From the NCBI GenBank assembly GCA_035489575.1, contig DATHJY010000002.1, positions 15,080 to 79,079 on the forward strand: a stretch of 64,000 bases of DNA, given 5' to 3'. Position numbers and translations under genes: made by a program. Below, one piece after another: positions 1 through 64,000 of this stretch. The DNA comes from Verrucomicrobiia bacterium. GTDB taxonomy: Bacteria > Patescibacteriota > Saccharimonadia > Saccharimonadales > JAGQNK01. Each line of letters opens with the position of its first letter. Positions within the stretch are counted from its first letter, which is position 1. The notes under the pieces were generated by a model. That model worked only from the letters and a program-made list of their open reading frames with translations. It had not been told where the DNA came from and searched no databases.

Positions 1-29
1 GAGTGCCAGAAATGTATGGTAAAATAGTT

Positions 30-56
30 CTAGCACTCTTGGTAAGTGTGTGCCAG
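30..56. promoter_or_regulatory. CIRCE-like inverted repeat (HrcA-operator-like) upstream of dnaK
   Basis: CTAGCACTC-N9-GTGTGCCAG resembles the CIRCE consensus TTAGCACTC-N9-GAGTGCTAA (8/9 and 6/9 matches by eye). A further right half-site, GAGTGCCAG, lies at 1-9 and is cut by the window edge. Confidence 0.45.
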
Positions 57-131
57 GTATTTAAAGAACGGCAGACATTTGGCCAAGAGCTTGATGCAGA
101 AATACAAGATGTATTAGAAGGAGAACAATAC

Positions 132-2060
132 ATGGGAAAAATTATCGGAATTGACCTTGGTACTACCAACAGCGCCATGGCCGTTATGCAGGCTGGCAAG
201 GCAGAGATCATTGCCAACAGCGAAGGCAACCGCACCACACCATCTGTTGTGGCGGTAAATAAGAATGGCGAACGTCTAGTGGGTCAGGTGGCTCGCCGGC
301 AGCAGGTGACTAACTCTGCTAACACGATTTATGAAGTCAAACGCCTGATTGGCCGCAATTGGTCAGACAAAGAAGTCCAGCGTGATATCAAGCTGATGGG
401 CTACGAAATGGTCAAGGCTGGCAACGGCGTCAAAGTAAAGATGGGCGACAAAGAATACAGCCCCGAAGAGGTTAGCGCTATGATCTTGGGCAAGCTGAAG
501 GCCGATGCCGAAAGCTTCCTGGGCAGTCCCGTAACAGAGGCTGTCATTACGGTACCTGCGTACTTTGATGACTCTCAGCGTCAAGCTACTAAAGACGCCG
601 GTAAGATTGCCGGACTAGAGGTCAAGCGCATTATTAACGAACCGACCGCCGCAGCCCTGGCATATGGCTTGGACAAGAAAAAGGCCGACGAAAAGATTGC
701 CGTCTATGACCTTGGTGGCGGTACCTTTGACGTGTCTATCCTAGAACTTGGCGACGGTGTGTTTGAAGTAAAGGCTACCAACGGTGATACCCACCTGGGT
801 GGTGCTGACTTTGACCGCGTGTTGGTCAACTACTTTGCCGACGAGTTCAAGAAAGAACACGGCCTGAGCATCAGCGACGACAAGGCTGCCATGCAGCGTT
901 TGCGCGACGAAGCAGAGAAGGCCAAGATCGAGCTATCCTCTACCAACGAAGTAAACGTCAATCTACCCTTCCTGACCGCTGACGCCGACGGCCCCAAGCA
1001 CTTCGAGCACAAGCTAACCCGTGCCAAGCTAGAAAGCCTGGTGGGTGACCTAGTAGACAATACTGCTGCTCCCTGCGAAAAAGCCCTGAAAGATGCTGGT
1101 CTGAAGGCTAGCGATATCGACGCTGTCGTTTTGGTTGGTGGTATGACCCGCATGCCAGCCGTACAGGAGAAGGTACAGAAAATCTTCGGCAAAGAACCTA
1201 TGAAAGGTGTGAACCCTGACGAAGTAGTGGCTATTGGCGCCGCAATCCAGGGCGGAGTGCTGCAGGGTGATGTCAAAGACGTGTTGTTGCTGGACGTAAC
1301 TCCACTGTCACTGGGCATCGAGACTCTGGGTGGCGTGGCGACCAAGCTGATCGAACGCAACACGACTATTCCAACCAGCAAGAGCGAAACATTCAGTACT
1401 GCTGCCGACAACCAGCCGCAGGTAGAGATCCACGTGGTTCAGGGCGAGCGCGAAATGGTGAGTGACAACAAGTCGCTTGGCCGTTTTGTACTAGACGGTA
1501 TTCCATCTGCCCCCCGCGGTGTGCCACAAATTGAGGTGACCTTTAACATCGACGCCAACGGTATTCTGAACGTCACAGCCAAGGATAAAGGTTCTGGCAA
1601 AGAGCAGTCTATTACCATCCAGAACAGCGGTAACTTGGACAAGACCGAGGTAGAGAAGATGGCCAAAGAGGCCGAGGCCAACGCCGAAGAAGACAAGAAA
1701 AAGCGCGAAGCTATAGACGCTCGCAACCAGCTGGATAGCGCCGTCTACCAGGCAGAAAAGATGAAGTCTGATAATAAAGACAAGATTGCCGAAGAAGATG
1801 TAAAAACCCTGGACGAAGCTATCGAGGCCGCCAAGAAGGTAGTCACAGACGAAAAGGCTGACAAAGATGCCCTAGAGGCAGCCGCCAAAGAACTGACTGA
1901 CAAGATGATGCCAATCGGTGCCAAGATGTACGAACAAAAAGACAAAGGTGCTGATGCCGAATCATCAGACGAGAAGCCGAAAGATGCCGATAAAAAGGCT
2001 GACAAAGAAGACGACGCCGTAGAGGGCGAAGTAGTAGACGACGAGGAAAAGAAAGACTAG
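132..2060 (+). CDS. dnaK: Molecular chaperone DnaK (Hsp70)
   Basis: The internal ATG at 132 follows AAGGAG at 118-123. The product starts [14 protein letters not shown] and carries DLGGGTFD and other Hsp70 signatures. It ends in an acidic EEKKD tail. Confidence 0.97.
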
Positions 2061-2100
2061 ATGGACCAGTCCGCTGACGAGCTGGCTTTTAGTTAGGGAG

Positions 2101-2340
2101 GTGATGATTTCTTTCGCCTCCCAAGACACTCGAGTGCAAGCAGTGGGTCAGTTTCTACTCACCGAGCACCAAGACTTGGTTAACGATGACACCCTAGACG
2201 CCTATCTGGACGACAGAGAGGCGCTGCTGGAAGAGGTAGCTCGCTACTACGACCTCGACTTCGAGGGAGTGCGGGAAGCTTTTGTGAACGCCCTGACTAG
2301 TTTAGGTGTAGAAAAGGGAAGCAACCATGGCGAAAATTAA
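2101..2340 (+). CDS. Hypothetical small acidic protein (79 aa)
   Basis: ORF directly after dnaK with a GGGAGG-like RBS just upstream. No recognisable motif. Confidence 0.4.
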   Translation: MMISFASQDTRVQAVGQFLLTEHQDLVNDDTLDAYLDDREALLEEVARYYDLDFEGVREAFVNALTSLGVEKGSNHGEN

Positions 2341-2357
2341 CAGAGGCGTGTTAGGCC

Positions 2358-2780
2358 ATGAATAACGATCATTATACGATTTTAGGCGTAGACAGAAATG
2401 CCACCGTCACCGAAATCAAGAAAGCTTTTCGCAAAAAAGCCCTGCAGCTGCACCCAGACCAAGGGGGTGACGAACAGGCTTTTCGTGAGCTCAAGGCGGC
2501 GTTTGAATACCTGATTACCCACCCACTGGTAGAGGACGCAGAGATTGGCTACAACCCTGGGGGCTATGATCCATTTACAGATGCCAACTACGACAAGCAC
2601 ACCTTTTTTGCGCCCGAGCACGACCACATTGCCGAGTTCGAGCGGACGGTGCGTGCCCAGGGCTGCCCATATTGCCACGGCATAGGCACTATTAGTAAAC
2701 TAGTAGACCCCAGCCAAGGGTTTATGGGCCGCCAAGAGCGCTTTTGTCGGTGCCAGATAGTACAATGGGCACCAGCATGA
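2358..2780 (+). CDS. J-domain protein with a C-terminal Cys-rich segment
   Basis: HYTILGVDRNATVTEIKKAFRKKALQLHPDQGGD contains the HPD tripeptide of J domains. The C-terminus has CPYCHGIG and CRCQ motifs. Confidence 0.8.
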   Translation: MNNDHYTILGVDRNATVTEIKKAFRKKALQLHPDQGGDEQAFRELKAAFEYLITHPLVEDAEIGYNPGGYDPFTDANYDKHTFFAPEHDHIAEFERTVRAQGCPYCHGIGTISKLVDPSQGFMGRQERFCRCQIVQWAPA

Positions 2781-3100
2781 CAAAAAGAGATTACTGCTAC
2801 CTGTACCTGACCTGCGAAGACGCTGCCCAGGCCTCGCGCATTGCCAAGTCCTTGCTAGGCCGGCGGCTGGTAGTGTGCGCCAAGCAAGTCCCCGTGCAGG
2901 CAGCTTATTGGTGGGAGTCCAAGATCACTCACGCTAACGAAGTTTTACTGGTCATGGAAAGTGCGTTAGATTTATTTGATCGGGTAGAAGCAGCAGTTGC
3001 CAAGCTGCACAGCTATGACACATTTGTTTTAGAGGCGGTACCCATTGCAGCAGTATCGACAAAAGCTAAGGCATGGATGGAAGAGAATTTAGATGGCTAA
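2777..3100 (+). CDS. cutA: CutA-like divalent-cation tolerance protein
   Basis: YCYLYLTCEDAAQASRIAKSLLGRRLVVCAKQ...AAYWWESKI...EVLLVMES...HSYDTFVLEAVPI matches the CutA1 fold pattern. The ATG at 2777 overlaps the upstream stop (ATGA). Confidence 0.75.
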   Translation: MTKRDYCYLYLTCEDAAQASRIAKSLLGRRLVVCAKQVPVQAAYWWESKITHANEVLLVMESALDLFDRVEAAVAKLHSYDTFVLEAVPIAAVSTKAKAWMEENLDG

Positions 3101-3275
3101 AAAAGATTATTACGAAGTACTTGGCGTTGGCAAAACTGCCAACGCAGATGAGTTCGTGAAGGCTTCTGACCAAGCGCTGACGTTGACTAATGCGGGACTT
3201 TTTGTTACTATAGGCTTACAGCACCCCGTGTTGGCTTCGGCCTCAGCGGGGCTTTTTTGTGGAGGATACGTATGA
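3093..3275 (+). pseudogene. Relic 5' end of a dnaJ gene (J-domain start only)
   Basis: Bases 3093-3141 match the real dnaJ start at 3876-3924 at 48/49 nt. The translation MAKKDYYEVLGVGKTANADEFVKAS then diverges, and there is no HPD motif. Confidence 0.6.
3224..3258 (+). terminator. Putative intrinsic terminator after the dnaJ relic
   Basis: CCCCG...CGGGG stem with an inner GGC-TTCG-GCC hairpin, followed by CTTTTTT. Confidence 0.4.
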
Positions 3276-3883
3276 GAGTTTTAGTAGATGGTGAAAATTT
3301 GCGACATCAGCTTGCGCACATTCTGAAGCAACACCAGAAAATCAACGACAAACACGCTTATTTTCGCTTTGATCTGGTCGGATTCTTACGGGAGTCGTTG
3401 CATGTTGCGTTGGTTGATGTTACCTATTACACTACTCGCATAAAACAGCCCACTCAAAAAGTACCCATAAAACTCCAGAAACGAATCACTTCAATTTCTG
3501 AAGCGAATCGACGCTGGGTAGCAGACCTGACAAACCAAAAAATAACAGTTGTAAAAGCGGGGTATCTGCGTGTTCGAGAATCAGGTGCCTGTGTTCACTG
3601 CAGCAAGAAAACGCTTGTACTACAAGAGAAGGGGGTCGACGTTCGCGTGGCCACAGATTTGGTGATTGCTTCTCACGATAAGCCGCAGAAGACCGTTGCA
3701 CTGGCTTCTTCGGATAGTGACTTGGTGCCTGCAATGCAGGCTGCTCACCGGGATGGCCTGCCCGTTATCTATTTTTGCTATGCAGGGTGGTTGAATCGTT
3801 CGGTTTCTTCGCAGGCCCAAAAGACAATTACGTTTGACGATGCTATGGTTCTCAAATACTTCAAAGGAAACAACAATGGCTAA
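3272..3883 (+). CDS. NYN/LabA-like (PIN-related) domain protein
   Basis: The ATG at 3272 follows GGAGGA at 3261-3266. MRVLVDGENL..., EKGVDVRVATDLV and SSDSDLVPAM are typical NYN-domain acidic motifs. Confidence 0.8.
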   Translation: MRVLVDGENLRHQLAHILKQHQKINDKHAYFRFDLVGFLRESLHVALVDVTYYTTRIKQPTQKVPIKLQKRITSISEANRRWVADLTNQKITVVKAGYLRVRESGACVHCSKKTLVLQEKGVDVRVATDLVIASHDKPQKTVALASSDSDLVPAMQAAHRDGLPVIYFCYAGWLNRSVSSQAQKTITFDDAMVLKYFKGNNNG

Positions 3884-4967
3884 AAAAGATTATTACGAAG
3901 TACTTGGTGTTGGCAAAACTGCCAGCCCAGACGAGATCAAGAAAGCTTTCCGGCGAGCAGCCGTAGAGCACCACCCCGACAAAGGTGGTGACGAGGCTAA
4001 GTTCAAAGAAATCAACGAAGCTTACGAAGTGCTCAAAGATTCGTCCAAACGCCAACGCTACGACCAGTTTGGCCACGCCGGCGTGGGTGGCAATGGTGGC
4101 GGTGACCCATTTGGTGGCTTTGGTGGACAGGGCCAGAACGTCAACTTTGACTTTGGCGACATGGGCTTGGGTGACATCTTCAATAGTTTCTTTAGCGGTG
4201 GTACGGGAGGCGGCGGTCGTCAGCGTCAGGCACGAGGCCGCGATGTAGAGGTAGCCGTAGAAGTTAGCTTTGAGCAGGCTGTCTTTGGCACAGAGGTAGA
4301 TCTGAATATCGAGTTAGAGGACGAGTGCGAACACTGCAAAGGCAGTACCGTAGAGCCGGGCCACGAGATGAAAAAGTGCGACGAGTGTGATGGCCATGGT
4401 CAAGTAACCCGCGTTATGCGTACTGTTTTTGGCAATATTCAACAAGCCACGGTCTGTCCCAAGTGCAAAGGTGTTGGCAAGGTGCCCGAAAAAGTCTGCA
4501 CAGTGTGTCATGGCAAGGGTACTCGGCGAAAGAAACAAGAAATTGGCCTGAAAATCCCGGCCGGCATAGACGACGGTTCGACCATTCGATTGCGCGAACA
4601 TGGCGAGGCAGTTGCCAATGGACCAAAGGGTGACTTATACGTGCACGTACGGGTCAAGTCCCACAAGAAATTCACCCGCGAGGGCGACCTTATTCTGAGC
4701 GAAGAAACAGTAGGCATGGTAGACGCGGCCCTGGGCACTGAAATAGAGGTGGACACGGTTGACGGACCGGTCAACATGAAGGTGCCAGCTGGCACTCAGC
4801 CCGGCACTGACTTTAAACTGTCGGGTCATGGAGTACCACATCTCAAGCGTGAAACACGTGGCGCACATATTGTGACTATCCACGTCGAAACACCTACCAA
4901 GCTATCCAAAAAGCAACAGGAACTGCTGGAAGAATTTAAGTCTCATAAAAAACGAGGCTTGTTCTAG
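3876..4967 (+). CDS. dnaJ: Chaperone DnaJ (full length: J domain, G/F region, four CxxCxGxG zinc-finger motifs)
   Basis: MAKKDYYEVLGV...HHPDKGG, then a Gly/Phe-rich stretch, then CEHCKGS, CDECDGHG, CPKCKGVG and CTVCHGKG. Confidence 0.95.
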   Translation: MAKKDYYEVLGVGKTASPDEIKKAFRRAAVEHHPDKGGDEAKFKEINEAYEVLKDSSKRQRYDQFGHAGVGGNGGGDPFGGFGGQGQNVNFDFGDMGLGDIFNSFFSGGTGGGGRQRQARGRDVEVAVEVSFEQAVFGTEVDLNIELEDECEHCKGSTVEPGHEMKKCDECDGHGQVTRVMRTVFGNIQQATVCPKCKGVGKVPEKVCTVCHGKGTRRKKQEIGLKIPAGIDDGSTIRLREHGEAVANGPKGDLYVHVRVKSHKKFTREGDLILSEETVGMVDAALGTEIEVDTVDGPVNMKVPAGTQPGTDFKLSGHGVPHLKRETRGAHIVTIHVETPTKLSKKQQELLEEFKSHKKRGLF

Positions 4968-5025
4968 TAGCAAAAAACTGCATATATTCTGTACAAATTT
5001 TTACAATGCGTGTACAAATAAGCAT

Positions 5026-5169
5026 ATGCGTCTCGTAAAGTTCAAACGGGGTAAGGGCGCACTGAAAAAACTTGATCAAAGCGGCCTGATTCCTCTCCTT
5101 CTTGTAATACTCTTTATTGTTGTTAGTCTGGTGCTGTTCGCTTATCTGCGCGTACAGAATGCTAAATAG
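5026..5169 (+). CDS. Possible 47-aa single-pass membrane peptide (below the ORF-track cutoff)
   Basis: Manual translation gives MRLVKFKRGKGALKKLDQSGLIPLLLVILFIVVSLVLFAYLRVQNAK, a basic N-terminus followed by one hydrophobic helix. There is no clear RBS. Confidence 0.25.
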   Translation: MRLVKFKRGKGALKKLDQSGLIPLLLVILFIVVSLVLFAYLRVQNAK

Positions 5170-5244
5170 TTCTATATAACAGGGGTAATTTCTGGTCATA
5201 CTGTCTTAGAAATGGTATACTGATACTTCATAATCTTTGACAGT

Positions 5245-5682
5245 ATGAAGCAACAAGTCCCACCAAAAATTATCAGTACTTTTGAGCCAGTTGGGTTTCC
5301 GGATTTTGGCGTGGACGAAGTAAAAGCAAAGATAGACACGGGGGCCTATACCGGCGCCCTACACTGCACCAATATCCGCGTAGAAAAGTCCGAAGCAGGC
5401 AAAGTTCTGCACTTTTCGCCGCTTGGCGATCCGGCCGTTGATGCAACCGTCACCGAATTTGCGGTGCGGTATGTGCGCAGCAGCAATGGTGATAATCAGA
5501 AACGATATTTCATAAAAACGCGCGTAATCGTCCGGGGCCAAACCTACCCCATCGCTATTAGCCTGGCAGATCGCAGCGAGATGCGGTGGCCAGTACTCAT
5601 TGGCCGGCGATTCTTACGCCACCACCATTTTTTGGTTGACGTTGGCAAACGTGCCACGTATGGTGAACCGGTAGAGGAATAA
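5245..5682 (+). CDS. RimK-associated retropepsin-like/ATP-dependent zinc protease family protein (RimB-like)
   Basis: KIDTGAYTGALH and WPVLIGRRFL motifs, and the position immediately upstream of rimK. Confidence 0.65.
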   Translation: MKQQVPPKIISTFEPVGFPDFGVDEVKAKIDTGAYTGALHCTNIRVEKSEAGKVLHFSPLGDPAVDATVTEFAVRYVRSSNGDNQKRYFIKTRVIVRGQTYPIAISLADRSEMRWPVLIGRRFLRHHHFLVDVGKRATYGEPVEE

Positions 5683-5686
5683 TGAA

Positions 5687-6610
5687 ATGGATCAAGCTCC
5701 ACCAATGAAGATAGCTGTATTGTCCGCCGGACCGGGCAACTACACGACCATGCGTCTTATAGAAGAAGCCAAAGCCCGCGGTCACGACGTGCGGGTGGTT
5801 AACTATAACAAATGTTATATGACCATCGAGCGCAGCAACCCAGTTGTGCGCTACGAGGGTGAAGATTTGTCTGACATCGATGTGATTATTCCCCGTATTG
5901 CCCAGTCGGTAACCAAGTACGGCACAGCGGTGGTACGCCAGTTTGAAATGCAGGGTGTATTTACTACGGCCAGTTCTATTGCCATAAGCCGCTCGCGCGA
6001 CAAACTACGCGCTATGCAAATCATGGCTCGTGCTGGTGTGGGTATACCAAAGACCGTATTCTCGCGCGAGACAGCCGAGACAGACGACCTTATCGAACAA
6101 ACTGGTGGTGCGCCTGTGATTATCAAGGTGGCTCGTGGTACTCATGGCAATGGTGTGGTGTTAGCCGAGACCAGGAAGGCTGCTCAAGCGGTAATGCAAG
6201 CCTTTTACGTAGAGGGCGTGAACTTTTTGGTGCAGGAATTTGTCAAAGAATCTGCCGGTGAAGACATACGAGCTCTGGTGGTTGGTGGCAAGGTAGTTGC
6301 TAGTATTAAACGCCAGAGTCTTGACGATGATTTTCGTTCCAATACTCACCAAGGTGGTGTTGGCAGCCCGATAAAACTCACCGAAGAAGAGCGCAAAACT
6401 GCCCAAAAAGCCGCCAAGGCTATGGGGCTGCCCATTTGCGGTGTGGACATGATGCGTAGCGACCGTGGCCCACTAGTGCTGGAGGTAAATTCCTCGGCCA
6501 GTATCAAGACGCCCGAGCAAGTGACCGATCGCAACGTAGCAGGTAAAATTATTGATTACATAGAACAAAATGCCAGAGGCAAAAGAAGACGCGATCGAGT
6601 CGGCGCCTAA
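5687..6610 (+). CDS. rimK: RimK-family ATP-grasp alpha-L-glutamate ligase
   Basis: MKIAVLS...YTTMRLIEEAKARGH...VIIKVARGTHGNGVVL...VLEVNSSAS shows the ATP-grasp pattern. GAGGAA RBS 7 nt upstream. Confidence 0.85.
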   Translation: MDQAPPMKIAVLSAGPGNYTTMRLIEEAKARGHDVRVVNYNKCYMTIERSNPVVRYEGEDLSDIDVIIPRIAQSVTKYGTAVVRQFEMQGVFTTASSIAISRSRDKLRAMQIMARAGVGIPKTVFSRETAETDDLIEQTGGAPVIIKVARGTHGNGVVLAETRKAAQAVMQAFYVEGVNFLVQEFVKESAGEDIRALVVGGKVVASIKRQSLDDDFRSNTHQGGVGSPIKLTEEERKTAQKAAKAMGLPICGVDMMRSDRGPLVLEVNSSASIKTPEQVTDRNVAGKIIDYIEQNARGKRRRDRVGA

Positions 6611-7052
6611 AAAAGGCCGACCATACAAACTGCTGGGCGGGGGTCTGCTAGCCTTGCTGTTCTTCCTGGCCATAGCAGTATTGCCAGACCGTCTTGGGTC
6701 TAATGTGGTGCTGGGCCATCAGAACTTTCGAGTAGATGTAGCTGCCACGGCCGCCCAACAAGAACAGGGCTTGTCGGGCCGGACTGGGCTGGCTGACCGC
6801 CAAGGTATGCTCTTTGTCTTTCAGGATCCGGATACATCGTGCTTTTGGATGAAGGACATGGAGTTTGATATAGACATCTTATGGTTTGACGAGGGCCGGC
6901 ACTTGATCCACCAGGCAAAAAACTTGTCACCAGACACCTACCCAGCCAAGTATTGTCCGCCCAGGGCAGCCAAATATGTGCTGGAGGTTCCGGCTGGAAC
7001 GGCTGACCGGCTTGGCCTAAAAGATGGTGACGACATAGAAGTTAACCTTTAA
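6570..7052 (+). CDS. DUF192 family protein with N-terminal membrane anchor
   Basis: GLSGRTGLADRQGMLFVF...FWMKDMEFDIDILWFD...YVLEVPAG is the characteristic DUF192 pattern. It overlaps the rimK 3' end. Confidence 0.7.
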   Translation: MPEAKEDAIESAPKKGRPYKLLGGGLLALLFFLAIAVLPDRLGSNVVLGHQNFRVDVAATAAQQEQGLSGRTGLADRQGMLFVFQDPDTSCFWMKDMEFDIDILWFDEGRHLIHQAKNLSPDTYPAKYCPPRAAKYVLEVPAGTADRLGLKDGDDIEVNL

Positions 7053-7080
7053 CATAACCGTTTTCTGGTATCATACCCAT

Positions 7081-7566
7081 ATGACACCTCTTATAGTATT
7101 GGCTGCTGCAGCATGCGTGCCTGTGGTGCTGGCACTTGTGTTTCGTGTGAGCGCCGTGAAGCTGTTTGTGTCCATGTCCGCCGGTTATTTGTTGGTGCAG
7201 TTTGTTGGTGACGATGCCGGTTTGGCAGCTGGGGCGTTTATACGCGGAGCCAACACGCCCATGGCCACACAGATTGCTTTGCTACTAGCGCCCACGTTGT
7301 TTACCCTGCTGCTTATGCGCAAGTCCTTGCCCAGCTCTAAGCTGCCACTGCACATTTTGCCCCTGATAGCTATTGGCGCTTCACTGGCAGTTCTGACGCT
7401 GCCGCTGGTGCCGAGCCATATCCAAAAACAAGTGTTTGATGCACCGCATGGTGACGTACTGCGGGACGCCCAAGACGTCGCCGTTGCGCTGGCTGCTGTG
7501 TTAACGCTGGTACTTATGTGGGCAACTGGCCGCAATAAAGAGGACAAAAAGCGCGGCAAACACTAG
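7081..7566 (+). CDS. Hypothetical multi-pass membrane protein
   Basis: Several hydrophobic helices and a basic C-terminus. No conserved motif recognised. Confidence 0.5.
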   Translation: MTPLIVLAAAACVPVVLALVFRVSAVKLFVSMSAGYLLVQFVGDDAGLAAGAFIRGANTPMATQIALLLAPTLFTLLLMRKSLPSSKLPLHILPLIAIGASLAVLTLPLVPSHIQKQVFDAPHGDVLRDAQDVAVALAAVLTLVLMWATGRNKEDKKRGKH

Positions 7567-7581
7567 GTAAGGTTGTCGTCT

Positions 7582-8562
7582 TTAGGGCTGGCCACTCACG
7601 AACTGCCGAGGATCTGCTGCCTGTCCGTTCACTCTGATTTCAAAGTGCAGGTGGGTGCCCGTAGAGGCGCCGGTTGATCCTTCGAAACCGAGCGTGGTGT
7701 CTAGGTTCACCTCTTGACCTATCTGTACGGCAATCGAGGCCAGGTGGGCGTATACCGATGTCACGCCGTTTCCATGATCGACAACCACGTGGTTGCCGAG
7801 CCCCTGATAGGAGCGAATGGTGTCTATGACTCGTCCTGGCCTAAAAGGCTTGATGGGTGTGACGCCCGAGCGCTGTCCGTCGCTGATGTCTAGGCCGGTG
7901 TGCGTTCGCTGGTACGGCCAGTGAGCCACACCGAACGCGGTGGTGACAGCGCCCTGGATTGGCCACTGTGGACCGGCAGTGGGCGCAGCAGGAAGTACGG
8001 CTGGTGCCGGAGGCAGGGCGGCAATGGCCGCTTGCAGCTCGGGCGAATTTGGATCGATTATTGGTACCTCTACGTGGTCGGAGGGTCTTATGACTGCACT
8101 GACGACAGAGGTGTTAGAGACAAACTTCAGAAGCTTTCCAGGTGCGCCAAACACAAGGGCAGCGCTTCTGAAGGCCGCATTGCCAACAAATCCCAGGCCC
8201 TTGGCCACGCCACGAGCTACTGCAACTACGCCGCTGCCTGCGCGCCGGGCTATCAGTTTGCTGGTTCGCGCTGTGGCTGCCGAGGCTGATTGGGTGTCCT
8301 CGTGAATCGTATGTGCGGCCGCGGTCATGTTTTTGCCAAACCGGTCCACGGCCAAGGTCATGCCGGTGGTGACTACGTTTGGGTCGTCGGATGGTGCGTC
8401 TACAATCTGGACATCGGCTGTGCTACTGGCCTGGGCCTCGGCACTTCCGGTCTCTAGGGTCGTAAAGAGGATAGCTGCCAGAAAAAGAACGACAATAATA
8501 AGCGCACCGACAAAAAGAAACCGTAGCTTGTATAAAAGTGTATCTGAGTGATTCATATCCAC
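7582..8562 (-). CDS. M23 family metallopeptidase (membrane anchored)
   Basis: HTGLDIS...GLGNHVVVDHGNGVTSVYAHL...GSTGASTGTHLHFEIRVNG matches the HxxxD / HxH M23 signatures. Confidence 0.85.
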   Translation of the reverse strand: MDMNHSDTLLYKLRFLFVGALIIVVLFLAAILFTTLETGSAEAQASSTADVQIVDAPSDDPNVVTTGMTLAVDRFGKNMTAAAHTIHEDTQSASAATARTSKLIARRAGSGVVAVARGVAKGLGFVGNAAFRSAALVFGAPGKLLKFVSNTSVVSAVIRPSDHVEVPIIDPNSPELQAAIAALPPAPAVLPAAPTAGPQWPIQGAVTTAFGVAHWPYQRTHTGLDISDGQRSGVTPIKPFRPGRVIDTIRSYQGLGNHVVVDHGNGVTSVYAHLASIAVQIGQEVNLDTTLGFEGSTGASTGTHLHFEIRVNGQAADPRQFVSGQP

Positions 8563-8757
8563 TCTATCGACGTATAGTCCTGAAAGTACAGATTATACAC
8601 TAAATTTGCATATATTACCCGTATAATTAATAAAAATAAGCATATGTGTTATTGCGTGCGGTGGAGGGGTGGTGATACAGAAGTGGTGTCCGAGGACTAC
8701 CAAACCTCTGCGGCATTGCCCACACTCACCGCACGACTTACTCCGTCCTCGCCTGAA

Positions 8758-9963
8758 CTAGGTGGACCACGGGCCACTAACTATCTCGACCTCGTCAAGC
8801 TCTAGCTCGCGGTTGATGAGCACGATTGGCTGCTGGTAGCGGAGGCCTGGATAGGTCGCAATTTGCATCAGTGAAGCAGCTCGAGTCCGTCCTGCAATCT
8901 CTCGCTCCGCAGAGCCCAGGTTACTAGAAAGTAGGTCACGTCTCGATAGTCGGTGATACCAGGACACGTACGGCGAGTTATCTGCAACATAGATACCTTC
9001 TGCACGTTTGGGCACTACCCGGAATACATAGGAGTTTAGGGGTGATTGCCACGGGAGTCCGGGTATGACCAACTCATCAAGGTGTGTGGAGGTCTGCACT
9101 TCGCCAAAGCCGCACCACAGAAAGCTGGAATATGCCTCCCTGGGAGCGTTACTAAGAACGGGATAACACAGCAAGCTGTAGTTACCGACTGCCATGCCGT
9201 AGCGCAGATCTGGCTCGACACTGACGTTTTGTCCGAACAAGACACGAAGATAGTCCTCTTTGTCGCCGAAGCAGAAGATTGGCGGTATCCCATCTGGCAG
9301 TGGTGTGTTGATCTGCGGGAAGGCGTTGACCTTCTCGGTGGCTTCAGGAGTCCGGAGGATCCAGTCCAGCAGGTTGCTCCGGAGCCACTGGGCGAAGTCT
9401 TCGAACACTTCATCGGTGTCGTACATAGTCGGCTCGTCGCCCACGGGGTCGTATTCGAAGTTGTCGCTGGTATGCACCAACAGCGATGGACCGCTGCCGG
9501 CATGCGTGTGACGCCGGTCGCTGGCGTTGCAGAAGCAGTCTCCGGTGTAGCGCAGGTACCAGCGGGGCACTCGATCAGCCTTGCTGCTAGATTTCGGCTG
9601 AACGGATACCCACCGCTCTTTGTCTGCCAGCCAGTCGGTGCCGGCGTAGACGTAGTAGACGGGACTCAACCAGTTGTGGTAAACCATAATGTGCTGGCGC
9701 GGGATGATCACTTCTGTTGCGCCTATGACACTCTGGCTTCCGTGGAATGTATGACATCCAAGGGTCACCTTGAAGTCAGCGCCCTGGATCTCTGAGACCA
9801 TCCGATACTTGGCGGCTCCAGTCCCAAAAGTACGAAAATTTACCAGAATGCCCGGTACGTCCCAGTTGCGCGCTTCTAATGCCCGGACTATTTCGTCACA
9901 GACTTTGTCAAAAAGGAACCGGCGCGAATTGGGATACAGAAACAAAGGCTCTGCAAGCGGCAT
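8758..9963 (-). CDS. Hypothetical protein (401 aa), relatively GC-rich
   Basis: Long ORF with several long shadow ORFs on both strands, which indicates few stop codons. No motif recognised. Confidence 0.55.
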   Translation of the reverse strand: MPLAEPLFLYPNSRRFLFDKVCDEIVRALEARNWDVPGILVNFRTFGTGAAKYRMVSEIQGADFKVTLGCHTFHGSQSVIGATEVIIPRQHIMVYHNWLSPVYYVYAGTDWLADKERWVSVQPKSSSKADRVPRWYLRYTGDCFCNASDRRHTHAGSGPSLLVHTSDNFEYDPVGDEPTMYDTDEVFEDFAQWLRSNLLDWILRTPEATEKVNAFPQINTPLPDGIPPIFCFGDKEDYLRVLFGQNVSVEPDLRYGMAVGNYSLLCYPVLSNAPREAYSSFLWCGFGEVQTSTHLDELVIPGLPWQSPLNSYVFRVVPKRAEGIYVADNSPYVSWYHRLSRRDLLSSNLGSAEREIAGRTRAASLMQIATYPGLRYQQPIVLINRELELDEVEIVSGPWST

Positions 9964-10005
9964 GTAGTGCCACCTTTCAGATAGGACGGATGTGTAAGAA
10001 CTTTC

Positions 10006-10021
10006 TCACGAATGTTCGTGA
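10006..10021. promoter_or_regulatory. Perfect 7-bp inverted repeat TCACGAA-TG-TTCGTGA (operator-like)
   Basis: Palindrome about 45 nt upstream of the 401-aa gene start at 9963. Confidence 0.2.
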
Positions 10022-10217
10022 AAGTAGATAAACTATATAAACTTTTCGTAACTAGGTCAATCGGCTCCCATCTGTAAATCATTGACATTTTGCCCAAAAT
10101 AAACATAATGTAAGAAGTTAATTTCTCGCAGCACTGTCTTTCTACAGCCCTGCCCGTTGTCCAAACCAAGCAAACTGTGTCCGGCTGTTTGGGCAACGGA
10201 AGAGGAAGCGGCTTGTT

Positions 10218-10271
10218 GGGCTGCCCACAGTTGGCGAGCAAACTTGTTTTGTCGCCAGCTTGCGGCAGCCC
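10218..10271 (+). other. Nested GC-rich hairpin upstream of the tRNA-Lys region
   Basis: GGGCTGCC...GGCAGCCC outer stem encloses a TGGCGA...TCGCCA inner stem. The loop motif AAACTTGTTTT recurs at about 10357 inside the tRNA pseudogene insert. Confidence 0.25.
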
Positions 10272-10289
10272 AGCATTACACGCTAACGC

Positions 10290-10445
10290 GGGCCCATAGC
10301 TCAGCCGGTTAGAGTGAGAAATGCCTGTGGCATTTCGCAAGGGAACCTTCCGATGAAAACTTGTTTTCAGTCGCGAAGTTCCGGGGTCGCTGAAAGTGAC
10401 CCTGCCTTTTAAGAAGGGTGAGAGGTGAGTCGTGGGTTCCCCTGA
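10290..10445 (+). pseudogene. tRNA-Lys-derived pseudogene / tRNA-like element with an insert of about 86 nt
   Basis: Bases 10290-10314 are identical to the first 25 nt of the intact tRNA-Lys. A hairpin-rich insert follows. Then come a degenerate anticodon arm (CCTGCCTTTTAAGAAGG) and a truncated T arm (GTCGTGGGTTCCCC). No 3' acceptor strand is present. Confidence 0.55.
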
Positions 10446-10474
10446 CAGCTGCCGTACATTACAATCATTTTTGT

Positions 10475-10551
10475 GGGCCCATAGCTCAGCCGGTTAGAGC
10501 ACCTGCCTTTTAAGCAGGGTGTCGTGGGTTCGAGTCCCACTGGGCCCTCCA
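10475..10551 (+). tRNA. tRNA-Lys (anticodon UUU) with encoded CCA
   Basis: Hand-folded cloverleaf: GGGCCCA/TGGGCCC acceptor stem, GCTC/GAGC D stem, CCTGC-CTTTTAA-GCAGG anticodon arm, GTGGG-TTCGAGT-CCCAC T arm, then T-CCA. Confidence 0.92.
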
Positions 10552-12177
10552 AGAACTTATAACTGGCTCAAGAGCCGCTTCCATATCTCTGGTGGCGGCG
10601 TTTTTGTTTTCGGTTCGTACCTTCAAGAAACTTCTCTCAATTTCTGGGTATTTTTCGCCTATTGGGACGAGCCATTCATTCGGCTCTATAAAGAGTCTGT
10701 TATCTTGTAGCACAAGGTTTTTGCCTAAGGTCTTGAGTATCTCACGTTTGGTTCGTATGTCGCCGCTTTGGAAATGGATACGAGCGTAGGCAGCAAAGTT
10801 AAATGCTTTCTCGTTTAGCTCCATCCAATTCTCGGCTCGCTTCTCCGTATTCCGTAGCTGCTGGTCCAGGCTATCAATATCAACTTGCAGACGGCTTTTC
10901 TGATGCTTGTACTCCTCCTCATCTATCAACTCACGGTGTAGATAGTCAATGAGGCTGTCCCGCTGCGACTGCAGCTGCGCTCGTTTCTTGACGTTCTTGC
11001 CGTACATCCGCTCACGTTCGCTAACTTCAAGCTTATTGTTGCGGCGTAGTATCTTGAGTGCCAAGTCTTTGAACTCAGGGATTATCGTATACTTGCCCAG
11101 CTCCTCGTCTATATTGCTTTCAATGACCTCCAGTGGGGTATACACGGTCTGGTTGCAAGGACGGTCCATACTTTTTCGTGAGCAGTAATAGTAAACATAT
11201 GTTTTGTACTGTCCCTCGCTTTTTACGTACTTGGTGCGATGACGTGCCTGGACCAAACAATTACAAATGCCACAGCGAATCATACTGCTGAATGCGTAGT
11301 CAAAGTTACCGACACGGTGGTTGCCACGGTCGCCAAGTATCTGCTGAACTGTTTTGTACTCTTCCCAGGTAATCATCGGCTCGTAGTTACCCTTATGCAG
11401 GATTCCGTTATGCTCAAAATATCCAGCGTAGAAAGGGTTCCTGAAAATACGATACAGTTCGCTCTTACCTATGAGCTTGCCACCTGTCTTCGGTGTTTTC
11501 GGCATAACGAAGTTCATTTCTTCGAAGGCAATCTTCCATATTTGGCTTGGCGTGTATCCACCACCTAATAGGAAGGCAAACATACGCCTAACATCTTCAT
11601 ACCGCTCGGGGTCCTTACCGGTTTCCGTAACTATCTTATTGTCTTTCGGGCGAATAATGACCTGACCGTTGCTGTCTAATTGGGGTACTTTCATATATCC
11701 AGGAGGCACACGTCCTGGCTTTTCGCCAGTACCAGCCTTGGTTGCCAGCCCGCGCTTAACGTCCTTACCTTGTTTGGTGCTTTCGTACTGAGACTGGTTC
11801 ATTGTCATCTGCAGCATCATTATGCCTTCGGGCGAACTGTCAAAATTGTAAGAGCAGAACTTTAGGTCTTTTAAGGCTCCTCGCAACATATAAGTAATTT
11901 CGGCACTATCGATTTCATTTCTTGATAACCGGTTAGGGTGCCAAGCAACGATTGCATCTGCTTCGCCGTTTTTTATTGCGTCCATTAACTCTCTGAATAC
12001 TGGTCGTCCAGGTGTAAAAGCACTTTTACTTTCAGGGTCCATCCACCTGACAATATTCAGGTTACCGAACTGGCTTTTTATATTTTCAATCTGGCTAAGA
12101 TGCGACAGTTCCTGCTTTTCTTTGCTTTCGGATGATTTGCGTACGTAGGCGATATATCGCAGTTTCTGGGTTTTCAT
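10510..12177 (-). CDS. Large serine recombinase (integrase)
   Basis: YIAYVRKSSESKEKQELSHLSQ is the resolvase catalytic-Ser region. A recombinase domain follows, then a Cys cluster (CGICNC...YYYCSRK...CNQ) and a coiled-coil tail. The last 14 codons are antisense to the tRNA-Lys 3' half. Confidence 0.9.
   Translation of the reverse strand: MKTQKLRYIAYVRKSSESKEKQELSHLSQIENIKSQFGNLNIVRWMDPESKSAFTPGRPVFRELMDAIKNGEADAIVAWHPNRLSRNEIDSAEITYMLRGALKDLKFCSYNFDSSPEGIMMLQMTMNQSQYESTKQGKDVKRGLATKAGTGEKPGRVPPGYMKVPQLDSNGQVIIRPKDNKIVTETGKDPERYEDVRRMFAFLLGGGYTPSQIWKIAFEEMNFVMPKTPKTGGKLIGKSELYRIFRNPFYAGYFEHNGILHKGNYEPMITWEEYKTVQQILGDRGNHRVGNFDYAFSSMIRCGICNCLVQARHRTKYVKSEGQYKTYVYYYCSRKSMDRPCNQTVYTPLEVIESNIDEELGKYTIIPEFKDLALKILRRNNKLEVSERERMYGKNVKKRAQLQSQRDSLIDYLHRELIDEEEYKHQKSRLQVDIDSLDQQLRNTEKRAENWMELNEKAFNFAAYARIHFQSGDIRTKREILKTLGKNLVLQDNRLFIEPNEWLVPIGEKYPEIERSFLKVRTENKNAATRDMEAALEPVISSWRAQWDSNPRHPA
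10543..10553 (+). repeat. Left copy of the 11-nt direct repeat GGCCCTCCAAG (candidate att core, tRNA 3' end)
   Basis: Identical 11-mer at 26872-26882. Confidence 0.4.
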
Positions 12178-12212
12178 AACACTCTCCTTGAGTCCAAAAA
12201 GGGACGGTTCCT

Positions 12213-12303
12213 GTTGACCCAGTTACCAAGAAGGCTTCTGGCAGAACCGCCCCTTAACAGGCAGAAGTGCATAAAAAAACTTCTTGGCACGAACTGGGTC
12301 AAC
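12213..12303 (-). promoter_or_regulatory. Long imperfect inverted repeat between the 62-aa gene and the recombinase gene
   Basis: GTTGACCCAGTTACCAAGAAG ... CTTCTTGGCACGAACTGGGTCAAC. On the - strand it is followed by CCCTTTTT and then the AAGGAGAG RBS of the recombinase. Confidence 0.3.
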
Positions 12304-12311
12304 GCTTAATA

Positions 12312-12500
12312 TTATACCTCCTTTGGCTTATTTATTGCTGCGTTCACTTTTAATACGATTCCATTAATCATTTGAAGCGACTGCTGCAGCTGCGTATTAT
12401 CAGGCTCCTTTTCCAGATGGTCGATTACAGTCTCACGGTCTAATAGGACTGCAAAGCCTATCTCTCTCAACTCATCTCTACTAAAACTTACCTTAATCAT
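12312..12500 (-). CDS. Hypothetical small protein (62 aa)
   Basis: ORF in the island's leftward operon. No motif recognised. Confidence 0.4.
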   Translation of the reverse strand: MIKVSFSRDELREIGFAVLLDRETVIDHLEKEPDNTQLQQSLQMINGIVLKVNAAINKPKEV

Positions 12501-12547
12501 TTCATCTCCTTTATTAATAGTTGAATGGCTGCTGCGGTTAAAAAGGC

Positions 12548-13060
12548 CTAGGGTCCACGGACCGATTTGCTAGCTATCAGTCTTTGCCGGTGTTGCTGGA
12601 AGTTATTTTTATTAACCGCTGCTACGGTATTTTTTGTAGTAGTCTCTCTGGTAATCTTTGTAATAGTTTCGCCATTTGGGACATAGTAGTTCGGTGGATT
12701 TGGGTAATCCAGTTTGCGGGATTCCTTCAAACTGGGAAGAATATTATGTAGTTCTTCCAGTTTTACTCTGAAGTGTCGTTTTGCAGGTACTTGAGCCAGC
12801 TTGTAATCAATAACATCGAGCTTGACGAGCTTCTTAATGGCTGTTTCTTGATTACTACGTGTTAAGCCCGTCTCCGCTTCGATGTCCGCAGCAGTCTTGT
12901 ATATCCAGCCAGATTTATCCTTGCCCTTACCGTGCCAATAAAGCAACTGTGAAAGTAACAGCCCTGCGTTTACACCGAACACTTGGCCAAGACCACCTAT
13001 GTAAAGCAGTGGCTTCTTTGAAAAATATTTAGCTATCGCTTGCTGCTCGGGCTTGCTCAT
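12548..13060 (-). CDS. Winged-helix DNA-binding protein (replication-initiator/DnaD-N-like)
   Basis: The ATG at 13060 follows GAGGA. LLSQLLYWHGKGKDKSGWIYKTAADIEAETGLTRSNQETAIKKLVKLDVI looks like the wHTH of phage/plasmid replication organisers. Confidence 0.45.
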   Translation of the reverse strand: MSKPEQQAIAKYFSKKPLLYIGGLGQVFGVNAGLLLSQLLYWHGKGKDKSGWIYKTAADIEAETGLTRSNQETAIKKLVKLDVIDYKLAQVPAKRHFRVKLEELHNILPSLKESRKLDYPNPPNYYVPNGETITKITRETTTKNTVAAVNKNNFQQHRQRLIASKSVRGP

Positions 13061-13253
13061 TACTAGTATCCTCATATTCATTTTTTGCGGTATACGCTGC
13101 TGACTGCTCTTGTGTGATTGGCTTGTAGACCTCATACATCTGACGCACCAAGCACAAAAGCTGGTGTCGTGCAGTTTTTTCGTCCAGCTCAATCCCGAAC
13201 TTTGTCTTATAAAGTTGTTGGAACTGCCGTATATCAGAGGTAGTCAGGTCCAT
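13029..13253 (-). CDS. Hypothetical small protein (74 aa)
   Basis: ORF in the island's leftward operon. It overlaps the next gene by about 32 nt. Confidence 0.4.
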   Translation of the reverse strand: MDLTTSDIRQFQQLYKTKFGIELDEKTARHQLLCLVRQMYEVYKPITQEQSAAYTAKNEYEDTSNEQARAASDS

Positions 13254-13255
13254 TA

Positions 13256-13498
13256 CTACTCTCCGTAAATCCTGCTTTTAAGTCGCTTTGTATTCTCGAA
13301 ATATCCAAGTGCACCAACGGCCAAGGAACCATTCCAGTACTCCTGAACTAGGCTGTTGACCTCTGTCGATTCAACAAATACAAAAACAGCTCGTCTGGGG
13401 TTTTCCTTGTTAACCCTGACGAGCAGCACGTTACAGGCAAGCAGTGCAGCTGCTAAGCCTAAGTCTGATGTCTCATAGTAATTTTCTGCCGTATTCAT
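13256..13498 (-). CDS. DUF5659-like small protein
   Basis: YETSDLGLAAALLACNVLLVRVNKENPRRAVFVF...LVQEYWNGSLAV...KRLKSRIY fits the DUF5659 pattern common in CPR genomes and phages. Confidence 0.55.
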   Translation of the reverse strand: MNTAENYYETSDLGLAAALLACNVLLVRVNKENPRRAVFVFVESTEVNSLVQEYWNGSLAVGALGYFENTKRLKSRIYGE

Positions 13499-13525
13499 TT
13501 CCTAGTCCCTTGACCGAGACAGGAA

Positions 13526-13585
13526 ATAAAAAAGTCGCTAAGACAGAATTATTCCCTATTTCGGGAACGAAACTGTCTTAACGAC
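13526..13585 (-). terminator. Terminator-like hairpin in the 5' leader of the leftward island operon
   Basis: Stem of 13 bp (12/13 paired): GTCGCTAAGACAG / CTGTCTTAACGAC, with an inner TTCCC/GGGAA hairpin. On the - strand it is followed by TTTTTTATTT, about 30 nt before the 13498 start codon. Confidence 0.4.
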
Positions 13586-13714
13586 ATTTATTCGATTAAA
13601 TTTCTAATGTACTACCCCTATTATACCATTTGTTAACGGCACTTAAAGCATTTTGTTACAATTAAATCAAAAGATGAGTATGAAAATCCAAATAATAAGA
13701 ATTGGAGCATACTC

Positions 13715-14428
13715 GTGGCAACAGAGACTACAAGTAAAAAGGTTGGAAGGCCGTCCAAAAAGGACGACGAGAGCTTTGATGCTGTCAAAAAATTACTGGC
13801 TGCTTTTTGGCGTGGTGCAAACGTAACCGAGGCCTGCATTTACGCTGGTATATCTCGTGAAACGTACTATCACTGGTGTCGTGAAATACCAGAGTTTTCT
13901 GACACTATTGCTGCTGCCAGAACAAAAGTCAGCGAGAACGCAAAGGCGGTAATTGTCGATGCCATAGATAACGGCGATATTAGTGCAGCAAAATGGTGGT
14001 TAGAGCGTAGGAATAAAAAGGAATTTGGGCCAAACGCAGTTGATGACCCTGAAATGCCGACTGAAACAGAAATACTAGAGGCGCAGCTGCAGCAAAACAT
14101 TAACAAGGGCATTGCGGACAAATACAGAGTCTACCTCTTCCGTAAGCGAGAGGAACATCTGGCTGCGTACAGCAAGAAAGATGAATATATGATTTCCAGA
14201 ATTGACAGGCTGATGCAGCTGTCTGACAAGGAACTTGCTGATTATGCTGGCGTTGAAGTATGGGCAACTGGCTCTGATTACGCAGGGGTCAGGAGACAGT
14301 TGATAATAAGGTTCGGTGGCGAAAACTACGAAGACCTAATTCCGTTGGCCGAAGAAACAGCAGAAAAATACGATTCAATGATAACAAGTGAGCCAGCCCC
14401 AGACAGTAAAAACTATACTACACAATAA
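13715..14428 (+). CDS. Phage terminase-small-subunit-like HTH protein
   Basis: GTG start with a GGAG RBS. GRPSKK...VTEACIYAGISRETYYHWCREIPEFSDTIAAARTK...AAKWWLERRNKKEFG follows the TerS N-terminal pattern (GRP..., HTH, ...KW.LER...K.FG). Confidence 0.5.
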   Translation: MATETTSKKVGRPSKKDDESFDAVKKLLAAFWRGANVTEACIYAGISRETYYHWCREIPEFSDTIAAARTKVSENAKAVIVDAIDNGDISAAKWWLERRNKKEFGPNAVDDPEMPTETEILEAQLQQNINKGIADKYRVYLFRKREEHLAAYSKKDEYMISRIDRLMQLSDKELADYAGVEVWATGSDYAGVRRQLIIRFGGENYEDLIPLAEETAEKYDSMITSEPAPDSKNYTTQ

Positions 14429-14500
14429 TTCCATTTAGTTTTACCCCGTTACAGAGTACAATAAGATACAAATAACAGATGAATATGACGATGTAGACTT

Positions 14501-17089
14501 ATGCAAGACACGATTGACGACCAGAAACTTACCAAGGACTTCTTTCGCTTGCAAATTGAACAGCGTGATAATACCTACAACAAAAGCTTTTTCGACGAGA
14601 TAAATTCCAGGCTAATATTTGAGCAGTTAAAGGAGCCGGACGACCTTAAAGACGACTTAGCTCTAGTTACGCCAGAGGACCCTACCGTTCTCCTTATGGT
14701 GGTTGTCGAGAGTCTCCTTGCCCTGTTAAAGTATGACGTTTCTAGCGGCAGCAAAACAACTCTAAAAGATATTAAACCTGGCGATAGTGTTGGGCTAATT
14801 GAGAATCGAGTAATGTATCCCGGGCAGTTCCTGGGTAAGACTGTAATCCATGGAAAGAATTACTTTTCAGTTAAAAGGCTCGACAATGGAATGGTGGAAA
14901 GTATCCCTGAAGGTACGGGTAGGGAGTGGAGAATACAGCCGTACACATCGACAGACAATGCGAGTCGTACGCGAAGAACGAAAGTATATGGTAAGAAAAT
15001 CGAGCATATGTTGGAACTACCCAGCGGAGGATTAAAAACTTTTCAAAAATCAAAAATGCTTGTTGTAGCACCTGATAAAAGTGGCTTAATAGATGCAATC
15101 CGTGGAGTAAAGATTGGGGACGACCCGCTAGAGGCTATTTTCCCAATAGCAGATTACACTTCAACGGAAGACTGGCATTACGTCGGCTCGTTTGGTCTTA
15201 ATAACCTAAAGCAGGAGCCAATAATTGGATTAGTAGCAAATTGCGACATGGCTGTTGATATAGCAATGAAGGACCCGTCATACAAACTACTGGTGGTTGA
15301 CAGTGCCTCCAAGCTTCGAGCACATTATGGAAGTATTGAAAGATTAAATTCGGATACAAATCCTAGGAAAGTTCTTTGCTTGCTCCGTTCTGCAGATGAA
15401 GACGAATTAAAGACGTTGCATTCTATGGGAATCGAAAGTTATGTATGGAAAAGGGGAGATTTTAAGGGTATTGATACTGCTTCCTATCTACAAGAAAACC
15501 CAAACGAGCCCTTTGATAAACATAGCCAGATAGTCAGCTATTTGGCCGGGGAAGAGCCTGAGTTTCGTGAAATAAGTCTTCCAACCGACATAGAAAAGCA
15601 AGTCGAAGAATCTTACAGAATCCTCTACTCGCTGAGCAAACAGGTATCCCCTCTTCCGGAATCAGGCATTTTAATTCGCTGGGGAATCTCACTAATAAAT
15701 GGCTGGCTGCAACTGCCTTTTACTATCTATGACTTCCATGAATATATTGCCAAATACAACATTCCGACTAAGAGAATGGATGAAAAATATTCGGATTTCA
15801 AAAATCGAATTAGGGAATCCTACGGTCTCCTTATTCCTGCAATGCATTCAAGTATGTGCGAAGAACTTATTTCTAAGATGGATACATTATACGAATACTT
15901 CTCAAAGCATAGTCCAAAAAGCGAAGCAATTCTGGCTTTACTAGAAACAAATACCAACGATGCTACTTATGTTTATTGCTGCAGCCCTCAATATACGGCT
16001 GCTTTCAATAAGCTGAGGGGTAACAAGCGAATTCAAGCCAAAAATATTGAACAGCTAAGTTCGATGCCAGTAAAACGTGGAATTATTACAGGTTGGAGTA
16101 ATAGAAGAAACGCTGCTCAAGGCTTTCTTGCACCAGTAAAGAACCCCGTATTCATTCTGTACCGCAAGGAACTGGAAAGTCTGCAGCGTGTTTATAAGAC
16201 TCATCCTAGCTCTCCTGAGTCATCGTATGACAAAGTAGCCAGACAATCCCTCGGTGGTGTTGATACTACCTCAAGCGTTACTCTCTCGGACTCAGAAGAA
16301 GGCCAGTCCATAGAGTCGATTCTGGAGTACATTACACAGAAATTTAACACACCGCTCTATCCCAATTACGATTCCTCATACAACGGTACCGAACAAGAGG
16401 GTGTAGAAGCTCGCCAGATACAGTTTGATGATGGAACAATGGTTTATGCTGATGCCCAACACAAGTTTGATAAGCTAGAGCGTTCGAAGCACAAGATACT
16501 TAGAAGCAAAACAATCGAGATTAGTGAAGGCGATGAACTTGTATTTGCTGATTCCGAACGCAGTATGTTTGAAGAGTTACTCAGCATCTTGAAAGAATCA
16601 GAAGAGTACAGGAGCGTAGCAGCTACTGCGAATATCTGGAGAGACGCGTTACAAAAATACGTAGAAAGCAGTAATTCATCTGACCAGGAACTGGCTGGCA
16701 TGTTTAGGTTAGTCGGCTGTCCTCGAACAATACACACTATTCGCTCATGGCTAAGCGGTAATGTAATTGGTCCGTCCAATGATAACTATGCTGCGATTGA
16801 GGCCATTGCTAGAATTACCAAGGACCAGGCATTGATAGCAAATCGTGATGAGGTAATACGAGCGTGTAAGACTCTCCATGCTCTTCACGTTAAAACTGGC
16901 TGGCTCCTAGTAAGGAATATTATTAATTCAGCGATTGAACCAGACGACAGCGATGTAAATGAGGAAACACGTGAAAGGCTACAAGCCTATTCGGGAAGTT
17001 CTCGCATCGCAATCGTGAAATCAATATCAGAACAAACTTTCAGTGTGCCTGTCTCAGAAATCGGCAGATTAAATGAGGGTTTCTCATGA
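14501..17089 (+). CDS. Large protein of unknown function; first gene of the defence operon (DrmE-position candidate)
   Basis: 862-aa ORF whose stop overlaps the next start (ATGA at 17086-17089). I found no Walker A, nuclease or methylase motif by eye. Confidence 0.6.
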   Translation: MQDTIDDQKLTKDFFRLQIEQRDNTYNKSFFDEINSRLIFEQLKEPDDLKDDLALVTPEDPTVLLMVVVESLLALLKYDVSSGSKTTLKDIKPGDSVGLIENRVMYPGQFLGKTVIHGKNYFSVKRLDNGMVESIPEGTGREWRIQPYTSTDNASRTRRTKVYGKKIEHMLELPSGGLKTFQKSKMLVVAPDKSGLIDAIRGVKIGDDPLEAIFPIADYTSTEDWHYVGSFGLNNLKQEPIIGLVANCDMAVDIAMKDPSYKLLVVDSASKLRAHYGSIERLNSDTNPRKVLCLLRSADEDELKTLHSMGIESYVWKRGDFKGIDTASYLQENPNEPFDKHSQIVSYLAGEEPEFREISLPTDIEKQVEESYRILYSLSKQVSPLPESGILIRWGISLINGWLQLPFTIYDFHEYIAKYNIPTKRMDEKYSDFKNRIRESYGLLIPAMHSSMCEELISKMDTLYEYFSKHSPKSEAILALLETNTNDATYVYCCSPQYTAAFNKLRGNKRIQAKNIEQLSSMPVKRGIITGWSNRRNAAQGFLAPVKNPVFILYRKELESLQRVYKTHPSSPESSYDKVARQSLGGVDTTSSVTLSDSEEGQSIESILEYITQKFNTPLYPNYDSSYNGTEQEGVEARQIQFDDGTMVYADAQHKFDKLERSKHKILRSKTIEISEGDELVFADSERSMFEELLSILKESEEYRSVAATANIWRDALQKYVESSNSSDQELAGMFRLVGCPRTIHTIRSWLSGNVIGPSNDNYAAIEAIARITKDQALIANRDEVIRACKTLHALHVKTGWLLVRNIINSAIEPDDSDVNEETRERLQAYSGSSRIAIVKSISEQTFSVPVSEIGRLNEGFS

Positions 17090-18801
17090 GAACACTCCCA
17101 CCATTCATCCATAAGACTACAAGTAATGCTGAGCGTAAGTTATTTAAAATCATCAAAGAATCGGAAAATCTTGATAACTGGTATTGCCTTCATTCTCTTG
17201 GGCTCAGCAAACATTTATCAAAACGCGAAGGCGAGATAGATATTTTGCTTGTAGGCCCAGCTGGCGTATTTGTTATTGAAATAAAAGGTGGCCGCGTGCG
17301 TCGTGAAAATGGGGTGTGGAAATTCACTGACCGCTATGGACGCGTGTCCGAAAAGCGTGAATCGCCATTCACACAAGCACGGTCTGCAATGTATTCACTA
17401 AGAGCAGACTTAGCTCAACAGTTTGACACCAATATCAACCAATACTTATTCGGTTATGGTGTAGCATTACCAGATATACAATTTACCACCGAGTCGCCCG
17501 AGTGGGACCTGCAAACTGTGTTTGATGTACGCGACACCAATATGCCTTTTGAGGATTACTTAAATAGGCTCATTGGAAACTGGAAGTCTAGACAACGTTC
17601 CGCGAAGCAGCTTACAAAGAAAGAAATCAGTGAGATTGTTAAATATGTGAGAGGCGATTTCGAAACCATATTCCCAATTAGTGTTGCAATATCTGACTCG
17701 GAAGCAGAGATTATCAAATTAACTGACGAACAATTCATGTGTCTTGATGCAATGGCAGAAAATAAACGTGTTCTTTTCCAAGGAGCGGCCGGAACGGGGA
17801 AGACGTTGTTGGCGGCAGAACAAGCCAAACGGAACGAAGCACAAGGCATTAGAACTCTTCTTCTCTGCTATAACAAGTTCCTAGCTGCATGTCTGGACGA
17901 GTCGCTAAACAAAACCGAGAAAATGCAACATGTTGACGTAAAAACAATTCATAGCTTTTTCCACGACACAATTACTCAGGCTGGACTTGAGCAGGGCCTC
18001 AAAACTGCTCAATCAAACGATAATAATGAGCTTTACCAGCAAGTGTATCCGGAGTTGTTTAATAAGGCCTGGAGTGATGAATACTCTTACGACGCAATAA
18101 TTATCGATGAAGCACAGGACGTCCTTTCAGATACATACATCAATTGCCTAAGTAGGGCTGTCCGAGGCGGCATTGAAGATGGTAGATGGACCGTTTTTCT
18201 TGACCCAGAGAATCAGAAAAACATGTTTTTGAATCTAGATGAAAAAACCTTTAGTAAATTAAAAGCGCTATCTGTTACCTATAAGTTGAGTATAAACTGC
18301 AGAAACACTAAACCAATTGCGATTCAAACAGAAATTATCTCGGGCATAAAAGCACCTACAGTAAATAAGCTAGAAGGTATACCTGTTCGCTATGTGTGGT
18401 TTCAAGATGATGCAGACCAGGCTAATAAAGTTAGTTACGAAATAAACAAACTGCTTGATGGCCGAGTCTCGGCAAACGATATTACCATCCTGTCGCCAAA
18501 AAGATATAGTTCGTCCTTGGCGGGCAGTGGTCGTCTAAGGACAAAACAGCCTTTGTTGCTTCTAGATACAGACAATATAAGGAGCGAACGTGGAGAAAAG
18601 ATAGCTTATACTTCTATACAGAGCTATAAGGGTCTAGAGAGTTCTGTAGTCATATTGACTGACATCAGTGAGCTAAACCGCGACTGGGATAAAGTAGTCA
18701 ATTATGTTGGCTTTACTCGTGCCAGGACGGCACTTGTGGTGGCAGTAAAGAGTACCTTGAAGCCAGAGTACAGGAATAAGTTAAAAGAACTTTACGAGTA
18801 A
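17086..18801 (+). CDS. NERD-domain nuclease fused to an SF1 (UvrD/RecD-like) helicase
   Basis: The N-terminus, KREGEIDILLVGPAGVFVIEIKGG, is a NERD pattern. FQGAAGTGKTLLA is the Walker A and AIIIDEAQDV the Walker B. YKGLESSVVILTDI...GFTRARTALVV is a UvrD_C-like end. Confidence 0.85.
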   Translation: MRTLPPFIHKTTSNAERKLFKIIKESENLDNWYCLHSLGLSKHLSKREGEIDILLVGPAGVFVIEIKGGRVRRENGVWKFTDRYGRVSEKRESPFTQARSAMYSLRADLAQQFDTNINQYLFGYGVALPDIQFTTESPEWDLQTVFDVRDTNMPFEDYLNRLIGNWKSRQRSAKQLTKKEISEIVKYVRGDFETIFPISVAISDSEAEIIKLTDEQFMCLDAMAENKRVLFQGAAGTGKTLLAAEQAKRNEAQGIRTLLLCYNKFLAACLDESLNKTEKMQHVDVKTIHSFFHDTITQAGLEQGLKTAQSNDNNELYQQVYPELFNKAWSDEYSYDAIIIDEAQDVLSDTYINCLSRAVRGGIEDGRWTVFLDPENQKNMFLNLDEKTFSKLKALSVTYKLSINCRNTKPIAIQTEIISGIKAPTVNKLEGIPVRYVWFQDDADQANKVSYEINKLLDGRVSANDITILSPKRYSSSLAGSGRLRTKQPLLLLDTDNIRSERGEKIAYTSIQSYKGLESSVVILTDISELNRDWDKVVNYVGFTRARTALVVAVKSTLKPEYRNKLKELYE

Positions 18802-18813
18802 CCGTATAAGATA

Positions 18814-21800
18814 ATGATGAACATGAAGAATAATCCCTACCAAGACTTTAGACAGGAAATGATAGATTTCCTCGAATTAGATATTATTGGACCCAAATCT
18901 GGTATCGAAGTAATCGAGGAAGCACCAACTTCACGATATTCCGCTGGGATACTTTTCCCTCAACTTGTCGATAACGATGAAGAAGTTAACGAGAGAAAAG
19001 AAAAACTTGATATGCGTTCTAGGGACGAAGAAGAAGGCACTATTGAATATGCCACTTCATTTTTCCCATCCGCGATGGGAATTAGTTTTTCAATCGACGA
19101 TACAGTCAGGCAGTTAATTATTCAGGTTGATACAGCCAGGTATGATTCTCTAGAAAGTTCAGACCTTGGACTGGTTTCTTGTCGAGCGACAAGTATTAGT
19201 GATGCTTATATGCAGAATGCTGCGTTTACTGAAAAATTTGATTATAAAGATGGGCAACTATCTTTGAAGTCCAGTTTCTCAAAAACTGAGAGAGATTACT
19301 TTATATCAGTTCATCCTGACAACAAACAGTTTGCAAAAATTCTTTATAAAATGTTTCGGCTACAGAACGGCTGGAAACGAATCCCTATCAGCGAAAAAGT
19401 TGAGCTAAACTTAACGGGTTCAAGAACAGAATACAAAATCGAAGGGGAGCAGCTACAGATTGTAGTCATATCGAAGCCTTCACGTAACGGCAAGAAACTG
19501 TGCACCGTTAGTCTTATTAATACATCCAAAACGTCTCAGTCACAGAACGACCATAAATTAGCTTACTTTCAGACTTCAATTAAGCTCACTAGCAAGTCTG
19601 GCGTTGAAGTTTTCGAGGACCTTAGTACGACTGAATATATAAGCAGTGACCCAGAAGAGGCATCCTTGAAGTTGCTTTTTAGGAATAAGAGATACTTTGC
19701 TACTGGCCATGGCTGCTCTGCGGATTGGGAGAGCGGTGGTAAGCTTGCGAGTGCGGTATATTCAGTGACAATTCCTCGACATATCATCCCTCAAATGAGT
19801 TTTGACATTAAATCGCGAGACGGGTCCAACGTCCCAAATTTAAAAATGGCTACACTAGCCTATTCAAAACAGGATGAGATTATAAAAGAATTAAAATTAC
19901 TTGTAGCTACTTATGAAAATTGGATAGATGACCTGTCTGCACAATCTAAAACTTTAGATAAAAGCCTTAATAGCGTGTCACTTGAGCACATAGAGTCATG
20001 TCGAGAATCAGCGAGCAGGATGAACTCTGGAATTAATTTTCTAGGAAAAAATCCAAAAGCTATGCGTGCATTTAATCTTGCCAACGAGGCGATGTTAATG
20101 CAAAGAGTGCACACAAATCTCCAATCAAAAAAGAAGTTTCCTGATGAAGGGCACGCAATGCCTGATTCGTATGATGATTCTGATGCTAAGAAGCCAGCAA
20201 CGTGGCGGCCTTTTCAGATAGCCTTCTTATTAATGGAGGTTGAGTCTCTCGTAAATAACGAAAGCAATTTCAAAGATATAGTGGACTTAATTTGGTTTCC
20301 TACTGGTGGTGGTAAAACTGAAGCGTATCTTGGCTTAACTGCGTTTACTATTTTCTATAGAAGACTTACACACTCGGATGATGAATCGGGGGGTACGACA
20401 GTAATAATGAGATATACTCTGAGACTTTTGACCTCGCAACAGTTTCAGAGAGCCTGCACACTTATTTGTGCCTGCGAAAAACTTCGCTCTAACAGCTCAG
20501 ACTTAGGAGATACGGCGATAACAATTGGTCTATGGCTGGGACAATCTACGCCATATTCAATCAAAGATGCTGAATTTCGATTAGCTGACCTGATGAGGCA
20601 GGTTGATGGCAGCTACAATAATCCATTCCAAGTTCTAAGCTGTCCTTGGTGCGGGACTCACATGGTTAAAAAACAATCAAAAGGCGTAAATGCTTACAGG
20701 GCTATAACACGTCCACGTCATCGTTTTGTAATGTATTGCCCTAACCGTGGATGTGATTTTTTTGACGAACTCCCGATTAGTATCGTTGATGAAGACGTAT
20801 ACCACCAAGCACCGACTCTCTTGTTTGGAACAGTAGATAAGTTTGCTATGTTGCCATGGAAACCCGAAGCATCAAAAATCTTTGCACTCGACGAAGGCAA
20901 TAAGAACCTTTCGCCCGAATTAATAATTCAAGATGAGCTGCATTTAATCTCGGGCTCACTGGGTACGGTAGTTGGCTTATACGAATCAGCGATTGACCTA
21001 ATGTGCTCTGCCAAAGGTAGTAAGCCAAAAATAATTGCATCAACGGCCACTATTCGCCGTGCGAAACAACAATGTAACGCACTTTATGCTCGAGACTTCA
21101 GACAATTTCCTTCGCCCGGTCTCGATGCTAGTGATTCATTTTTTGCACGCGAGGCAGATGTTACTAGCGATAGCCCAGGGAGACTATACATAGGAGTTAT
21201 GCCGTCAGGAACTACATCTACCTGGATGCAAATCAAATTAATGGCAGGAATGTCACAAGGTGCTGAGTTTATAGTGGCTGATGACGAAGTTAAAGATAAG
21301 TTTTGGACACAAGTTGTCTATTGTAATAGTATCCGCGAATTAGGTACGTCTATGAGCTTAGCTTATGATGACGTAAAAGCTTACTCCGATTCAGTGGCCA
21401 AAAGACTTGGTAAAAAAGCACGCGTATATTCAGATAAGGATGTTCAAGAGCTTACGAGTCGAATATCCCCAGAATCAATCCCAAAAATATTGCAACGACT
21501 TAGTGTTGAGTACCCAAGCCAAGAAGTTATTGACACCCTTTTAGCGACAAACATGATTTCTGTTGGCGTTGATATTGACCGTCTAGGATTAATGTTAGTA
21601 CTTGGACAACCAAAAACAACCTCAGAATATATCCAGGCAACTAGTCGTGTTGGTCGCGCGTATCCAGGCTTGGTTATAACCTTATATGGACCAACGAAGA
21701 GCCGTGACCGGTCGCACTATGAACAATTTGCAAAGTACCACCAGTCCCTTTATAGGTACGTAGAGCCAACTAGCGTTACACCGTTCTCCGCCCCAGTGAG

Positions 21801-22188
21801 AGAGAAAGCACTTCACGCTGTTATTATCACTCTTGTGCGTCATTACATGGGCATACAGTCAGGAAAAGAGCTTAGTAGTTTCAAGCCGAGTGATAAAAAA
21901 TTCCAAGAAATAGTCGCCTCAATACTAAGTCGAGTTAAGCAGGTTGATGATACAGAAGTCGACAAAACTAAGGAAGAAATTGATAAAATAGCCGAAACAA
22001 TATCAGAATTAGGACTGCTAGGAGATGGGGCGGTGTTCGGTTCTTCAAACCCCTTGGGTAATCATGGCAAAGCTGCGTTAATGCGTACCCCAGCTGATAA
22101 AAAAGGTGTGGGAAGGTACTCAACGTTACAATCAATGAGGAGCACAGACGTTGAGGCTTCAATTAGATTGGACCACGGACATGAGTAG
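18814..22188 (+). CDS. drmA: DrmA-like SF2 DExH helicase (DISARM-type)
   Basis: WFPTGGGKTEAYLGL, IIQDELHLISG, LLATNMISVGVDIDRL and QATSRVGRAYPG, with a long N-terminal region that has no obvious motif. It sits directly upstream of a DUF1998 gene. Confidence 0.7.
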   Translation: MMNMKNNPYQDFRQEMIDFLELDIIGPKSGIEVIEEAPTSRYSAGILFPQLVDNDEEVNERKEKLDMRSRDEEEGTIEYATSFFPSAMGISFSIDDTVRQLIIQVDTARYDSLESSDLGLVSCRATSISDAYMQNAAFTEKFDYKDGQLSLKSSFSKTERDYFISVHPDNKQFAKILYKMFRLQNGWKRIPISEKVELNLTGSRTEYKIEGEQLQIVVISKPSRNGKKLCTVSLINTSKTSQSQNDHKLAYFQTSIKLTSKSGVEVFEDLSTTEYISSDPEEASLKLLFRNKRYFATGHGCSADWESGGKLASAVYSVTIPRHIIPQMSFDIKSRDGSNVPNLKMATLAYSKQDEIIKELKLLVATYENWIDDLSAQSKTLDKSLNSVSLEHIESCRESASRMNSGINFLGKNPKAMRAFNLANEAMLMQRVHTNLQSKKKFPDEGHAMPDSYDDSDAKKPATWRPFQIAFLLMEVESLVNNESNFKDIVDLIWFPTGGGKTEAYLGLTAFTIFYRRLTHSDDESGGTTVIMRYTLRLLTSQQFQRACTLICACEKLRSNSSDLGDTAITIGLWLGQSTPYSIKDAEFRLADLMRQVDGSYNNPFQVLSCPWCGTHMVKKQSKGVNAYRAITRPRHRFVMYCPNRGCDFFDELPISIVDEDVYHQAPTLLFGTVDKFAMLPWKPEASKIFALDEGNKNLSPELIIQDELHLISGSLGTVVGLYESAIDLMCSAKGSKPKIIASTATIRRAKQQCNALYARDFRQFPSPGLDASDSFFAREADVTSDSPGRLYIGVMPSGTTSTWMQIKLMAGMSQGAEFIVADDEVKDKFWTQVVYCNSIRELGTSMSLAYDDVKAYSDSVAKRLGKKARVYSDKDVQELTSRISPESIPKILQRLSVEYPSQEVIDTLLATNMISVGVDIDRLGLMLVLGQPKTTSEYIQATSRVGRAYPGLVITLYGPTKSRDRSHYEQFAKYHQSLYRYVEPTSVTPFSAPVREKALHAVIITLVRHYMGIQSGKELSSFKPSDKKFQEIVASILSRVKQVDDTEVDKTKEEIDKIAETISELGLLGDGAVFGSSNPLGNHGKAALMRTPADKKGVGRYSTLQSMRSTDVEASIRLDHGHE

Positions 22189-24004
22189 ATTTAGCAATGA
22201 TAAAAATTCAAGTCAGCCTACGCTGAGACGCAGTCAAACAGTAACAACTTTCGGTATTGGTGCCATAGCTGACTTGCCAAACGCATCATTAATGGTGTGC
22301 GGAATTGATAAGTGGGACCCACAGCGAGGTATTAAATTATATGACCCACGCCTAGAAAAAAAATTAGGGGCTAACTACTTCTTAATGGCCCCGGAAGCAC
22401 CAATTGATGGGATTGTCGCGGTCCGTTTTCCTAGATGGATGCGATGTCGAAATAAGTTACATAATGCCTTGATGCCGTTAGAGGATTGGCGAGAATCAGC
22501 AGTAGCAACATCACGCTTTAGTTCTTTCGATGAAAGACCTTATTGCCACGTTTGTTCGCTTGACTTGATACCTTCCAGGTTTGTCGTTGCTTGCCGGAAG
22601 GGACATATTGATGACTTCCCATTCATTGAATGGGCACATACAGGCAGAGATATTTGTAGTAAGCCAAAACTTGAATACAGAGAACTGGGAAACTCATCCA
22701 GCCTTTCAGGGATTATTATTCATTGTGGAACGTGTGGCTCGAGTAGAAGTATGGGTGGTTCGTTTGGTAGAGACAATATAGAGAAAATAGCTCACTGCAA
22801 AGGCTCTATGCCCTGGGAGATGATATGGAGTAGCCAATGTGGAGAAAATCTAACCACTCTGCAACGTGGTGGTACGAATGTACACTTCCCAGTAATTAAG
22901 AGTTCAATACTGATACCGCCTCATTCAACAGAGGGGCTGAAGTCAAGAATCATAGATACCCCTCTTTGGGCGGCATTTGAATCCCAGCAGAACGCAGAGG
23001 ACTTAGAATTTTATCTTGAAAGAATATCAGCTCAACTTACTGAGCCTATTGAAAAGGTTCGAGCTATTGTGAACGAAATGATGGGAGATGACGAAGACAA
23101 GGGAGATGGTAAAAATGAGGAAGAGTACAGGTATGAGGAGTACCTGGCTTTCATGGGCGAGTATGACGATAGCCTTAACAATAAGAAAGATTTCCTTATT
23201 GAGAAGCAAGATGCCGCAAAGTATAAACTTTCCTTCGTTGACTCAGTCGTACTAGTAAAAAAACTTCGCGAAATCCGAGTACAAACAGGATTTTCTCGCA
23301 TAAGACCTCCCCAAGCTTCTGATGATGCATCGGTAAAGGATGATGAAAAGATAGAAACTATGTCGGTCACGCAAAATAAACGTTTTCGATGGAAGCCAGG
23401 CTATGAAGTAAGAGGCGAAGGAATATTTATAGAATTTAAGCCAAGTCAACTTAGGCAATGGGCAAAAAATCCCAGAACAGCTGCTCATTACAAGAACTTA
23501 CTTGTAAGGAACCAGAAAAACCCCGATTCATTTGGTGTTGTAGATGAATTAACGCCAGAGTTTATATTTTTGCACACACTAGCACATCTACTTGTTAGAC
23601 AACTCAGTTTCGAATGTGGGTATTCGAGTTCTGCGTTAAGAGAACGGCTATACTGTACTTCAAGTTCAAAGGGTAAACCTATGTACGGGATTCTCATATA
23701 CACCGCCGAAGGCGATTCGGACGGAACTCTCGGTGGGTTAGTAAGGCAGGGAGAGGCAGACTTATTCCCAGATACTGTCATGAAAGCAGTTACAGAGGCA
23801 CAATGGTGCTCTAGCGACCCGTTATGCATTGAGTCTGATGGACAGGGTTACCAAGCTTTGAATTTAGCAGCATGCCATTCCTGCTGCATGTTACCTGAAA
23901 CCTCATGTGAGTTGATGAATAGATACCTTGATAGAGCAGCAATTGTAGGTACACTAAGCGACCCAGAGATAGGTATATTCTCTGAGGAGCTTAACCAGCT
24001 ATAG
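22181..24004 (+). CDS. drmB: DrmB-like DUF1998 protein
   Basis: The ATG at 22181 overlaps the upstream stop by 8 nt. Cys clusters are present (CHVC...C, CGTCGS). The C-terminal LAACHSCCMLPETSCELMNRYLDR matches the DUF1998 signature. Confidence 0.75.
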   Translation: MSRFSNDKNSSQPTLRRSQTVTTFGIGAIADLPNASLMVCGIDKWDPQRGIKLYDPRLEKKLGANYFLMAPEAPIDGIVAVRFPRWMRCRNKLHNALMPLEDWRESAVATSRFSSFDERPYCHVCSLDLIPSRFVVACRKGHIDDFPFIEWAHTGRDICSKPKLEYRELGNSSSLSGIIIHCGTCGSSRSMGGSFGRDNIEKIAHCKGSMPWEMIWSSQCGENLTTLQRGGTNVHFPVIKSSILIPPHSTEGLKSRIIDTPLWAAFESQQNAEDLEFYLERISAQLTEPIEKVRAIVNEMMGDDEDKGDGKNEEEYRYEEYLAFMGEYDDSLNNKKDFLIEKQDAAKYKLSFVDSVVLVKKLREIRVQTGFSRIRPPQASDDASVKDDEKIETMSVTQNKRFRWKPGYEVRGEGIFIEFKPSQLRQWAKNPRTAAHYKNLLVRNQKNPDSFGVVDELTPEFIFLHTLAHLLVRQLSFECGYSSSALRERLYCTSSSKGKPMYGILIYTAEGDSDGTLGGLVRQGEADLFPDTVMKAVTEAQWCSSDPLCIESDGQGYQALNLAACHSCCMLPETSCELMNRYLDRAAIVGTLSDPEIGIFSEELNQL

Positions 24005-25043
24005 GCACGGCTTGGGTAACAAGGCTTGTTAGACCTGACTCTTCTTTAGCAGGAGCTTTAGCAATTTCTTCTTGAGAAAGCTGTTCGTAAACCTGATTCG
24101 CTAGAGATTCAATGACTGGCACACACACAGAGTTGCCAAACTGTCTGTAAGCAGGTGTTTTTGCTAAGGGAAGTTCAAATGAGTCTGGGAACCCCATTAG
24201 TCTTGCACACTCGCGCGGAGTTAGCATTCTTGGGTTTTTGCCTTTTTGCACAACCAGATTCTCGCGGCCATCCTTACCGTACCTGGACGTAAGCGTGTTA
24301 GCGATACCGTTTGGGTCAACCATGTAGTGTCTAAAGCCATGTCCCTTTTCCTGATTTCGTATAGTTCGGGCTTTATGGGACTCCCAAAGCCTGTCTGAAA
24401 TCGTGAATCGTGAGTCAGGGTTTTTTTCAAATATTTCTTTTACTGAACTTACCTTAGGCTCAATATCCTTAAACTGGAATTTATTTTCAAGATTAGCTAC
24501 CATATAAATTCTTTTTCTTCTCTGTGGTAGCAGAGTAGAAGCATCGATTACTTTGTATTCGAAAAGATAACCCATATCTTCAAGAGATTTTTTAATCGTT
24601 GCGAGCGTCTGACCCTTTTCGTGCTTTTCCAAATTAGCAACATTCTCCAAGAACACCACTGATGGCTTATGGTATTCAACAATTCTTATAATTTCAAAGA
24701 ATAAGTTGCCCTGCTTTTCATCCTTAAAGCCATGAGCACGCTTTAGGCCATATCGAGCCGATATTCCAGCTAAAGAAAAGGGCTGGCAGGGGAAGCCAGC
24801 GCAAAGAACATCAAATTTGGGTATTTCTTGCTCATTCACATCGCGAATATCACGTGTGTCTATTTTGCCTTCAAAATTTGCTGCATAGGTAGCTGCTGCG
24901 CTCTTGTCATACTCGTTTGTGTATACGCACTCAAAACCAGCTCGTTCAAAACCAAGCCGAATACCGCCTATACCCGCAAATAAATCTATAAATTTAATAC
25001 TTTTTTTGTGTTTTGACATTGGAATACTAATATATTTTACCAT
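23991..25043 (-). CDS. DNA (cytosine-5) methyltransferase (DrmMII-position)
   Basis: FIDLFAGIGG (motif I), GFPCQPFSLAG (motif IV), VVFLENV (motif VI) and QFGNSV near the C-terminus. Alternative starts lie at 25049 (GTG) and 25019. Confidence 0.9.
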   Translation of the reverse strand: MVKYISIPMSKHKKSIKFIDLFAGIGGIRLGFERAGFECVYTNEYDKSAAATYAANFEGKIDTRDIRDVNEQEIPKFDVLCAGFPCQPFSLAGISARYGLKRAHGFKDEKQGNLFFEIIRIVEYHKPSVVFLENVANLEKHEKGQTLATIKKSLEDMGYLFEYKVIDASTLLPQRRKRIYMVANLENKFQFKDIEPKVSSVKEIFEKNPDSRFTISDRLWESHKARTIRNQEKGHGFRHYMVDPNGIANTLTSRYGKDGRENLVVQKGKNPRMLTPRECARLMGFPDSFELPLAKTPAYRQFGNSVCVPVIESLANQVYEQLSQEEIAKAPAKEESGLTSLVTQAVPIAG

Positions 25044-25140
25044 GCACACCCCCGAAGCCAGGTTGGTTTACTAAAGCCTCTGTACGTATTATATGACCGT
25101 AAGGGCAATATGCGTAATTAATAGATACGGAAGGAAAGAT

Positions 25141-25374
25141 ATGAGTGATAATAACTTGATAATCAGCATTGAAGAAGCAAGGGAAATACTTGGTTCTGAT
25201 GCGCAAGGCATGAGTGATGAAGAAATTACTCAGGTTATAAGTACTCTTGATATATTGGCTAAGGATGCGCTGGAGTTGGCTAAACTGCAACTGCGGAGAA
25301 AGAAAGATGCCAAGGACCTGGCCAATCTTATCTACGACATTTACCAGGATAAGAAGAAAGCCGGAAAAGACTAA
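25141..25374 (+). CDS. Hypothetical small helical protein (77 aa)
   Basis: The ATG follows GGAAGGAAAG. The protein is charged and helical with no recognisable motif. Confidence 0.35.
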   Translation: MSDNNLIISIEEAREILGSDAQGMSDEEITQVISTLDILAKDALELAKLQLRRKKDAKDLANLIYDIYQDKKKAGKD

Positions 25375-25376
25375 CA

Positions 25377-25550
25377 TCATTTTTTTTCGCCTTTCTGCCT
25401 TTGAGACCTGTCCATTTCTATAAGGATTTCAAAGTATCCCACAAGGTTACTGACAGCTTCCCTGTAATCATCATCTGTATCGTAGACAATGCCGTCTTTG
25501 GCAAAGACTTCCTTCCATCGTTGTAGTTGTTCGTCTGTTAATTCAGTCAT
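25377..25550 (-). CDS. Unlisted 57-aa acidic ORF 4 nt downstream of the DUF4238 gene
   Basis: Manual translation: MTELTDEQLQRWKEVFAKDGIVYDTDDDYREAVSNLVGYFEILIEMDRSQRQKGEKK. Same strand as DUF4238, so co-transcription is likely. Confidence 0.35.
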   Translation of the reverse strand: MTELTDEQLQRWKEVFAKDGIVYDTDDDYREAVSNLVGYFEILIEMDRSQRQKGEKK

Positions 25551-25554
25551 TTAA

Positions 25555-26787
25555 TTAATGATATTGTTTCTTTCCTTGGAGCGAAAGATGATACTCGTGC
25601 ATTGTATCGGTGTCCTGTTCGCTACCAAGTTCGCCAATCTCTAAAGTTACTCCTCGCCTCGTTGGGCCAAACCTTCTAGCAAATTCGCCCTTAAAACGGT
25701 AAAGAGGGCTCTTGCTCAAGTCAGTTGGTAAATCGTCCTTACTGAATAAGGGGTCGTTAGGCCTTCTACCATAGGAATCGACTGCCCACTTTGTACCAGC
25801 ACCAGAACTACCAAATATCTCGCCACCATAATTCATCGACCTGGGGTCGGGCATACACAGAATTCCATTACCAAAGATATTCCAATCTGACTTTGAGATA
25901 TCTCTCTCAGGATAAAGCCACTCTTCTTTGCCAGATGCAATGAACATATACGCACGACTCTTGATAATAAAGTTAAGCTGTTTTACTTCAAGTTCAGATA
26001 GTTTTCTGTTGAGGTGGAGTCGATGAAAATCAAAAACGGTATTTCTATAGAAACCGGGATTTGGTCTAAGGTTTTTGGAAGACTGATAAGGGTTCCTTAC
26101 CCAGGATAGATTTGTAAGAATGAGTGCTTTGTTCAGATTAAGCGGGAATACGGTGTGAGAGCCTACCATACGAATATCAGGGTCGCGAAAACCCTTGCAC
26201 CACGTTGGCTGTCTTGGACCCAACTGACGGTTGTAAATCGTAATTGGGTGGTCAGAGACAATAAACTTTGTATCAGAGTCAGCAGCATCTACTAATTGCC
26301 AAACACACTCAGTCCAAATGGCATCGAATACATTTTTAAGTTCAACCATTCTCCTAAGAATTTCGTTGGTATCATTTGAGTTAATTTGCTCAGATAACCA
26401 AACCAAACCTTTTTTTGTTCGCATCCTCTGTGTCGTCATGTATTGCAATAGGTCCCCAATGGGCTCGCCGCGCCAGTCGGGGTATTGATAGTTTATGAAG
26501 TGGTCCACTGCATCTTTACCTTTGGTATCTATTGCTCCAAAGAATAGTCTTTCAATATCACGCGACTCTAATCCGCTAAATCTAGTAGTATAGAGGTCGT
26601 CTTCCGCGAAACACCTGCTAGGATGCCACTTCTTCAACGGCTTTGCATAATGCAGCCTCCCTTTTGAATCACGAAATCCCTCTGGTCTTAACCGTAGGTA
26701 AAAATAACTGCCGTCAGTAGAGTCGGGTGAAATAAAGTTTTTTTGATACCACTCGGGTACGTAATGGTTGTATTTAAAGCCAGGCAT
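25555..26787 (-). CDS. DUF4238 domain protein
   Basis: The N-terminal NHYVPEWYQKNF matches the hallmark HYVPxFYLxxF start of DUF4238. The mid-region FIVSDHPITIY also fits. Confidence 0.7.
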   Translation of the reverse strand: MPGFKYNHYVPEWYQKNFISPDSTDGSYFYLRLRPEGFRDSKGRLHYAKPLKKWHPSRCFAEDDLYTTRFSGLESRDIERLFFGAIDTKGKDAVDHFINYQYPDWRGEPIGDLLQYMTTQRMRTKKGLVWLSEQINSNDTNEILRRMVELKNVFDAIWTECVWQLVDAADSDTKFIVSDHPITIYNRQLGPRQPTWCKGFRDPDIRMVGSHTVFPLNLNKALILTNLSWVRNPYQSSKNLRPNPGFYRNTVFDFHRLHLNRKLSELEVKQLNFIIKSRAYMFIASGKEEWLYPERDISKSDWNIFGNGILCMPDPRSMNYGGEIFGSSGAGTKWAVDSYGRRPNDPLFSKDDLPTDLSKSPLYRFKGEFARRFGPTRRGVTLEIGELGSEQDTDTMHEYHLSLQGKKQYH

Positions 26788-26871
26788 ATCATAATTCTAT
26801 ACGTTAGCAACAGAATGTGTTAAAGAAGAACCCTTATTGCTAGATATTTTGGTTGCAACAGCGATACATAC

Positions 26872-26882
26872 GGCCCTCCAAG
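26872..26882 (+). repeat. Right copy of the 11-nt direct repeat GGCCCTCCAAG (candidate att core / displaced tRNA 3' end)
   Basis: Identical to 10543-10553, and followed immediately by a terminator hairpin. Confidence 0.4.
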
Positions 26883-26917
26883 CAAAAAGACCTGTCCAAA
26901 AAGGCAGGTCTTTTTGC
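26882..26917. terminator. Bidirectional intrinsic terminator
   Basis: Perfect 13-bp stem GCAAAAAGACCTG / CAGGTCTTTTTGC with a 10-nt loop. An A-run and a T-run flank the GC core. Confidence 0.6.
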
Positions 26918-26930
26918 TTAGGAAAATTCA

Positions 26931-27020
26931 GCGAGGGACTCGAATCCACGACACGCCAAAAGGGTGCCCGAGGGTAAAAACAGCCCTATGGTTGCTATGC
27001 AACATTCCCAGTAGCGGCCC
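26931..27020 (-). pseudogene. Degenerate tRNA-Lys-like remnant in inverted orientation
   Basis: The reverse complement reads GGGCCGCTA...(insert)...GCACCCTTTTGGCGTGTCGTGGATTCGAGTCCCTCGC. GTGTCGTGGaTTCGAGTCCC matches the tRNA-Lys variable/T arm with 1 mismatch. The acceptor stem cannot pair. Confidence 0.35.
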
Positions 27021-27043
27021 TGTCGCCAAATTGAAAGAACTCA

Positions 27044-27442
27044 TCAAAAAGGGTTTGTAATTTTCAGCGCACCTATCTGGCGGCCGTCTTGCATGTCCTC
27101 ACTGATCAATGTCGTGACACCAGAGTTTTGCGCTGCTACGACAATCAGGGCATCCCAAAAGGACAAACTGTGCTTCTCCTCCAGCTCTGACGCGGCGATT
27201 ATGTCAGCAGGGGTTGGCTGATAAATTTGCCAAGCTGATAACTCTTTTATAATTTCTCTGGCTTCCTGTCTGGGAAGCGTTTTGGCTAGTTTCCGGGTGA
27301 CTGTCACATAGAATTCCTGCAGCACCTGCGTGCCCGAACGATTATTCCAACATTCTGTCAAGATATCCTGGGCTTTTTTGTGCTTGTCGCTTTCTTCTTT
27401 ATCGAAAGCGTAAACGAGTACGTTAGTATCCAGAAATGTCAT
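27044..27442 (-). CDS. vapC: PIN-domain toxin (VapC family)
   Basis: MTFLDTNVLVYAFD..., a conserved acidic residue pattern, and a start that overlaps the antitoxin stop (ATGA). Confidence 0.85.
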   Translation of the reverse strand: MTFLDTNVLVYAFDKEESDKHKKAQDILTECWNNRSGTQVLQEFYVTVTRKLAKTLPRQEAREIIKELSAWQIYQPTPADIIAASELEEKHSLSFWDALIVVAAQNSGVTTLISEDMQDGRQIGALKITNPF

Positions 27443-27681
27443 CGTTGGTGAAGCTCTTCGCGGTCGGGCATTTTACCGCCGCCCAAGTCATAGCCATGCT
27501 TTAGTCTGGATAGGGCGGATCTTTGAGCCTTTTCATAGCCTGACTCTTTAGCGGCTGCCTTTTTAATCTCTTCGCTGACTAAACGACTCAGCGACATAGA
27601 CTGCTTAGCTGCGATAATTTTTGCGTCCCTTACGGTACTTTCATCCAGTTGAATGGTGAGATTTCTTTTCATAAGCTTCAT
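27439..27681 (-). CDS. vapB: Ribbon-helix-helix antitoxin (VapB-like)
   Basis: MKRNLTIQLDESTVRDAKIIAAKQSMSLSRLVSEEIKK is a typical RHH N-terminus. It is translationally coupled to vapC. Confidence 0.7.
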   Translation of the reverse strand: MKLMKRNLTIQLDESTVRDAKIIAAKQSMSLSRLVSEEIKKAAAKESGYEKAQRSALSRLKHGYDLGGGKMPDREELHQR

Positions 27682-27708
27682 GATAGCAAAGTTACGTGCT
27701 ACACGCAA

Positions 27709-29298
27709 CTAGCTAGGGGCCAGTGTCAATTCAAGGGCGGCCCCACCTTTGCCAGCTTTACGTAAAGAAGGACTAATCAAAACCAGCCTCCCCAGAGCGG
27801 TATGCACCGTGTCTTTGATCTTTGCCAGTGGCTTGCTGGTTCGCAAGAGATACATAAGTCCCTCGTGGGTGCCGTAACTACTGAGGGCGTAGTTTGGTAA
27901 CTTCTCATCCCACGCAGCAGTATTCAATTCGCTTGTTTTGGCCACTGTTGCGCGGTGGACGAACTGCTCTATCACTTCATGGCTATATGTTAGTCCGACG
28001 CGCTCAAAAATCTCGGCAAGTAGCTCTACGGCTTTGCTTTCACTGGCATGGATACTTTCAGGGCTCTCGCCAGGCTGCTTGATTCGCTGTATATGTTCTA
28101 CGGCGTTGTCTAGTAAATCGTGTGTGACAATAGCGGCTTCTGGCTCGAGCGCGGTGAGGGCTTGGGCTAGGTTTTCTAGTATCTCTTGCTGAGCTGTTTC
28201 GACTGCGGTTGGCTGTGGCTCGGTCTCATGAACCGGCAAGACAGTTGTTGTCTCTTGTTGTTCGGCGACTTCTGGTGCTACGAATGGGGCGGGTTCAATC
28301 GCTTCTAATCCAACCGCTGCCATGTCGAGTGCCGGATGTTGCTGCTCATTGTCGATAAGGAGTTCGTCGGCAATAGGTACATCTGCCTCGGTTTCTAGTG
28401 TCACGGATTCAACTAGTGCCTCCTGGTCCTCCACGGCTGTTGGGCTGGGCACGGGGATCTCAGCAGCCGTGGCTTCTGTGAATTCAGACACTAGGGCCTC
28501 GTCCGATTCTTGAAGTACCGGCAGGTCATCAGGCGTATCAAAATCTAAAATACTGTCAGCCACTTCCAATTCTGGTTCCGCGACTTCAACTGGCACGGGC
28601 TGCTCTGGTTCAACGCCTGCTTTGTCTTGATACAAACTTACTTCTGGTTCTGGTAGGGTAACAGGTGTTTGCTCGACCGGATCAGACAGAACGGATTCTA
28701 TATGGACTGCTTCTGGGGCGATGGCTTGTGTGGGGCGAGGGTGCTCGCTAAGCTCCACGGGTGCTTGCTGGGTGCTGGGTTCGGGCTGGGTCGGAGTTGC
28801 TTCTTGGTATTGGAGGTGCCGGGCGTCGCTAGTTTCTTTGGCTTGGTGGACTGTCTCGTCGGGCAGCCTTGCCTCGGGTTTCTCGACTTGGATAATTGGC
28901 AGAGTTGGAGCGGTTTCTTTTTTGGCAGGCTCTTTTGGCTCTGGTGTTTCGGTTTGGGGGAGTTGTGTGATGTGCGGGTGTTCGACGTTTTTGTCTGGTT
29001 TTGCGATTTCCTTTTCTTGCTTCTGGTGGGTTTCTTTTGTGGGTTCCGCTTTCAGCGTTTCCTTTTCCGCTTTCTCGATTTTCACAGGCTTCTCAGCTAC
29101 TGGATCCTTTGCGTCCTCGGCTAACTTTTCATTGCCAATCGCCTGGAGCTCTAACAGTATGCCGGCTTCCTCGAGTGTCATGTCGGCTAATGCACGGCAG
29201 AGCTCTCTTGCGGCTTCGACGCTCTCGGCTCGATATATTTCACCATTGCCATGCTGGTGAGTAAATACTGGCTCAGCCTCGGCAACCTCTTCACCCAT
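27709..29298 (-). CDS. Hyper-acidic Glu/Pro/Thr-rich protein with a large low-complexity centre (529 aa)
   Basis: Long ORF. The middle ~330 aa are dominated by E, P, T, A, Q and V. The N- and C-terminal ~60 and ~130 aa look globular. Confidence 0.6.
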   Translation of the reverse strand: MGEEVAEAEPVFTHQHGNGEIYRAESVEAARELCRALADMTLEEAGILLELQAIGNEKLAEDAKDPVAEKPVKIEKAEKETLKAEPTKETHQKQEKEIAKPDKNVEHPHITQLPQTETPEPKEPAKKETAPTLPIIQVEKPEARLPDETVHQAKETSDARHLQYQEATPTQPEPSTQQAPVELSEHPRPTQAIAPEAVHIESVLSDPVEQTPVTLPEPEVSLYQDKAGVEPEQPVPVEVAEPELEVADSILDFDTPDDLPVLQESDEALVSEFTEATAAEIPVPSPTAVEDQEALVESVTLETEADVPIADELLIDNEQQHPALDMAAVGLEAIEPAPFVAPEVAEQQETTTVLPVHETEPQPTAVETAQQEILENLAQALTALEPEAAIVTHDLLDNAVEHIQRIKQPGESPESIHASESKAVELLAEIFERVGLTYSHEVIEQFVHRATVAKTSELNTAAWDEKLPNYALSSYGTHEGLMYLLRTSKPLAKIKDTVHTALGRLVLISPSLRKAGKGGAALELTLAPS

Positions 29299-29316
29299 TG
29301 ATTCAGTATCTCCTGC

Positions 29317-29595
29317 TTATTCCTCGGCCTCTACTGGGCCAAAGTATGATTGAAATGCTTTTCGTGCAACACCTCTAAATCTTTCGTATCGTGGGTCTTC
29401 TCGGTCTAACGTCTCAAGTCCGGCAAATATCGGGCGGGCATGATCGCCACAGAGTTTGTCGAACTCCTCGGCCAATATGGGCTGACCATCCAGCTCAAAC
29501 CCGGTCGGCTGGCCTTTCAGGTGTCCATAACCGATAAGCTCCAGCCAACGTTCTCCGTCAGGCTGCTGCTGAAGTTCTCCTGTTTGCTCGGTCAT
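29317..29595 (-). CDS. Hypothetical small acidic protein (92 aa)
   Basis: ORF with a GAGAGGA RBS, upstream of the 529-aa gene and co-oriented with it. Confidence 0.5.
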   Translation of the reverse strand: MTEQTGELQQQPDGERWLELIGYGHLKGQPTGFELDGQPILAEEFDKLCGDHARPIFAGLETLDREDPRYERFRGVARKAFQSYFGPVEAEE

Positions 29596-29681
29596 TAGAT
29601 TCCTCTCAAGGTTATAGCGAAAGTATACCAGTTATTAGCGACCCGCACTCCTCCGTTGAGCCATGAGACCCACTCTACTTA

Positions 29682-29923
29682 CTACCGTTCATGAAGCTCG
29701 TCGCGGCTGGGCATCTGCCACCACCTAAGTTATAGCCACGCTTTAGCCTGGATAAGGCGGATATTTTAGGCTTTTCTGATCTCTTCACTGACTAAGCGGC
29801 TTAGCGACATAGATCGCTTGGCAGCGACAATTTTTGCGTCTCGTATAGTCGTTTCATCTAACTGGACGGTTAGATTTCGTTTCATAAGTAGTACGGTAGT
29901 AAGGACTACGTGGCACACGCAAG
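29682..29923 (-). pseudogene. Second, disrupted copy of the RHH antitoxin gene
   Basis: Collinear nucleotide homology to 27442-27708. It translates as MKRNLTVQLDETTIRDAKIVAAKRSMSLSRLVSEEIRKA, then stops after a deletion of about 28 nt. The C-terminal ELHER stop context is retained out of frame. Confidence 0.65.
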
Positions 29924-29959
29924 CAGAACAAAACTTAAAAAAACACCTCTCTGACCTGC

Positions 29960-30642
29960 CTAGAGCACCCTATCCCACCTCTGTTTCCACACCAAATTCA
30001 CAGCCGCCGTCCCAAAATGCCCAAAACGCGACTCATAAAAGGTTGCGTCTATACCCTGTTTTTTAATCGCGGTTACTAGCTTTTGGCCATCAAAGACAAT
30101 CTTGTCATTCCTGCCAAGAAAGCTCACAACTTTCCGGTCTTTTAGTTTTTCTAATTGATACTGGGTCTCGATTGGTTTGGTTAGTTTCTCTAGGTTACGC
30201 TCGGACTTCAGGCCATTGCTCACGAGCGTCTGAGTAAACGGCCTGGACGGTTTGTGTGTCCAGAGCAGGTGAGACAGTGTGCCATACGGAACAAACAAAA
30301 TGATGGATGCAATGTTCTTGTGTCGCTTGGCGGTGTACAGCGACAGAACTGACCCATAACTCAATCCGAGTACTGAGTACCTTGTGGATACTGGGACATG
30401 GTATCGCTCACCGCTTGGTCTACCTGCTTTATCAGGTCCACCATATTGTCAAAGTTGCATTTACGAATTGCCTTCTTCCAGGCAAAGTTGAACCCCACTA
30501 CGGTTATTCCCATGCGATTTAAAACAAAAACCGTCCACCGATAGTGCCACATTTTTGTAAAGCCAGCCGGAAAGAAGAACAATACTTTCTTTGCATTTTT
30601 AGCTCGATATTCTCTAATCGCAAAGTATTCATTCATGTACAA
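29960..30642 (-). pseudogene. Alpha/beta-hydrolase split by a frameshift just before the nucleophile elbow
   Basis: ORFs 30361-30642 and 29960-30364 are adjacent in different frames. The second frame reads ...YSVLGLSYGSV... (GxSxG) across the junction. Confidence 0.65.
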
Positions 30643-30921
30643 TACTTTATCCTATTCTACCCTTAAGCCATGTAGATTTATGATCGCCGTCTCGGGATAA
30701 AATACGGTCGCTTTCCTGCTATCAAAATCCTCCGAGCCAGACCCGATTGGTGTCCTTTGTTATGAGTACCGCCCCTGTTAAAATACAATCAATCAGGGTG
30801 TTCACGCGACCTCCAGAATGCTACGAAAAATCTCTCTCCCTGACACTAAAGATCTCTATATACTGCTCAATTTGAATGGTCATTTATGTGGCCATTTAAT
30901 TATTTAAAAATAAGGAGATAT

Positions 30922-32112
30922 ATGGCTGAAGTAGCAGAAGGGCACCCTGCTGTCGTGGGAATCGGCGGCGCTTTAGGGGACCGAAGACTTACCAATGATG
31001 AGTTTGTGGCAGAATATGGCGTGGAACTTCCGGAAAACTGGAGGATAGAAGACCGTGCTGGCATTCACGCAAGACACTTTACCAGCGAAGGGCAGTTTGC
31101 CTCGGACATGGGTATTGCTGCTGCTCGCATGGCGTTAGACATGGCAGGTGTAAAGCCGACAGAACACGGGTTGCCAATCGATGCCATTTTTCTTTCCACT
31201 AGTACGCCCGATCAGTTTAGCCCCTCCACGGCCGTATTTGTTAACCAAGGTCTGGGAGTTGACAGGGCGGGTCCGACAGTCGACCACAATGCCGCCTGCG
31301 CGGGTTTTGTGTACGGTATGTTTGGTGCCGTCAATGCCCTATCGCGCGAGCCAGATGTGTATCATCGGGCACTTGTCCTGGGCGCCGAAATGCCATCAGC
31401 TGGTATAAATCCTAAAGACCATAAAACTGCTGGTCTGTTTGGTGCCGGGTCTGGTGCCGTCATTCTAGAACGCCGGCCTGACGCCATTGAGCCGCAGTTT
31501 GCCTTCTGGGCAGATCCAGACCCCGAAGCCATCCAGGTAAAAGCGGGCCTGCGTTTTCCGCCTAAGAGTCTTGATGACTTAACGATAACCATGGAGGGTC
31601 TTAGGGTAGGTCAGCATGCCGCGGAAAAAATGGGCAAGCTGACGTATCAGGTAGCTGACATGGCCGACCGGTACAACCCGAGGACGCAGAAGATTGACTG
31701 GGATGAGCTTTACTTTGCACCGCATCCAGGCAATGGCATTCTTAACCAAATGCTTGCCAATGTGCTAGAAGTACCAAAGGGCCACCTCATAACCAGTGTG
31801 GCCGACCATGGCAACACTTCCTCCGCCTCTATACCTCTGGCGCTTCACCAGGCACGAGAGAAGGGAATGATTAGAGACGGTGAGTCATATACTGTTTTGT
31901 CGCCTGCAATTGGAGCTGGCATGGTGGCTGGCGCCGGCATTTACACTGTCGAAGTTGGCCCCGGCGATCCTGCGGTTGAAGCTGAAGCTGCCGAGGCGCG
32001 TCAGAGTCGACGTGCCCGCCTGGACGGCTACCCAGATACACTTGGTGGGGTTCGCGAGGAATACGCCGCCCACCTGGACAAGATGAAAGTATCGTACGCC
32101 GCCCAAGAGTAG
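30922..32112 (+). CDS. Beta-ketoacyl-ACP synthase III (FabH-like) family enzyme with a C-terminal extension
   Basis: The ATG follows AAGGAG. HNAACAGFVYG (Cys), APHPGNG (His) and HGNTSSASIPLAL (Asn) match the KAS III catalytic triad contexts. Confidence 0.8.
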   Translation: MAEVAEGHPAVVGIGGALGDRRLTNDEFVAEYGVELPENWRIEDRAGIHARHFTSEGQFASDMGIAAARMALDMAGVKPTEHGLPIDAIFLSTSTPDQFSPSTAVFVNQGLGVDRAGPTVDHNAACAGFVYGMFGAVNALSREPDVYHRALVLGAEMPSAGINPKDHKTAGLFGAGSGAVILERRPDAIEPQFAFWADPDPEAIQVKAGLRFPPKSLDDLTITMEGLRVGQHAAEKMGKLTYQVADMADRYNPRTQKIDWDELYFAPHPGNGILNQMLANVLEVPKGHLITSVADHGNTSSASIPLALHQAREKGMIRDGESYTVLSPAIGAGMVAGAGIYTVEVGPGDPAVEAEAAEARQSRRARLDGYPDTLGGVREEYAAHLDKMKVSYAAQE

Positions 32113-32213
32113 GTAGTTGTTTCTAAGGAGTGAGACTGTGCTTCAGCGCAGTCTCACCTGAAGTAAGAAGTGCAACGGCACCAGCGGCTAGAACACGCAA
32201 TGTATACTGACAA

Positions 32214-33671
32214 GTGAAACTTTGGGGGACTATGCACGGCGGTTTGCGCAGAACAACGGTTGTTACGGCTGGGCTGGTGGCCTTTTTGGTTGGGCTGGCT
32301 CTGGCACGCCTGCCAGGTGGTTTTGTCTGGTTAGTTATTAGCGTGCTAAGTTTTCTGCTATGCCTGAAATTCAGGAGACTTGCCGTGTTAAGTATTATTT
32401 TGGCCAGCAGCATGAGCATTGGTTTTTTGCGTGGCACAACCTTTGCGCACCAGCTGTCGCCATACCGAGCAGTTGCATTCAAGACCGTGACGCTAGAAGT
32501 CCGGGCAGAAACTGATGCAGTGTACGATGACAAAAAACAACTGGCGTTTGACGCAGGTAGCGTCAGGCTGCTAGAACCTTATGCAACGGCAGTGCCAGGA
32601 CGGCTCAAAGTTTCTGGTTTTGGTGAGCGCGCGGTGTATCGGGGCGATGTTGTCAGAATAAGCGGCAGAATGTATCCGGGCCGCGGGTCTTGGCAGGGCT
32701 TTGTGAGCTTTGCCACTTTAAGGGTGATTTCGCGTAACGCTTCTTATATAGATAAGGCTCGGCTGAGGTTTGTGGCTGGTATGCAAACTGCCTTGCCAGA
32801 GCCGCAGGCATCGTTTGGGTTGGGGTTGCTAGTGGGACAGCGCAGTACCTTGCCAGAGGCACTGGCTATGGCATTGTCGGCAGTGGGGCTAACGCATATC
32901 ATTGCCGTGTCCGGTTACAACCTGACCATATTGGTGCGGTTTGTACGGCGGGCCGGGCGCAAGCGATCCAAGTATCAATTGACTGTGTTTTCTTTGGTAT
33001 TGATTGTGGCGTTTTTGTTGGTGACGGGCCTGAGTGCGTCAATTGTGCGGGCGGCATTGGTGAGCGTGTTGTCGCTCTGGGCGTGGTACTACGGACGCGA
33101 ATTTAGTCCACTATTGCTACTAGCATTGGCGGCTGCCCTCACAGCAGCCTGGAGCCCGTTATATATATGGAGCGACATAGGCTGGTATTTATCTTTCCTG
33201 GCATTTTTCGGGGTGATGATTCTGGCGCCATTAGCGGTTCGGCGTTTGCACGGCGTCAGGCAGCCCAATGCATTTGTATTGTTGCTGTATGAATGTATTG
33301 CAGCACAAGTTATGACCCTGCCTCTCATTCTGTTTATTTTTCAGGAAATGTCGTTGGTTGCGGTAGTGAGCAACCTGCTGGTTGTGCCGCTGGTGCCAGT
33401 GGCTATGGCCTGCTCGCTGCTTGCCGGACTTGGTGGAATGTTTGTGCCAACGCTTGCGGCATGGCTGGCAGTGCCCGCCCGCATACTACTAACATATATG
33501 CTGGACATGGTGGGGCTATTTGCCCGAATACCCCACGCGGTGGTGCAACGCAGCTTGTCTGTGGCTGGACTTGTCCTGATCTACAGCTGCCTGCTTGTTA
33601 TGAGTCTACTTCTGTGGAAGACGACAGGGGTGAAGCGTGGTATACTGCCTAAAAGCGAAGATCCATCTTAG
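32214..33671 (+). CDS. comEC: ComEC/Rec2 competence channel (membrane domain only)
   Basis: GLLVGQRSTLPEALAMALSAVGLTHIIAVSGYNLTILV plus many TM helices. No metallo-beta-lactamase domain is present. Confidence 0.85.
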   Translation: MKLWGTMHGGLRRTTVVTAGLVAFLVGLALARLPGGFVWLVISVLSFLLCLKFRRLAVLSIILASSMSIGFLRGTTFAHQLSPYRAVAFKTVTLEVRAETDAVYDDKKQLAFDAGSVRLLEPYATAVPGRLKVSGFGERAVYRGDVVRISGRMYPGRGSWQGFVSFATLRVISRNASYIDKARLRFVAGMQTALPEPQASFGLGLLVGQRSTLPEALAMALSAVGLTHIIAVSGYNLTILVRFVRRAGRKRSKYQLTVFSLVLIVAFLLVTGLSASIVRAALVSVLSLWAWYYGREFSPLLLLALAAALTAAWSPLYIWSDIGWYLSFLAFFGVMILAPLAVRRLHGVRQPNAFVLLLYECIAAQVMTLPLILFIFQEMSLVAVVSNLLVVPLVPVAMACSLLAGLGGMFVPTLAAWLAVPARILLTYMLDMVGLFARIPHAVVQRSLSVAGLVLIYSCLLVMSLLLWKTTGVKRGILPKSEDPS

Positions 33672-33690
33672 GTTTGCTGCAGAGAGGAGT

Positions 33691-33812
33691 AAAAATGTCT
33701 GGCCATAGTAAAATACCCCACCACAAACAGCAGATTCGGCAAAGCCGACTGCTTGGTTTGTGTCGGGGGCCCCGGGCAGCAGAAGGGAATAAGAATGTCT
33801 GGTCATAGTAAA
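33691..33812 (+). repeat. 100-bp-period duplication of the yebC RBS/start region enclosing a hairpin
   Basis: 33691-33712 matches 33791-33812 at 20/22 nt (AAaAATGTCTGGcCATAGTAAA). A long hairpin lies between them at about 33722-33762 (CACAAACAGCAG...CTGCTTGGTTTGTG). Confidence 0.5.
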
Positions 33813-34526
33813 TGGGAAACAATCAAACGCCAAAAGGGTGCCAACGACGCCAAGCGCGGCGTACTTTTTACCAAGCTGGGTAATGCCATTGCGGTAGCCG
33901 CCAAAGGCGGTGCTGACCCGGACATGAATTTTAGCCTGCGCCTGGCCATAGACAGAGCCAAAGGGGCCAATATGCCTACGGCCAACATTCAGCGGTCCAT
34001 AGACCGTGGCTCTGGCAAATTAGACGGTGTCCAGATCCAAGAAGTTTTATACGAAGGCTATGGTCCCGGCGGCGTGGCTATTTTGGTAGAGTGCGCCAGT
34101 GACAACCTAAACCGTACCTATCCAGAAGTTCGGCTGGCTTTTTCTAAGCATGGCGGCAACATTGCCGAAAAAGGTGCGGTGGCTTTTCAGTTTGATCGCA
34201 AAGGAATGATCCGCATTAACGGCAGTGGTGACGACTTGCTGCTGCAAGCGCTAGATGCTGGTGCCGAAGACATGGCAGAAGAAGGACCAGAATCTGTCAT
34301 ATATACTGGGTCCAAAGACTTGGCAAAAGTACGTGACACATTGAAGGAAGCCGGTGTTGATATTATCGAGGCACAGCTGAGTTATGTGCCCAACAATACC
34401 GTGCAGGTATCAGACGCAGCCACTGCCGGAAAGATCATGCGGCTCATGGACGCGCTAGACGACCAAGACGATGTAACGGCCACTTTTGTAAACTTCGATA
34501 TTCCCGAAGAACTGCTGGCAGCATGA
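33795..34526 (+). CDS. yebC: YebC/PmpR family DNA-binding regulator
   Basis: MSGHSKWETIKRQKGANDAKRGVLFTKL is a canonical YebC N-terminus. Confidence 0.9.
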   Translation: MSGHSKWETIKRQKGANDAKRGVLFTKLGNAIAVAAKGGADPDMNFSLRLAIDRAKGANMPTANIQRSIDRGSGKLDGVQIQEVLYEGYGPGGVAILVECASDNLNRTYPEVRLAFSKHGGNIAEKGAVAFQFDRKGMIRINGSGDDLLLQALDAGAEDMAEEGPESVIYTGSKDLAKVRDTLKEAGVDIIEAQLSYVPNNTVQVSDAATAGKIMRLMDALDDQDDVTATFVNFDIPEELLAA

Positions 34527-35323
34527 ATTACGGAGAGGAGCTGGGTTTTGCAAAAGACCTGGCCCGCGAAGCCGGTAAGATGATTCGTGATGCTTTTGTA
34601 GCTGGTGTCACTCATACCTGGAAGGCCGACAGTACGCCACTGACCGAAACAGATGAAGCCATAAATGCCCTGGTAATCCAGCGTGTAACCCAGGCATTTC
34701 CGGACCATGGGGTCATTGGCGAAGAAGGCAATATACGTGAAGACAAAAAACTGAAATGGGTGTGCGACCCCATAGACGGCACTATGTCGTTTTCGCACGG
34801 CGTGCAGGTATCTACCTTTGCGCTGGCCCTGACTGACGACGCTGGTCAACCGGTTGTGGCAGTCATTTACGATCCGTACATGGACCGGCTGTTTTCTGCA
34901 GTCAAAGGCGAGGGAGCTTTTTTGAATGACAGGCCTATTCACGTTTCCGACCAGACCACACTCGAACATGCGCTCATAGAGGCAGATGCTTTTCCCAGTA
35001 CTCGGCCGGTTATAGATGCAGATGCAGATTTGTTTAACGTTCTGCGCAGCAAAGGTGCCTACGTGACCAGTACGTGGTCGGTTATTCTGCTGGCGGGCTT
35101 GGTGGCTGCTGGTCACTACGCTGCCGCTCTATTGAATGTAGACAACTGTCACGATGCGGCTGCCCCGAAGCTGATTGTAGAAGAAGCTGGTGGCAAAGTG
35201 ACCGACCTCCAGGGCAATGACCAGCGCTATGACCAATCGACTCGCGGCTTCATTGCCAGCAATGGTCATATACATGCTGAACTTGTTAAGCTTTTGAGTA
35301 GTTACGACTTAGTACAGAAATAA
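34523..35323 (+). CDS. Inositol monophosphatase family protein
   Basis: GEEG...WVCDPIDGTMSFSHG motifs. The start overlaps the yebC stop. Confidence 0.85.
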   Translation: MNYGEELGFAKDLAREAGKMIRDAFVAGVTHTWKADSTPLTETDEAINALVIQRVTQAFPDHGVIGEEGNIREDKKLKWVCDPIDGTMSFSHGVQVSTFALALTDDAGQPVVAVIYDPYMDRLFSAVKGEGAFLNDRPIHVSDQTTLEHALIEADAFPSTRPVIDADADLFNVLRSKGAYVTSTWSVILLAGLVAAGHYAAALLNVDNCHDAAAPKLIVEEAGGKVTDLQGNDQRYDQSTRGFIASNGHIHAELVKLLSSYDLVQK

Positions 35324-35398
35324 ACATTAACTAAATATTATTTCATAAGCATAATCACTTTGACGATGCTTCATAGACTATAGTACTGTCCATTTACT

Positions 35399-36859
35399 AT
35401 GAGACGGCTTTGGGGAACACTTGTCTTTGCTTTGTGTGCTGTCATTCTGGGCTTGCCTATCAGTACAGGTGCACAGTCTGCAGCGCCGACTGTTGTTATC
35501 GGCGAGATTCAGTTGGGCGGCACTGCCGACCCCAAAGAGTACGTGGTGTTACAGAATATGAGTGACCGTGACGTCGTGCTGGATGGCTGGCTGCTAGAAT
35601 ATGCCAAGCCAACTTTTGATAAACAGTTTTGTACCGATCTCAGCTGGAAGACACACGCCGTGCAGGCATCGGCTAGTGTCGCAAAACTGACTGGTAGTTT
35701 GCCCGCCGGCGGCTCCAGCCAGCCCATTGTTCGGCAGCTAACAGACAGTACCGCCGGTTCTTTGCGGCTGGTGCAGGCTGGCATGGTGCACGATTTGGTA
35801 GCATGGGGTGCCGCGGCGCCCTGTGCAAATGGAAGCCCCCTGGCTATTCCTGTCAACAACGACAAGCTGATGCGGACAGCCAACTGCGAGGGTGTGGTCA
35901 GTATGGTCGTCAGCAGGGCGGGTGAAGTGCCGCCGTCTTGTGGTCAAGCCCCGCCCCCTCCAGCTGCAAACCCTGACTGTGGATCTGTTGTCGTGTCAGA
36001 GATTTTACCGAATCCGACGGGTATTGATACTGGCCAGGAATTTATAGAGCTATACAATCCCACGGCTGACAAAGTTGGGCTGCAAGGTTGCGCGTTGAGC
36101 ATAACCGGCAGTAGCAAGTCATTTACTTTTACCGACCAAGTTCTGCTGCCGGGCGAGTACAAGGCTTTTTATAGTGCGGCCACTGGCTTGGCTCTGCCCA
36201 ACGCAGCAGGCGGCGAGGTAGTTCTGTCTGGCACCCAAGAAATCGCCGTGCAGTATCCACCACTTTTGGCAGACAACCAAACGTGGTCAGTTGTAGATGG
36301 CATGTGGGGTATGGGTACTGCCACGCCCGAAGCAGCCAATGTACTGGCAGTGACGACAGACCCTGAAACGAATCCTGAAACGCCTGCCACGGAGGCATGC
36401 CCCACGGGCAAATATCGCAACCCTGAAACCAATCGGTGCAAAACGGCAGACGCTCCAAGCCAGTCGTCGGATTGTGCCGCAGGGCAGGAGCGCAATCCAG
36501 AGACCAATCGCTGCCGGAGTGTTGCGACTGCAACGAGCGCCCTTGCTACCTGCAAAGAAGGCCAAGAGCGAAACCCTGCTACTAACCGCTGCCGGGCGGT
36601 AGCTGCTGCTACCACCGCACCCCAACCATGTGGCGAGGGCGAAGAAAGAAATCCCGAGACGAATCGCTGCCGCAAAGTTGCGGCTGAGCCCAAGCCGTCC
36701 ACCCAAGCGGCTGCGGCAGCAGGTAAACAGCCGGGCAAAGTTCACTACGCGGTCCTGGGCTTGGTCGTGGCTGGCGTGGCGGGATATGGTCTGTATGAAT
36801 ATCGGCAAGACCTAAAGAATTATTTGGCCAGGTTTTACGCACGCCCCGCAAAAAATTAG
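35399..36859 (+). CDS. Secreted lamin-tail-domain (LTD) protein with Cys-loop repeats and a C-terminal membrane anchor
   Basis: Signal peptide present. There are two LTD-like segments (GEIQLGG...EYVVLQN and VVSEILPNPTGIDTGQEFIELYNP). The terminus is hydrophobic (VLGLVVAGVAGYGLY). Confidence 0.75.
   Translation: MRRLWGTLVFALCAVILGLPISTGAQSAAPTVVIGEIQLGGTADPKEYVVLQNMSDRDVVLDGWLLEYAKPTFDKQFCTDLSWKTHAVQASASVAKLTGSLPAGGSSQPIVRQLTDSTAGSLRLVQAGMVHDLVAWGAAAPCANGSPLAIPVNNDKLMRTANCEGVVSMVVSRAGEVPPSCGQAPPPPAANPDCGSVVVSEILPNPTGIDTGQEFIELYNPTADKVGLQGCALSITGSSKSFTFTDQVLLPGEYKAFYSAATGLALPNAAGGEVVLSGTQEIAVQYPPLLADNQTWSVVDGMWGMGTATPEAANVLAVTTDPETNPETPATEACPTGKYRNPETNRCKTADAPSQSSDCAAGQERNPETNRCRSVATATSALATCKEGQERNPATNRCRAVAAATTAPQPCGEGEERNPETNRCRKVAAEPKPSTQAAAAAGKQPGKVHYAVLGLVVAGVAGYGLYEYRQDLKNYLARFYARPAKN
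36398..36675 (+). repeat. Four tandem coding repeats C-x2-G-x2-RNP(E/A)TNRC-(K/R)
   Basis: CPTGKYRNPETNRCK, CAAGQERNPETNRCR, CKEGQERNPATNRCR and CGEGEERNPETNRCR, separated by Ala/Thr/Ser linkers. Confidence 0.7.
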
Positions 36860-36911
36860 GGAGTAGTAGATTGACGAGTCAGGTCAGTTATTTTATTATT
36901 TGTTTATATAT

Positions 36912-37346
36912 ATGGCAGGTTACAAAGGTCCAGACGCAGGCAGTTACCCCGAGAGTGCACCAGCAATACTGCAAATAGTGTACGCAGAAGTGCGTGCCGA
37001 TGCCGCACGGGCTATTGTCTATTTTGCAGACGTAGAAATAGGCAGACAGGTTCGTAGCGACCTGCAACTGCAGGCTGCTATAACTGAGCTGCGAGAGAAC
37101 GGCGATCAGTCTGACCCGGTGTTTCGGTCTAATATGCGCGATGTGGTGGCCGACAGGATAGGGCGGTTTCTCTACCACGGCAAGCAGGCCCGCGAGCGTT
37201 TTAACACTTTCACTGCGGAAGCCACACAAGTCACGCAAGAACTGGAGGCGATGGCAGACCTAGAAGCAGATGTCAGCGACATGCCCGACCTGTGGGATCT
37301 GTCCTACGAAAAGTTGTTGGCGTCCGAAGGTAGCACAGAAGAATAG
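36912..37346 (+). CDS. Hypothetical acidic protein
   Basis: ORF upstream of ruvC with no recognisable motif. An alternative start lies at 36900. Confidence 0.45.
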   Translation: MAGYKGPDAGSYPESAPAILQIVYAEVRADAARAIVYFADVEIGRQVRSDLQLQAAITELRENGDQSDPVFRSNMRDVVADRIGRFLYHGKQARERFNTFTAEATQVTQELEAMADLEADVSDMPDLWDLSYEKLLASEGSTEE

Positions 37347-37367
37347 CAAGCTGTTAAGCTTAACTAT

Positions 37368-37841
37368 ATGAGAATCCTTGGGATAGACCCCGGTACCGGC
37401 ATACTCGGCTTTGGCGTGATAGACGTGGACGCCAAGGGTACGCCGAGCTTGGTGGACGCAGGCGTTATTCGCACACCCGTAAAGCAGGCCGACAGTGACC
37501 GGCTGTTTACTATTTATGACGAGCTCAAGCAAATTATTGCCGAGACTAAGCCGCAAATAATGTCGGTAGAAAAACTATTCTTTTCACAGAATGTCACCAC
37601 GGCCATGAGTGTCAGTCAAGCCCGTGGAATTGTGCTGCTACTGGGCAAGCAACACGACCTAGAACTGCACGAATACACTCCCCAGCAAATCAAACAGGCT
37701 ATCACCGGCTACGGCAAAGCTGACAAAAAACAAGTGCAAGAAATGGTCCGTGTGATCCTGAAGCTGCAAGAAGTGCCCAAGCCAGATGACTGCGCCGACG
37801 CCATAGCTGCCGCGTTGTGTTGTTCGCACCAAGTACGCTAG
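37368..37841 (+). CDS. ruvC: Holliday junction resolvase RuvC
   Basis: MRILGIDPGTGILGFGVID...VEKLFF...DCADAIAAAL. Confidence 0.9.
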   Translation: MRILGIDPGTGILGFGVIDVDAKGTPSLVDAGVIRTPVKQADSDRLFTIYDELKQIIAETKPQIMSVEKLFFSQNVTTAMSVSQARGIVLLLGKQHDLELHEYTPQQIKQAITGYGKADKKQVQEMVRVILKLQEVPKPDDCADAIAAALCCSHQVR

Positions 37842-38407
37842 GCAGGTGGTGCTGGCGGAATGGTTGGGCCAGGCTGGTAGGGTGGAATTGGCGGTGGAGG
37901 CGGGGGTGGTAGGAACGTTGGAGCGGTGGTAGGTGTCGGGGCAGCATTTTCTTTGTCTAAGAACTTGTTGATATCGTTCTGGGCAATGAGCATCCAGATT
38001 GGCCCAAATCCGTTGCCGCTCAGAAATGAAAGCAGTATGAGGTTGAGCAAGGGGGGTATGCCACCAACAACCATATGCAGCGCTCGGGCAAAACGGTACG
38101 ACCAGTAGAGGGCTCCTATTGGTACAACAATGAAGATGAGCAGTATGAGCCAGATCAGGGAGGCATCAGAAGATTGGCCAGAGTCATAATAGGTAGACAT
38201 GCTGGACAGCGCCGAGAAGAAGATAACCAAAGTTATCACGGTGAGCACTCCCAGTATGCTAAGCGCAATAACAAGTGACGGAATGGCTTTTTTGTCGTTG
38301 AGTCTTTCTGTCAGACCCTTCCTGACCTGCCACAGCCACACCAGCTGGTAAACGCCCAGCGTGACATAGCTGAGTAAAACAACTTTTAGGAGACTTCTAT
38401 GTTTCAT
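37838..38407 (-). CDS. DUF4234-like membrane protein with a Pro-rich C-terminus
   Basis: LLSYVTLGVYQLVWLWQVRKGL plus TM helices. The tail reads PPPPPPPIPPYQPGPTIPPAPP. Confidence 0.5.
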   Translation of the reverse strand: MKHRSLLKVVLLSYVTLGVYQLVWLWQVRKGLTERLNDKKAIPSLVIALSILGVLTVITLVIFFSALSSMSTYYDSGQSSDASLIWLILLIFIVVPIGALYWSYRFARALHMVVGGIPPLLNLILLSFLSGNGFGPIWMLIAQNDINKFLDKENAAPTPTTAPTFLPPPPPPPIPPYQPGPTIPPAPPA

Positions 38408-38559
38408 GGTGCCCTTAGCTTAGGCTCTTCTTTATAGCATAATCATAGCAGGTTGTGGTGCTATAAGTGAGACGGGCGTGAACAAGAAACACACGTAGGC
38501 TGTTGTAGTATGCGCCTTAGGCACTCCTGCTTAGACTCGTCTGTGAGATAATAAGGCTT

Positions 38560-39135
38560 ATGATTGCAACACTTACTGGAATAGTAAGCGAAAAACTGGG
38601 CGAATTAGTTGTGCTAGATGTGCAGGGCATTGGCTATGGTCTGCTGGTGCCTGTCGAAGATTATGGCAAGCTGGCCAGTGGCGACAAGACTAAGTTCTAC
38701 GTGCACGAACACATCCGCGAGAACTCCCATGACTTATTTGGGTTTACCCAATTAGACACCAAGCGATTATTTGAATTGCTGCTAGAGGTAAATGGCGTGG
38801 GTCCCAAAATGGCGCTCAACGTGCTAAGTATTGGCTCGGCAGAGGACGTGCGCCAAGCCATTGCCGCTGGCGACACCAAGTTTATCCAGGCCGCCAACGG
38901 CGTTGGTAAGCGGGTGGCCGAGCGGGTGGTGGTAGACCTCAAAGACAAAGTGGGACTGACCAGCACCGCAGACCCCAGCGCATTGTTTGCCAGCAACACC
39001 ATCCAAGACGAAGCCACTCAGGCGTTGGTGGCTCTGGGGTACACCGTCCAAGACGCGCAGGTCGCACTAGCCAAAGTAGACGCTAGCCTGGGTATCGAAG
39101 GACGTATCAAACAAGCGCTCAAGGCGGCGATATGA
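38560..39135 (+). CDS. ruvA: Holliday junction helicase subunit RuvA
   Basis: MIATLTGIV...VLDVQGIGYGL...LLEVNGVGPKMALNVLS. Confidence 0.9.
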   Translation: MIATLTGIVSEKLGELVVLDVQGIGYGLLVPVEDYGKLASGDKTKFYVHEHIRENSHDLFGFTQLDTKRLFELLLEVNGVGPKMALNVLSIGSAEDVRQAIAAGDTKFIQAANGVGKRVAERVVVDLKDKVGLTSTADPSALFASNTIQDEATQALVALGYTVQDAQVALAKVDASLGIEGRIKQALKAAI

Positions 39136-39728
39136 CCACGTATATTTTGACCGGTGGACGAGATCGGGCGCATCCTGACTATGGCTCCAAGCTGACTGTG
39201 GAGCTGAAAAAACATCATGAAAAATTTAGAGTGCTGAGCTGCTTTTTTGCCGAGCCAGAAGAATACGCGTCTATGCTGGCAGAAAAATGGCAGCCGTGGT
39301 TTGAGAAGCGTGTGGGCTCTATCGAAAAGTATGACTATGCTCGGATGGATAGCTTTCTCCGGCAAATCAAAGATTTTGACATACTGTATTTGCACGGCGG
39401 ACCCAATCGTCCGTTGTTTGATGCGCTCGATACATTTGGTGACTTTGCCCCGCTGGTCGCGGGGAAAATAGTTGTTGGTAGTTCGGCGGGTGCCAATTTT
39501 ATTGCTAAGAACTATTGGGGCAGCTCCAAGCAAAAGCCCGGCAAGGGCAGAGCGATCCTAGACGTCAATGTCATGGTTCATTACGGCTCACCAGATCATG
39601 AGGGCAGGCCACGCACGGCTGGAGATTGGGATTATGAAGAAGCATTATTCCGGGACTTTATCGGTACCAACGAAAAAATCTGGCACCTGCCGGAAGGCGA
39701 AGTTGAAGTATTTGAGGCAAAAGACTGA
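39132..39728 (+). CDS. Peptidase S51 (dipeptidase E-like) family protein
   Basis: ILYLHGGPN and [10 protein letters not shown] (Ser nucleophile context). Its stop and start codons overlap ruvA and ruvB on either side. Confidence 0.6.
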
Positions 39729-40762
39729 TGGCTATTGAACGCATTATAAATACCGGGGTACCCGATGACGACCAGCAAGAAGTAGAGCTGGAGGTAACGC
39801 TGCGCCCACGGGATTTTGCCAACTATATTGGCCAAGACCGGCTAAAGAAAAATCTGCAGCTGGCCATAGCCGCTGCCCAGAAGCGTGGCGAACCCTTGGA
39901 CCATGTGCTGCTGTATGGTCCGCCGGGGCTAGGCAAGACCACCATGGCAACGGTTATTGCCAACGAGATGGGTGCGACCATTCGCGTCACATCCGGTCCG
40001 GCTGTAGAGCGGGCGGGTGATCTGGCGAGTCTGCTGACTAACCTGCAAGACGGCGATATCTTATTTATAGACGAGATTCATCGACTGCACCGCACGGTAG
40101 AAGAAGTGCTGTATAGCGCCATGGAAGATTTCAAGCTAGACATCATGTTGGGCAAAGGCCCGAGCGCGCGCAGCCTGCGCCTGGACTTGCCCAAGTTCAC
40201 TATTATTGGCGCCACTACTCGCACGGGTGCGTTGGCGGCACCGCTGCGTGATCGCTTTGGCATGATGCACCGGCTCGAGTTTTATACTCCTACAGAAATT
40301 CAGCAAATTATAGAAAGAGCGGCACAGATTTTGGGCGTGCAGATTCATGCTGCTGCTGCCCAAAACTTGGCTACCCGTGCGCGACTGACTCCACGCATTG
40401 CCAACCGCCTGCTCAAACGTGTACGCGACTATGCAGACGTCAACGGCGACGGCATTATAGACACGGTCATAAGCGAAAAAGCCCTGGGACTCCTGGAGGT
40501 TGACGAACTAGGGCTGGACCCGGCAGACCGCATGCTACTGCTGGCCATTATAAATAGCTACAATGGGGGGCCAGTGGGCGTCGAAACGCTGGCGGCTCTG
40601 ACGGCTGAAGAGCGCGGCACCATAGAAGACTTTTATGAACCATACCTGATGCAGATTGGCTTGCTAGAACGCACACCACGCGGCCGCAAAGTAACACCCA
40701 AAGCCTACAGCCACTTGGGGCGCACACACGGCGGAACATCGGACCAGCCCTCGATGCTATAG
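39728..40762 (+). CDS. ruvB: Holliday junction helicase RuvB
   Basis: [12 protein letters not shown]...[12 protein letters not shown]...LFIDEIHRL. Confidence 0.95.
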
Positions 40763-40781
40763 GGTGATATAATACTGGCAT

Positions 40782-41363
40782 ATGGACCCCCAGAAACTTT
40801 CCCCTAGCGCCCGTACGGCATTCAAACTCATAGAATTTGATAAAGACGAGCAACTTATCAGCGAGATCCGCAAGCATCCCGTCGGCCTGCTGTTCATTTA
40901 TATTGGTGGCACGGTTATCACCGGCATTTTGCTAATCTTGACGGTGGCTGGTGCGGCCCTAACGGGCAACACAGAGACGGGTACTGGCGGTGACTTCAGC
41001 AGCATAGCACCCATAATTGTTGTGCTGGGATTCATCCTGACAGTACTGTCCCTTATTGTTACAGCCATAGAGGCTTATCTGTACCGGAGTAATGTGGTGC
41101 TGGTTACGTCAGATAAAATATCGCAGCTTTTGCACCAGAGCTTGTTTAACCGCAAAGTGTCCCAGCTGAGCATTGGCGACGTACAGGATGTCACAATTCA
41201 GCAGCAGGGCATTATTCCGCACATGTTCAACTACGGTACGCTGGTGATAGAAACTGCTGGCGAACAGCAAAACTACAGCTTTACCTTTGTGCCAGATCCA
41301 TACAAAGCCGCCAAAGACATCGTGGGAGCGCACGAGCGCAACCTAAAAGCTTACGGCAACTAG
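40782..41363 (+). CDS. Bacterial PH-domain (YdbT/DUF304-like) membrane protein
   Basis: The N-terminal ISEIRKHPVGLLFIY is followed by two TM helices and then a PH-like C-terminal domain. Confidence 0.6.
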   Translation: MDPQKLSPSARTAFKLIEFDKDEQLISEIRKHPVGLLFIYIGGTVITGILLILTVAGAALTGNTETGTGGDFSSIAPIIVVLGFILTVLSLIVTAIEAYLYRSNVVLVTSDKISQLLHQSLFNRKVSQLSIGDVQDVTIQQQGIIPHMFNYGTLVIETAGEQQNYSFTFVPDPYKAAKDIVGAHERNLKAYGN

Positions 41364-41558
41364 ATTGACTTTTTAGCATTTTATTGTAAAATGTATGCTG
41401 CTTCGAACACCTTTTTGGTATCGAGGTACTTTGACAAGTTGATAGGTTCTACGAGGTGAGATATATAGACAGTAACCAGGTTGCTGCTATGTACCTCACC
41501 TTGTGGATGGAAAGCTGCTCATCCGAGCGCCCACGAGATACAGAGGAGAGAGGCACAC

Positions 41559-41939
41559 ATGATCGAACTCAATGCGCCCACCAAGCCCAACCCCAACCCC
41601 GACCTCGACGACGACGACAAGACGGTCCTCCGGCGCTTCATCACCATCCTCGACGACGAGGGTGTGCAGGCGCACCTCAGCCTGGCGTTGCTGTCCGCCA
41701 CCAACTCCTTCCTGTACAGCCTGGAGCTCCTGGACGCCATCGTGGATGACGTCTGCGACATCGAGGGCGTGGAGAGCGTCTACCTGGCTGCCCCGTCGCT
41801 GGTACTCCTGGTGGGCTGGATCAAGCAAAGCGAAGGCCTCGCCATCCCCGAGGACTTCATCCCGGACGCGCAGCTGATCACCCGGTTGCTGGAGGCGTTC
41901 TACGAAGAGGCTCGCCAGGAGGCGACCGAAGAGGACTGA
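41559..41939 (+). CDS. Small acidic protein (126 aa) with strongly GC3-biased codon usage
   Basis: The ATG follows GAGGAGAG. Four other long ORFs overlap it in other frames and on the opposite strand. By my manual read about nine in ten codons end in G or C. Confidence 0.6.
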   Translation: MIELNAPTKPNPNPDLDDDDKTVLRRFITILDDEGVQAHLSLALLSATNSFLYSLELLDAIVDDVCDIEGVESVYLAAPSLVLLVGWIKQSEGLAIPEDFIPDAQLITRLLEAFYEEARQEATEED

Positions 41940-42181
41940 CCCTCACCTGATCGACATCGCGAGTGGGCGTGGCACGCTGCTACAAGGTGTCACGCCCCTC
42001 CGTGTACTCATTCTCCAAAACACCTATCTTCTTGTCATATCGCTTCCATGAATGTGCGCACCTGCGCAAAAGTCATGCTGATGAGTCCCGGGGCCCTATC
42101 AAAAGACAAGCCCAAAGGACGAAAAGCGAACGCTGCCACGGCTCCGGTAGTCGGCAGCAAAAAATTGCAAAGTCTGCTACC

Positions 42182-42862
42182 ATGCGGCGAATGAACGACA
42201 AGCAGTGGGAGCGATCCAACTACCAGGTGGCTTTTTTGGCTGCCGTGATTGGGTTGGGGGCATTCAAAGAAGAGCTAGCGGGCTGGCATCTGGGGATTTT
42301 TAGTGTCGATCTGCCATGGATCTTTGTCTTTTTGCCATTGGTTGGGCTGCTGCTGATGGGGGCATTCTTGGGTGCCTTTACTGTCACCATTATTGATGGG
42401 CTGAACATCACGCGTTTTCCCTTGAGCGGTCTGGTTATGCGTTTGGCGAGCCTGTGTAATATTTTGGCATGTATGTGGCCGGTGTTGCTGTTCCTTGCCT
42501 GGGGATCTCAGGGTCTGATGTGGTTACTGCGGCGGGCACTGGGCGGTGCAGACGCCAGTGTGGCCTGGCTGGATGTGATTGGCTCGGTGCTCAGCCTTGT
42601 GCTGGCAATCATATCCTACAAGATAACGACGCGCCTGCTGCGCCAATCACCTATAGGCGCGCGGTCTCCACTGGGTGCTACCCAAGATACTGCCCCAAAC
42701 ATGGGCGGGCCAGAACAGACTCTGCTAGCCAGACGCCAGGCTGTACCACAGGACTATGTTTTTATTGACTACTACAACACGGCTGCCCAGTACATGCAGG
42801 ACTATCTACGGTTGCGTGGCTTTGGGGTCCGAAACCTCAGGCTGGATGACTTATGGCTATAA
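42182..42862 (+). CDS. Hypothetical multi-pass membrane protein
   Basis: Start chosen at MRRMNDKQ. Several TM helices. The upstream part of the listed ORF looks non-coding. Confidence 0.45.
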   Translation: MRRMNDKQWERSNYQVAFLAAVIGLGAFKEELAGWHLGIFSVDLPWIFVFLPLVGLLLMGAFLGAFTVTIIDGLNITRFPLSGLVMRLASLCNILACMWPVLLFLAWGSQGLMWLLRRALGGADASVAWLDVIGSVLSLVLAIISYKITTRLLRQSPIGARSPLGATQDTAPNMGGPEQTLLARRQAVPQDYVFIDYYNTAAQYMQDYLRLRGFGVRNLRLDDLWL

Positions 42863-43131
42863 ATCATTCACATCCCACCAACTGGCCGAACAGAAAACTG
42901 CGTTAGAGCAACTTATCAGAAAAGTGACGGTAGCCCACCAGGCTGCCCTGGAAAAATCTGAGGCTGCCGCTAGCCCACGCACTGGATCTAAGCACGGTAG
43001 AAAGACTCACTAGGCCGGCCGGCATTTCGACTTTCTGGCTGGTTGATGATCTTCATTTTTTACAATATGTTAGAATGCAAACATATGTATCCGTCAAGTG
43101 ACGGCAATACTTTGTGAGGTAATACAAGCTT

Positions 43132-45825
43132 ATGGCCCCTTATTTCTGGCGTTTTCTTAAAGTATCAGGAACAACTTTGTTCGCTGCCCTTTTCGCTATG
43201 GAGCAGATCTTGCGGGGGCTCTGGCGAATAATCAGGGCCATCCGCGGACTGTGTGGTTGGCTGATTGGAATTTCGCTGATAGTCATAGTGGTGGTTGCGC
43301 TTCTCACGGTGCTTAGTTACTTTGCCGAACCCCGTCTTGGCGTATTTGCCCAGGACATGCAGGTGTGGCTTATGGAGGATAAGCGGTGGCAGATAGTTCT
43401 GGGCGGAATGTCGGCGGTACTGGTCATAGCCTGGAACAGCTTGTCGCCTACGCTGCGGGCGCTGTTTGGCAGTGGGCTGTCTAAGCCTGTGGTCTGGTTC
43501 TTGGCTGGGTTGGCACTGGTTGAAAGCGACAGGTTAGTCTGGATTAAAGAGGACGTTGCTTACCTAAACAAGGTCATGGGCGGGCTGGTTCTGTGCGTAG
43601 TTGCTTTGGGGGTGCTGGCAAAAATACGCTCTCGGCGGACGACTCCATGGCGAGAGTCGTATAGGCCGACAGCGCTGTATGATTCGCAGTCACAAATAGT
43701 CAATAACATTACCCGTCTTATTATGGATGCCGAGCCTTCTGTGTTTGCCGTATCGGGTCGGTGGGGAATTGGAAAGTCGTTTTTGCTGAAACGTGCCAGA
43801 GAGATGCTCGGCTTTGACGAGTCAATTATTTGGGTCGACTTTGAGCCCTGGCGGTATGCATCAGAAGAGGCACTCATCCGGGGTTTTTACGACGACATAG
43901 CCAGGAGATTAGCAAAGGATATACCGGGTATCCAGCACATCGTGAGACCACTAGCCGAAACATCCGAGAAGTTTGTGAAGAAGCATGATGGCAGCGGTGT
44001 CTTGGGTACGGCGCTGGATATGGCTCGCACAGTTTTTAGCCCGCCAGTCAAAGATGCGCCAGAAGTACAGATTGAAAAATTGCTAAAGCGCGAGGGCAAG
44101 CGCCTGGTGATAGTGATTGATGACGTAGAAAGATCGTTCAACGCCGAGCGGATTTTTAGGACCTTGCAGCTTGCGCATTTTGCGCAAGGCATTGACGGCG
44201 TGCAGGTGGTATTTTTGTTCGACAAAGATGCGGTGCTGGCGGCGCGACCAAAACATTTTAGCAATCAGCTCCTGGGCACAACTGAGTATCTGGAAAAGTT
44301 TGTGGGCCTGGAGATAGTTGTGCCCAGCCCTCGGCCGGCAGAGCTGAGGCAACTTTTTTCTAGACTAGTCAGTTCGAGAATGAGCAGCCAGGGTTTTGAT
44401 GACTTTACAGAAAAAGACCTTTCAGACGAAATGCTTGCAGCAATCGGAACGCCCCGGGCTACCATAGGGCTTTTTGGTGAGCTTGAAAACTTTCAAGGTA
44501 ATATGCGTGATGGCCGTGGAGAGGCTGCGGCTATTGGTCCTCAAGATCTCATTGCCCTGGCATTTTTGAAGACGAAATATTGGGGGCTTTTTCGTGACAT
44601 CGAAGTCAACAGAGACTTGTACACTCAGTCGCGCCAGGAAGACAAACGCGCATCGTTTTCATTTGATGTTGACTTGCCCAAATACCGCAAAGAGCACTTT
44701 GACCAGCTGTTCGAGATGCTCGGCTACCCGGCTGACGATATAACTCTGCTTAGTTCGCTCCTGAATGATATATTTCCTGGCTGGGTGGGCGGCAGAGGGG
44801 TGAGCGAGGATGACCTGCGCATAAATAAGCGCGTAGGCCATCGGGATTTGCTGGACCTATATTTCTCGTATGGGATTTCGCATCAGGCGTTTATGCTGCG
44901 GATGGAACACGTTGAGTCTGTCACTAGTATTGCAACCAAGCCACACAGCGAGAAAACAATCAAACGTGCTTTTAAAGATTTCAATACCTACGCCCTGTCT
45001 CAAGAGGAAACTGGTGATATTGCACGGCTGTTGTCGCGCCAGCTCCTACGTATCCAGCGTGAACAAAACGTGCCAATCATGGTGTGGCGGTGCTGGCTGA
45101 GGGCTTTGGTGCAGTACGAATCAGCTGCCACGGCGGAGGGGGCCAATGCGTTAATGGCTGCTATTCTTTCTGGTGCGAATGACAGTATCCGGCAAAGTTT
45201 TCCGACAGTTGCGGGCGATGTGTCGCCGGATAGGGTGGCTGCTGCCGGTACATTATTTAAGAATATAGATCGGTACCTTGCCGATCCTTACTTGGCCGTG
45301 CTCTTGCTCATGTTTGTACATCCCGAGCAAGGCAATGATTTTTTCGTTGGGTACATGGATAAGCACGGGCCAAAAGAGCTTTTCGGACCTGTACTCAGAT
45401 ATGTCGATACTTACTTCATAACAGAAGACCGCAATATTTTTCGCGACCGTGGCTTGCCATATGCGGTTTTTGTCCTCAAAGAATGGAGTCTCAGCGTCTC
45501 GTTGACAAACGAGATCAATAGTACTGCCGTGGGCGCTAAAAGACGCCACCGTAGGGTTAATGACTATGCGCTTCAACTATTGAAACAAGACACAGAAATG
45601 ATCTATGGGTTTATGCGTCAGCAATTTTGGGTCTCAGATTCTGACGGCCGGAATTCAGGCTGGCGCGTGGCGCGCACTATTGCTCAATACGACAATAAAG
45701 CCGATCTCAGTACCTTGCGGCAGCTGGTGCAGACGGCTTTGGCTAGTCAGCGCCTAGAACCTTCCCAGAAGGAAGAGCTTAGGAAGCTCGACGAATTACT
45801 GGGGCGGCACAAAGCCTCGCGCTAG
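43132..45825 (+). CDS. KAP-family P-loop NTPase with an N-terminal multi-TM region
   Basis: VFAVSGRWGIGKSFLLK (Walker A), VDFEPWRY and LVIVIDDVERS (Walker B). About four hydrophobic helices lie in the first ~170 aa. Confidence 0.85.
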   Translation: MAPYFWRFLKVSGTTLFAALFAMEQILRGLWRIIRAIRGLCGWLIGISLIVIVVVALLTVLSYFAEPRLGVFAQDMQVWLMEDKRWQIVLGGMSAVLVIAWNSLSPTLRALFGSGLSKPVVWFLAGLALVESDRLVWIKEDVAYLNKVMGGLVLCVVALGVLAKIRSRRTTPWRESYRPTALYDSQSQIVNNITRLIMDAEPSVFAVSGRWGIGKSFLLKRAREMLGFDESIIWVDFEPWRYASEEALIRGFYDDIARRLAKDIPGIQHIVRPLAETSEKFVKKHDGSGVLGTALDMARTVFSPPVKDAPEVQIEKLLKREGKRLVIVIDDVERSFNAERIFRTLQLAHFAQGIDGVQVVFLFDKDAVLAARPKHFSNQLLGTTEYLEKFVGLEIVVPSPRPAELRQLFSRLVSSRMSSQGFDDFTEKDLSDEMLAAIGTPRATIGLFGELENFQGNMRDGRGEAAAIGPQDLIALAFLKTKYWGLFRDIEVNRDLYTQSRQEDKRASFSFDVDLPKYRKEHFDQLFEMLGYPADDITLLSSLLNDIFPGWVGGRGVSEDDLRINKRVGHRDLLDLYFSYGISHQAFMLRMEHVESVTSIATKPHSEKTIKRAFKDFNTYALSQEETGDIARLLSRQLLRIQREQNVPIMVWRCWLRALVQYESAATAEGANALMAAILSGANDSIRQSFPTVAGDVSPDRVAAAGTLFKNIDRYLADPYLAVLLLMFVHPEQGNDFFVGYMDKHGPKELFGPVLRYVDTYFITEDRNIFRDRGLPYAVFVLKEWSLSVSLTNEINSTAVGAKRRHRRVNDYALQLLKQDTEMIYGFMRQQFWVSDSDGRNSGWRVARTIAQYDNKADLSTLRQLVQTALASQRLEPSQKEELRKLDELLGRHKASR

Positions 45826-45829
45826 CCTT

Positions 45830-46129
45830 TTATTCGGCGAAGGGGTTCTGGCGGGCTTGCTCGAACAGGGATTTTACTTCCACGTTTTGGGCCTGCAAGT
45901 TCTCTATTTTTTCGGCTAGTTTTTTGTCTAGCTTTGGTCTTTTGACGGTTTGCAGTTTTTCGGTGATAGCCTCGTCCGATGGTTCTTGGCGGGTGAGGGT
46001 GTTAATACGCAGTAACATAAAGGCGTACAGGCCCAGGAAGAACATGACAAAGATGAACACCGTGTACTTGCGTAGTTTTTGTGCAAGCGGGGCCAGTTTG
46101 GTGGTGATGGTTTTGAGGTCTATATTCAT
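45830..46129 (-). CDS. Small single-pass membrane protein, last gene of the pilMNO operon
   Basis: One TM helix and a coiled charged C-terminus. The start overlaps the upstream stop. Confidence 0.45.
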   Translation of the reverse strand: MNIDLKTITTKLAPLAQKLRKYTVFIFVMFFLGLYAFMLLRINTLTRQEPSDEAITEKLQTVKRPKLDKKLAEKIENLQAQNVEVKSLFEQARQNPFAE

Positions 46130-46758
46130 GGCTTTATAAATACATTAACAACTAATGTGAACTTTACGCTAGTGGGGTTCAGGCTGTCCGGGGTGATGTT
46201 GATACTGCTGACTTGGGCGGTCCGCCGGTTGGTCTCTAGCTTTTGCAAAAAGGTGATGAGCTTGCTAAAGGTGACGCCTGGGCTGTTGGCCTGCAGGCTT
46301 ATCTCTAGCTGGTAGACGCCGGTCATGCCTTCTACTGGTTTGACCTGGGTAATAGGCGGAGCGGTGGGTTTGGGCGCGGCGGTCTCGCCGGCGGCTGGGG
46401 TGGCTGGTTTGGCTACGGCTTGGCCCAAGGTAGAGGACGGGAAGGTGATGGAATCTATGGGGATACCGGAATCTGCAGCTAGCTTGGTCAGCTCGCGAAC
46501 GGTCTGCGCCTGGTCTTTGTCTTGGGGCACGATCTGCTTGGCTATTTTGTTTAGTTCGGCGTATTGAACTATATCGCGCTTGGCCTGGGTGACGGCTATT
46601 TTTTGTTCTTCTTGGACTTTGTTTTCTAGCTTGAGATCGGTTAGGTTCTGGGTCTCTTTTGTCAGGAGCGAACTACCGACCACCACGCCGGCAACAGTCA
46701 GCAAGCTCAGTAGCACAACGATGCCCAGCAGCACGTAAAAGAAGCGTTTGTTCGTCAT
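46126..46758 (-). CDS. PilO-like pilus assembly protein
   Basis: N-terminal TM helix, a coiled coil and a C-terminal alpha/beta domain. Positioned after pilN. Confidence 0.55.
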   Translation of the reverse strand: MTNKRFFYVLLGIVVLLSLLTVAGVVVGSSLLTKETQNLTDLKLENKVQEEQKIAVTQAKRDIVQYAELNKIAKQIVPQDKDQAQTVRELTKLAADSGIPIDSITFPSSTLGQAVAKPATPAAGETAAPKPTAPPITQVKPVEGMTGVYQLEISLQANSPGVTFSKLITFLQKLETNRRTAQVSSINITPDSLNPTSVKFTLVVNVFIKP

Positions 46759-46759
46759 G

Positions 46760-47350
46760 TTAGATGCCTCCTCCAGAATTTAGGAGATAGAACGGATTTT
46801 CTTTGGCAAACAGTGCCCGATAGGTGCCCACACAAGCATATTTGTTTTGTGGTGCTGGGTTGCAGTTGACGCTGATGATGTCTACTTTTTCAAAGATTTT
46901 GTTAGCGGGGTCTTGCAGATTGACCTGTACTTGGGTGGCGGTCTGGTAGTTGGTAGAGGCTATCTGCAGGTCTAGTCCGCCCTGGGGTTTGTTGAGGCTC
47001 AGACTGCTTAGTTGGGTGCCGGCGGGCATGGCCGCGCCAATTTGTTTGATAAGGCCAGAGAACAATATCTGCTTGGACAAGACTTGTTGCACTAGCTTGA
47101 AATTGTTGCTGATTTCTTCTACCTGTTTTTGGGTTTCGTCCAGTTTTTGGTCTTTTAGTTCTTGCTTGGATAACTCTACTTGGCGGGTGACGTTTTGAAT
47201 GTTTTGGTGAATATAGAAATAGCCAAAGGCCACCACCAGTGCCAGGCCAGCAATGCCTACCAAAATGGCAAAGATCCAGTGTAGCAGGCGAGTGTTGCGC
47301 CGGGCGTACATGATGTCATCACGGGTTTGTGGAGGGAGGAGATTGATCAT
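46760..47350 (-). CDS. pilN: PilN-like fimbrial assembly protein
   Basis: MINLLPPQTRDD...RNTRLLHW followed by a TM helix is a typical PilN N-terminus. Confidence 0.7.
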   Translation of the reverse strand: MINLLPPQTRDDIMYARRNTRLLHWIFAILVGIAGLALVVAFGYFYIHQNIQNVTRQVELSKQELKDQKLDETQKQVEEISNNFKLVQQVLSKQILFSGLIKQIGAAMPAGTQLSSLSLNKPQGGLDLQIASTNYQTATQVQVNLQDPANKIFEKVDIISVNCNPAPQNKYACVGTYRALFAKENPFYLLNSGGGI

Positions 47351-48429
47351 TATCTGAAAATCTCCTTGGGATTGATCAGCGCCAAGCCGGCAGTGGTGAC
47401 GTACATGGATTTTTCTGCACTGGTGGGTGGCTGCAGGCCGTCAAAGTTGAGGTGCTGCCATGGGTCGCACATGCGCACTGGCAGGCGCAGGCTATTGGTC
47501 AGGTATTCGGACAGGCCGGGCATGTTGGCGCCGCCGCCCATAGTGACAACCTGGCCAATCTTGCGATCGGTATCGGTGCGTTCTTCGTAGTAGCGGATCA
47601 TGCGGCGGATCTCTTTGCCCAGCTGTTCTAGTATGGGCGTGAGAGCAGTGGTGATCTCTTGTTGTTTTTTGCTCAGGCCCAGTCCGTATTTGGTTTTTAT
47701 CACGTGGGCTTCTTCTTTGCTGACCCTGAGGGTGTCGGCGATGATGCTAGTAAAGCTGTCGCCCCCGCCTGGTACGGTGCCAGTGACTATCAGAGTTTTG
47801 TCGTAAACGGTCAGGTCAGAGGCCAGCGAGCCCAAGTCTATGAGGACGGCTGGCACATCACTTTGCTCGGCCTGTACAAACAGACGCGAGGCAGCGCTGA
47901 TGGTGGTTTCCATAGTTACGGGTTCTAGCCCCAGCAGGTTTAGCAGCACAATGTAGGAGTCTATAATGCGCTTTGGTACGGCCACGGCCAGTAGCTCGGT
48001 GCCCTTGTCTGCTGACTGCAATATGGTGCTGTAGTCCATATACAGCTCATCTATAGGCATGGGTATGTATTGCTCGGCCTCTAGCCGGACGGCCTCGTCT
48101 ATTTCGCTCTTTTTCATGGGCGGCAGTGTCATGGTGCGGTTAAAAGTGCGGCTGGCTGGAATAGACACCGCTACTCGTCGGGTGGTGATTTCGCCCACCA
48201 GGTTTTTGTCGAATAGTTCAAATATGGCTGCAGCAACTACCTCTGGGTCAGTAATAACGCCGTCAGTAATAGCAGCGGGGTTAAAGCGAGCCACGCCGTA
48301 GCCTGTCACGTCACGGTCTGTGCCTTTGTGATCCAGCTGCATGACCTTGAGACTGCTGAACCCAATGTCTAGGCCAAACACTGGTTTGTCGTGGTAGAAA
48401 TGCGATGGTTTGGGCGCGGTATTGGCCAT
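47350..48429 (-). CDS. pilM: Type IV pilus assembly ATPase-fold protein PilM
   Basis: FGLDIGFSSLKVMQL...LIDLGS...VTMGGGANMPGL shows the actin-like fold pattern. Confidence 0.85.
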   Translation of the reverse strand: MANTAPKPSHFYHDKPVFGLDIGFSSLKVMQLDHKGTDRDVTGYGVARFNPAAITDGVITDPEVVAAAIFELFDKNLVGEITTRRVAVSIPASRTFNRTMTLPPMKKSEIDEAVRLEAEQYIPMPIDELYMDYSTILQSADKGTELLAVAVPKRIIDSYIVLLNLLGLEPVTMETTISAASRLFVQAEQSDVPAVLIDLGSLASDLTVYDKTLIVTGTVPGGGDSFTSIIADTLRVSKEEAHVIKTKYGLGLSKKQQEITTALTPILEQLGKEIRRMIRYYEERTDTDRKIGQVVTMGGGANMPGLSEYLTNSLRLPVRMCDPWQHLNFDGLQPPTSAEKSMYVTTAGLALINPKEIFR

Positions 48430-48547
48430 GCTAACACTCCCTCTTGGGGCTGTGCGTGGTAGATATTATCAAATACTTTATTTTTCTCATGCTTGCCCAT
48501 CAAAGCGTAAGCGGCTTTATCTTAAGTATATCAGATATGATCTGTTA

Positions 48548-50503
48548 TTACAGGGTCGGAATAACGTCTGCGGGGCAGGTTGTGGCCCACTGCGTGGCCG
48601 CAATATTCCATTTGGCCCTAAAGTATTCCTCCAGCGCCTCTACCTGGCGGCATTCTAGGGCGGTGTCGTATATGACTACCTCGGCAAAGTCACCGTTGAA
48701 GTAGTTGGTGCCAGAGCCGGCCGCCATAGTGCCGCTGCGCCGGCCACCGTAGTAGAACTGATCGAGCCCAAAGGTGTAAGGTGACCCGCTGGGTGACAGA
48801 TTGGTCTTGGTGGCTACCTGCGCGCCGTTACCCTTCAGAATACTGTCTATGGTGTTCGAGCCGTTGATGTTAAAACGGCTGACAAACATGTAGGGACTGC
48901 CATTACAGGCTGACCCACAAGTGTAGTCGGTGCGGTAGGTATTGCTGCTGCCGGTGTATTGGCTAGAGAAGCCATTGCCAGAAGAGAAACGGTACAGCGG
49001 AATCAGACTATTGCCAGCTGTTGTGTCGTTGGTGCCCGTGCTGGTCATACCCGACACGATACGACCATCGCTAGAAGAGGTGGTCATGTTGGGTTTTATG
49101 ACTGCAAAGACGGTTAACTCTCTTTTGTTTGTCAGGGCAGTGGTCAGGGCGCTGAGAAGTGCGCCATTATTGAACCGAACAATGGTTTTGCTATTGATCT
49201 GATTGTCTTGCCTGGTGGGCGCGGTGCCGTAGGCCATGGCAGCGTGATTGCCATTGCCCGATTTGTCCAGCCATTGGCTGATACCGTCGCCATTGTTAGC
49301 TTGTTGAACGCTGCCGGTAGAGTAAGAAATGGTTAGCTTCGGCCCTTTACTGTTGCAACCCAGATTGAACAAGCTAAAGTTGCCTTTACAAATTCTTCGG
49401 ATTCCGCTGCCGGCGGTTCGCTGCACGCCAAAGCCAATCCGACCGCTATGAGTGCTGGGCGCCCAGTTGGCGTTGTTGACCATCTCTTGCACAACGGATG
49501 TGAGGTCAAAGTTGAGGGTACTGCCCTGGTTGAGGTTATTTGATACTTGGGTCAGTGAGGTGCCGGTGCGCAAGGTTGCGTTGGTAATCCGAGATCTTAC
49601 TTGGTTTGTTCCGGATGGCGAGAAAAGATTCAGGTGTGGGTCAGCTGCCGTATTAAACAGTCCATACAGTTGGTGTGTTACCGTGCCGTTGGAGTCGCCA
49701 GACGAGCCGGTCAGTTGCAGGGTAGCCGAGGTGATAATGGCGTTTTTTGGCACGCTGATGTTTTGGAATACGAAGCCGTCGTACAGCAGCCGGTTGGCGG
49801 TTGACCCACTGCAATTGCCGACGAATTCGGTGTTGTCACATAGGTGCATCTCAACGTCGCTGCTCAGCCAGGACAGTGAACCTTGGCTGCCGTCGCTGGC
49901 TTTTTCTTCTATGGTGTCGTTGGGGGTAAAGAGGTCCAGTATGCCTAAGCCTATGGGTTGACTGACGTTGGAAGTGCCACTGGCAATACTCTTGAGCGTG
50001 GTTGTATCGCTGGCATCTAGCCAGACAGCAGGCGAGAAGTTGTCTGGGGTTTTGCAGACGGCGTAGGTGCGGATAATCTCGGAGCGTATATCAAAAACGT
50101 ACTGGGCGGTGCTGGATAGCTTGGGCAAGTACACGCGCCCGGTGCCTTTTATGACCTTTTCATATCCGTCGGCAGATGTAGACACGACCTCTGACTGGAA
50201 TGTCACGCGGTAGCGATTGTTAGACACCATGTCTGCCTCGGCGGTGCCGGCGTAAACACCGCAACTGGCACTGTCGAACTGTTCTTGGGCATAATCCACC
50301 GCCGCCTTCGAGGCGATCCGGGCCATCTGAATGTAGGCTTGTTTGTAGGCTAGATTGAGGCTGTTGTTGGATTGCATGAGGGCCGCGTAGGCTACCAGGC
50401 TCATGATGCTCATTAGCATTATCACCGAGGGCATAACGAAACCGGCCTGTGGTTTTTGCCCTAACAACCGAAGTGCCCGTCGGTAGCGCTTAATACGGCT
50501 CAT
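48548..50503 (-). CDS. Pilus-associated protein: PilX-like N-terminal anchor plus a C-terminal LamG/concanavalin-like domain
   Basis: The hydrophobic N-terminus GFVMPSVIMLMSIMSLVAYAAL comes first. The C-terminus, ...GSGTNYFNGDFAEVVIYDTAL, is typical of LamG_3 domains. It lies in an operon with the minor pilins. Confidence 0.6.
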   Translation of the reverse strand: MSRIKRYRRALRLLGQKPQAGFVMPSVIMLMSIMSLVAYAALMQSNNSLNLAYKQAYIQMARIASKAAVDYAQEQFDSASCGVYAGTAEADMVSNNRYRVTFQSEVVSTSADGYEKVIKGTGRVYLPKLSSTAQYVFDIRSEIIRTYAVCKTPDNFSPAVWLDASDTTTLKSIASGTSNVSQPIGLGILDLFTPNDTIEEKASDGSQGSLSWLSSDVEMHLCDNTEFVGNCSGSTANRLLYDGFVFQNISVPKNAIITSATLQLTGSSGDSNGTVTHQLYGLFNTAADPHLNLFSPSGTNQVRSRITNATLRTGTSLTQVSNNLNQGSTLNFDLTSVVQEMVNNANWAPSTHSGRIGFGVQRTAGSGIRRICKGNFSLFNLGCNSKGPKLTISYSTGSVQQANNGDGISQWLDKSGNGNHAAMAYGTAPTRQDNQINSKTIVRFNNGALLSALTTALTNKRELTVFAVIKPNMTTSSSDGRIVSGMTSTGTNDTTAGNSLIPLYRFSSGNGFSSQYTGSSNTYRTDYTCGSACNGSPYMFVSRFNINGSNTIDSILKGNGAQVATKTNLSPSGSPYTFGLDQFYYGGRRSGTMAAGSGTNYFNGDFAEVVIYDTALECRQVEALEEYFRAKWNIAATQWATTCPADVIPTL

Positions 50504-51222
50504 TGATTTAATTTCCTAAGGGTAATGCTGCTCGTGGCGGTGATGTCTTCGGCAAATGCCCGGTCTTTTAGGGTGAGGGTTATCTGTATTTTCTCTGCTG
50601 TTTCAGGGTTGGTTACTACGATGTTGCTGGTGTCGTAGTAGGTGAGGGTCATGCTTTGGAGTTTGTCTGTTAGTAGTCGATCGGCCGGACAGGAGCTGCT
50701 GGATTGGGCCTGGGGGCAGCTTTGTCTCTGAAAGCTAGTGCCGCAGGTGGCCATAGAGCTAGGTGCGCTGACGGTTCTTTTGTACAGGTTGGTGCCGCTG
50801 ACAAAATAAATAATGTTGTTGTACAGCGGAGAGTTGTCTTCTATCACCGATGCATCGCAGCCCTCGGTGTTTATATAAACGGGTTGGCGGTTGGCGGCTC
50901 GGCGATTGCCGGTGAGGGCAGGGGCAGAGACGATGAGAGTGGCCGGGGTAGAGTTGTATGTCCAGCCGCCCCCGGGTTGATGCCCATCGACGAGCCCGCT
51001 GTTCAGTCCTTGCTTAAAGGCGTTGGCGTAAAAGATATCGTCTTGCATGCTAAAGGTGATGTTTTGGGAGTCGACATTCAGGTTTACCTGCGCCCCCTGC
51101 TGGGTTAGTTGGCCGTATTGATTGAACAGGAAACTCATGGTCATCACGACAGTAATGATCATTATGGGGCTTATGATAAGTACCTCGACTAACGTGAAGC
51201 CTTTTTCGGCGAGCTTTCTCAT
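50500..51222 (-). CDS. Minor pilin (prepilin-type N-terminal cleavage/methylation domain)
   Basis: MRKLAEKG-FTLVEVLI class III signal. Confidence 0.7.
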   Translation of the reverse strand: MRKLAEKGFTLVEVLIISPIMIITVVMTMSFLFNQYGQLTQQGAQVNLNVDSQNITFSMQDDIFYANAFKQGLNSGLVDGHQPGGGWTYNSTPATLIVSAPALTGNRRAANRQPVYINTEGCDASVIEDNSPLYNNIIYFVSGTNLYKRTVSAPSSMATCGTSFQRQSCPQAQSSSSCPADRLLTDKLQSMTLTYYDTSNIVVTNPETAEKIQITLTLKDRAFAEDITATSSITLRKLNQ

Positions 51223-51641
51223 CGGCCCAGTCCGTTCTTTTGGATAAAATCGGCGTACTGGACAATACGCTTGTCTGCGCCGCTCCCAAATTCGATAGTT
51301 ACTACTACTTGTTTGAGCGTAGATGACAGCGTATTGATATAGACTTTGCCTACCCTTGGGGCTTCCAGAGTGGCGGACAGGCTGCTGCTAAAATCTTCTA
51401 CTTCTTGCAGGGTGCCGGTGGGGGTGGTGGCCGGCAGGCTGGTGTAGCTCATGTTTTCGTAGAACTGGATTTTGGCAAAGGCAACGGAGTTGGCCCTGTT
51501 AATATCTAGCGCCTTTTTGTTGATGTTCTGAATAGAAGTAAAGGTTATAAGAAAAGCGCCAAAGGCCACCCCGATAATAATTAGCGTGATTAATAATTCT
51601 ACAACTGCGAATCCCCGGGATTCGTCTCGTAAGGCGCTCAT
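51219..51641 (-). CDS. Minor pilin (prepilin-type N-terminal domain)
   Basis: MSALRDESRG-FAVVELLITLIIIGV. Confidence 0.7.
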   Translation of the reverse strand: MSALRDESRGFAVVELLITLIIIGVAFGAFLITFTSIQNINKKALDINRANSVAFAKIQFYENMSYTSLPATTPTGTLQEVEDFSSSLSATLEAPRVGKVYINTLSSTLKQVVVTIEFGSGADKRIVQYADFIQKNGLGR

Positions 51642-51780
51642 GCTTGGGTTTAATTATACACTCTCTGGTAGGTTCATAATTTTATGGTAAGCATAATCTG
51701 GCTTGCTAAAATGAGCCTGCCCTTCGGGCAACAGATGAGTCAAAGTCTGATTCGTCTTGTTCTTTCCCACGAAAGGAAGC

Positions 51781-53058
51781 ATGGTGTTTGCAAAGCTTCG
51801 TTCCATGCCCGCGCTGCTGGTATTGCTGACAGCGCTAGCTGTGGTTGGCAGAGACGCCGATCCAGTGGCTGCGGATGTGCCCAGCACAACTCTGACAGCG
51901 CCAAGTGTGAGTCCAAACCCCAATGGGGTGGTGGCGCATGGTGATGGCTCGGTTTCGGTGACCAGCAATCAATGCACTGGGTCTGTCAGTGACCCGACCT
52001 CGACGGCCAGCAGTGCTGTGACTATGTCGAGCTCGGGCGGTGTGCTCAACGCCATCCCCAAGATCAACGGGGGGTATCAGAGTCAGCCCTGCCAGAATCA
52101 CTATGTGGCGGGTGTGGACGGGACGGTATACACCGTGCAGGTGACCGGGTATCCCACTTATGCCTGGCGAATTGTTGCTATGCGTGACAATGCGGTCTTG
52201 TGGACGGGGCAGTTCAAGGATCCCAGTCCTAGCTGCTCAAATTGGTACGCCCAGGTGCATTCGCTGACAATGGACGAGTCAGGGGTATTGTACGCCAAGC
52301 TCGTCTGGACGTATTTGTCCTCGTCTTGCCTCGGAAAAGAGGCGATCGTTGCGCTTGATGCGAGTAATGGCGACATCAACTTCCAGACGCCCGTGCCCGG
52401 AGTTTCCCCTAGCCGGGGCACTCATATTCTGGAGATCATGCCGTATTCCGGTGGTATTGCAGTGCTGAGCGGTGACTCCGTCTACTACTACGACTATGAC
52501 GGGGCACCTCTCTCGTCTGCGACAACCTTTGCTCCCAGCCTGAGTAGTGGGACAAACATTTCGGACATTAGGTACGTGACTAATACGGGGCGCGTGTTCA
52601 TTGCTACCACCAAATACGTCTCGGGCTGCTGCACCTATGAATATCACCTGTACTACAAGAACCCTGGTGACACCACTATCTCCGAGGTGAATCTGGGAGG
52701 CGTAGCCCTGCAGTGGCTATATACTACCCCTTCAAATGGGGTAGTGGCCACGCATATTACGGGTTTTACGTACTTCGATTCCAGTGGTACGGCTGTCTAT
52801 CAGCGGAACTTCAACTCAGAGACAGGGGCCAGCGTCTACAATCATTCCATAGTTGTAGACAATGATGGCAATGTCATCCTGCGGCGAGTGGCTACCTACC
52901 AAGGTAGCACACAGGATCAGCATGTCATCGTGGATTCATTCAGCCCCACGGGTACGGCCACGCGGCTGTTTAGCAGTGCATCAATGGGAGGACCAGGCTT
53001 CGACGCCTACTTCTCATGGACCCAGCTGCAGCAGTCAATCGGCGGTGGCTGTATCTGA
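51781..53058 (+). CDS. Secreted repeat protein (beta-propeller-like)
   Basis: The ATG follows AAGGAAG. Signal peptide MVFAKLRSMPALLVLLTALAVVG. Recurrent short strands of the type GTVYTV, GVLYAKL, GDSVYYYDYDG, GRVFIAT and GNVILRRV. Confidence 0.5.
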   Translation: MVFAKLRSMPALLVLLTALAVVGRDADPVAADVPSTTLTAPSVSPNPNGVVAHGDGSVSVTSNQCTGSVSDPTSTASSAVTMSSSGGVLNAIPKINGGYQSQPCQNHYVAGVDGTVYTVQVTGYPTYAWRIVAMRDNAVLWTGQFKDPSPSCSNWYAQVHSLTMDESGVLYAKLVWTYLSSSCLGKEAIVALDASNGDINFQTPVPGVSPSRGTHILEIMPYSGGIAVLSGDSVYYYDYDGAPLSSATTFAPSLSSGTNISDIRYVTNTGRVFIATTKYVSGCCTYEYHLYYKNPGDTTISEVNLGGVALQWLYTTPSNGVVATHITGFTYFDSSGTAVYQRNFNSETGASVYNHSIVVDNDGNVILRRVATYQGSTQDQHVIVDSFSPTGTATRLFSSASMGGPGFDAYFSWTQLQQSIGGGCI

Positions 53059-53927
53059 TCATGTGTCATGCCACTAGTGGCTACATGTCCACGTGCAATG
53101 CGACCAACAGTCCGCAGGTGTTGCGGCTGGATGTCGATAGTGACTCCGACTATCCTCGAGCCTGGGTATATGAGAATGACCTGACGGAGTATGTGGCACT
53201 GGGCGATTCGTTCTCGGCCGGTGAGGGCGTGCCTGACTTTTCGGTGCCCAGTGATACAAACGGCTGTCATCGGAGTCTGCATGCTTATCCCATCCAGCTG
53301 TCCGAGATAGTTGGGTCGTTGCGTTTGGCTGCCTTCCGGGCGTGCTCGGGCGCGACCACCGAGGACATCCAGGTAGGCATGAATGGTGAGCCGGGCCAGC
53401 TGGACGCGCTGAGTACCAACACTGACATCGTGACCATGTCGGCTGGCGGCAACGATGTGAAGTTCAGGGAATTTGCGACAGAATGTGTTGTGGGCACCTG
53501 TGACTCCGCGAGTTCGCAGTACCAGGACACCATGGATCTGATTGACACGCTACTGCCAGGTAATCTGGAAGACCTGTATGACGACATTCGTTTGGCTGCA
53601 CCAAATGCTGATGTCTACGTGGTGGGGTATCCAGACGAGTCGCCTGATACCTCGGTGGACTGCACCTTCCTGAGCAATGGCGAAAAGGTGGCTGTCAGCA
53701 CGGTTGCCGTGGAGCTGAAGAACACCATCCTGGCAGCGGTTGAGGGTGCAGATGAGGGCTTCTACTACGTGGATCCTCTGGATGCTGAGTCACCGTTCTG
53801 GGGGCACGAACTGTGCACGGAAGACCCGTACTTCAATCACGCTTCTATTCCTCTCGTCTACTCGTTCCATCCCAATATCTACGGCCAAGAGGCCTATGCC
53901 GTGTTGGTTGAGGCGAGCTTGAGCTAA
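53016..53927 (+). CDS. SGNH/GDSL hydrolase
   Basis: YVALGDSFSAGEGV is block I (GDS). GGND-type MSAGGNDV is block III. The true start is uncertain (53061 or 53085 are possible). No signal peptide is present. Confidence 0.75.
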   Translation: MDPAAAVNRRWLYLIMCHATSGYMSTCNATNSPQVLRLDVDSDSDYPRAWVYENDLTEYVALGDSFSAGEGVPDFSVPSDTNGCHRSLHAYPIQLSEIVGSLRLAAFRACSGATTEDIQVGMNGEPGQLDALSTNTDIVTMSAGGNDVKFREFATECVVGTCDSASSQYQDTMDLIDTLLPGNLEDLYDDIRLAAPNADVYVVGYPDESPDTSVDCTFLSNGEKVAVSTVAVELKNTILAAVEGADEGFYYVDPLDAESPFWGHELCTEDPYFNHASIPLVYSFHPNIYGQEAYAVLVEASLS

Positions 53928-53944
53928 GTAAGAACACCGAAGGG

Positions 53945-53988
53945 AAAGCCCCTCATTCATCTTTGATGAAACGAGGGGCTTTTCACTT
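53945..53988 (+). terminator. Intrinsic terminator after the SGNH hydrolase gene
   Basis: AAAGCCCCTC...GAGGGGCTTT stem followed by TCACTTT. Confidence 0.5.
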
Positions 53989-54001
53989 TGTGCTGTACTT
54001 G

Positions 54002-54032
54002 AAAAAAAGACACCCAAGCGGGTGTCTTTTTT
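54002..54032. terminator. Bidirectional intrinsic terminator (serves pilA on the - strand)
   Basis: AAAAAAGACACCC-AAGC-GGGTGTCTTTTTT. Confidence 0.6.
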
Positions 54033-54048
54033 AAGCGTGAACTGTATG

Positions 54049-54498
54049 TTAGTTCAGGCTGGACTTGGTGAACGTGGTGCCACCTTCGAGGTTGGCGGTC
54101 AGCGTGTACTTGGTACAGTTGGCATCAACTGTGGTACAAGTTCCGTCGGTTGTTGACAGCGGAGCATACCCATAGGCAGTACTCGATGCTGCTGTGGCTA
54201 GGGTTTGTGCGGAGCCCTTCGGATCTTTCAGGGCTTCTGGGTCTAGGCCCTTCATGTTGGTGCTGCGCCAGCCAGCGTTGTTGACGTCTGACATGGCTGG
54301 ATACGAGCCATTCTGTGCGTAGTAGGCCTCTAGTTGGCCATGGATTGCTTTAATATCTGTTTCGCGTTCGGTGTTTCGAGCTCGCTGTTGGATACCTGTA
54401 AATGTAGTTACCACCAATGCAGCCAAGATACCGATGACTACAATGACGATCAAAAGTTCCACAATGGTGAAACCTTCATTTTTGCGCTGTAGAGTCAT
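54049..54498 (-). CDS. pilA: Major type IV pilin
   Basis: MTLQRKNEG-FTIVELLIVIVVIGILAALVV, then a conserved alpha1 helix. C-terminal Cys pair (CTTVDANC). Confidence 0.85.
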   Translation of the reverse strand: MTLQRKNEGFTIVELLIVIVVIGILAALVVTTFTGIQQRARNTERETDIKAIHGQLEAYYAQNGSYPAMSDVNNAGWRSTNMKGLDPEALKDPKGSAQTLATAASSTAYGYAPLSTTDGTCTTVDANCTKYTLTANLEGGTTFTKSSLN

Positions 54499-54565
54499 AG
54501 GGGACCCACCCTCCTTGTAAATGTTTTTATTATGATCTTAGCCTTTTTGGGGTAAGTATCTGAAA

Positions 54566-54595
54566 GTGATTATAGCATAACCATAAAGAATGCAA
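54566..54595 (-). promoter_or_regulatory. Candidate sigma70-type promoter for pilA
   Basis: On the - strand: TTGCAT, a 15-nt spacer, then TGcTATAAT (extended -10), about 70 nt upstream of the start codon. Confidence 0.35.
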
Positions 54596-54605
54596 CTCTT
54601 TATTA

Positions 54606-55820
54606 CTAGTTGTCACCGACGTTTTTACTCAGGGAGGCAATAGGGCCCATGACGCTGGCGGCGATCAGGCCTACCATGCCACCAAGTACAACAATCATCA
54701 ACGGCTCTATGAGCGAACTCAGGCCATCTATGGTGGTCTCTACCTCTTCTTCGTAAAAGTCAGCTACCTTGATCAGGATAGTGTCGATCTGCCCCGTCTC
54801 TTCGCCAATGGCCAGCATTTGGCTGACAATGGGTGGGAAGTGTTTGCTCTGGCTCAGGGGTTCGCTCAGCTGTTTGCCGTTTTTGACGGCTTTGGCGGCC
54901 TCTTGTAGTTCGCGTTCTATGACCTTGTTGCCAATAGCACCGCCAGTGACTTCCAGAGCATCCAGCACGGCCACGCCGGCTGACATTAGCGAGGCAAAAG
55001 TGCGAGCAAAGCGGGCAATGGCAATCTTGATAACCACTGTCTTGATAATGGGCAGGCGTAGCAGCAGGGCGTGGAACTGGTACTTACCCTTTGGTGTGCG
55101 GATGTATCGCCTGAGCAGGTACACTCCAATAATCGAGACAGCCAGAAGAGGTATGGCATTTTTCTGCAAGAAGGTGCTGAAGTTCAGCATCATTTCGGTG
55201 TACACCGGCAGTTTGGCGTCCTCGCCACCAAGGTCTTTGATGATCTTGCCCAGCTTGGGAATAACAAAGATCATGATCCCAAAAAAGGCCAGGATAGTAA
55301 TACCAAAAATAACAACAGGGTAGGCCATGGCGCTCTTGATCTTCTTGCGCATGCTCGAGTCTTGTTCTACTTGCGAGGCCAAACGCTTTAGGATTTCGTC
55401 CAGGATACCGCCAGCCTCACCGGCCTTGACCATGTTGACGTATACGTCAGAGAAGACATTGGGATATTTGTCAAAGGCGTCGCCCATGGCCAGGCCGCCT
55501 TCTATGTCTTTCATCATGGTGCCAATAACTTCTTTGAAGTATTTGTTGTCTGTCTGCATTTGCAGGGTGTACATGGCACGAGTCAGGGGTACACCGGCCG
55601 AGATCATGGTAGATAGCTGGCGTGTAAAGATGACCAGGTCTTTGCTTTTGACCTTTTTGCCACGATGCTTTTTGCTGCCGTGTACGCCTTCGGCCTTGAT
55701 AGCAACAGGTTTAGCGCCTTGCTTGGTCAACGAGCTCACCACGCCTTGGCGGTCGACCGCGTCAAGTGTTCCGTGGACGGTCTTGCCGTCTTTGGTTACC
55801 GCAGTATAAGTAAATTTCAT
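54606..55820 (-). CDS. pilC: Type IV pilus platform protein PilC (T2SS F family)
   Basis: Two T2SSF repeats (FTRQLSTMISAGVPL... and FARTFASLMSAGVAV...) and three TM segments. Confidence 0.9.
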   Translation of the reverse strand: MKFTYTAVTKDGKTVHGTLDAVDRQGVVSSLTKQGAKPVAIKAEGVHGSKKHRGKKVKSKDLVIFTRQLSTMISAGVPLTRAMYTLQMQTDNKYFKEVIGTMMKDIEGGLAMGDAFDKYPNVFSDVYVNMVKAGEAGGILDEILKRLASQVEQDSSMRKKIKSAMAYPVVIFGITILAFFGIMIFVIPKLGKIIKDLGGEDAKLPVYTEMMLNFSTFLQKNAIPLLAVSIIGVYLLRRYIRTPKGKYQFHALLLRLPIIKTVVIKIAIARFARTFASLMSAGVAVLDALEVTGGAIGNKVIERELQEAAKAVKNGKQLSEPLSQSKHFPPIVSQMLAIGEETGQIDTILIKVADFYEEEVETTIDGLSSLIEPLMIVVLGGMVGLIAASVMGPIASLSKNVGDN

Positions 55821-55823
55821 AGC

Positions 55824-57638
55824 TTATTTCTCGGCGGTGACCCGCAGAATTTCCTCGATGGTGGTTTGGCCGCGGAGGGCTTTTATGAAGCCGTCTATTT
55901 GCATGGTGATCATGCCTTCTTTGACGGCTTGGTCTTGAATAATCTCGCTGGTACCGTTGCTGACGATCAGTTTCTGAATGTCCGGAGAGTTGCCGAGTAC
56001 TTCGTAGATTCCCATGCGGCCCTTGTAGCCCGCGTGGTTACAGGCGTCACAGCCACTGTCATGGGCCCGGTAGATTTTGTTTATCTTGGTCTCTGTAGTA
56101 GACAGGTCGCCGACATGCACCTTGCTCTTGCCGGTATTGGTCTTGCCAATGCCTGCTGCCAGGGCGGATTCTTCTAGCTGGTGGATGTGCTTCATGGTAG
56201 CAGCGTTGCCGGTGCCAAATATCTCGTCTATTTTCTTCATGCTGGGGGCGTCTGGCGTGACTTCTTCGCGACAGTCCGCGCACACACGCCGGACCAGGCG
56301 CTGGCCCACTACGGCACGTACGGTGCTGGCAATCAGGAAGGGCTCGATACTCATGTCTAGCAGGCGTGGCAAACAGGTGGCAGCATTGTTGGTGTGTAAG
56401 GTGGCAAATACTAAGTGTCCGGTCAGGGCGGCTTGCACGCCCAGGCCAGCGGTTTCGGTATCGCGGATCTCGCCCACCATGATGATGTTGGGGTCTTGGC
56501 GCAGCATGGCTCGCAACCCGTTGGCAAAGGTCATGCCGGCCTTGGGGTTCACCTGGGTTTGGTTGGCACCCTGGATTTTGTATTCTACCGGGTCTTCGAT
56601 GGTGCTGATGTTAATAGACGGCTTGTTCAGGATGCTCAGCGCGCTAAACAAGCTGGTAGATTTGCCAGATCCAGTCGGGCCCGTCACCAGGACCATGCCA
56701 TGCGGTTGGGTAATTGCCTTGCTGATATTGTCCAGCGAGATACCCCAGTAGCCAAGATCTTCCAGCGACGTGGCACCAGTGGATTCATCTAGGATACGCA
56801 TGACTACTTTTTCGCCCTCGTAAATAGGCAGGGTAGACACACGCAGCGCATAGACAGCGCTGCCGATCTGTATCTTGAAGCGGCCGTCTTGCGGGGCGCG
56901 CCGTTCGTCAATCTTTAGGTTACTCAGGATCTTGATGCGAGAGACAAGCGCGGTATGCACTTTCTTGGGCAGTTTATTGGCTTCGCGTAGGACGCCGTCT
57001 ACGCGGTAGCGCACGCTGGTATAGTTCTCTCGCGGTTCTATGTGGATGTCGCTGGCACCGCTGCGGATAGCGTATTCGATCAGCAGGTTTACGGTCTGGG
57101 CTATGGGCGAATCTTCGGCCAGGTCTTCTTCGCTGATTTCGTCTTCGCCCTCGGTGGTTTCTTCGTCGCCGGCAGTTACTACTTGGGTCAGTTCGTTGCT
57201 GATGTTGCCGCGGTACTGGTCTAGGGCGCTCTGAATATTGGTGGTAGTAGCTACATGAATCTTGATGGCGTTGCCCAGTTGCTTCTGCAAAAAGTTAACG
57301 GCCTGGATATCGTCTGGGTCTTCCATGGCCAACAGCTTGGTGCCGTCTTCTTCTACGCCAAACAGCACCACGTTGTATTGCTTGGCAATGCGCTCTGGTA
57401 TGAGATGCAGGACCTCGCGCTTGATCTCTTTGGCATTCAGTTCTACAAATGGGACGTCAATTTCTTCGGCATACAGTTTGGTCAGGTCTTTTTCTGAAAC
57501 GATGTTGCCCTGAACAATCAGATCTTGCAGCGGTTTTTTCTCGGCCTTCTCCTGGGCGTGGAGGTTGGTCAGCTGTTCGTCCGTAACTTTTTTTGCTGCT
57601 ACTAGCAGCTTTTCCACCAGAGCATCTGATATACGCAT
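55824..57638 (-). CDS. pilB: Type IV pilus extension ATPase PilB (GspE family)
   Basis: VLVTGPTGSGKSTSL (Walker A), an Asp box and a His box, and a tetracysteine motif CADC...CDAC. Confidence 0.92.
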   Translation of the reverse strand: MRISDALVEKLLVAAKKVTDEQLTNLHAQEKAEKKPLQDLIVQGNIVSEKDLTKLYAEEIDVPFVELNAKEIKREVLHLIPERIAKQYNVVLFGVEEDGTKLLAMEDPDDIQAVNFLQKQLGNAIKIHVATTTNIQSALDQYRGNISNELTQVVTAGDEETTEGEDEISEEDLAEDSPIAQTVNLLIEYAIRSGASDIHIEPRENYTSVRYRVDGVLREANKLPKKVHTALVSRIKILSNLKIDERRAPQDGRFKIQIGSAVYALRVSTLPIYEGEKVVMRILDESTGATSLEDLGYWGISLDNISKAITQPHGMVLVTGPTGSGKSTSLFSALSILNKPSINISTIEDPVEYKIQGANQTQVNPKAGMTFANGLRAMLRQDPNIIMVGEIRDTETAGLGVQAALTGHLVFATLHTNNAATCLPRLLDMSIEPFLIASTVRAVVGQRLVRRVCADCREEVTPDAPSMKKIDEIFGTGNAATMKHIHQLEESALAAGIGKTNTGKSKVHVGDLSTTETKINKIYRAHDSGCDACNHAGYKGRMGIYEVLGNSPDIQKLIVSNGTSEIIQDQAVKEGMITMQIDGFIKALRGQTTIEEILRVTAEK

Positions 57639-57704
57639 AATTCTTATGGCTAATTATAGCCTCTTTTATCGCGAGATTCTATAAAGAGTATTAAACAGCT
57701 TGGA

Positions 57705-59354
57705 CTAGTGGTTGTGTATGTGTTGGTGCTCGGTATCTTTTAGGTTGGTCTGGATAAAGACATCTTGGTCCTTGGTGTTTTTGTCTACCAGTACAAACTG
57801 GCCCATCATGCCTTTGTCTTCGTGTTCCAGGATGTGGCAGTGGAACATGTAGGGCAGGTGGGGGTCAGACCTGTTGGGGAAGCGGACTATCACACGCACG
57901 GTGTCTGCGCTATTGACCAGCACCGTATCTTTCCAGCCACGCTCGTGTTCGGCCGGAGGTTTGTCGTTTCGGCTGAGTATCTGGAACTGTACGGCGTGGA
58001 TATGGAACGGGTGAGCAGTGCCGGACTGGTCGTTGATTTCCCATATCTCGGTGTCGCCGGCATGGATAATCTCGTCTATGCGAGTATGGTCCATCTGTTT
58101 GCCGTTGATGCTGTGCCCTTCTGAGTCCAGTACAAACCGCCGGGTTTTGATAGCACTGTCGGGTTTGAGCGGTTCTATGGTGTTGAGATTTTGGGGCAAG
58201 GCAGCAGATGTAGTGTCTGTGGCTTGTGGTCGGATTTCTAGAATTTTGAACTCTTGGTTCTCGTCCCGATGAGCCCTGGCGACAGCCTTGACGGTTCGCA
58301 GCAAGGGGTTCTTCTCTTTCAGGGCGTAGCTCATGAGTGTCAGGGGCTTGGTGCGGCCAGCCAGGTCCACTACAATCTCGGCGCGTTCGCCGGGGGCCAG
58401 GGTGAGCCGAGTCAGGGCCACGGGCCGCTCCAAAAATCCGCCGTCGGTGGCAATTTGGTGAAAAGCTTGGTTGTCGTCAAACCCAAAGTCGTACCGCCGG
58501 GCGTTAGAGGCGTTCAGGATTCGCAGCCGGACCAGTCTGGCCGGCGCTTCCACGTACGGTGCGTAGGTGCCGTTCACCAAAATGGTGTTGCCATGCATGC
58601 CGGTGTGCCCCATGACGTCTTTCTTTTCTGCGTCGTAGGTAAGCTGGCCGTTTGTGTCAAAGGCCTTGTCTTGTACGACCACCGGGATATCATCTGTGCC
58701 ATATGTTTTGGGCAGATTCAGGCTGTCGGCATGGTCGTCGTCAACGATAAATAAACCGGCTAGGCCTTTGTACATCTGTTCGCCGGTCTTGCCCAGCAAA
58801 TGCGGATGATACCACAGAGTCGACGCCTGATTGGCTATGGCCCAATAGGGCTTCCAAACTTCCTTGGGCTCTATCATCTGGTGTGGGCCACCGTCCATGT
58901 TGGCTCCCACGTCCATGCCGTGCCAGTGTACGGTTGTTTTCTGGTCCAGGTTGTTAGTGACGTTCAGGCGAATCTTGTCACCTTTTCGGGCCCGGATGGT
59001 AGGGCCCAGGTAGTTCCCGTTAAAGCCGAGTGTCTTCGTCTGCTTGCCAGGCAAGAACTCGGTGCTGCCTTGCTGAGCTGTAAGGTCAAAAACTTTCTCG
59101 CCCTGCTCTACTCGCGGTTCGAGTACTTGGGGAATGTGCAATTTATTTTGAAGACCCAGGTCTTTATTGACCAGGACCGGCTTCTGCAGGATGCCAAAGG
59201 CAACTGCAGACAGCAGGGCTACTACCACGGCCAGGACGGGCAAGGCCAGAATAATAAAAACAATCTTCTTGGTGGAATGCTTGCGCGTGGGCTGCTTGGG
59301 GGAGTGATGAGGTGTGGCTGTATGTTTTTTGGGCTTTGATGACTTGGCCGACAT
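57705..59354 (-). CDS. Membrane-anchored three-domain multicopper oxidase
   Basis: TVHWHGM, WYHPH, HPFHIHAVQF and MFHCHILEHEDKGMM copper-ligand motifs. Start chosen at MSAKSSKPKK, ahead of a TM helix. Confidence 0.85.
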   Translation of the reverse strand: MSAKSSKPKKHTATPHHSPKQPTRKHSTKKIVFIILALPVLAVVVALLSAVAFGILQKPVLVNKDLGLQNKLHIPQVLEPRVEQGEKVFDLTAQQGSTEFLPGKQTKTLGFNGNYLGPTIRARKGDKIRLNVTNNLDQKTTVHWHGMDVGANMDGGPHQMIEPKEVWKPYWAIANQASTLWYHPHLLGKTGEQMYKGLAGLFIVDDDHADSLNLPKTYGTDDIPVVVQDKAFDTNGQLTYDAEKKDVMGHTGMHGNTILVNGTYAPYVEAPARLVRLRILNASNARRYDFGFDDNQAFHQIATDGGFLERPVALTRLTLAPGERAEIVVDLAGRTKPLTLMSYALKEKNPLLRTVKAVARAHRDENQEFKILEIRPQATDTTSAALPQNLNTIEPLKPDSAIKTRRFVLDSEGHSINGKQMDHTRIDEIIHAGDTEIWEINDQSGTAHPFHIHAVQFQILSRNDKPPAEHERGWKDTVLVNSADTVRVIVRFPNRSDPHLPYMFHCHILEHEDKGMMGQFVLVDKNTKDQDVFIQTNLKDTEHQHIHNH

Positions 59355-59483
59355 GGCCTCAGTATACCGGCTATGCCTGCGGTGAATAAAGTAAGAGTTG
59401 TACGGTAGGCGCGGGTAAAGAGAGGTGACCTGGCGGCCGAGTGAGCAACAGGTGTTGCAGGTGCTCACTCGGCCGCGACAGGT

Positions 59484-60062
59484 TCAGAAGCAGACGTCGC
59501 TGGCGATGTCTTCGATGGACCGAATGTTGCTCTGGAAGGACTCCTCGTCGATCTGGTAGCGGTCCAGGGTGACCTCGCAGATGCGGTTGTCGCGTAGCAG
59601 CAGAGCCACGCGGTGGGTGACCAGCGGGGCACTCGTGCCGTAGCGAGAGACGTTGGTGGTGATGATATAGTCGCTGGCTGGGCTCTCCCAGAAGGTGTCG
59701 CCCTCGGCATTTCGCGGGTCCAGGCCGCCGTCGCTGCACGAGGTCTTGCACTTGCGGGCATCGGCCACCAAGTTGTCCCAGTCATCCCAGGTGGACTGCT
59801 GGTTCTTCGGCAGGCTGACGTGGGTACTGAGGCTGAAGACGGGGAGGACGCTGTAGTCGCACTTGCTGCTGTAGGTACGCGTCGATCCGGTGTGGTCACG
59901 CTGGACGGCTTCGACGCCTAGGTAGTCGGCGACAGTGTCCGTAGACAGGCAGGTGTCCTCTGTTTGGCTGAGGGCTGCATTGGTCATCAGGGCGATGCCC
60001 AGGATTGCGACCACGACTATAGCGACGGCCGTTCTAGTTTCGGTCATGAAAGACATAAGCAT
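59484..60062 (-). CDS. Secreted/anchored Cys-containing hypothetical protein with GC3-rich codons
   Basis: N-terminal hydrophobic helix AVAIVVVAILGIALM. Multiple overlapping shadow ORFs. The C-terminal codons I read nearly all end in C or G. Confidence 0.55.
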   Translation of the reverse strand: MLMSFMTETRTAVAIVVVAILGIALMTNAALSQTEDTCLSTDTVADYLGVEAVQRDHTGSTRTYSSKCDYSVLPVFSLSTHVSLPKNQQSTWDDWDNLVADARKCKTSCSDGGLDPRNAEGDTFWESPASDYIITTNVSRYGTSAPLVTHRVALLLRDNRICEVTLDRYQIDEESFQSNIRSIEDIASDVCF

Positions 60063-60292
60063 TCACTCTCTTGCTAAGGTGCTGGCGCAGGGGAGGGCGA
60101 ATATGTCGCTCTCGGCCAAAGCACCTACCGTACTAAAGTATATTTTAACATAAAATACCAAAAACGTAAATAATCCCAGGACAGATTACTCTAATTTTGT
60201 GAGAATATTCACATTACAACACGCTCGTGTGTATGTACTGTAGTGCTACGAACTTTGTTCGTACCTTAGTAGTCGAAATAACAGAACGCGAT

Positions 60293-60830
60293 CTTAAGAT
60301 TTGCGGAGAGATACCTGACGGTGTCCTTGTTCTAGGCGGGACCTCGCACTGCACCGGCGTGGTCAAGTCTGGAATGCCAGTTACTGGTTAGAGGGCTGAC
60401 CCACCAGAGGGATAACATATCTCACCGCAGAGTGGTGAAAGGGAGGAGGCCTATGGCCCGTGCACCAGCTTGGGCTTCCTCCCTACACTGCATCTTTGCT
60501 CCTGTACCTGCTCGAGGCGACGCCTCTAGAGCGACAGGCTTGAACGTAAAAATACATAGTCTTAAAGATCTGCGGAGAGGAGTGTCTCTGATGGTTGGTT
60601 GCCCCGAGGGCGATGCGATCGTTTGGTCGTGCCAATGCCCCTACAATCAGGGCGATCGGCGACGGGCTTCATGAACACAGCAACCTTTCCGTAGAACGGC
60701 GAAGAGGAGGGAGTCAGCTCGGGCTTCGCAGAGCCACTGGCTCCCCTCCTCTCGCCATCTACCTCTCTGTTCTTTCGACTACTCTCTTTATAACCAGCGT
60801 TTTCGTTCTTAAGGGTCTTGGTCGGGCTGT
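60293..60830. repeat. Two tandem non-coding units (period about 268 nt), each with a long GC-rich terminal stem
   Basis: CTTAAGATTTGCGGAGAG at 60293 matches CTTAAAGATCTGCGGAGAG at 60561. Each unit ends in a GGGAGGAGG.../...CCTCC-type stem enclosing AGCT(T/C)GGGCTTC (60441-60483 and 60698-60766). Confidence 0.45.
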
Positions 60831-60834
60831 CGAA

Positions 60835-61479
60835 TTAGAAGAACTGTGCCTTGTTCCCGCAATTAATGCAGTAACCTGGGTGGTTCATGGGCTTGCTCTG
60901 GTGCGAGCGGCAGGAGCCTTTTATGCAGTAGTAGACCGAGCTAGAACTATCCCAGTTATTGAGCGTGCTGGCAGGTACAAAATTGTCCAGATATTTTTTG
61001 GCGTTGGCCTTGCATACGGCATCTTGGCCTGGCTCGCACATGCGCATGCTGACTTGATAGGTGTGCTGAACCCCAATGGCGTCAGGTGGCCAGTTGTCAT
61101 AGTCATAAACGCTGCCAGGATACGGCGCATCTGGCCAGTCCTCGTCATACTGCCCCTGCAGGAATTCTTTGACCTCTCCGGGCACATCACGGCTGACATC
61201 TGGTGGGTAGTCGTTGTATTTGGCGGCGTACAGCGTCATGCCGTGGCCGATGGTGTTCATCTCTGACACCATGCGAGTGTAGTAGGTGCGCTCGCGCCAG
61301 CGGGGTACCCCAATGCTATAGGTCAGGATGGCGAGGGTGCTCATGATCACAATCACGACGCAAATCTCTACAAGAGTAAAACCATCGTGTTGTAGTTTCG
61401 GTGAAGTCACTTCAGTTCTCCCTTCCAGGCTGAAATTGCTCCAGCTCTGAGACAAAATTTGTTTGGGGTGAGGAGGCAT
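60835..61479 (-). CDS. Type IV pilin-like protein with a long leader and a C-terminal 4-Cys cluster
   Basis: ...KLQHDG-FTLVEICVVIVIMSTLAIL class III signal. The C-terminus reads YYCIKGSCRSHQSKPMNHPGYCINCGN. Confidence 0.7.
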   Translation of the reverse strand: MPPHPKQILSQSWSNFSLEGRTEVTSPKLQHDGFTLVEICVVIVIMSTLAILTYSIGVPRWRERTYYTRMVSEMNTIGHGMTLYAAKYNDYPPDVSRDVPGEVKEFLQGQYDEDWPDAPYPGSVYDYDNWPPDAIGVQHTYQVSMRMCEPGQDAVCKANAKKYLDNFVPASTLNNWDSSSSVYYCIKGSCRSHQSKPMNHPGYCINCGNKAQFF

Positions 61480-61659
61480 ACCCGTAGGTACGTTGACGAG
61501 CCACAGGCAGATTTTGGCCAGAGCTGGGTGATTTCGGGCCGGATGGTGAGGATTGAGGTGATTTCAACATCATTGGGGTCATTTTAACAGAAAGCTCTAG
61601 CGTTTTTGCTATACTAACTTCAGTAAATTAGTTTGGTGGGAGAGGGTATACACGCACAT

Positions 61660-62700
61660 ATGGCAGACAAAAAACCTGCAAAGACTGAAGGTGCTCCAGA
61701 AGGCAAAGAAAAAGCCCTTGGCCTTGCTTTAGAAACAATCGAAAAGAACTTTGGCAAAGGCTCTATCATGAAACTGGGCGACGCCCACAAAACAGCGGTA
61801 GAGACTATTCCTACCGGTGCACTCAGCCTAGACCTGGCGCTGGGTGGCGGCTTGCCAAAGGGCCGCGTGATAGAAATTTATGGCCCCGAAAGCTCGGGCA
61901 AGACAACGCTCACGCTCCATGTTATTGCTGCCGTCCAAAAGCAAGGTGGCACCGCTGCATTTATAGATGCCGAGCATGCCCTGGACCCAGCCTACGCGCA
62001 GCGTATTGGGGTAGATACTGCAAATCTGTTGATTTCTCAGCCGGACAATGGTGAACAAGCTCTGGAAATTACCGAAACATTGGTGCGTTCTAACGCCGTA
62101 GATATTGTGGTGGTAGACTCGGTGGCAGCTTTGGTACCTCGGGCAGAAATCGAAGGCGACATGGGCGACAGCCTACCTGGCCTGCAAGCCCGCCTGATGA
62201 GCCAGGCCCTGCGCAAACTCACCGGCGTGATTAGCCGCAGCAAGACCACCGTGATCTTCATTAACCAGATCCGTATGAAAATTGGCGTTATGTTTGGCAA
62301 CCCAGAGACAACCACCGGCGGTAACGCGCTGAAGTTCTACGCCAGTGCCCGTATGGACATCCGCCGTATTAGCCAGATCAAACAAGGCGAAAGTATCATT
62401 GGCAACCGTACGCGGGTAAAGGTGGTCAAGAACAAGATTGCCCCGCCTTTCCGTCAGGCAGAGTTCGACATCATGTACAACGAAGGTATCAGCAAAACTG
62501 GCGACGTACTGGATCTAGCCGTAGAGCGTAATATTGTCGAGAAATCTGGTGCTTGGTTCTCTTACGGCGGCAACAAGATTGGTCAGGGCCGCGAAGCTAC
62601 CAAGGGTTACCTAAAAGAAAACCCCAAAGTCCTGGACGAGATCGAAAAGAAAGTCCGCGCCGAAGCAACCGCCGAAGCAAAAACTGCCGCCGAGAAATAA
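61660..62700 (+). CDS. recA: Recombinase RecA
   Basis: [15 protein letters not shown]...[13 protein letters not shown]...VVDSVAAL. Confidence 0.97.
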
Positions 62701-62736
62701 CCATGGATACGCAGGCATTCGAGGGCTAGGTATAAA

Positions 62737-63255
62737 ATGGCAGCCTTCACACATATTTTCGTAGTAGACGAACAAGGTAAACCGGTGGGTCTTTTCCCAA
62801 AGGAAGAGGTGTGGGCTAAGGGACTCTTGCACCGCATCGTGCGAGTCATGGCCGAGGACAGCCAGGGCCGTATCTTGCTGCAAAAACGATCACCTCATAT
62901 GGATCTCTTTCCCAATACCTGGGATCACTCAGCGGCGGGACATGTGGACGAGGGCGAGACTTACCAGCAGGCGGCGCAGCGAGAAACAGAGGAAGAGATC
63001 GGGGTCAAAAATGCCGTGCTTGAAGAAATAGCCAGTTGGTCTACCTATGACGTGGTGAATGGTCGAATCCTCAACCGTCTAAATAAACTATATCGTGCAC
63101 GCCTCGATGCCCCGTCTCTGGATCTCGAAGAAGCAGAAGTCAGTGAGGTCAGATGGTTCACGCTGGCAGAGATTAGTCGGCTCATCAGGGAACACCCCGA
63201 CCAAGTCACGCCTGGGTTGATTCAAGTCATGCAGGATTATTACAGTTTAGTATGA
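62737..63255 (+). CDS. NUDIX hydrolase
   Basis: Nudix box GHVDEGETYQQAAQRETEEEIGV. Confidence 0.85.
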   Translation: MAAFTHIFVVDEQGKPVGLFPKEEVWAKGLLHRIVRVMAEDSQGRILLQKRSPHMDLFPNTWDHSAAGHVDEGETYQQAAQRETEEEIGVKNAVLEEIASWSTYDVVNGRILNRLNKLYRARLDAPSLDLEEAEVSEVRWFTLAEISRLIREHPDQVTPGLIQVMQDYYSLV

Positions 63256-63848
63256 AGATCACAGACATCAAGCAGCAAGTGAAGCGTCAGGACCGCTACT
63301 CTATTTTTGTTGACGGCAAATACCTGTTTTCATTTTCTGAAAACGAGCTGATGAGCTCTGGCCTCAAAATCAACCAAGAATTATCAGAGCAAGAGTTGCT
63401 GGCGCTCAAAGACCAGGCGGTTTTGGACAAGGCTTATGACCGCACGCTCAACCTTATTTCGCATCGCCCTAGGTCCGAGTGGGAGCTTCGTGACTACATG
63501 AAGCACAAAGACTACGACGAAGACGTGGTCGCTCAAACGATAGAGCGGCTGAATCAGCGCGGTTACATAAACGACGCCGACTTTGCCCGGCGCTGGGTGG
63601 AAACGCGGCGATTACTGAAGAGCACCAGCAAGCGCCGGCTGGCCCAAGAGCTTCGGCACAAGCGTATCGCTGACGACATTGTCCAGCAGGTGCTCGAGGC
63701 CGACGAAACCGACGAGCACCAGGTACTACGCGAGCTGGTAGAAAGAAAGCGCAAACAAACCAAGTACCAGGACAACCTCAAGCTCATGCAGTACCTCGGC
63801 CGCCAAGGTTTCTCCTACGACGATATCAAAACTGTGCTCCAAGAATAG
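63252..63848 (+). CDS. recX: RecA regulator RecX
   Basis: Three-repeat helical pattern (...YINDADFARRWVETR...), and the position downstream of recA. Confidence 0.8.
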   Translation: MKITDIKQQVKRQDRYSIFVDGKYLFSFSENELMSSGLKINQELSEQELLALKDQAVLDKAYDRTLNLISHRPRSEWELRDYMKHKDYDEDVVAQTIERLNQRGYINDADFARRWVETRRLLKSTSKRRLAQELRHKRIADDIVQQVLEADETDEHQVLRELVERKRKQTKYQDNLKLMQYLGRQGFSYDDIKTVLQE

Positions 63849-64000
63849 GGTTCTAAGCCTCTCTGCTCGGGGCTTCCACACACACCCCCAGACAGGCGGT
63901 TCCAGAAACATGACTGACCAGTTGACAAGAACTATCCGGCCCTTGCGGAACTTGCCTGCTTTTATTAATGATTCATAGGAGTACAGGCTTCAAACAGTCC

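Follow-up and report, generated by a model that had tools for sequence, protein, structure and literature searches.

A DISARM-bearing island at the 3′ end of a Patescibacteria tRNA-Lys gene, very probably integrated by its own large serine recombinase

We analysed a 64,000-nucleotide stretch of a Saccharimonadia-like (Patescibacteria) chromosome (the window) and conclude that positions 10554-26882 are, very probably, a 16,329-bp integrative mobile element placed at the 3′ end of tRNA-Lys(UUU) by its own large serine recombinase (LSR). The island flank is syntenic with Saccharimonadales MAGs that bear LSR islands at the orthologous tRNA-Lys. An earlier note, made from the letters alone, had proposed an LSR island of about 16.3 kb at 10552-26871. 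That proposal is now backed by the recombinase configuration at 67 of 80 homologous loci, the repeats of six relatives, the spacing of an attP-derived arm, and relatives that exist in free form. The cargo is a class-2 DISARM anti-phage system without DrmC.

Island boundaries and composition

ARAGORN and Rfam (RF00005, 74 bits) both placed an intact tRNA-Lys(UUU) at 10475-10551 (+), with its T-loop GTTC at 10528-10531. This gene is the integration target and provides the left arm of attB. Its last nine nucleotides, including CCA, form together with the following AG the attL copy of an 11-bp core, GGCCCTCCAAG (10543-10553, +). The attR copy lies at 26872-26882 (+), where the earlier note had seen the 11-mer recur. 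These are the only two occurrences in the window, even when one mismatch is tolerated, while base composition predicts about 0.013 copies on the same strand.

A hairpin directly follows the second core copy. Positions 26880-26896 pair with 26903-26919 in a stem of 17 pairs (-26.1 kcal/mol, z = -8.4); an A-run precedes it and a T-run follows. The hairpin had been described as a perfect 13-bp stem; its presence right after the repeat was correct, and its length was underestimated. We assign 26880-26919 (+) as the native tRNA terminator, bidirectional in form and now 16.3 kb from its tRNA. A different hairpin with a T-run, borne by the island and recovered by single-sequence folds and RNAalifold, lies just past the tRNA at 10574-10610 (+), antisense within the LSR coding region. 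Across 19 Lys-type islands, RNAalifold gave 10 pairs, 7 of them with compensatory changes, next to a conserved T-run. Judged from these folds, this hairpin is a likely replacement terminator for tRNA-Lys.

The island has a GC content of 42.5%, compared with 51.9% in the left flank and 52.4% in the right. In 2-kb windows the two ranges did not overlap (maximum inside 0.453, minimum outside 0.493), such that composition does change at the island. Earlier hand counts of 37-40% versus 57-60% had the direction of the shift right and its size exaggerated. GC is also atypical to the right of the island, at 26.9-30.9 kb.

Both junctions recur in other assemblies, the left in JGI 3300020034 and ENA ERZ27268085 and the right in Logan SRR7026570, and are therefore not assembly artefacts. 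Searches of genome, metagenome and viral collections for the exact empty attB and for the circular junction of this island, two checks the earlier note had proposed, were negative. The sole island-free contig (L002) aligns in its flank to the window only at 26880-26919. Its tRNA differs in the T-arm and the acceptor 3′ strand and contains a C:C mismatch; recombination or chimeric assembly may account for this contig. In a contig from the same sample (L087), the island is joined to unrelated DNA at tRNA position 22 rather than at the core. Two contigs of ERZ27268082 break at tRNA-Lys, compatible with population heterogeneity.

The recombinase, its predicted tail exchange and the att sites

The LSR gene (10510-12177, -) encodes an intact protein of 555 aa with Resolvase, Recombinase and Zn_ribbon_recom domains (PF00239, PF07508 and PF13408; PHROG integrase, 3e-69). 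The family-invariant R13 and S15 are present, as are the zinc-ribbon cysteines; R13 and S15 fall at the expected place of the serine-recombinase nucleophile motif. Its best NCBIfam scores were far under all equivalog cut-offs (XisF, 72 bits vs 375). As the earlier note had read it, the ORF runs antisense into the tRNA. The overlap comprises the final 42 nt, 13 codons ending in WRAQWDSNPRHPA plus the stop, and the stop codon is formed by A37-U36-U35 of the anticodon loop.

This configuration is shared across the family. More than 700 LSR homologues were found, and a tRNA-antisense tail ends nearly all of the top 120. The LSR ORF enters a tRNA 3′ end in 67 of 80 homologous genome loci, nearly all in Patescibacteria MAGs, with tRNA-Lys (20), Ser (18), Asn (8), Gln (6), Tyr (5), Trp (4), Asp (4), Gly (1) and Arg (1) as targets. 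Six independent tRNA-Lys relatives (L008, L010, L013, L014, L021 and L025), with islands of 7.7-11.5 kb, carry the same core repeat, 10-12 bp long, at the far end.

When the LSR tail was reconstructed for the excised form, it remained open for 24 codons (WRAVCIAVATK...). The earlier note had suggested that excision changes the C-terminus, and the predicted tail is indeed encoded by the unintegrated relatives L084, L088 and P0104. L084 carries the attP form. The circular L088 spans 8,060 bp, and the ends of this contig overlap by 30 nt, as expected of a circular molecule if the assembler used k = 31. The attP-form gene arrangement appeared again in shorter contigs from two further runs, and the attP-form tails reconstructed for seven islands match those of the free forms.

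The attP-derived P arm, GGTTGCAACAGCGATACATAC (26851-26871, +), was recognised by its match to the arm of L025 and by its spacing. The two arms are identical at 20 of 21 positions, though the L025 LSR is only 64% identical. Within the P arm, a GTTG (26852-26855) is set 5 bp more distant from the core than is the T-loop GTTC of the tRNA. The GTT[CG] motif is displaced outward by the same 5 bp in 10 of 11 islands, and it occupies the same place in the attP of L084. This offset matches the published shift of the ZD motif in serine integrases, from positions 11-19 in attB to 16-24 in attP (PMC3783163). The P′ and B′ arms showed no clear symmetric motif, and TTCGAA in P′ is accounted for by conserved Phe-Glu codons.

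Taken as a mechanism, these features suggest that the LSR would recombine a short attP, straddling the 3′ end of its own gene, with an attB made up of the last ~25 bp of tRNA-Lys(UUU) and the start of the tRNA terminator. Crossover would occur within the shared core, probably near GG|CC|CT, a dinucleotide placed from spacing only. In attB the zinc-ribbon domain may read the T-loop, GGTTCGAGT, and in attP a T-loop-like copy, GGTTGCAAC, 5 bp further out. Serine integrases usually tell attP from attB by such a motif shift. Upon integration, tRNA-Lys stays intact, and the element would bring a new hairpin and T-run terminator antisense to the LSR C-terminal codons. The last 24 LSR codons of the attP form (569 aa) would be replaced by 10 tRNA-encoded codons (555 aa).

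Cargo and backbone genes

The DISARM genes form a compact operon. It begins with DrmE (14501-17089, +; NCBIfam DrmE_fam 296 bits, cut-off 80; Pfam DrmE_C), followed by a protein with a NERD nuclease domain and a UvrD-like helicase (17086-18801, +; Pfam NERD 2.4e-13; PADLOC RTasNERD-Hel 3e-50). Next are the DrmA helicase (18814-22188, +; NCBIfam DISARM_DrmAS 965 bits, over the equivalog cut-off of 950; PADLOC 2e-225) and DrmB (DUF1998/MZB; 22151-24004, +; NCBIfam DrmB_fam 494 bits, cut-off 240; PADLOC 1e-79). A C5 cytosine DNA methyltransferase, DrmMII, lies on the opposite strand (23991-25049, -; Pfam 5.7e-89; PADLOC DrmMII 3e-110). Class-2 DISARM reportedly consists of DrmE-DrmA-DrmB-DrmC-DrmMII. 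The island differs from this arrangement in its lack of a PLD-type DrmC and in the NERD nuclease/UvrD-like helicase gene between drmE and drmA. The last island gene encodes a DUF4238 protein of 410 aa (25555-26787, -; Pfam 1.4e-16).

Together with the LSR, the remaining genes, which comprise an initiator, small ORFs and a TerS-like gene, make up a backbone shared with related elements. Adjoining the LSR is a conserved replication-initiator-like protein (O-like/DnaD-like; 12548-13192, -; PHROG 9773, 6e-27; PHROG 6493, 3.5e-16), present in six of eight compared elements and matching DnaD_N in L088. On identical contigs this gene was called with a later start, giving 170 aa. A 74-aa ORF (13029-13253, -), called as a gene in ERZ27268085, stands in place of a conserved ~70-aa family, as judged by positional equivalents, and is a possible directionality factor or regulator. 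No recombination directionality factor was identified in the element. The 80-aa DUF5659 protein (13256-13498, -; Pfam 3.8e-13) is likewise conserved in six of eight elements and is also found in L084 and L088. As this backbone is common to the 7.7-11.5-kb relatives, which are also found as free circles, the element is best described as an integrative replicon.

Divergent from the backbone operon is a TerS-like protein (13715-14428, +; PHROG terS, 2e-20), similar over its N-terminal ~110 aa to the small terminase subunit of Sf6. A profile of five family members matched Sf6 gp1 (PDB) at 2e-5 over residues 3-114 of 140, and all five matched PF20901 at E<=0.1, where the window protein reached 24.6 bits, short of the gathering cut-off (27). 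In Foldseek, Sf6 TerS topped the list, yet with an E of 0.3.

Alternative explanations and comparison with known systems

The element is possibly a PICI-like phage satellite, although we consider this somewhat doubtful. Helper infection would trigger excision, replication by the Rep protein and TerS-like packaging into helper capsids, with DISARM as an accessory protecting host and satellite. Such a lifestyle fits an integrase at one end, divergent genes, the initiator-like and TerS-like matches, element sizes of 7.7-16.3 kb, the free circular relatives, and the failure to detect any gene for a capsid, portal, large terminase or lysis. However, the TerS-like family was detected in just five of eight compared elements, and the window protein, with its sub-threshold Pfam score and weak Foldseek match, could also be a plain HTH regulator or an excision factor. 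In addition, IMG/VR viral contigs gave no LSR relative, and no helper phage is known. It is also conceivable, if unlikely, that the overlap of gene and att site, instead of reflecting compaction, acts as a regulatory switch. Integration would then give the LSR a new C-terminus and set the end of its gene antisense to a strongly transcribed tRNA, which might alter enzyme stability, activity or expression in the integrated state, by analogy with the integration-dependent immunity of mycobacteriophages such as BPs. The overlap persists at 67 of the 80 loci, which span nine tRNA specificities and LSRs as little as ~36% identical; all reconstructed attP forms stay open for 16-35 codons beyond the core, none with an immediate stop, and integrated tails finish in -PA, -AA or -SA. 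Against this, the conservation of integrated tails is fully explained by tRNA conservation, and attP-form tails vary in sequence and length once past the ~8 codons that double as the P-arm binding motif.

Quite improbable, in our estimate, is an immobilised relic that was inserted once by the LSR and is now inherited vertically, retained for DISARM, with the tRNA-encoded tail a harmless by-product. The negative searches for an empty site and a circle of this copy are in keeping with a relic, as are the lack of a recognised directionality factor and the recurrence of the same junctions in all samples that allowed them to be read. In contrast, the LSR gene is untruncated and keeps every family-invariant residue, neither att site shows damage, the P arm shared with L025 included, and the reconstructed free-form tail is open. 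The island GC is still 10 points under that of the host, and the two ERZ27268082 contigs that break at the tRNA fit a heterogeneous population. This copy may still be mobile. We regard as extremely unlikely that the 11-bp repeat is a coincidence and that an AT-rich block arrived by homologous recombination at a hotspot or by a since-lost tyrosine integrase. Two or more matches did occur in 33 of 100 window shuffles with one mismatch allowed, and the atypical GC at 26.9-30.9 kb could be read the same way. But an exact second copy is expected 0.013 times, and it lies at the GC step, immediately before a tRNA-type terminator and adjoining a P arm that related islands share and that shows the proper 5-bp offset. 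A scan of ten large island ORFs revealed no tyrosine recombinase, and the core repeats of the six related islands contradict a chance origin.

Integration by the island's own LSR can be compared with several known systems. Phage and ICE large serine integrases (Listeria A118/LI, Bxb1, phiC31, SPbeta SprA, staphylococcal CcrB/CcrC and Anabaena XisF) share its three-domain architecture, short att sites, a ZD-type motif that attP places 5 bp further out than attB does, and an integrase gene adjoining attP. They target protein-coding genes, and the enzyme class is not known for targeting tRNA genes, whereas the target here is a tRNA 3′ end and the present clade occurs almost only in Patescibacteria MAGs. 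A further difference is that attP lies within the integrase ORF here, so that the C-terminus differs between the free and integrated states. Mycobacteriophages BPs and Brujita and SSV1-type archaeal viruses similarly have attP inside a coding gene whose product is altered by integration. Integration affects the repressor gene in BPs, whose enzyme is a tyrosine integrase, and divides the tyrosine integrase gene into two parts in SSV1; here, as predicted from the reconstructed tails, a serine integrase would exchange just its last 10-24 codons. SaPIs/PICIs and the PICI-like tycheposons of Prochlorococcus are likewise islands of ~8-16 kb that occupy tRNA or fixed sites, carry int, rep and terS-like genes and lack those for virions; large serine recombinases are a minority among tycheposons (27 of 937; bioRxiv 2020.12.28.424599). 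Unlike these, the present island has no known helper phage, its TerS assignment is only moderately supported, and its host is a Patescibacteria epibiont.

Tyrosine-integrase tRNA/tmRNA islands (Islander-type) share the tRNA 3′-end target, a regenerated tRNA, an integrase adjoining it and defence cargo. They differ in enzyme family and chemistry and usually duplicate a longer stretch of the tRNA 3′ half, compared with just 10-12 bp here. The phiRSM-type small serine recombinases, from Ralstonia filamentous phage, also serve as site-specific integrases of a mobile element and reportedly integrate at the tRNA-Ser 3′ end. These enzymes are resolvase-sized, without recombinase and zinc-ribbon domains, and are unrelated to the present clade except in the catalytic domain. 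They were named as a clade by Mageeney et al. 2020, who saw tRNAs used by 44.5% of tyrosine-integrase elements but by only 14 of 297 serine-integrase elements, and who termed the latter previously unreported (PMC7192596). The tRNA-targeting LSRs described here form a widespread and apparently undescribed clade.

Boundaries of the island at tRNA-Lys

The left edge of the island is a canonical tRNA-Lys(UUU) gene (10475-10551, + strand; ARAGORN and Rfam), into which the gene for the large serine recombinase (LSR; 10510-12177, - strand) runs from the opposite side. As the earlier note had read it, the final 42 nt of this ORF are the tRNA in antisense and encode the tail ...SSWRAQWDSNPRHPA and its stop. 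The residues W-R-A come from the CCA end together with the discriminator and the first bases of the acceptor stem, and the stop codon is formed by A37-U36-U35 of the anticodon loop. The core repeat GGCCCTCCAAG, which had been proposed to mark both ends, was found in the window at two positions, 10543 and 26872, and permitting one mismatch added no others; about 0.013 same-strand copies would be expected by composition. The hairpin described at the second copy is present, but its stem of 17 bp is longer than had been stated. An A-run and a T-run lie on its sides (-26.1 kcal/mol, z = -8.4). The shift in GC content also held (42.5% in the island versus 51.9% and 52.4% in the flanks, with no overlap between 2-kb windows inside and outside), although the hand counts had overstated the contrast.

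Identical left and right junctions occurred in independent assemblies (L001, L086 and L085), so the island structure is not an assembly artefact. The attL, attR and contained integrase by which Mageeney et al. (2020) recognize an element are all found here, with the LSR inside bar its last 42 nt. The exact empty attB junction GAGTCCCACTGGGCCCTCCAAGCAAAAAG was unmatched in 185,579 species genomes, and the exact circle junction of the island was unmatched in IMG/VR. Two pattern scans of JGI metagenomes, using the terminator and the tRNA 5' flank, gave no match; the collection scanned evidently lacked the sample of L001, though L001 is itself from JGI. The PIN and KAS III-like proteins of the right flank had no exact protein on record.

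Two contigs from ENA ERZ27268082 departed from the window at this locus. In L002, the tRNA that follows the left flank breaks at about position 48 and continues with a foreign 3' half. A terminator comes immediately after it, and its only alignment in the window is to 26875-26928 (75% over 57 nt). This contig was considered as a clean attB, but it is not decisive, as its tRNA has a different T-arm and a different 3' strand in the acceptor stem, with a C:C mismatch as the result. In L087, the island continues to tRNA position 22, followed by an unrelated 1.1-kb spacer and a tRNA-Lys(CUU). Because this break is at position 22 and not in the core, L087 was rejected as the same island at a second site or as proof of transposition; the contig represents a rearrangement or a chimeric assembly. 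Both contigs may reflect strain differences at the tRNA-Lys locus or chimeric assemblies.

Just past the native terminator, which is bidirectional in form, window 26930-26975 (- strand) holds an inverted, degenerate tRNA-Lys 3' half from the anticodon stem to the T-arm, with 19 of 21 nt identical over the variable region and T-arm (by eye). In the related loci L008 and L025, an intact tRNA-Lys(UUU) in that inverted orientation adjoins orthologues of window 32.4-48 kb and has itself been targeted by related islands. The arrangement points to a rearrangement or to two tRNA-Lys genes that once formed a convergent pair. At 30-80 nt upstream of the tRNA, window 10395-10450 (+ strand) contains a tRNA-Lys-like fragment, ccctgccttttaagaaggg...gtcgtgggttcccc, that has the 11-mer GTCGTGGGTTC in common with the real tRNA. 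Relatives carry a promoter-like TTGAC...GATAAT at this position, and in one of them (L009) a 5' fragment of a tRNA likewise precedes the tRNA itself. To the right of the island, and up to the KAS III-like gene, lie 4 kb of intermediate GC content (26883-30885; 49.1%). This stretch contains a PIN (VapC)/DUF6364 toxin-antitoxin pair (27044-27708), several small ORFs and one ORF of 529 aa that matched nothing in any library (27709-29298). It may represent another variable region of this hotspot. In the dnaK-dnaJ region, two 73-nt segments (3093-3165 and 3876-3948) are 89% identical; on contigs identical to the window, each falls at the beginning of its own gene, and both genes match DnaJ (J-domain) in Pfam.

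A recombinase clade that ends in tRNA genes

The LSR ORF encodes Resolvase, Recombinase and Zn_ribbon_recom domains. Its catalytic domain matched PF00239 across residues 9-152 (3.4e-19), while its C-terminal domains matched PF07508 (29.2 bits; cut-off 21.1) and PF13408 (27.2 bits; cut-off 25.3). Residues R13, S15, R83 and R86 were invariant among 30 homologues, as were cysteines C302, C305, C307, C332 and C341, and residues ~380-460, where the coiled-coil insertion of the zinc-ribbon domain that controls directionality would be expected, are present and alignable.

More than 700 LSR homologues were found at E <= 1e-20. Candidatus Saccharibacteria/Saccharimonadales and other Patescibacteria MAGs supplied almost all of the recombinase relatives. 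Among the top 120 homologues (52-100% identity), nearly all end in ...WRA[QRI..][WR][DG][SL]NP[RG]H[PSA]A and a stop, which is a tRNA 3' half read in antisense. At 67 of 80 genome loci, the recombinase ORF enters the 3' end of an opposite-strand tRNA, the targets being Lys (20), Ser (18), Asn (8), Gln (6), Tyr (5), Trp (4), Asp (4), Gly (1) and Arg (1). Of the remaining loci, 6 have a contig edge no more than 60 nt from where the ORF stops, and 7 have no called tRNA. The configuration is a property of the clade and no accident of one locus. On its left flank, the window has dnaK, dnaJ, rimK and neighbouring genes in synteny with the flanks of L004-L007 (70-90% amino acid identity), loci that carry related islands at the orthologous tRNA-Lys. 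Two loci, L079 and L080, have recombinases with tails that look tRNA-derived (GWDSNPRPID...) and no ARAGORN tRNA call. Their targets may be intron-containing or divergent tRNA genes, as reportedly occur in Patescibacteria.

The far ends of related islands were also located. Six tRNA-Lys relatives (L008, L010, L013, L014, L021 and L025; 7.7-11.5 kb) have a 10-12-bp core repeat there, (T)GGCCCTCCA(AG)(T), and relatives at tRNA-Ser and tRNA-Asp have analogous repeats. By inspection of flank sequence by eye, a terminator-like hairpin lies outside the far repeat in L008, L010, L021, L042 and L059, as in the window. In three tRNA-Ser/Asp loci (L047, L066 and L068), the ~60 nt after the far repeat are those found after the near repeat, namely the recombinase 3' end and hairpin, as though related elements had inserted there in tandem or within one another. 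Past the first island of L021, five successive attR-like units, 0.45-1.2 kb apart, occupy tRNA-oriented positions 18500-21543. Every unit has an attP-derived P arm (AGTTGCGATAAG...CCACGA) along with the core and a flank. The flanks of four units resemble one another and look like terminators; the unit at 20712 has a different one. This array is unexplained by simple serine-integrase integration.

Attachment-site geometry, free forms and a proposed tRNA terminator

The island arm beside the far repeat is conserved (GGTTGCAACAGCGATACATAC in the window, 26851-26871; AGTTGCAACAGCGATACATAC in L025), with the motif AGTTGCnAnAG in Lys-targeting elements generally and AGTTCTrAT in Ser/Asp-targeting elements. 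In 10 of 11 islands, the P-arm GTT[CG] lies exactly 5 bp farther from the core than the GTTC of the tRNA T-loop, an offset that is clear in the left arms only, the right arms (P' and B') having no comparably clear motif. For example, the distances from motif to shared core in the P arm and the tRNA arm are 31 and 26 nt in the window and 29 and 24 nt in a tRNA-Ser element. The unintegrated contig L084 has its GTT[CG] motif at the same place. This geometry fits the structural model for large serine integrases, in which the zinc-ribbon-domain motif occupies half-site positions 16-24 in attP and 11-19 in attB, 5 bp toward the crossover (Rutherford et al. 2013, PMC3783163). Applied here, that register places the central dinucleotide at approximately CC in GG-CC-CTCCAAG, within the repeat. 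A symmetric P' motif, TTCGAA, was considered and rejected, as it corresponds to conserved Phe-Glu codons and its spacing fits neither attP nor attB.

From the aligned arms, we infer that the enzyme probably recognizes attB by the universal T-loop and attP by a mimic of that loop. Such recognition would explain the spread of the clade over many tRNA species. The clade may thus be a tRNA-gene specialist that could shift among its specificities (at least nine) if acceptor-stem recognition alone changed.

The claim that excision changes the LSR C-terminus was borne out at the level of prediction. The integrated form has 555 aa, and joining 26882 to 10554 predicts a protein of 569 aa ending in ...SSWRAVCIAVATKISSNKGSSLTHSVANV and a stop. 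A few homologues have such attP-type tails: P0021 (...WRAVCKTIATKLQDNPTIFITAIG), P0051 (...WRAIVDAVAARINSSPRIHLTALAQ) and P0104 (...WRATVLFISTKVQAGYLTI). On the contig that encodes P0021 (L084), recombinase, core, P arm and cargo follow one another unbroken. This contig was rejected as a circle of L025; both measure 7,750 bp by coincidence, and their LSR regions are only ~66-72% identical. The contig that encodes P0051 (L088; Logan SRR28494071) is 8,060 bp long with a 30-nt terminal overlap. For a Logan assembly, taken to have been made with k = 31, such an overlap would be expected of a circular molecule. It carries an attP-form recombinase (57% identical), a DnaD_N-like Rep, DUF5659, an HTH_3 protein and a BLIP-domain protein, an arrangement also found in two further sequencing runs. 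L088 is apparently a complete free replicon of the family.

Tails rebuilt from seven integrated islands have 16-35 residues and share WRA-x-[VC]-x-x-[IVM]-[AS]-T-[K..] before they diverge. Conservation of these tails at the protein level was considered and rejected, as the conserved part is confined to where the P-arm motif coincides. Constraint on the DNA therefore suffices as an explanation, and these comparisons lend no support to a function of the tail in the protein. Integration could nonetheless act as a switch, in which the swap of C-terminal tails and an mRNA antisense to the tRNA would silence or alter the integrase.

The tRNA at attL remains perfect (74 bits). Every Lys-type island has a hairpin followed by T5-7 at 23-60 nt past the CCA, in the antisense of the recombinase C-terminal codons (the ...TNKKA..KELE.AL... 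stretch). A simple terminator scan missed this island-borne hairpin because its loop exceeds 8 nt, and folding with alignment recovered it; across 19 islands, RNAalifold found 10 pairs, 7 of them with compensatory changes. Since the native terminator has moved 16.3 kb away, we read the hairpin as a putative replacement terminator for the tRNA. The antisense strand of the integrase C-terminal codons would then hold both a replacement terminator and the att core, an unusually dense arrangement.

Gene content, nature of the element and significance

The backbone common to relatives starts at the left end with the LSR and further comprises a replication initiator of O-like/DnaD-like type (12548-13192; PHROG 6e-27), a ~70-aa ORF (74 aa in the window) and DUF5659 (13256-13498). 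It also includes a divergently transcribed protein (13715-14428) that resembles the Sf6 small terminase (TerS) in its N-terminal 110 aa. The 74-aa ORF, DUF5659 and this TerS-like HTH protein are candidates for the directionality factor on which excision by large serine integrases depends. The cargo is a class-2 DISARM anti-phage system with NCBIfam matches to DrmA (965, exceeding the equivalog cut-off of 950), DrmB (494 versus 240) and DrmE_fam (296 versus 80), along with the C5 methyltransferase DrmMII (PADLOC 3e-110). No PLD-type match for DrmC, a component by which class 2 is recognized, was found in any of the ten large island ORFs. Within this DISARM operon lacking DrmC, a NERD nuclease/UvrD-like helicase gene (17086-18801) lies between drmE and drmA; its best PADLOC match is a helicase associated with defence reverse transcriptases, and it may substitute for DrmC. 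Short ORFs at 25027-25550 had no matches in PADLOC and PHROG scans, and a DUF4238 protein is encoded at the island end. Cargo of relatives included C5 methyltransferase genes (L013 and L014) and a KAP NTPase (L084).

We interpret the island as an integrative replicon of Patescibacteria with a tRNA-specific large serine integrase and defence cargo, and on the evidence of sequence we hold the proposed mechanism of integration to be highly probable. An immobilized relic is unlikely, given that the LSR ORF and both att sites are intact and the GC content is still foreign. That the element is a phage satellite in the PICI sense is a possibility we consider less likely than not. It shares with satellites an integrase at one end, its own Rep-like initiator, a size of ~8-16 kb (counting the smaller relatives) and a gene set in which no virion or lysis genes were detected, with no structural matches in Pfam, PHROG or PADLOC. 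Conjugation genes were likewise not detected. The TerS-like protein gives a divided picture: it matched PHROG terS (2e-20), and a five-member profile matched Sf6 gp1 in PDB (2e-5), but its Pfam score is under the cut-off, the top Foldseek match of its AlphaFold model (pLDDT 74.6) is Sf6 TerS at an E of 0.3 only, and the family was detected in 5 of 8 elements. Furthermore, no LSR relatives were found on IMG/VR viral contigs, and no helper is known. Returning to the integrative replicon, a joint reading would combine a T-loop-using, tRNA-specialist clade, an integration switch, and the first satellites or replicons of these epibionts as defence vehicles; as a whole, we give this combination a low probability.

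Serine integrases are the textbook case of integrases that stay clear of tRNA genes. They were not known to target them when a survey described 14 candidate cases among 297 elements, which it called previously unreported and in need of proof (Mageeney et al. 2020, PMC7192596). Among Prochlorococcus tycheposons, a minority (27 of 937) have large serine recombinases. Open-access full-text literature gave no account of this clade, of the gene/att overlap, or of serine-integrase/tRNA elements in Patescibacteria. A coherent clade that targets tRNA genes systematically, with nine specificities, addresses a gap in known serine-integrase behaviour. The T-loop as the zinc-ribbon-domain motif would, if true, explain retargeting between tRNAs. 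Genome engineers may also take an interest in a recombinase family that naturally targets some of the most highly conserved of all biological sequences.

Patescibacteria have genomes of ~1 Mb, and to our knowledge few mobile elements have been described for them. The Saccharimonadia MAG chromosome OY970327.1, for example, measures 1.19 Mb. Of a genome of this order, a 16-kb island would make up ~1.5%. These elements are a concrete vehicle for the exchange of defence systems, with DISARM in the window and methyltransferase or KAP NTPase genes in relatives. If our reading is true, no phage satellite or integrative replicon would have been described before them for these ultra-small epibionts.

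Follow-up and report, generated by a model that had tools for sequence, protein, structure and literature searches.

A class 2 DISARM-like operon with a NERD nuclease-SF1 helicase fusion and no PLD nuclease

The operon and its island

The window, a 64,000-nucleotide stretch of DNA from a Verrucomicrobiia bacterium (GCA_035489575.1, DATHJY010000002.1:15080-79079), contains four tightly coupled genes on one strand and a C5 cytosine methyltransferase gene that converges on them (Table 1). Genes for DrmE, DrmA, DrmB and the methyltransferase are each present and intact, and the same operon also includes, as a conserved component coupled at the level of translation, the gene for a nuclease-helicase fusion, hereafter the NERD-helicase. 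Read from the sequence, drmE and the NERD-helicase gene overlap in an ATGA at 17086-17089, a gap of 12 nt (18802-18813) precedes drmA, the ATG of drmB at 22181 gives an 8-nt overlap with the drmA stop, and drmB overlaps the methyltransferase gene by 14 nt (23991-24004). An in-frame TTG at 22151 provides an alternative drmB start, while the methyltransferase ORF as listed begins with a GTG (25049), with in-frame ATGs a few codons further in. The tight coupling and convergence described in the original prediction were correct in every coordinate and overlap, and all of the motifs that it quoted for DrmA, DrmB and the methyltransferase were located in the translated ORFs.

Table 1. Features of the island, in window coordinates.
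Feature	Position	Strand	Length	Evidence and remarks
tRNA-Lys (UUU), integration site and left island border	10475..10551	+		ARAGORN
Large serine recombinase	10510..12177	-		Pfam Resolvase 3.4e-19, Recombinase, Zn_ribbon_recom
Island backbone genes	12548..14428			Includes 214-aa ORF (-)
DUF5659 protein	13256-13498	-		Pfam DUF5659 3.8e-13
HTH/small-terminase-like protein	13715-14428	+	237 aa	Sf6_terminase 2.7e-05, below cut-off; just upstream of operon
DrmE	14501..17089	+	862 aa	NCBIfam DrmE_fam, Pfam DrmE_C, PADLOC DrmE
NERD (PD-(D/E)xK) nuclease-SF1 helicase fusion	17086..18801	+	571 aa	Pfam, PADLOC, AF2, Foldseek
DrmA, YprA-family SF2 helicase	18814..22188	+	1124 aa	PADLOC, NCBIfam, motifs I/II/VI
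DrmB, DUF1998/MZB protein	22181..24004	+	607 aa from ATG	PADLOC, NCBIfam, Pfam MZB
C5 cytosine DNA methyltransferase (DrmMII)	23991..25049	-	352 aa	Pfam, PADLOC, TIGR00675 dcm
Variable cargo right of operon: DUF4238 protein, PIN/DUF6364 toxin-antitoxin pair	25555..27708	-		Pfam

A serine-recombinase integrative island, inserted at tRNA-Lys, carries the operon as cargo. The recombinase gene overlaps the 3' end of the tRNA gene, GC content dips across the island, and relatives show a matching recombinase/tRNA arrangement, with tRNA-Lys (CUU) in locus L024 and tRNA-Glu in L029, all of which bears out the mobile island first proposed. Homologous recombinases flank the cassette in L024, L027 and L029, and two related islands, L024 and L025, also encode DUF5659. 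The variable cargo on the right-hand side gave zero PADLOC matches, consists of different genes in every related island, and is not part of the DISARM system. A CPR-type host genome, which had been suggested together with the island, is only weakly indicated: the labels of the closest RecA homologues conflict (Limnocylindria, Saccharibacteria), and the record that matches the NERD-helicase exactly carries the label Verrucomicrobiae.

Identity of the core proteins

Residues 38-857 of DrmE align with the NCBIfam model DrmE_fam (295.8 bits; cut-off 80), with further matches to Pfam DrmE_C (1.4e-14) and PADLOC DrmE (3.8e-11); on the narrower DISARM_DrmE equivalog of NCBIfam the product scores 57.6 bits, below the cut-off of 250. 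DrmA matches PADLOC DrmA (2.4e-225), Pfam Helicase_C and NCBIfam DISARM_DrmAS (964.7 bits; cut-off 950), and its motifs I, II and VI were verified as FPTGGGKTEAY (residue 495), IIQDELHLISG (704) and QATSRVGRAYPG (941). For DrmB, matches were obtained with PADLOC DrmB (9.5e-80), NCBIfam DrmB_fam (494 bits; cut-off 240) and Pfam MZB (2.3e-07), and the motif AACHSCCMLPETSCELMNRYLDR lies at residue 563. The methyltransferase matches Pfam DNA_methylase (5.7e-89), PADLOC DrmMII (3.4e-110) and TIGR00675 dcm (295 bits), and contains DLFAGIGG (residue 22), GFPCQPFS (85) and FLENV (133).

MrfAB/YprA repair systems comprise a helicase with a fused OB-CON-DUF1998 region and the exonuclease MrfB. DUF1998 currently bears the Pfam label 'MrfA Zn-binding domain', which would favour reading the operon as a DNA-repair module of this type rather than as a defence system. 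We consider that reading extremely improbable, and the profile assignments refute it: the products starting at 18814 and 22181 pass the curated DISARM_DrmAS and DrmB_fam cut-offs, in line with their original naming as DrmA and DrmB, and DrmE is also above the cut-off of a curated model. Furthermore, helicase and DUF1998 protein are encoded here by two genes, as in DISARM, without an exonuclease partner; a C5 methyltransferase gene adjoins the operon; and the low-GC integrative island has relatives that carry other defence cargo.

The NERD-helicase

In the NERD-helicase, Pfam detects NERD (2.4e-13), AAA_19, ResIII, SLFN-g3_helicase and UvrD_C_2. The best PADLOC match is RTasNERD-Hel (3e-50), which is nearly full length; matches to GajB are partial (4.7e-10 or weaker), and a weak, partial match to Nhi (8.6e-08) spans residues 212-443, the helicase core. 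The AF2 model has a pLDDT of 86, and with this predicted structure Foldseek returned matches to SLFN11/14, UvrD, Upf1, RecD2 and Dna2. Residues E50, D52, E65, K67, K239, D341 and E342 are invariant across all 64 DISARM-linked copies, as are the Walker A/B motifs, the Q motif and the arginine fingers; mean identity among these proteins is only 31%. Strict conservation of the nuclease residues is compatible with a role of the protein either as effector or upstream of DrmAB.

Absence of DrmC and the slot that it normally fills

The DISARM core is defined as drmA, drmB and drmC, which encode an SF2 helicase (pfam00271), a DUF1998 protein (pfam09369) and a PLD nuclease (pfam13091). No PLD family was matched by any island ORF in Pfam and PADLOC searches, and a motif scan of 9-31 kb found HxKxxxxD in none of the real ORFs; the sole match there falls in an open stretch of 40 codons on the strand opposite the recombinase gene. 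The absence of a PLD/DrmC protein, originally noted for the operon, is thereby extended to the whole island. A PLD DrmC was likewise missing from 14 related loci with a linked NERD-helicase, and the 10-kb surroundings of all six retrieved NERD-helicase homologues yielded no match to a PLDc family; matches to HxK...D in other loci are not conserved.

In a class 1 control from Nostoc, the canonical drmC sits directly after the DrmB gene. This post-DrmB slot is occupied in NERD-less sister loci by a UvrD and PD-(D/E)xK fusion (L046 and L054) or, in one case (L040), by a PLDc_2 protein. Within the same DrmA clades the slot has either a NERD-helicase or another nuclease or helicase-nuclease, never both in this sample. 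DrmC is dispensable and frequently missing, and the effector nuclease of DISARM is still an open question (PMC9142583; 10.1101/2021.12.28.474362). The early description of a swapped or added nuclease-helicase module was right, because the DrmA and DrmB identities hold, a PLD ORF is absent from the island and NERD-helicase/DrmAB linkage is recurrent; in many sister loci the NERD-helicase gene occupies the DrmC slot itself. In this DISARM variant, the role of effector nuclease probably falls to the NERD-helicase.

Linkage and co-inheritance with DrmAB

All six NERD-helicase homologues with retrieved contigs (76, 70, 59, 50, 44 and 38% identity) lie in a cassette of DrmE, NERD-helicase, DrmA and DrmB (plus C5 methyltransferase), and L024, L025, L027 and L029 have a convergent methyltransferase gene like that of the window. 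In a genome scan, DrmA/DrmB directly adjoin the NERD-helicase in 8 of 23 loci, and these eight come from Gammaproteobacteria, Patescibacteria, Actinomycetota, Verrucomicrobiota and Bacillota. Upstream of the gene in another locus lies a YprA-like helicase that is not split, and in one more the contig ends after a DrmE-like gene. From metagenomes we took the 80 best matches to the DrmA of this window, which gave 63 assessable loci. A NERD-helicase is adjacent in 51 of these (81%, a figure for the clades of this DrmA and not for all DISARM), lying upstream of DrmA in 26, immediately downstream of DrmB in 22 and on both sides in 3. Among plasmids with a NERD-helicase, at least 10 of 15 have the gene adjoining DrmAB; only about 10% of DrmA-bearing plasmid records have a detectable NERD-helicase. 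The linkage recurs across homologue neighbourhoods, metagenome loci, plasmids and several phyla, and the variant is widespread, occurring in many bacterial phyla.

Wherever linked, the NERD-helicase is directly contiguous with DrmA or DrmB, and its position flips between upstream and downstream among related loci with the rest unchanged. Such flipping argues against an unlikely but plausible alternative, in which the protein is an integral part of DISARM that acts upstream instead of as the terminal effector, either resecting ends to make DrmAB-activating overhangs or sensing ends in the manner of GajB. 5' single-stranded overhangs do activate DrmAB (PMC9142583), and RecB, AddAB and Dna2 are end-resection SF1 helicase-nucleases, with Dna2, RecD2 and UvrD among the structural matches obtained here. 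The partial GajB matches also speak for this alternative, as does the place of the gene in the window, ahead of drmA and not in the DrmC slot.

Distance matrices for the NERD-helicase and DrmA correlate at r=0.89, with 0 of 2000 Mantel permutations as high, compared with 0.97 for DrmA and DrmB, and module type tracks the DrmA clades. The NERD-helicase does not adjoin DrmAB by chance and has been co-inherited with it down to about 25% identity; simple co-transfer would likewise be expected to give co-phylogeny of neighbouring genes.

The NERD-helicase might instead be a self-sufficient defence encoded by one gene, like Nhi, a nuclease-helicase that degrades phage DNA unaided; it would then be nested in DISARM operons and co-selected with them while remaining mechanistically independent. 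Its architecture is as in Nhi (10.1101/776245), consistent with the SLFN-g3_helicase domain and the weak PADLOC match. In some plasmids and genomes, related NERD-helicases are solitary or have unrelated partners (Selenomonas, Thermomicrobium and, with DUF3883, Sphingomonas), and others partner UG34 reverse transcriptases (PMC9226505), so the protein may act autonomously. Moreover, plasmids of L. plantarum carry a four-gene system, MTase-DrmE-DrmA-DrmB, without DrmC or NERD-helicase; since such systems exist, the nuclease module may be accessory rather than essential. We nevertheless regard independence as improbable: the gene is placed between drmE and drmA and overlaps drmE in an ATGA, is always contiguous with DrmA or DrmB where linked, lies in the cassette in 6 of 6 retrieved homologues of at least 38% identity, and maintains its linkage to DrmAB across very deep divergence. 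The mutual exclusion in the DrmA clades of this sample, where a different nuclease or helicase-nuclease otherwise takes the slot, also weighs against it.

Proposed mechanism

We favour, with a probability of about 0.7, the reading that all five genes make up a single restriction-modification-like DISARM system on the tRNA-Lys island, with the NERD-helicase as putative effector. DrmMII would methylate a host motif and so mark self DNA, and DrmA and DrmB would together form a sensor complex loading onto the ends of unmethylated invading DNA, by analogy with the cryo-EM work on Serratia DrmAB (PMC9142583). Combining an ATP-driven SF1 motor with a PD-(D/E)xK nuclease, the NERD-helicase would degrade DNA marked by DrmAB, filling a nuclease role for which DrmC has only ever been a dispensable candidate. 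DrmE would be a required component.

More tentatively, we speculate that helicase-nuclease fusions, mainly of NERD with SF1 and less often of UvrD with PD-(D/E)xK, could be the real effectors of a large DISARM class, in which DrmAB would act as a methylation-sensitive sensor and pass DNA to, or activate, a processive helicase-nuclease. Such a class would have been overlooked because the definition of DISARM rested on the DrmA-DrmB-PLD triad. If true, this would suggest that the dispensability of DrmC could reflect the borrowing of a host helicase-nuclease by DrmAB in canonical systems. In the literature searched, we found no description of a DISARM variant with a NERD-helicase.

Comparison with known systems

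Class 1 DISARM is marked by the SNF2 helicase DrmD and the N6-adenine methylase DrmMI; SNF2 and N6-methyltransferase families were unmatched among the island ORFs in Pfam and PADLOC searches. The class 2 reference is drmE-drmA-drmB-drmC-drmMII of Bacillus paralicheniformis (Ofir et al. 2018, as summarised in 10.1101/2021.12.28.474362 and PMC9142583). Class 2 systems defend against phage and use methylation as the mark of self DNA. With class 2 the operon shares DrmE, a short-type DrmA, a separate DrmB (DUF1998), DrmMII (C5, pfam00145), the order E...A-B and location on a mobile island. It differs in having no PLD DrmC, in the extra 571-aa NERD nuclease/SF1 helicase between drmE and drmA, and in a DrmE that passes the broad family model, not the equivalog. 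Gabija, which consists of the UvrD-like helicase GajB and the OLD/TOPRIM nuclease GajA, was rejected, as the GajB matches are partial only and a GajA-like gene is absent.

Nhi (SERP2475) confers staphylococcal single-protein immunity, with nuclease and helicase activities both required for defence (10.1101/776245). It has in common with the NERD-helicase an N-terminal PD-(D/E)xK nuclease and a DUF2075/Schlafen-type SF1 helicase; however, Nhi stands alone, whereas the NERD-helicase is embedded in, and appears co-inherited with, a DrmAB operon. The similarity is weak and partial, and the NERD-helicase is without the C-terminal glyoxalase-like domain. The NERD-helicases linked to UG34 reverse transcriptases (RTasNERD-Hel; PMC9226505) have the same two-domain architecture, but the partners here are DrmE, DrmA and DrmB, and Pfam and PADLOC searches found no reverse transcriptase domain in any island ORF.

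Type II ARMADA (ArmA-D; 10.1101/2025.09.15.676423) is also a defence system in which a YprA-family helicase occurs with a methyltransferase, and its ArmD is an accessory SF1 (GajB/UvrD-like) helicase with an N-terminal nuclease-type domain. In ARMADA, however, that domain is a RelE RNase rather than NERD, the YprA helicase ArmC is unsplit and carries a Vsr nuclease, the methyltransferase is PglX-like rather than C5, and DrmE is absent (10.1101/2025.09.15.676423). TALON, described in the same study (10.1101/2025.09.15.676423) as extremely rare, mostly in Chloroflexota, and without mention of a NERD-SF1 helicase fusion, differs in its ARMADA-like unsplit helicase and its TPR-CSD and TBP genes. 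It nonetheless shares with the present operon the association of a YprA-like helicase with a NERD nuclease, the sole published link of this kind that we found.

Organization of the operon

The operon at 14501-25049 of the window is an intact, translationally coupled DISARM type that carries a conserved helicase-nuclease and no PLD protein. By ORF calling, its five genes lie exactly where the original prediction placed them, and the junctions read from the sequence as it had described. The first two genes share an ATGA at 17086-17089, 12 nt separate the second from the third at 18814, the third and fourth overlap by 8 nt (22181-22188), and the fourth converges on the methyltransferase gene with 14 nt in common (23991-24004). 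Motifs I, II and VI of DrmA were all located at the expected places, as were the cysteine-rich DUF1998 end of DrmB (MZB in present Pfam naming) and motifs I, IV and VI of the methyltransferase in the form originally quoted. The prediction had also found no HxKxxxxD motif in the operon by eye. The single hit of a six-frame search of 9-31 kb lies antisense to the recombinase gene of the island, in an open stretch of 40 codons, and the PLD models of Pfam and PADLOC matched no island ORF. A promoter and terminator scan returned counts no better than the chance level.

Positions and assignments of the operon genes, the island border and an alternative nuclease module (window coordinates unless a locus is named)
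Feature	Position	Strand	Assignment
tRNA-Lys(UUU)	10475-10551		left island border
DrmE	14501-17089		NCBIfam DrmE_fam 295.8 bits (cut-off 80), full length; Pfam DrmE_C 1.4e-14
NERD-helicase	17086-18801		NERD domain 2.4e-13, then SF1 core: AAA_19, ResIII, SLFN-g3_helicase/DUF2075, UvrD_C_2
DrmA	18814-22188		PADLOC 2.4e-225; NCBIfam DISARM_DrmAS 964.7 (cut-off 950)
DrmB	22181-24004		PADLOC 9.5e-80; NCBIfam DrmB_fam 494 (cut-off 240)
C5 methyltransferase	23991-25049	-	Pfam 5.7e-89; top PADLOC model DrmMII 3.4e-110
UvrD + PD-(D/E)xK fusion	L046:16638-19526; L054:15906-18812		after DrmB; C-terminal nuclease, Cas4/AddB-like

The NERD-helicase

The 571-residue NERD-helicase fuses a PD-(D/E)xK nuclease to an SF1 helicase. 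It reached the cut-off of no NCBIfam model, a collection in which no model names such a protein, and its top PADLOC model was the reverse-transcriptase-associated RTasNERD-Hel (3e-50). Phmmer found no match among PDB sequences, and only the fold search was informative: with an AlphaFold2 model of mean pLDDT 86 (94 homologues in the alignment), Foldseek retrieved the SF1 helicases SLFN11/14, UvrD, Upf1, Ighmbp2, RecD2 and Dna2. Across 64 DISARM-linked sequences with a mean identity of only 31%, the nuclease residues E50, D52, E65 and K67, the Walker A residues K239 and T240, the Walker B residues D341 and E342, the Q motif and two arginine fingers are invariant (64/64). Judged by these residues, the DISARM-linked NERD-helicase is predicted to be catalytically intact.

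Linkage to DrmA and DrmB

The original prediction had named chance adjacency as one of the readings that could overturn it, to be decided by a survey of homologue neighbourhoods. With that survey run, the NERD-helicase proves not to be a chance neighbour of DrmAB. The arrangement DrmE_C, NERD-helicase, Helicase_C, MZB surrounds all six homologues inspected (76, 70, 59, 50, 44 and 38% identity), mostly together with a C5 methyltransferase, and no PLDc family member lies within 10 kb of any of the six. A genome scan seeded with the NERD-helicase, at one genome per species, yielded at least 23 mostly distant loci (22-37% identity). Among the matches listed, DrmA and DrmB directly adjoin the gene in 8 of 23 loci, from Sedimenticola, Patescibacteria, Solirubrobacteraceae, Acidimicrobiaceae, Verrucomicrobiota, Vagococcus, Lachnospiraceae and Imhoffiella; the gene order of the Vagococcus/Lachnospiraceae type is methyltransferase, DrmE, DrmA, DrmB, NERD-helicase. 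In a further locus, L016 (4488-11539), the partner directly coupled to the NERD-helicase is an unsplit YprA-like helicase of 1771 aa (DEAD, Helicase_C and MZB), so that the partnership reaches beyond split DrmA/DrmB; in L005 the NERD-helicase follows a short DrmE-like gene, and the contig end cuts the locus off. Generic P-loop patterns dominated a scan of viral contigs, which gave one locus.

The converse sample, the best 80 metagenome loci from a scan with a DrmA alignment, contained a NERD-helicase next to DrmAB in 51 of 63 assessable loci: directly upstream of DrmA in 26, immediately after DrmB in 22 and on both sides in 3. It was absent from 12 loci with at least 2 kb of flank, and 17 contigs were too short to judge. 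The position after DrmB is the drmC slot in our canonical class 1 control locus, on a Nostoc plasmid. Over 53 loci, the pairwise distances of NERD-helicase and DrmA correlate with r=0.89, a value reached by none of 2000 Mantel permutations; for comparison, DrmA and DrmB give 0.97. In trees, module type and position track DrmA clades, with occasional swaps. Among plasmids of cultured bacteria, 100 records hold a DrmA-like gene and 15 a NERD-helicase detectable by this query; in at least 10 of the 15 the gene adjoins DrmA/DrmB, including plasmid P4 of Deinococcus gobiensis I-0 and pTA1_2 of Rhizobium ruizarguesonis TA1, and in 3 (Selenomonas, Thermomicrobium and Sphingomonas) it does not.

Variation around the core genes

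Three metagenome loci (L085, L094 and L102) each encode a pair of NERD-helicase paralogues that flank DrmAB, the first directly ahead of DrmA and the second directly behind DrmB. In L046 and L054, loci of the same DrmA clades that have no NERD-helicase, the slot is filled by a 963-969-aa fusion of UvrD with a Cas4-like PD-(D/E)xK nuclease, which shares the logic of the NERD-helicase but reverses its domain order. Ahead of the fusion lies an ORF of about 150 aa resembling type IV methyl-directed restriction enzymes. Among these NERD-less loci, a PLDc_2 protein occupies the slot once (L040). HxKxxxxD matches in L088, L040 (537 aa) and L047 (477 aa) were rejected as DrmC, being unconserved in homologues and having no PLD profile match.

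Several loci, among them L060, L068, L078, L089 and L097, have DrmA, DrmB and the NERD-helicase but no DrmE; in those sampled (L068, L078 and L097), the genes upstream of DrmA encode GajB/UvrD-like helicases between 608 and about 1600 aa long, in L078 with an additional HSP70-like ATPase. In loci of the window type, the methyltransferase and DrmE are often separated by a MzaE/AbiU-like gene of 681 aa. A Lactiplantibacillus plantarum plasmid (CP096856.1; locus L119) carries a cassette of four genes, C5 methyltransferase, DrmE-sized ORF, DrmA and DrmB, in which neither DrmC nor a NERD-helicase is annotated; downstream of it comes a gene for a Y-family polymerase, as also in metagenome locus L044. 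The accessory content of DISARM is far more varied than the two published classes.

The island and its host

The GC content drops from about 0.52 to 0.38-0.47 across roughly 10.4-27.8 kb of the window. At the left border, tRNA-Lys and the opposite-strand gene of a large serine recombinase (555 aa) overlap at the tRNA 3' end. Related islands share the recombinase, a DUF5659 gene and the DISARM cassette, and in two of them the recombinase 3' end again overlaps the 3' end of an opposite-strand tRNA (L024:1925-3651, tRNA-Lys CUU; L029:2052-3801, tRNA-Glu). Together these look like a family of tRNA-targeting serine-recombinase elements with defence cargo. Each relative has a different set of genes to the right of the methyltransferase (NUDIX/zeta toxin, SMODS+DUF6602, SRA-HNH, HNH+TrwB), which marks a variable cargo site of the island.

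A search for the right border found no second copy of the tRNA 3' end in plus orientation that would form a direct-repeat attR. Between the DUF4238 and PIN toxin genes (about 26885-26965, minus strand) lies a tRNA-like 3' fragment, GTGTCGTGGATTCGAGTCCC, followed by a strong hairpin; the fragment has one mismatch to the tRNA-Lys T arm, is in the wrong orientation for a simple attR and, near 26.93 kb, could be an old element border. A broken second tRNA-Lys lies left of the intact copy: 25 nt at 10290-10314 are identical to its 5' end, and the stretch about 86 nt further on, at 10401-10445, holds an anticodon arm plus a T arm that is damaged. An earlier integration may have left these pieces behind, or the tRNA may be an interrupted one. 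We also observed a 119-nt direct repeat of 79% identity, one copy (27557-27675) within the antitoxin gene, DUF6364, that is paired with a PIN toxin, and the other (29770-29888) in a low-GC stretch (29.6-30.8 kb) past a 529-aa acidic proline/glutamate-rich ORF. Outside the island, an 897-aa KAP-family P-loop NTPase (43132-45825, plus strand; PADLOC PifA match 1.2e-16) with very few database relatives, four at E<=1e-30, may be a second, unrelated defence gene; a homologue search with it yielded nothing on taxonomy.

In a RecA search the closest named relatives bear the labels Limnocylindria, assigned automatically by a third party, and Saccharibacteria, whereas the exact database record of the NERD-helicase bears Verrucomicrobiae. 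These public labels of the window sequence and its closest relatives conflict, and probably not all of the automated MAG labels are correct. Type IV pilus genes, ComEC-like genes and the 84% identity to a RecA labelled Saccharibacteria would fit a CPR host without proving one.

Proposed mechanism

Published work assigns no nuclease to the effector step of DISARM: DrmC, the sole candidate, can be dispensed with and is missing from many systems, DrmAB has no nuclease of its own, and the nuclease that acts as effector is described as unknown (PMC9142583). The genes drmA, drmB and drmE are each essential and drmC is dispensable (10.1101/2021.12.28.474362); in class 2, loss of the methyltransferase is deleterious. 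Unmethylated DNA that bears 5' single-stranded overhangs activates the DrmA-DrmB complex (PMC9142583). From such work, the C5 methyltransferase would mark self DNA. The NERD-helicase is probably the missing effector, its SF1 motor and PD-(D/E)xK nuclease degrading DNA that DrmAB has licensed. This proposal is supported by two parallels: Nhi immunity requires both nuclease and helicase activities (10.1101/776245), and ArmD is a helicase-nuclease accessory of ARMADA type II, a defence system that likewise centres on a helicase of the YprA family (10.1101/2025.09.15.676423). A caveat is that four-gene DISARM loci without a nuclease module exist; the NERD-helicase could instead have an upstream role, as a factor for end resection or sensing, or work autonomously. 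As an effector candidate, conserved in a widespread DISARM lineage and often in the DrmC slot, the NERD-helicase is concrete and testable, with versions in culturable or tractable bacteria such as the Deinococcus and Rhizobium plasmid hosts. Its carriage on a tRNA-targeting serine-recombinase island shows a route of spread, possibly also into small-genome uncultured bacteria.

Relation to known systems

Of the five class 2 features, as defined by papers that cite Ofir et al. 2018, four were found (DrmA, DrmB, DrmE and DrmMII) and DrmC was not, so the locus is filed as a DISARM variant rather than a canonical class 2 member. The original observation is confirmed, and its interpretation as a variant with a nuclease-helicase module is, except for the CPR-type host, supported by curated profiles, recurrence of the cassette and co-inheritance. 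The example type II definition in the PADLOC paper places DrmC among the required genes (PMC9252829), and detection rules of this kind would under-call or mis-file such loci. No paper linking a NERD-helicase to DrmAB or DISARM was found in the searchable literature and supplements; an earlier mention in passing, as in Ofir et al. 2018, is possible. What the window carries is thus a genuine variant of DISARM, widespread and, in the literature searched, without a description, but not a new kind of system. The nearest published statements are that 'many uncharacterized DISARM-like classes' exist and that DISARM 'typically' has a PLD nuclease after DrmB. Among other systems, the rare TALON pairs a YprA-like helicase with a NERD nuclease, and some UG34 reverse transcriptases are paired with NERD-helicases.
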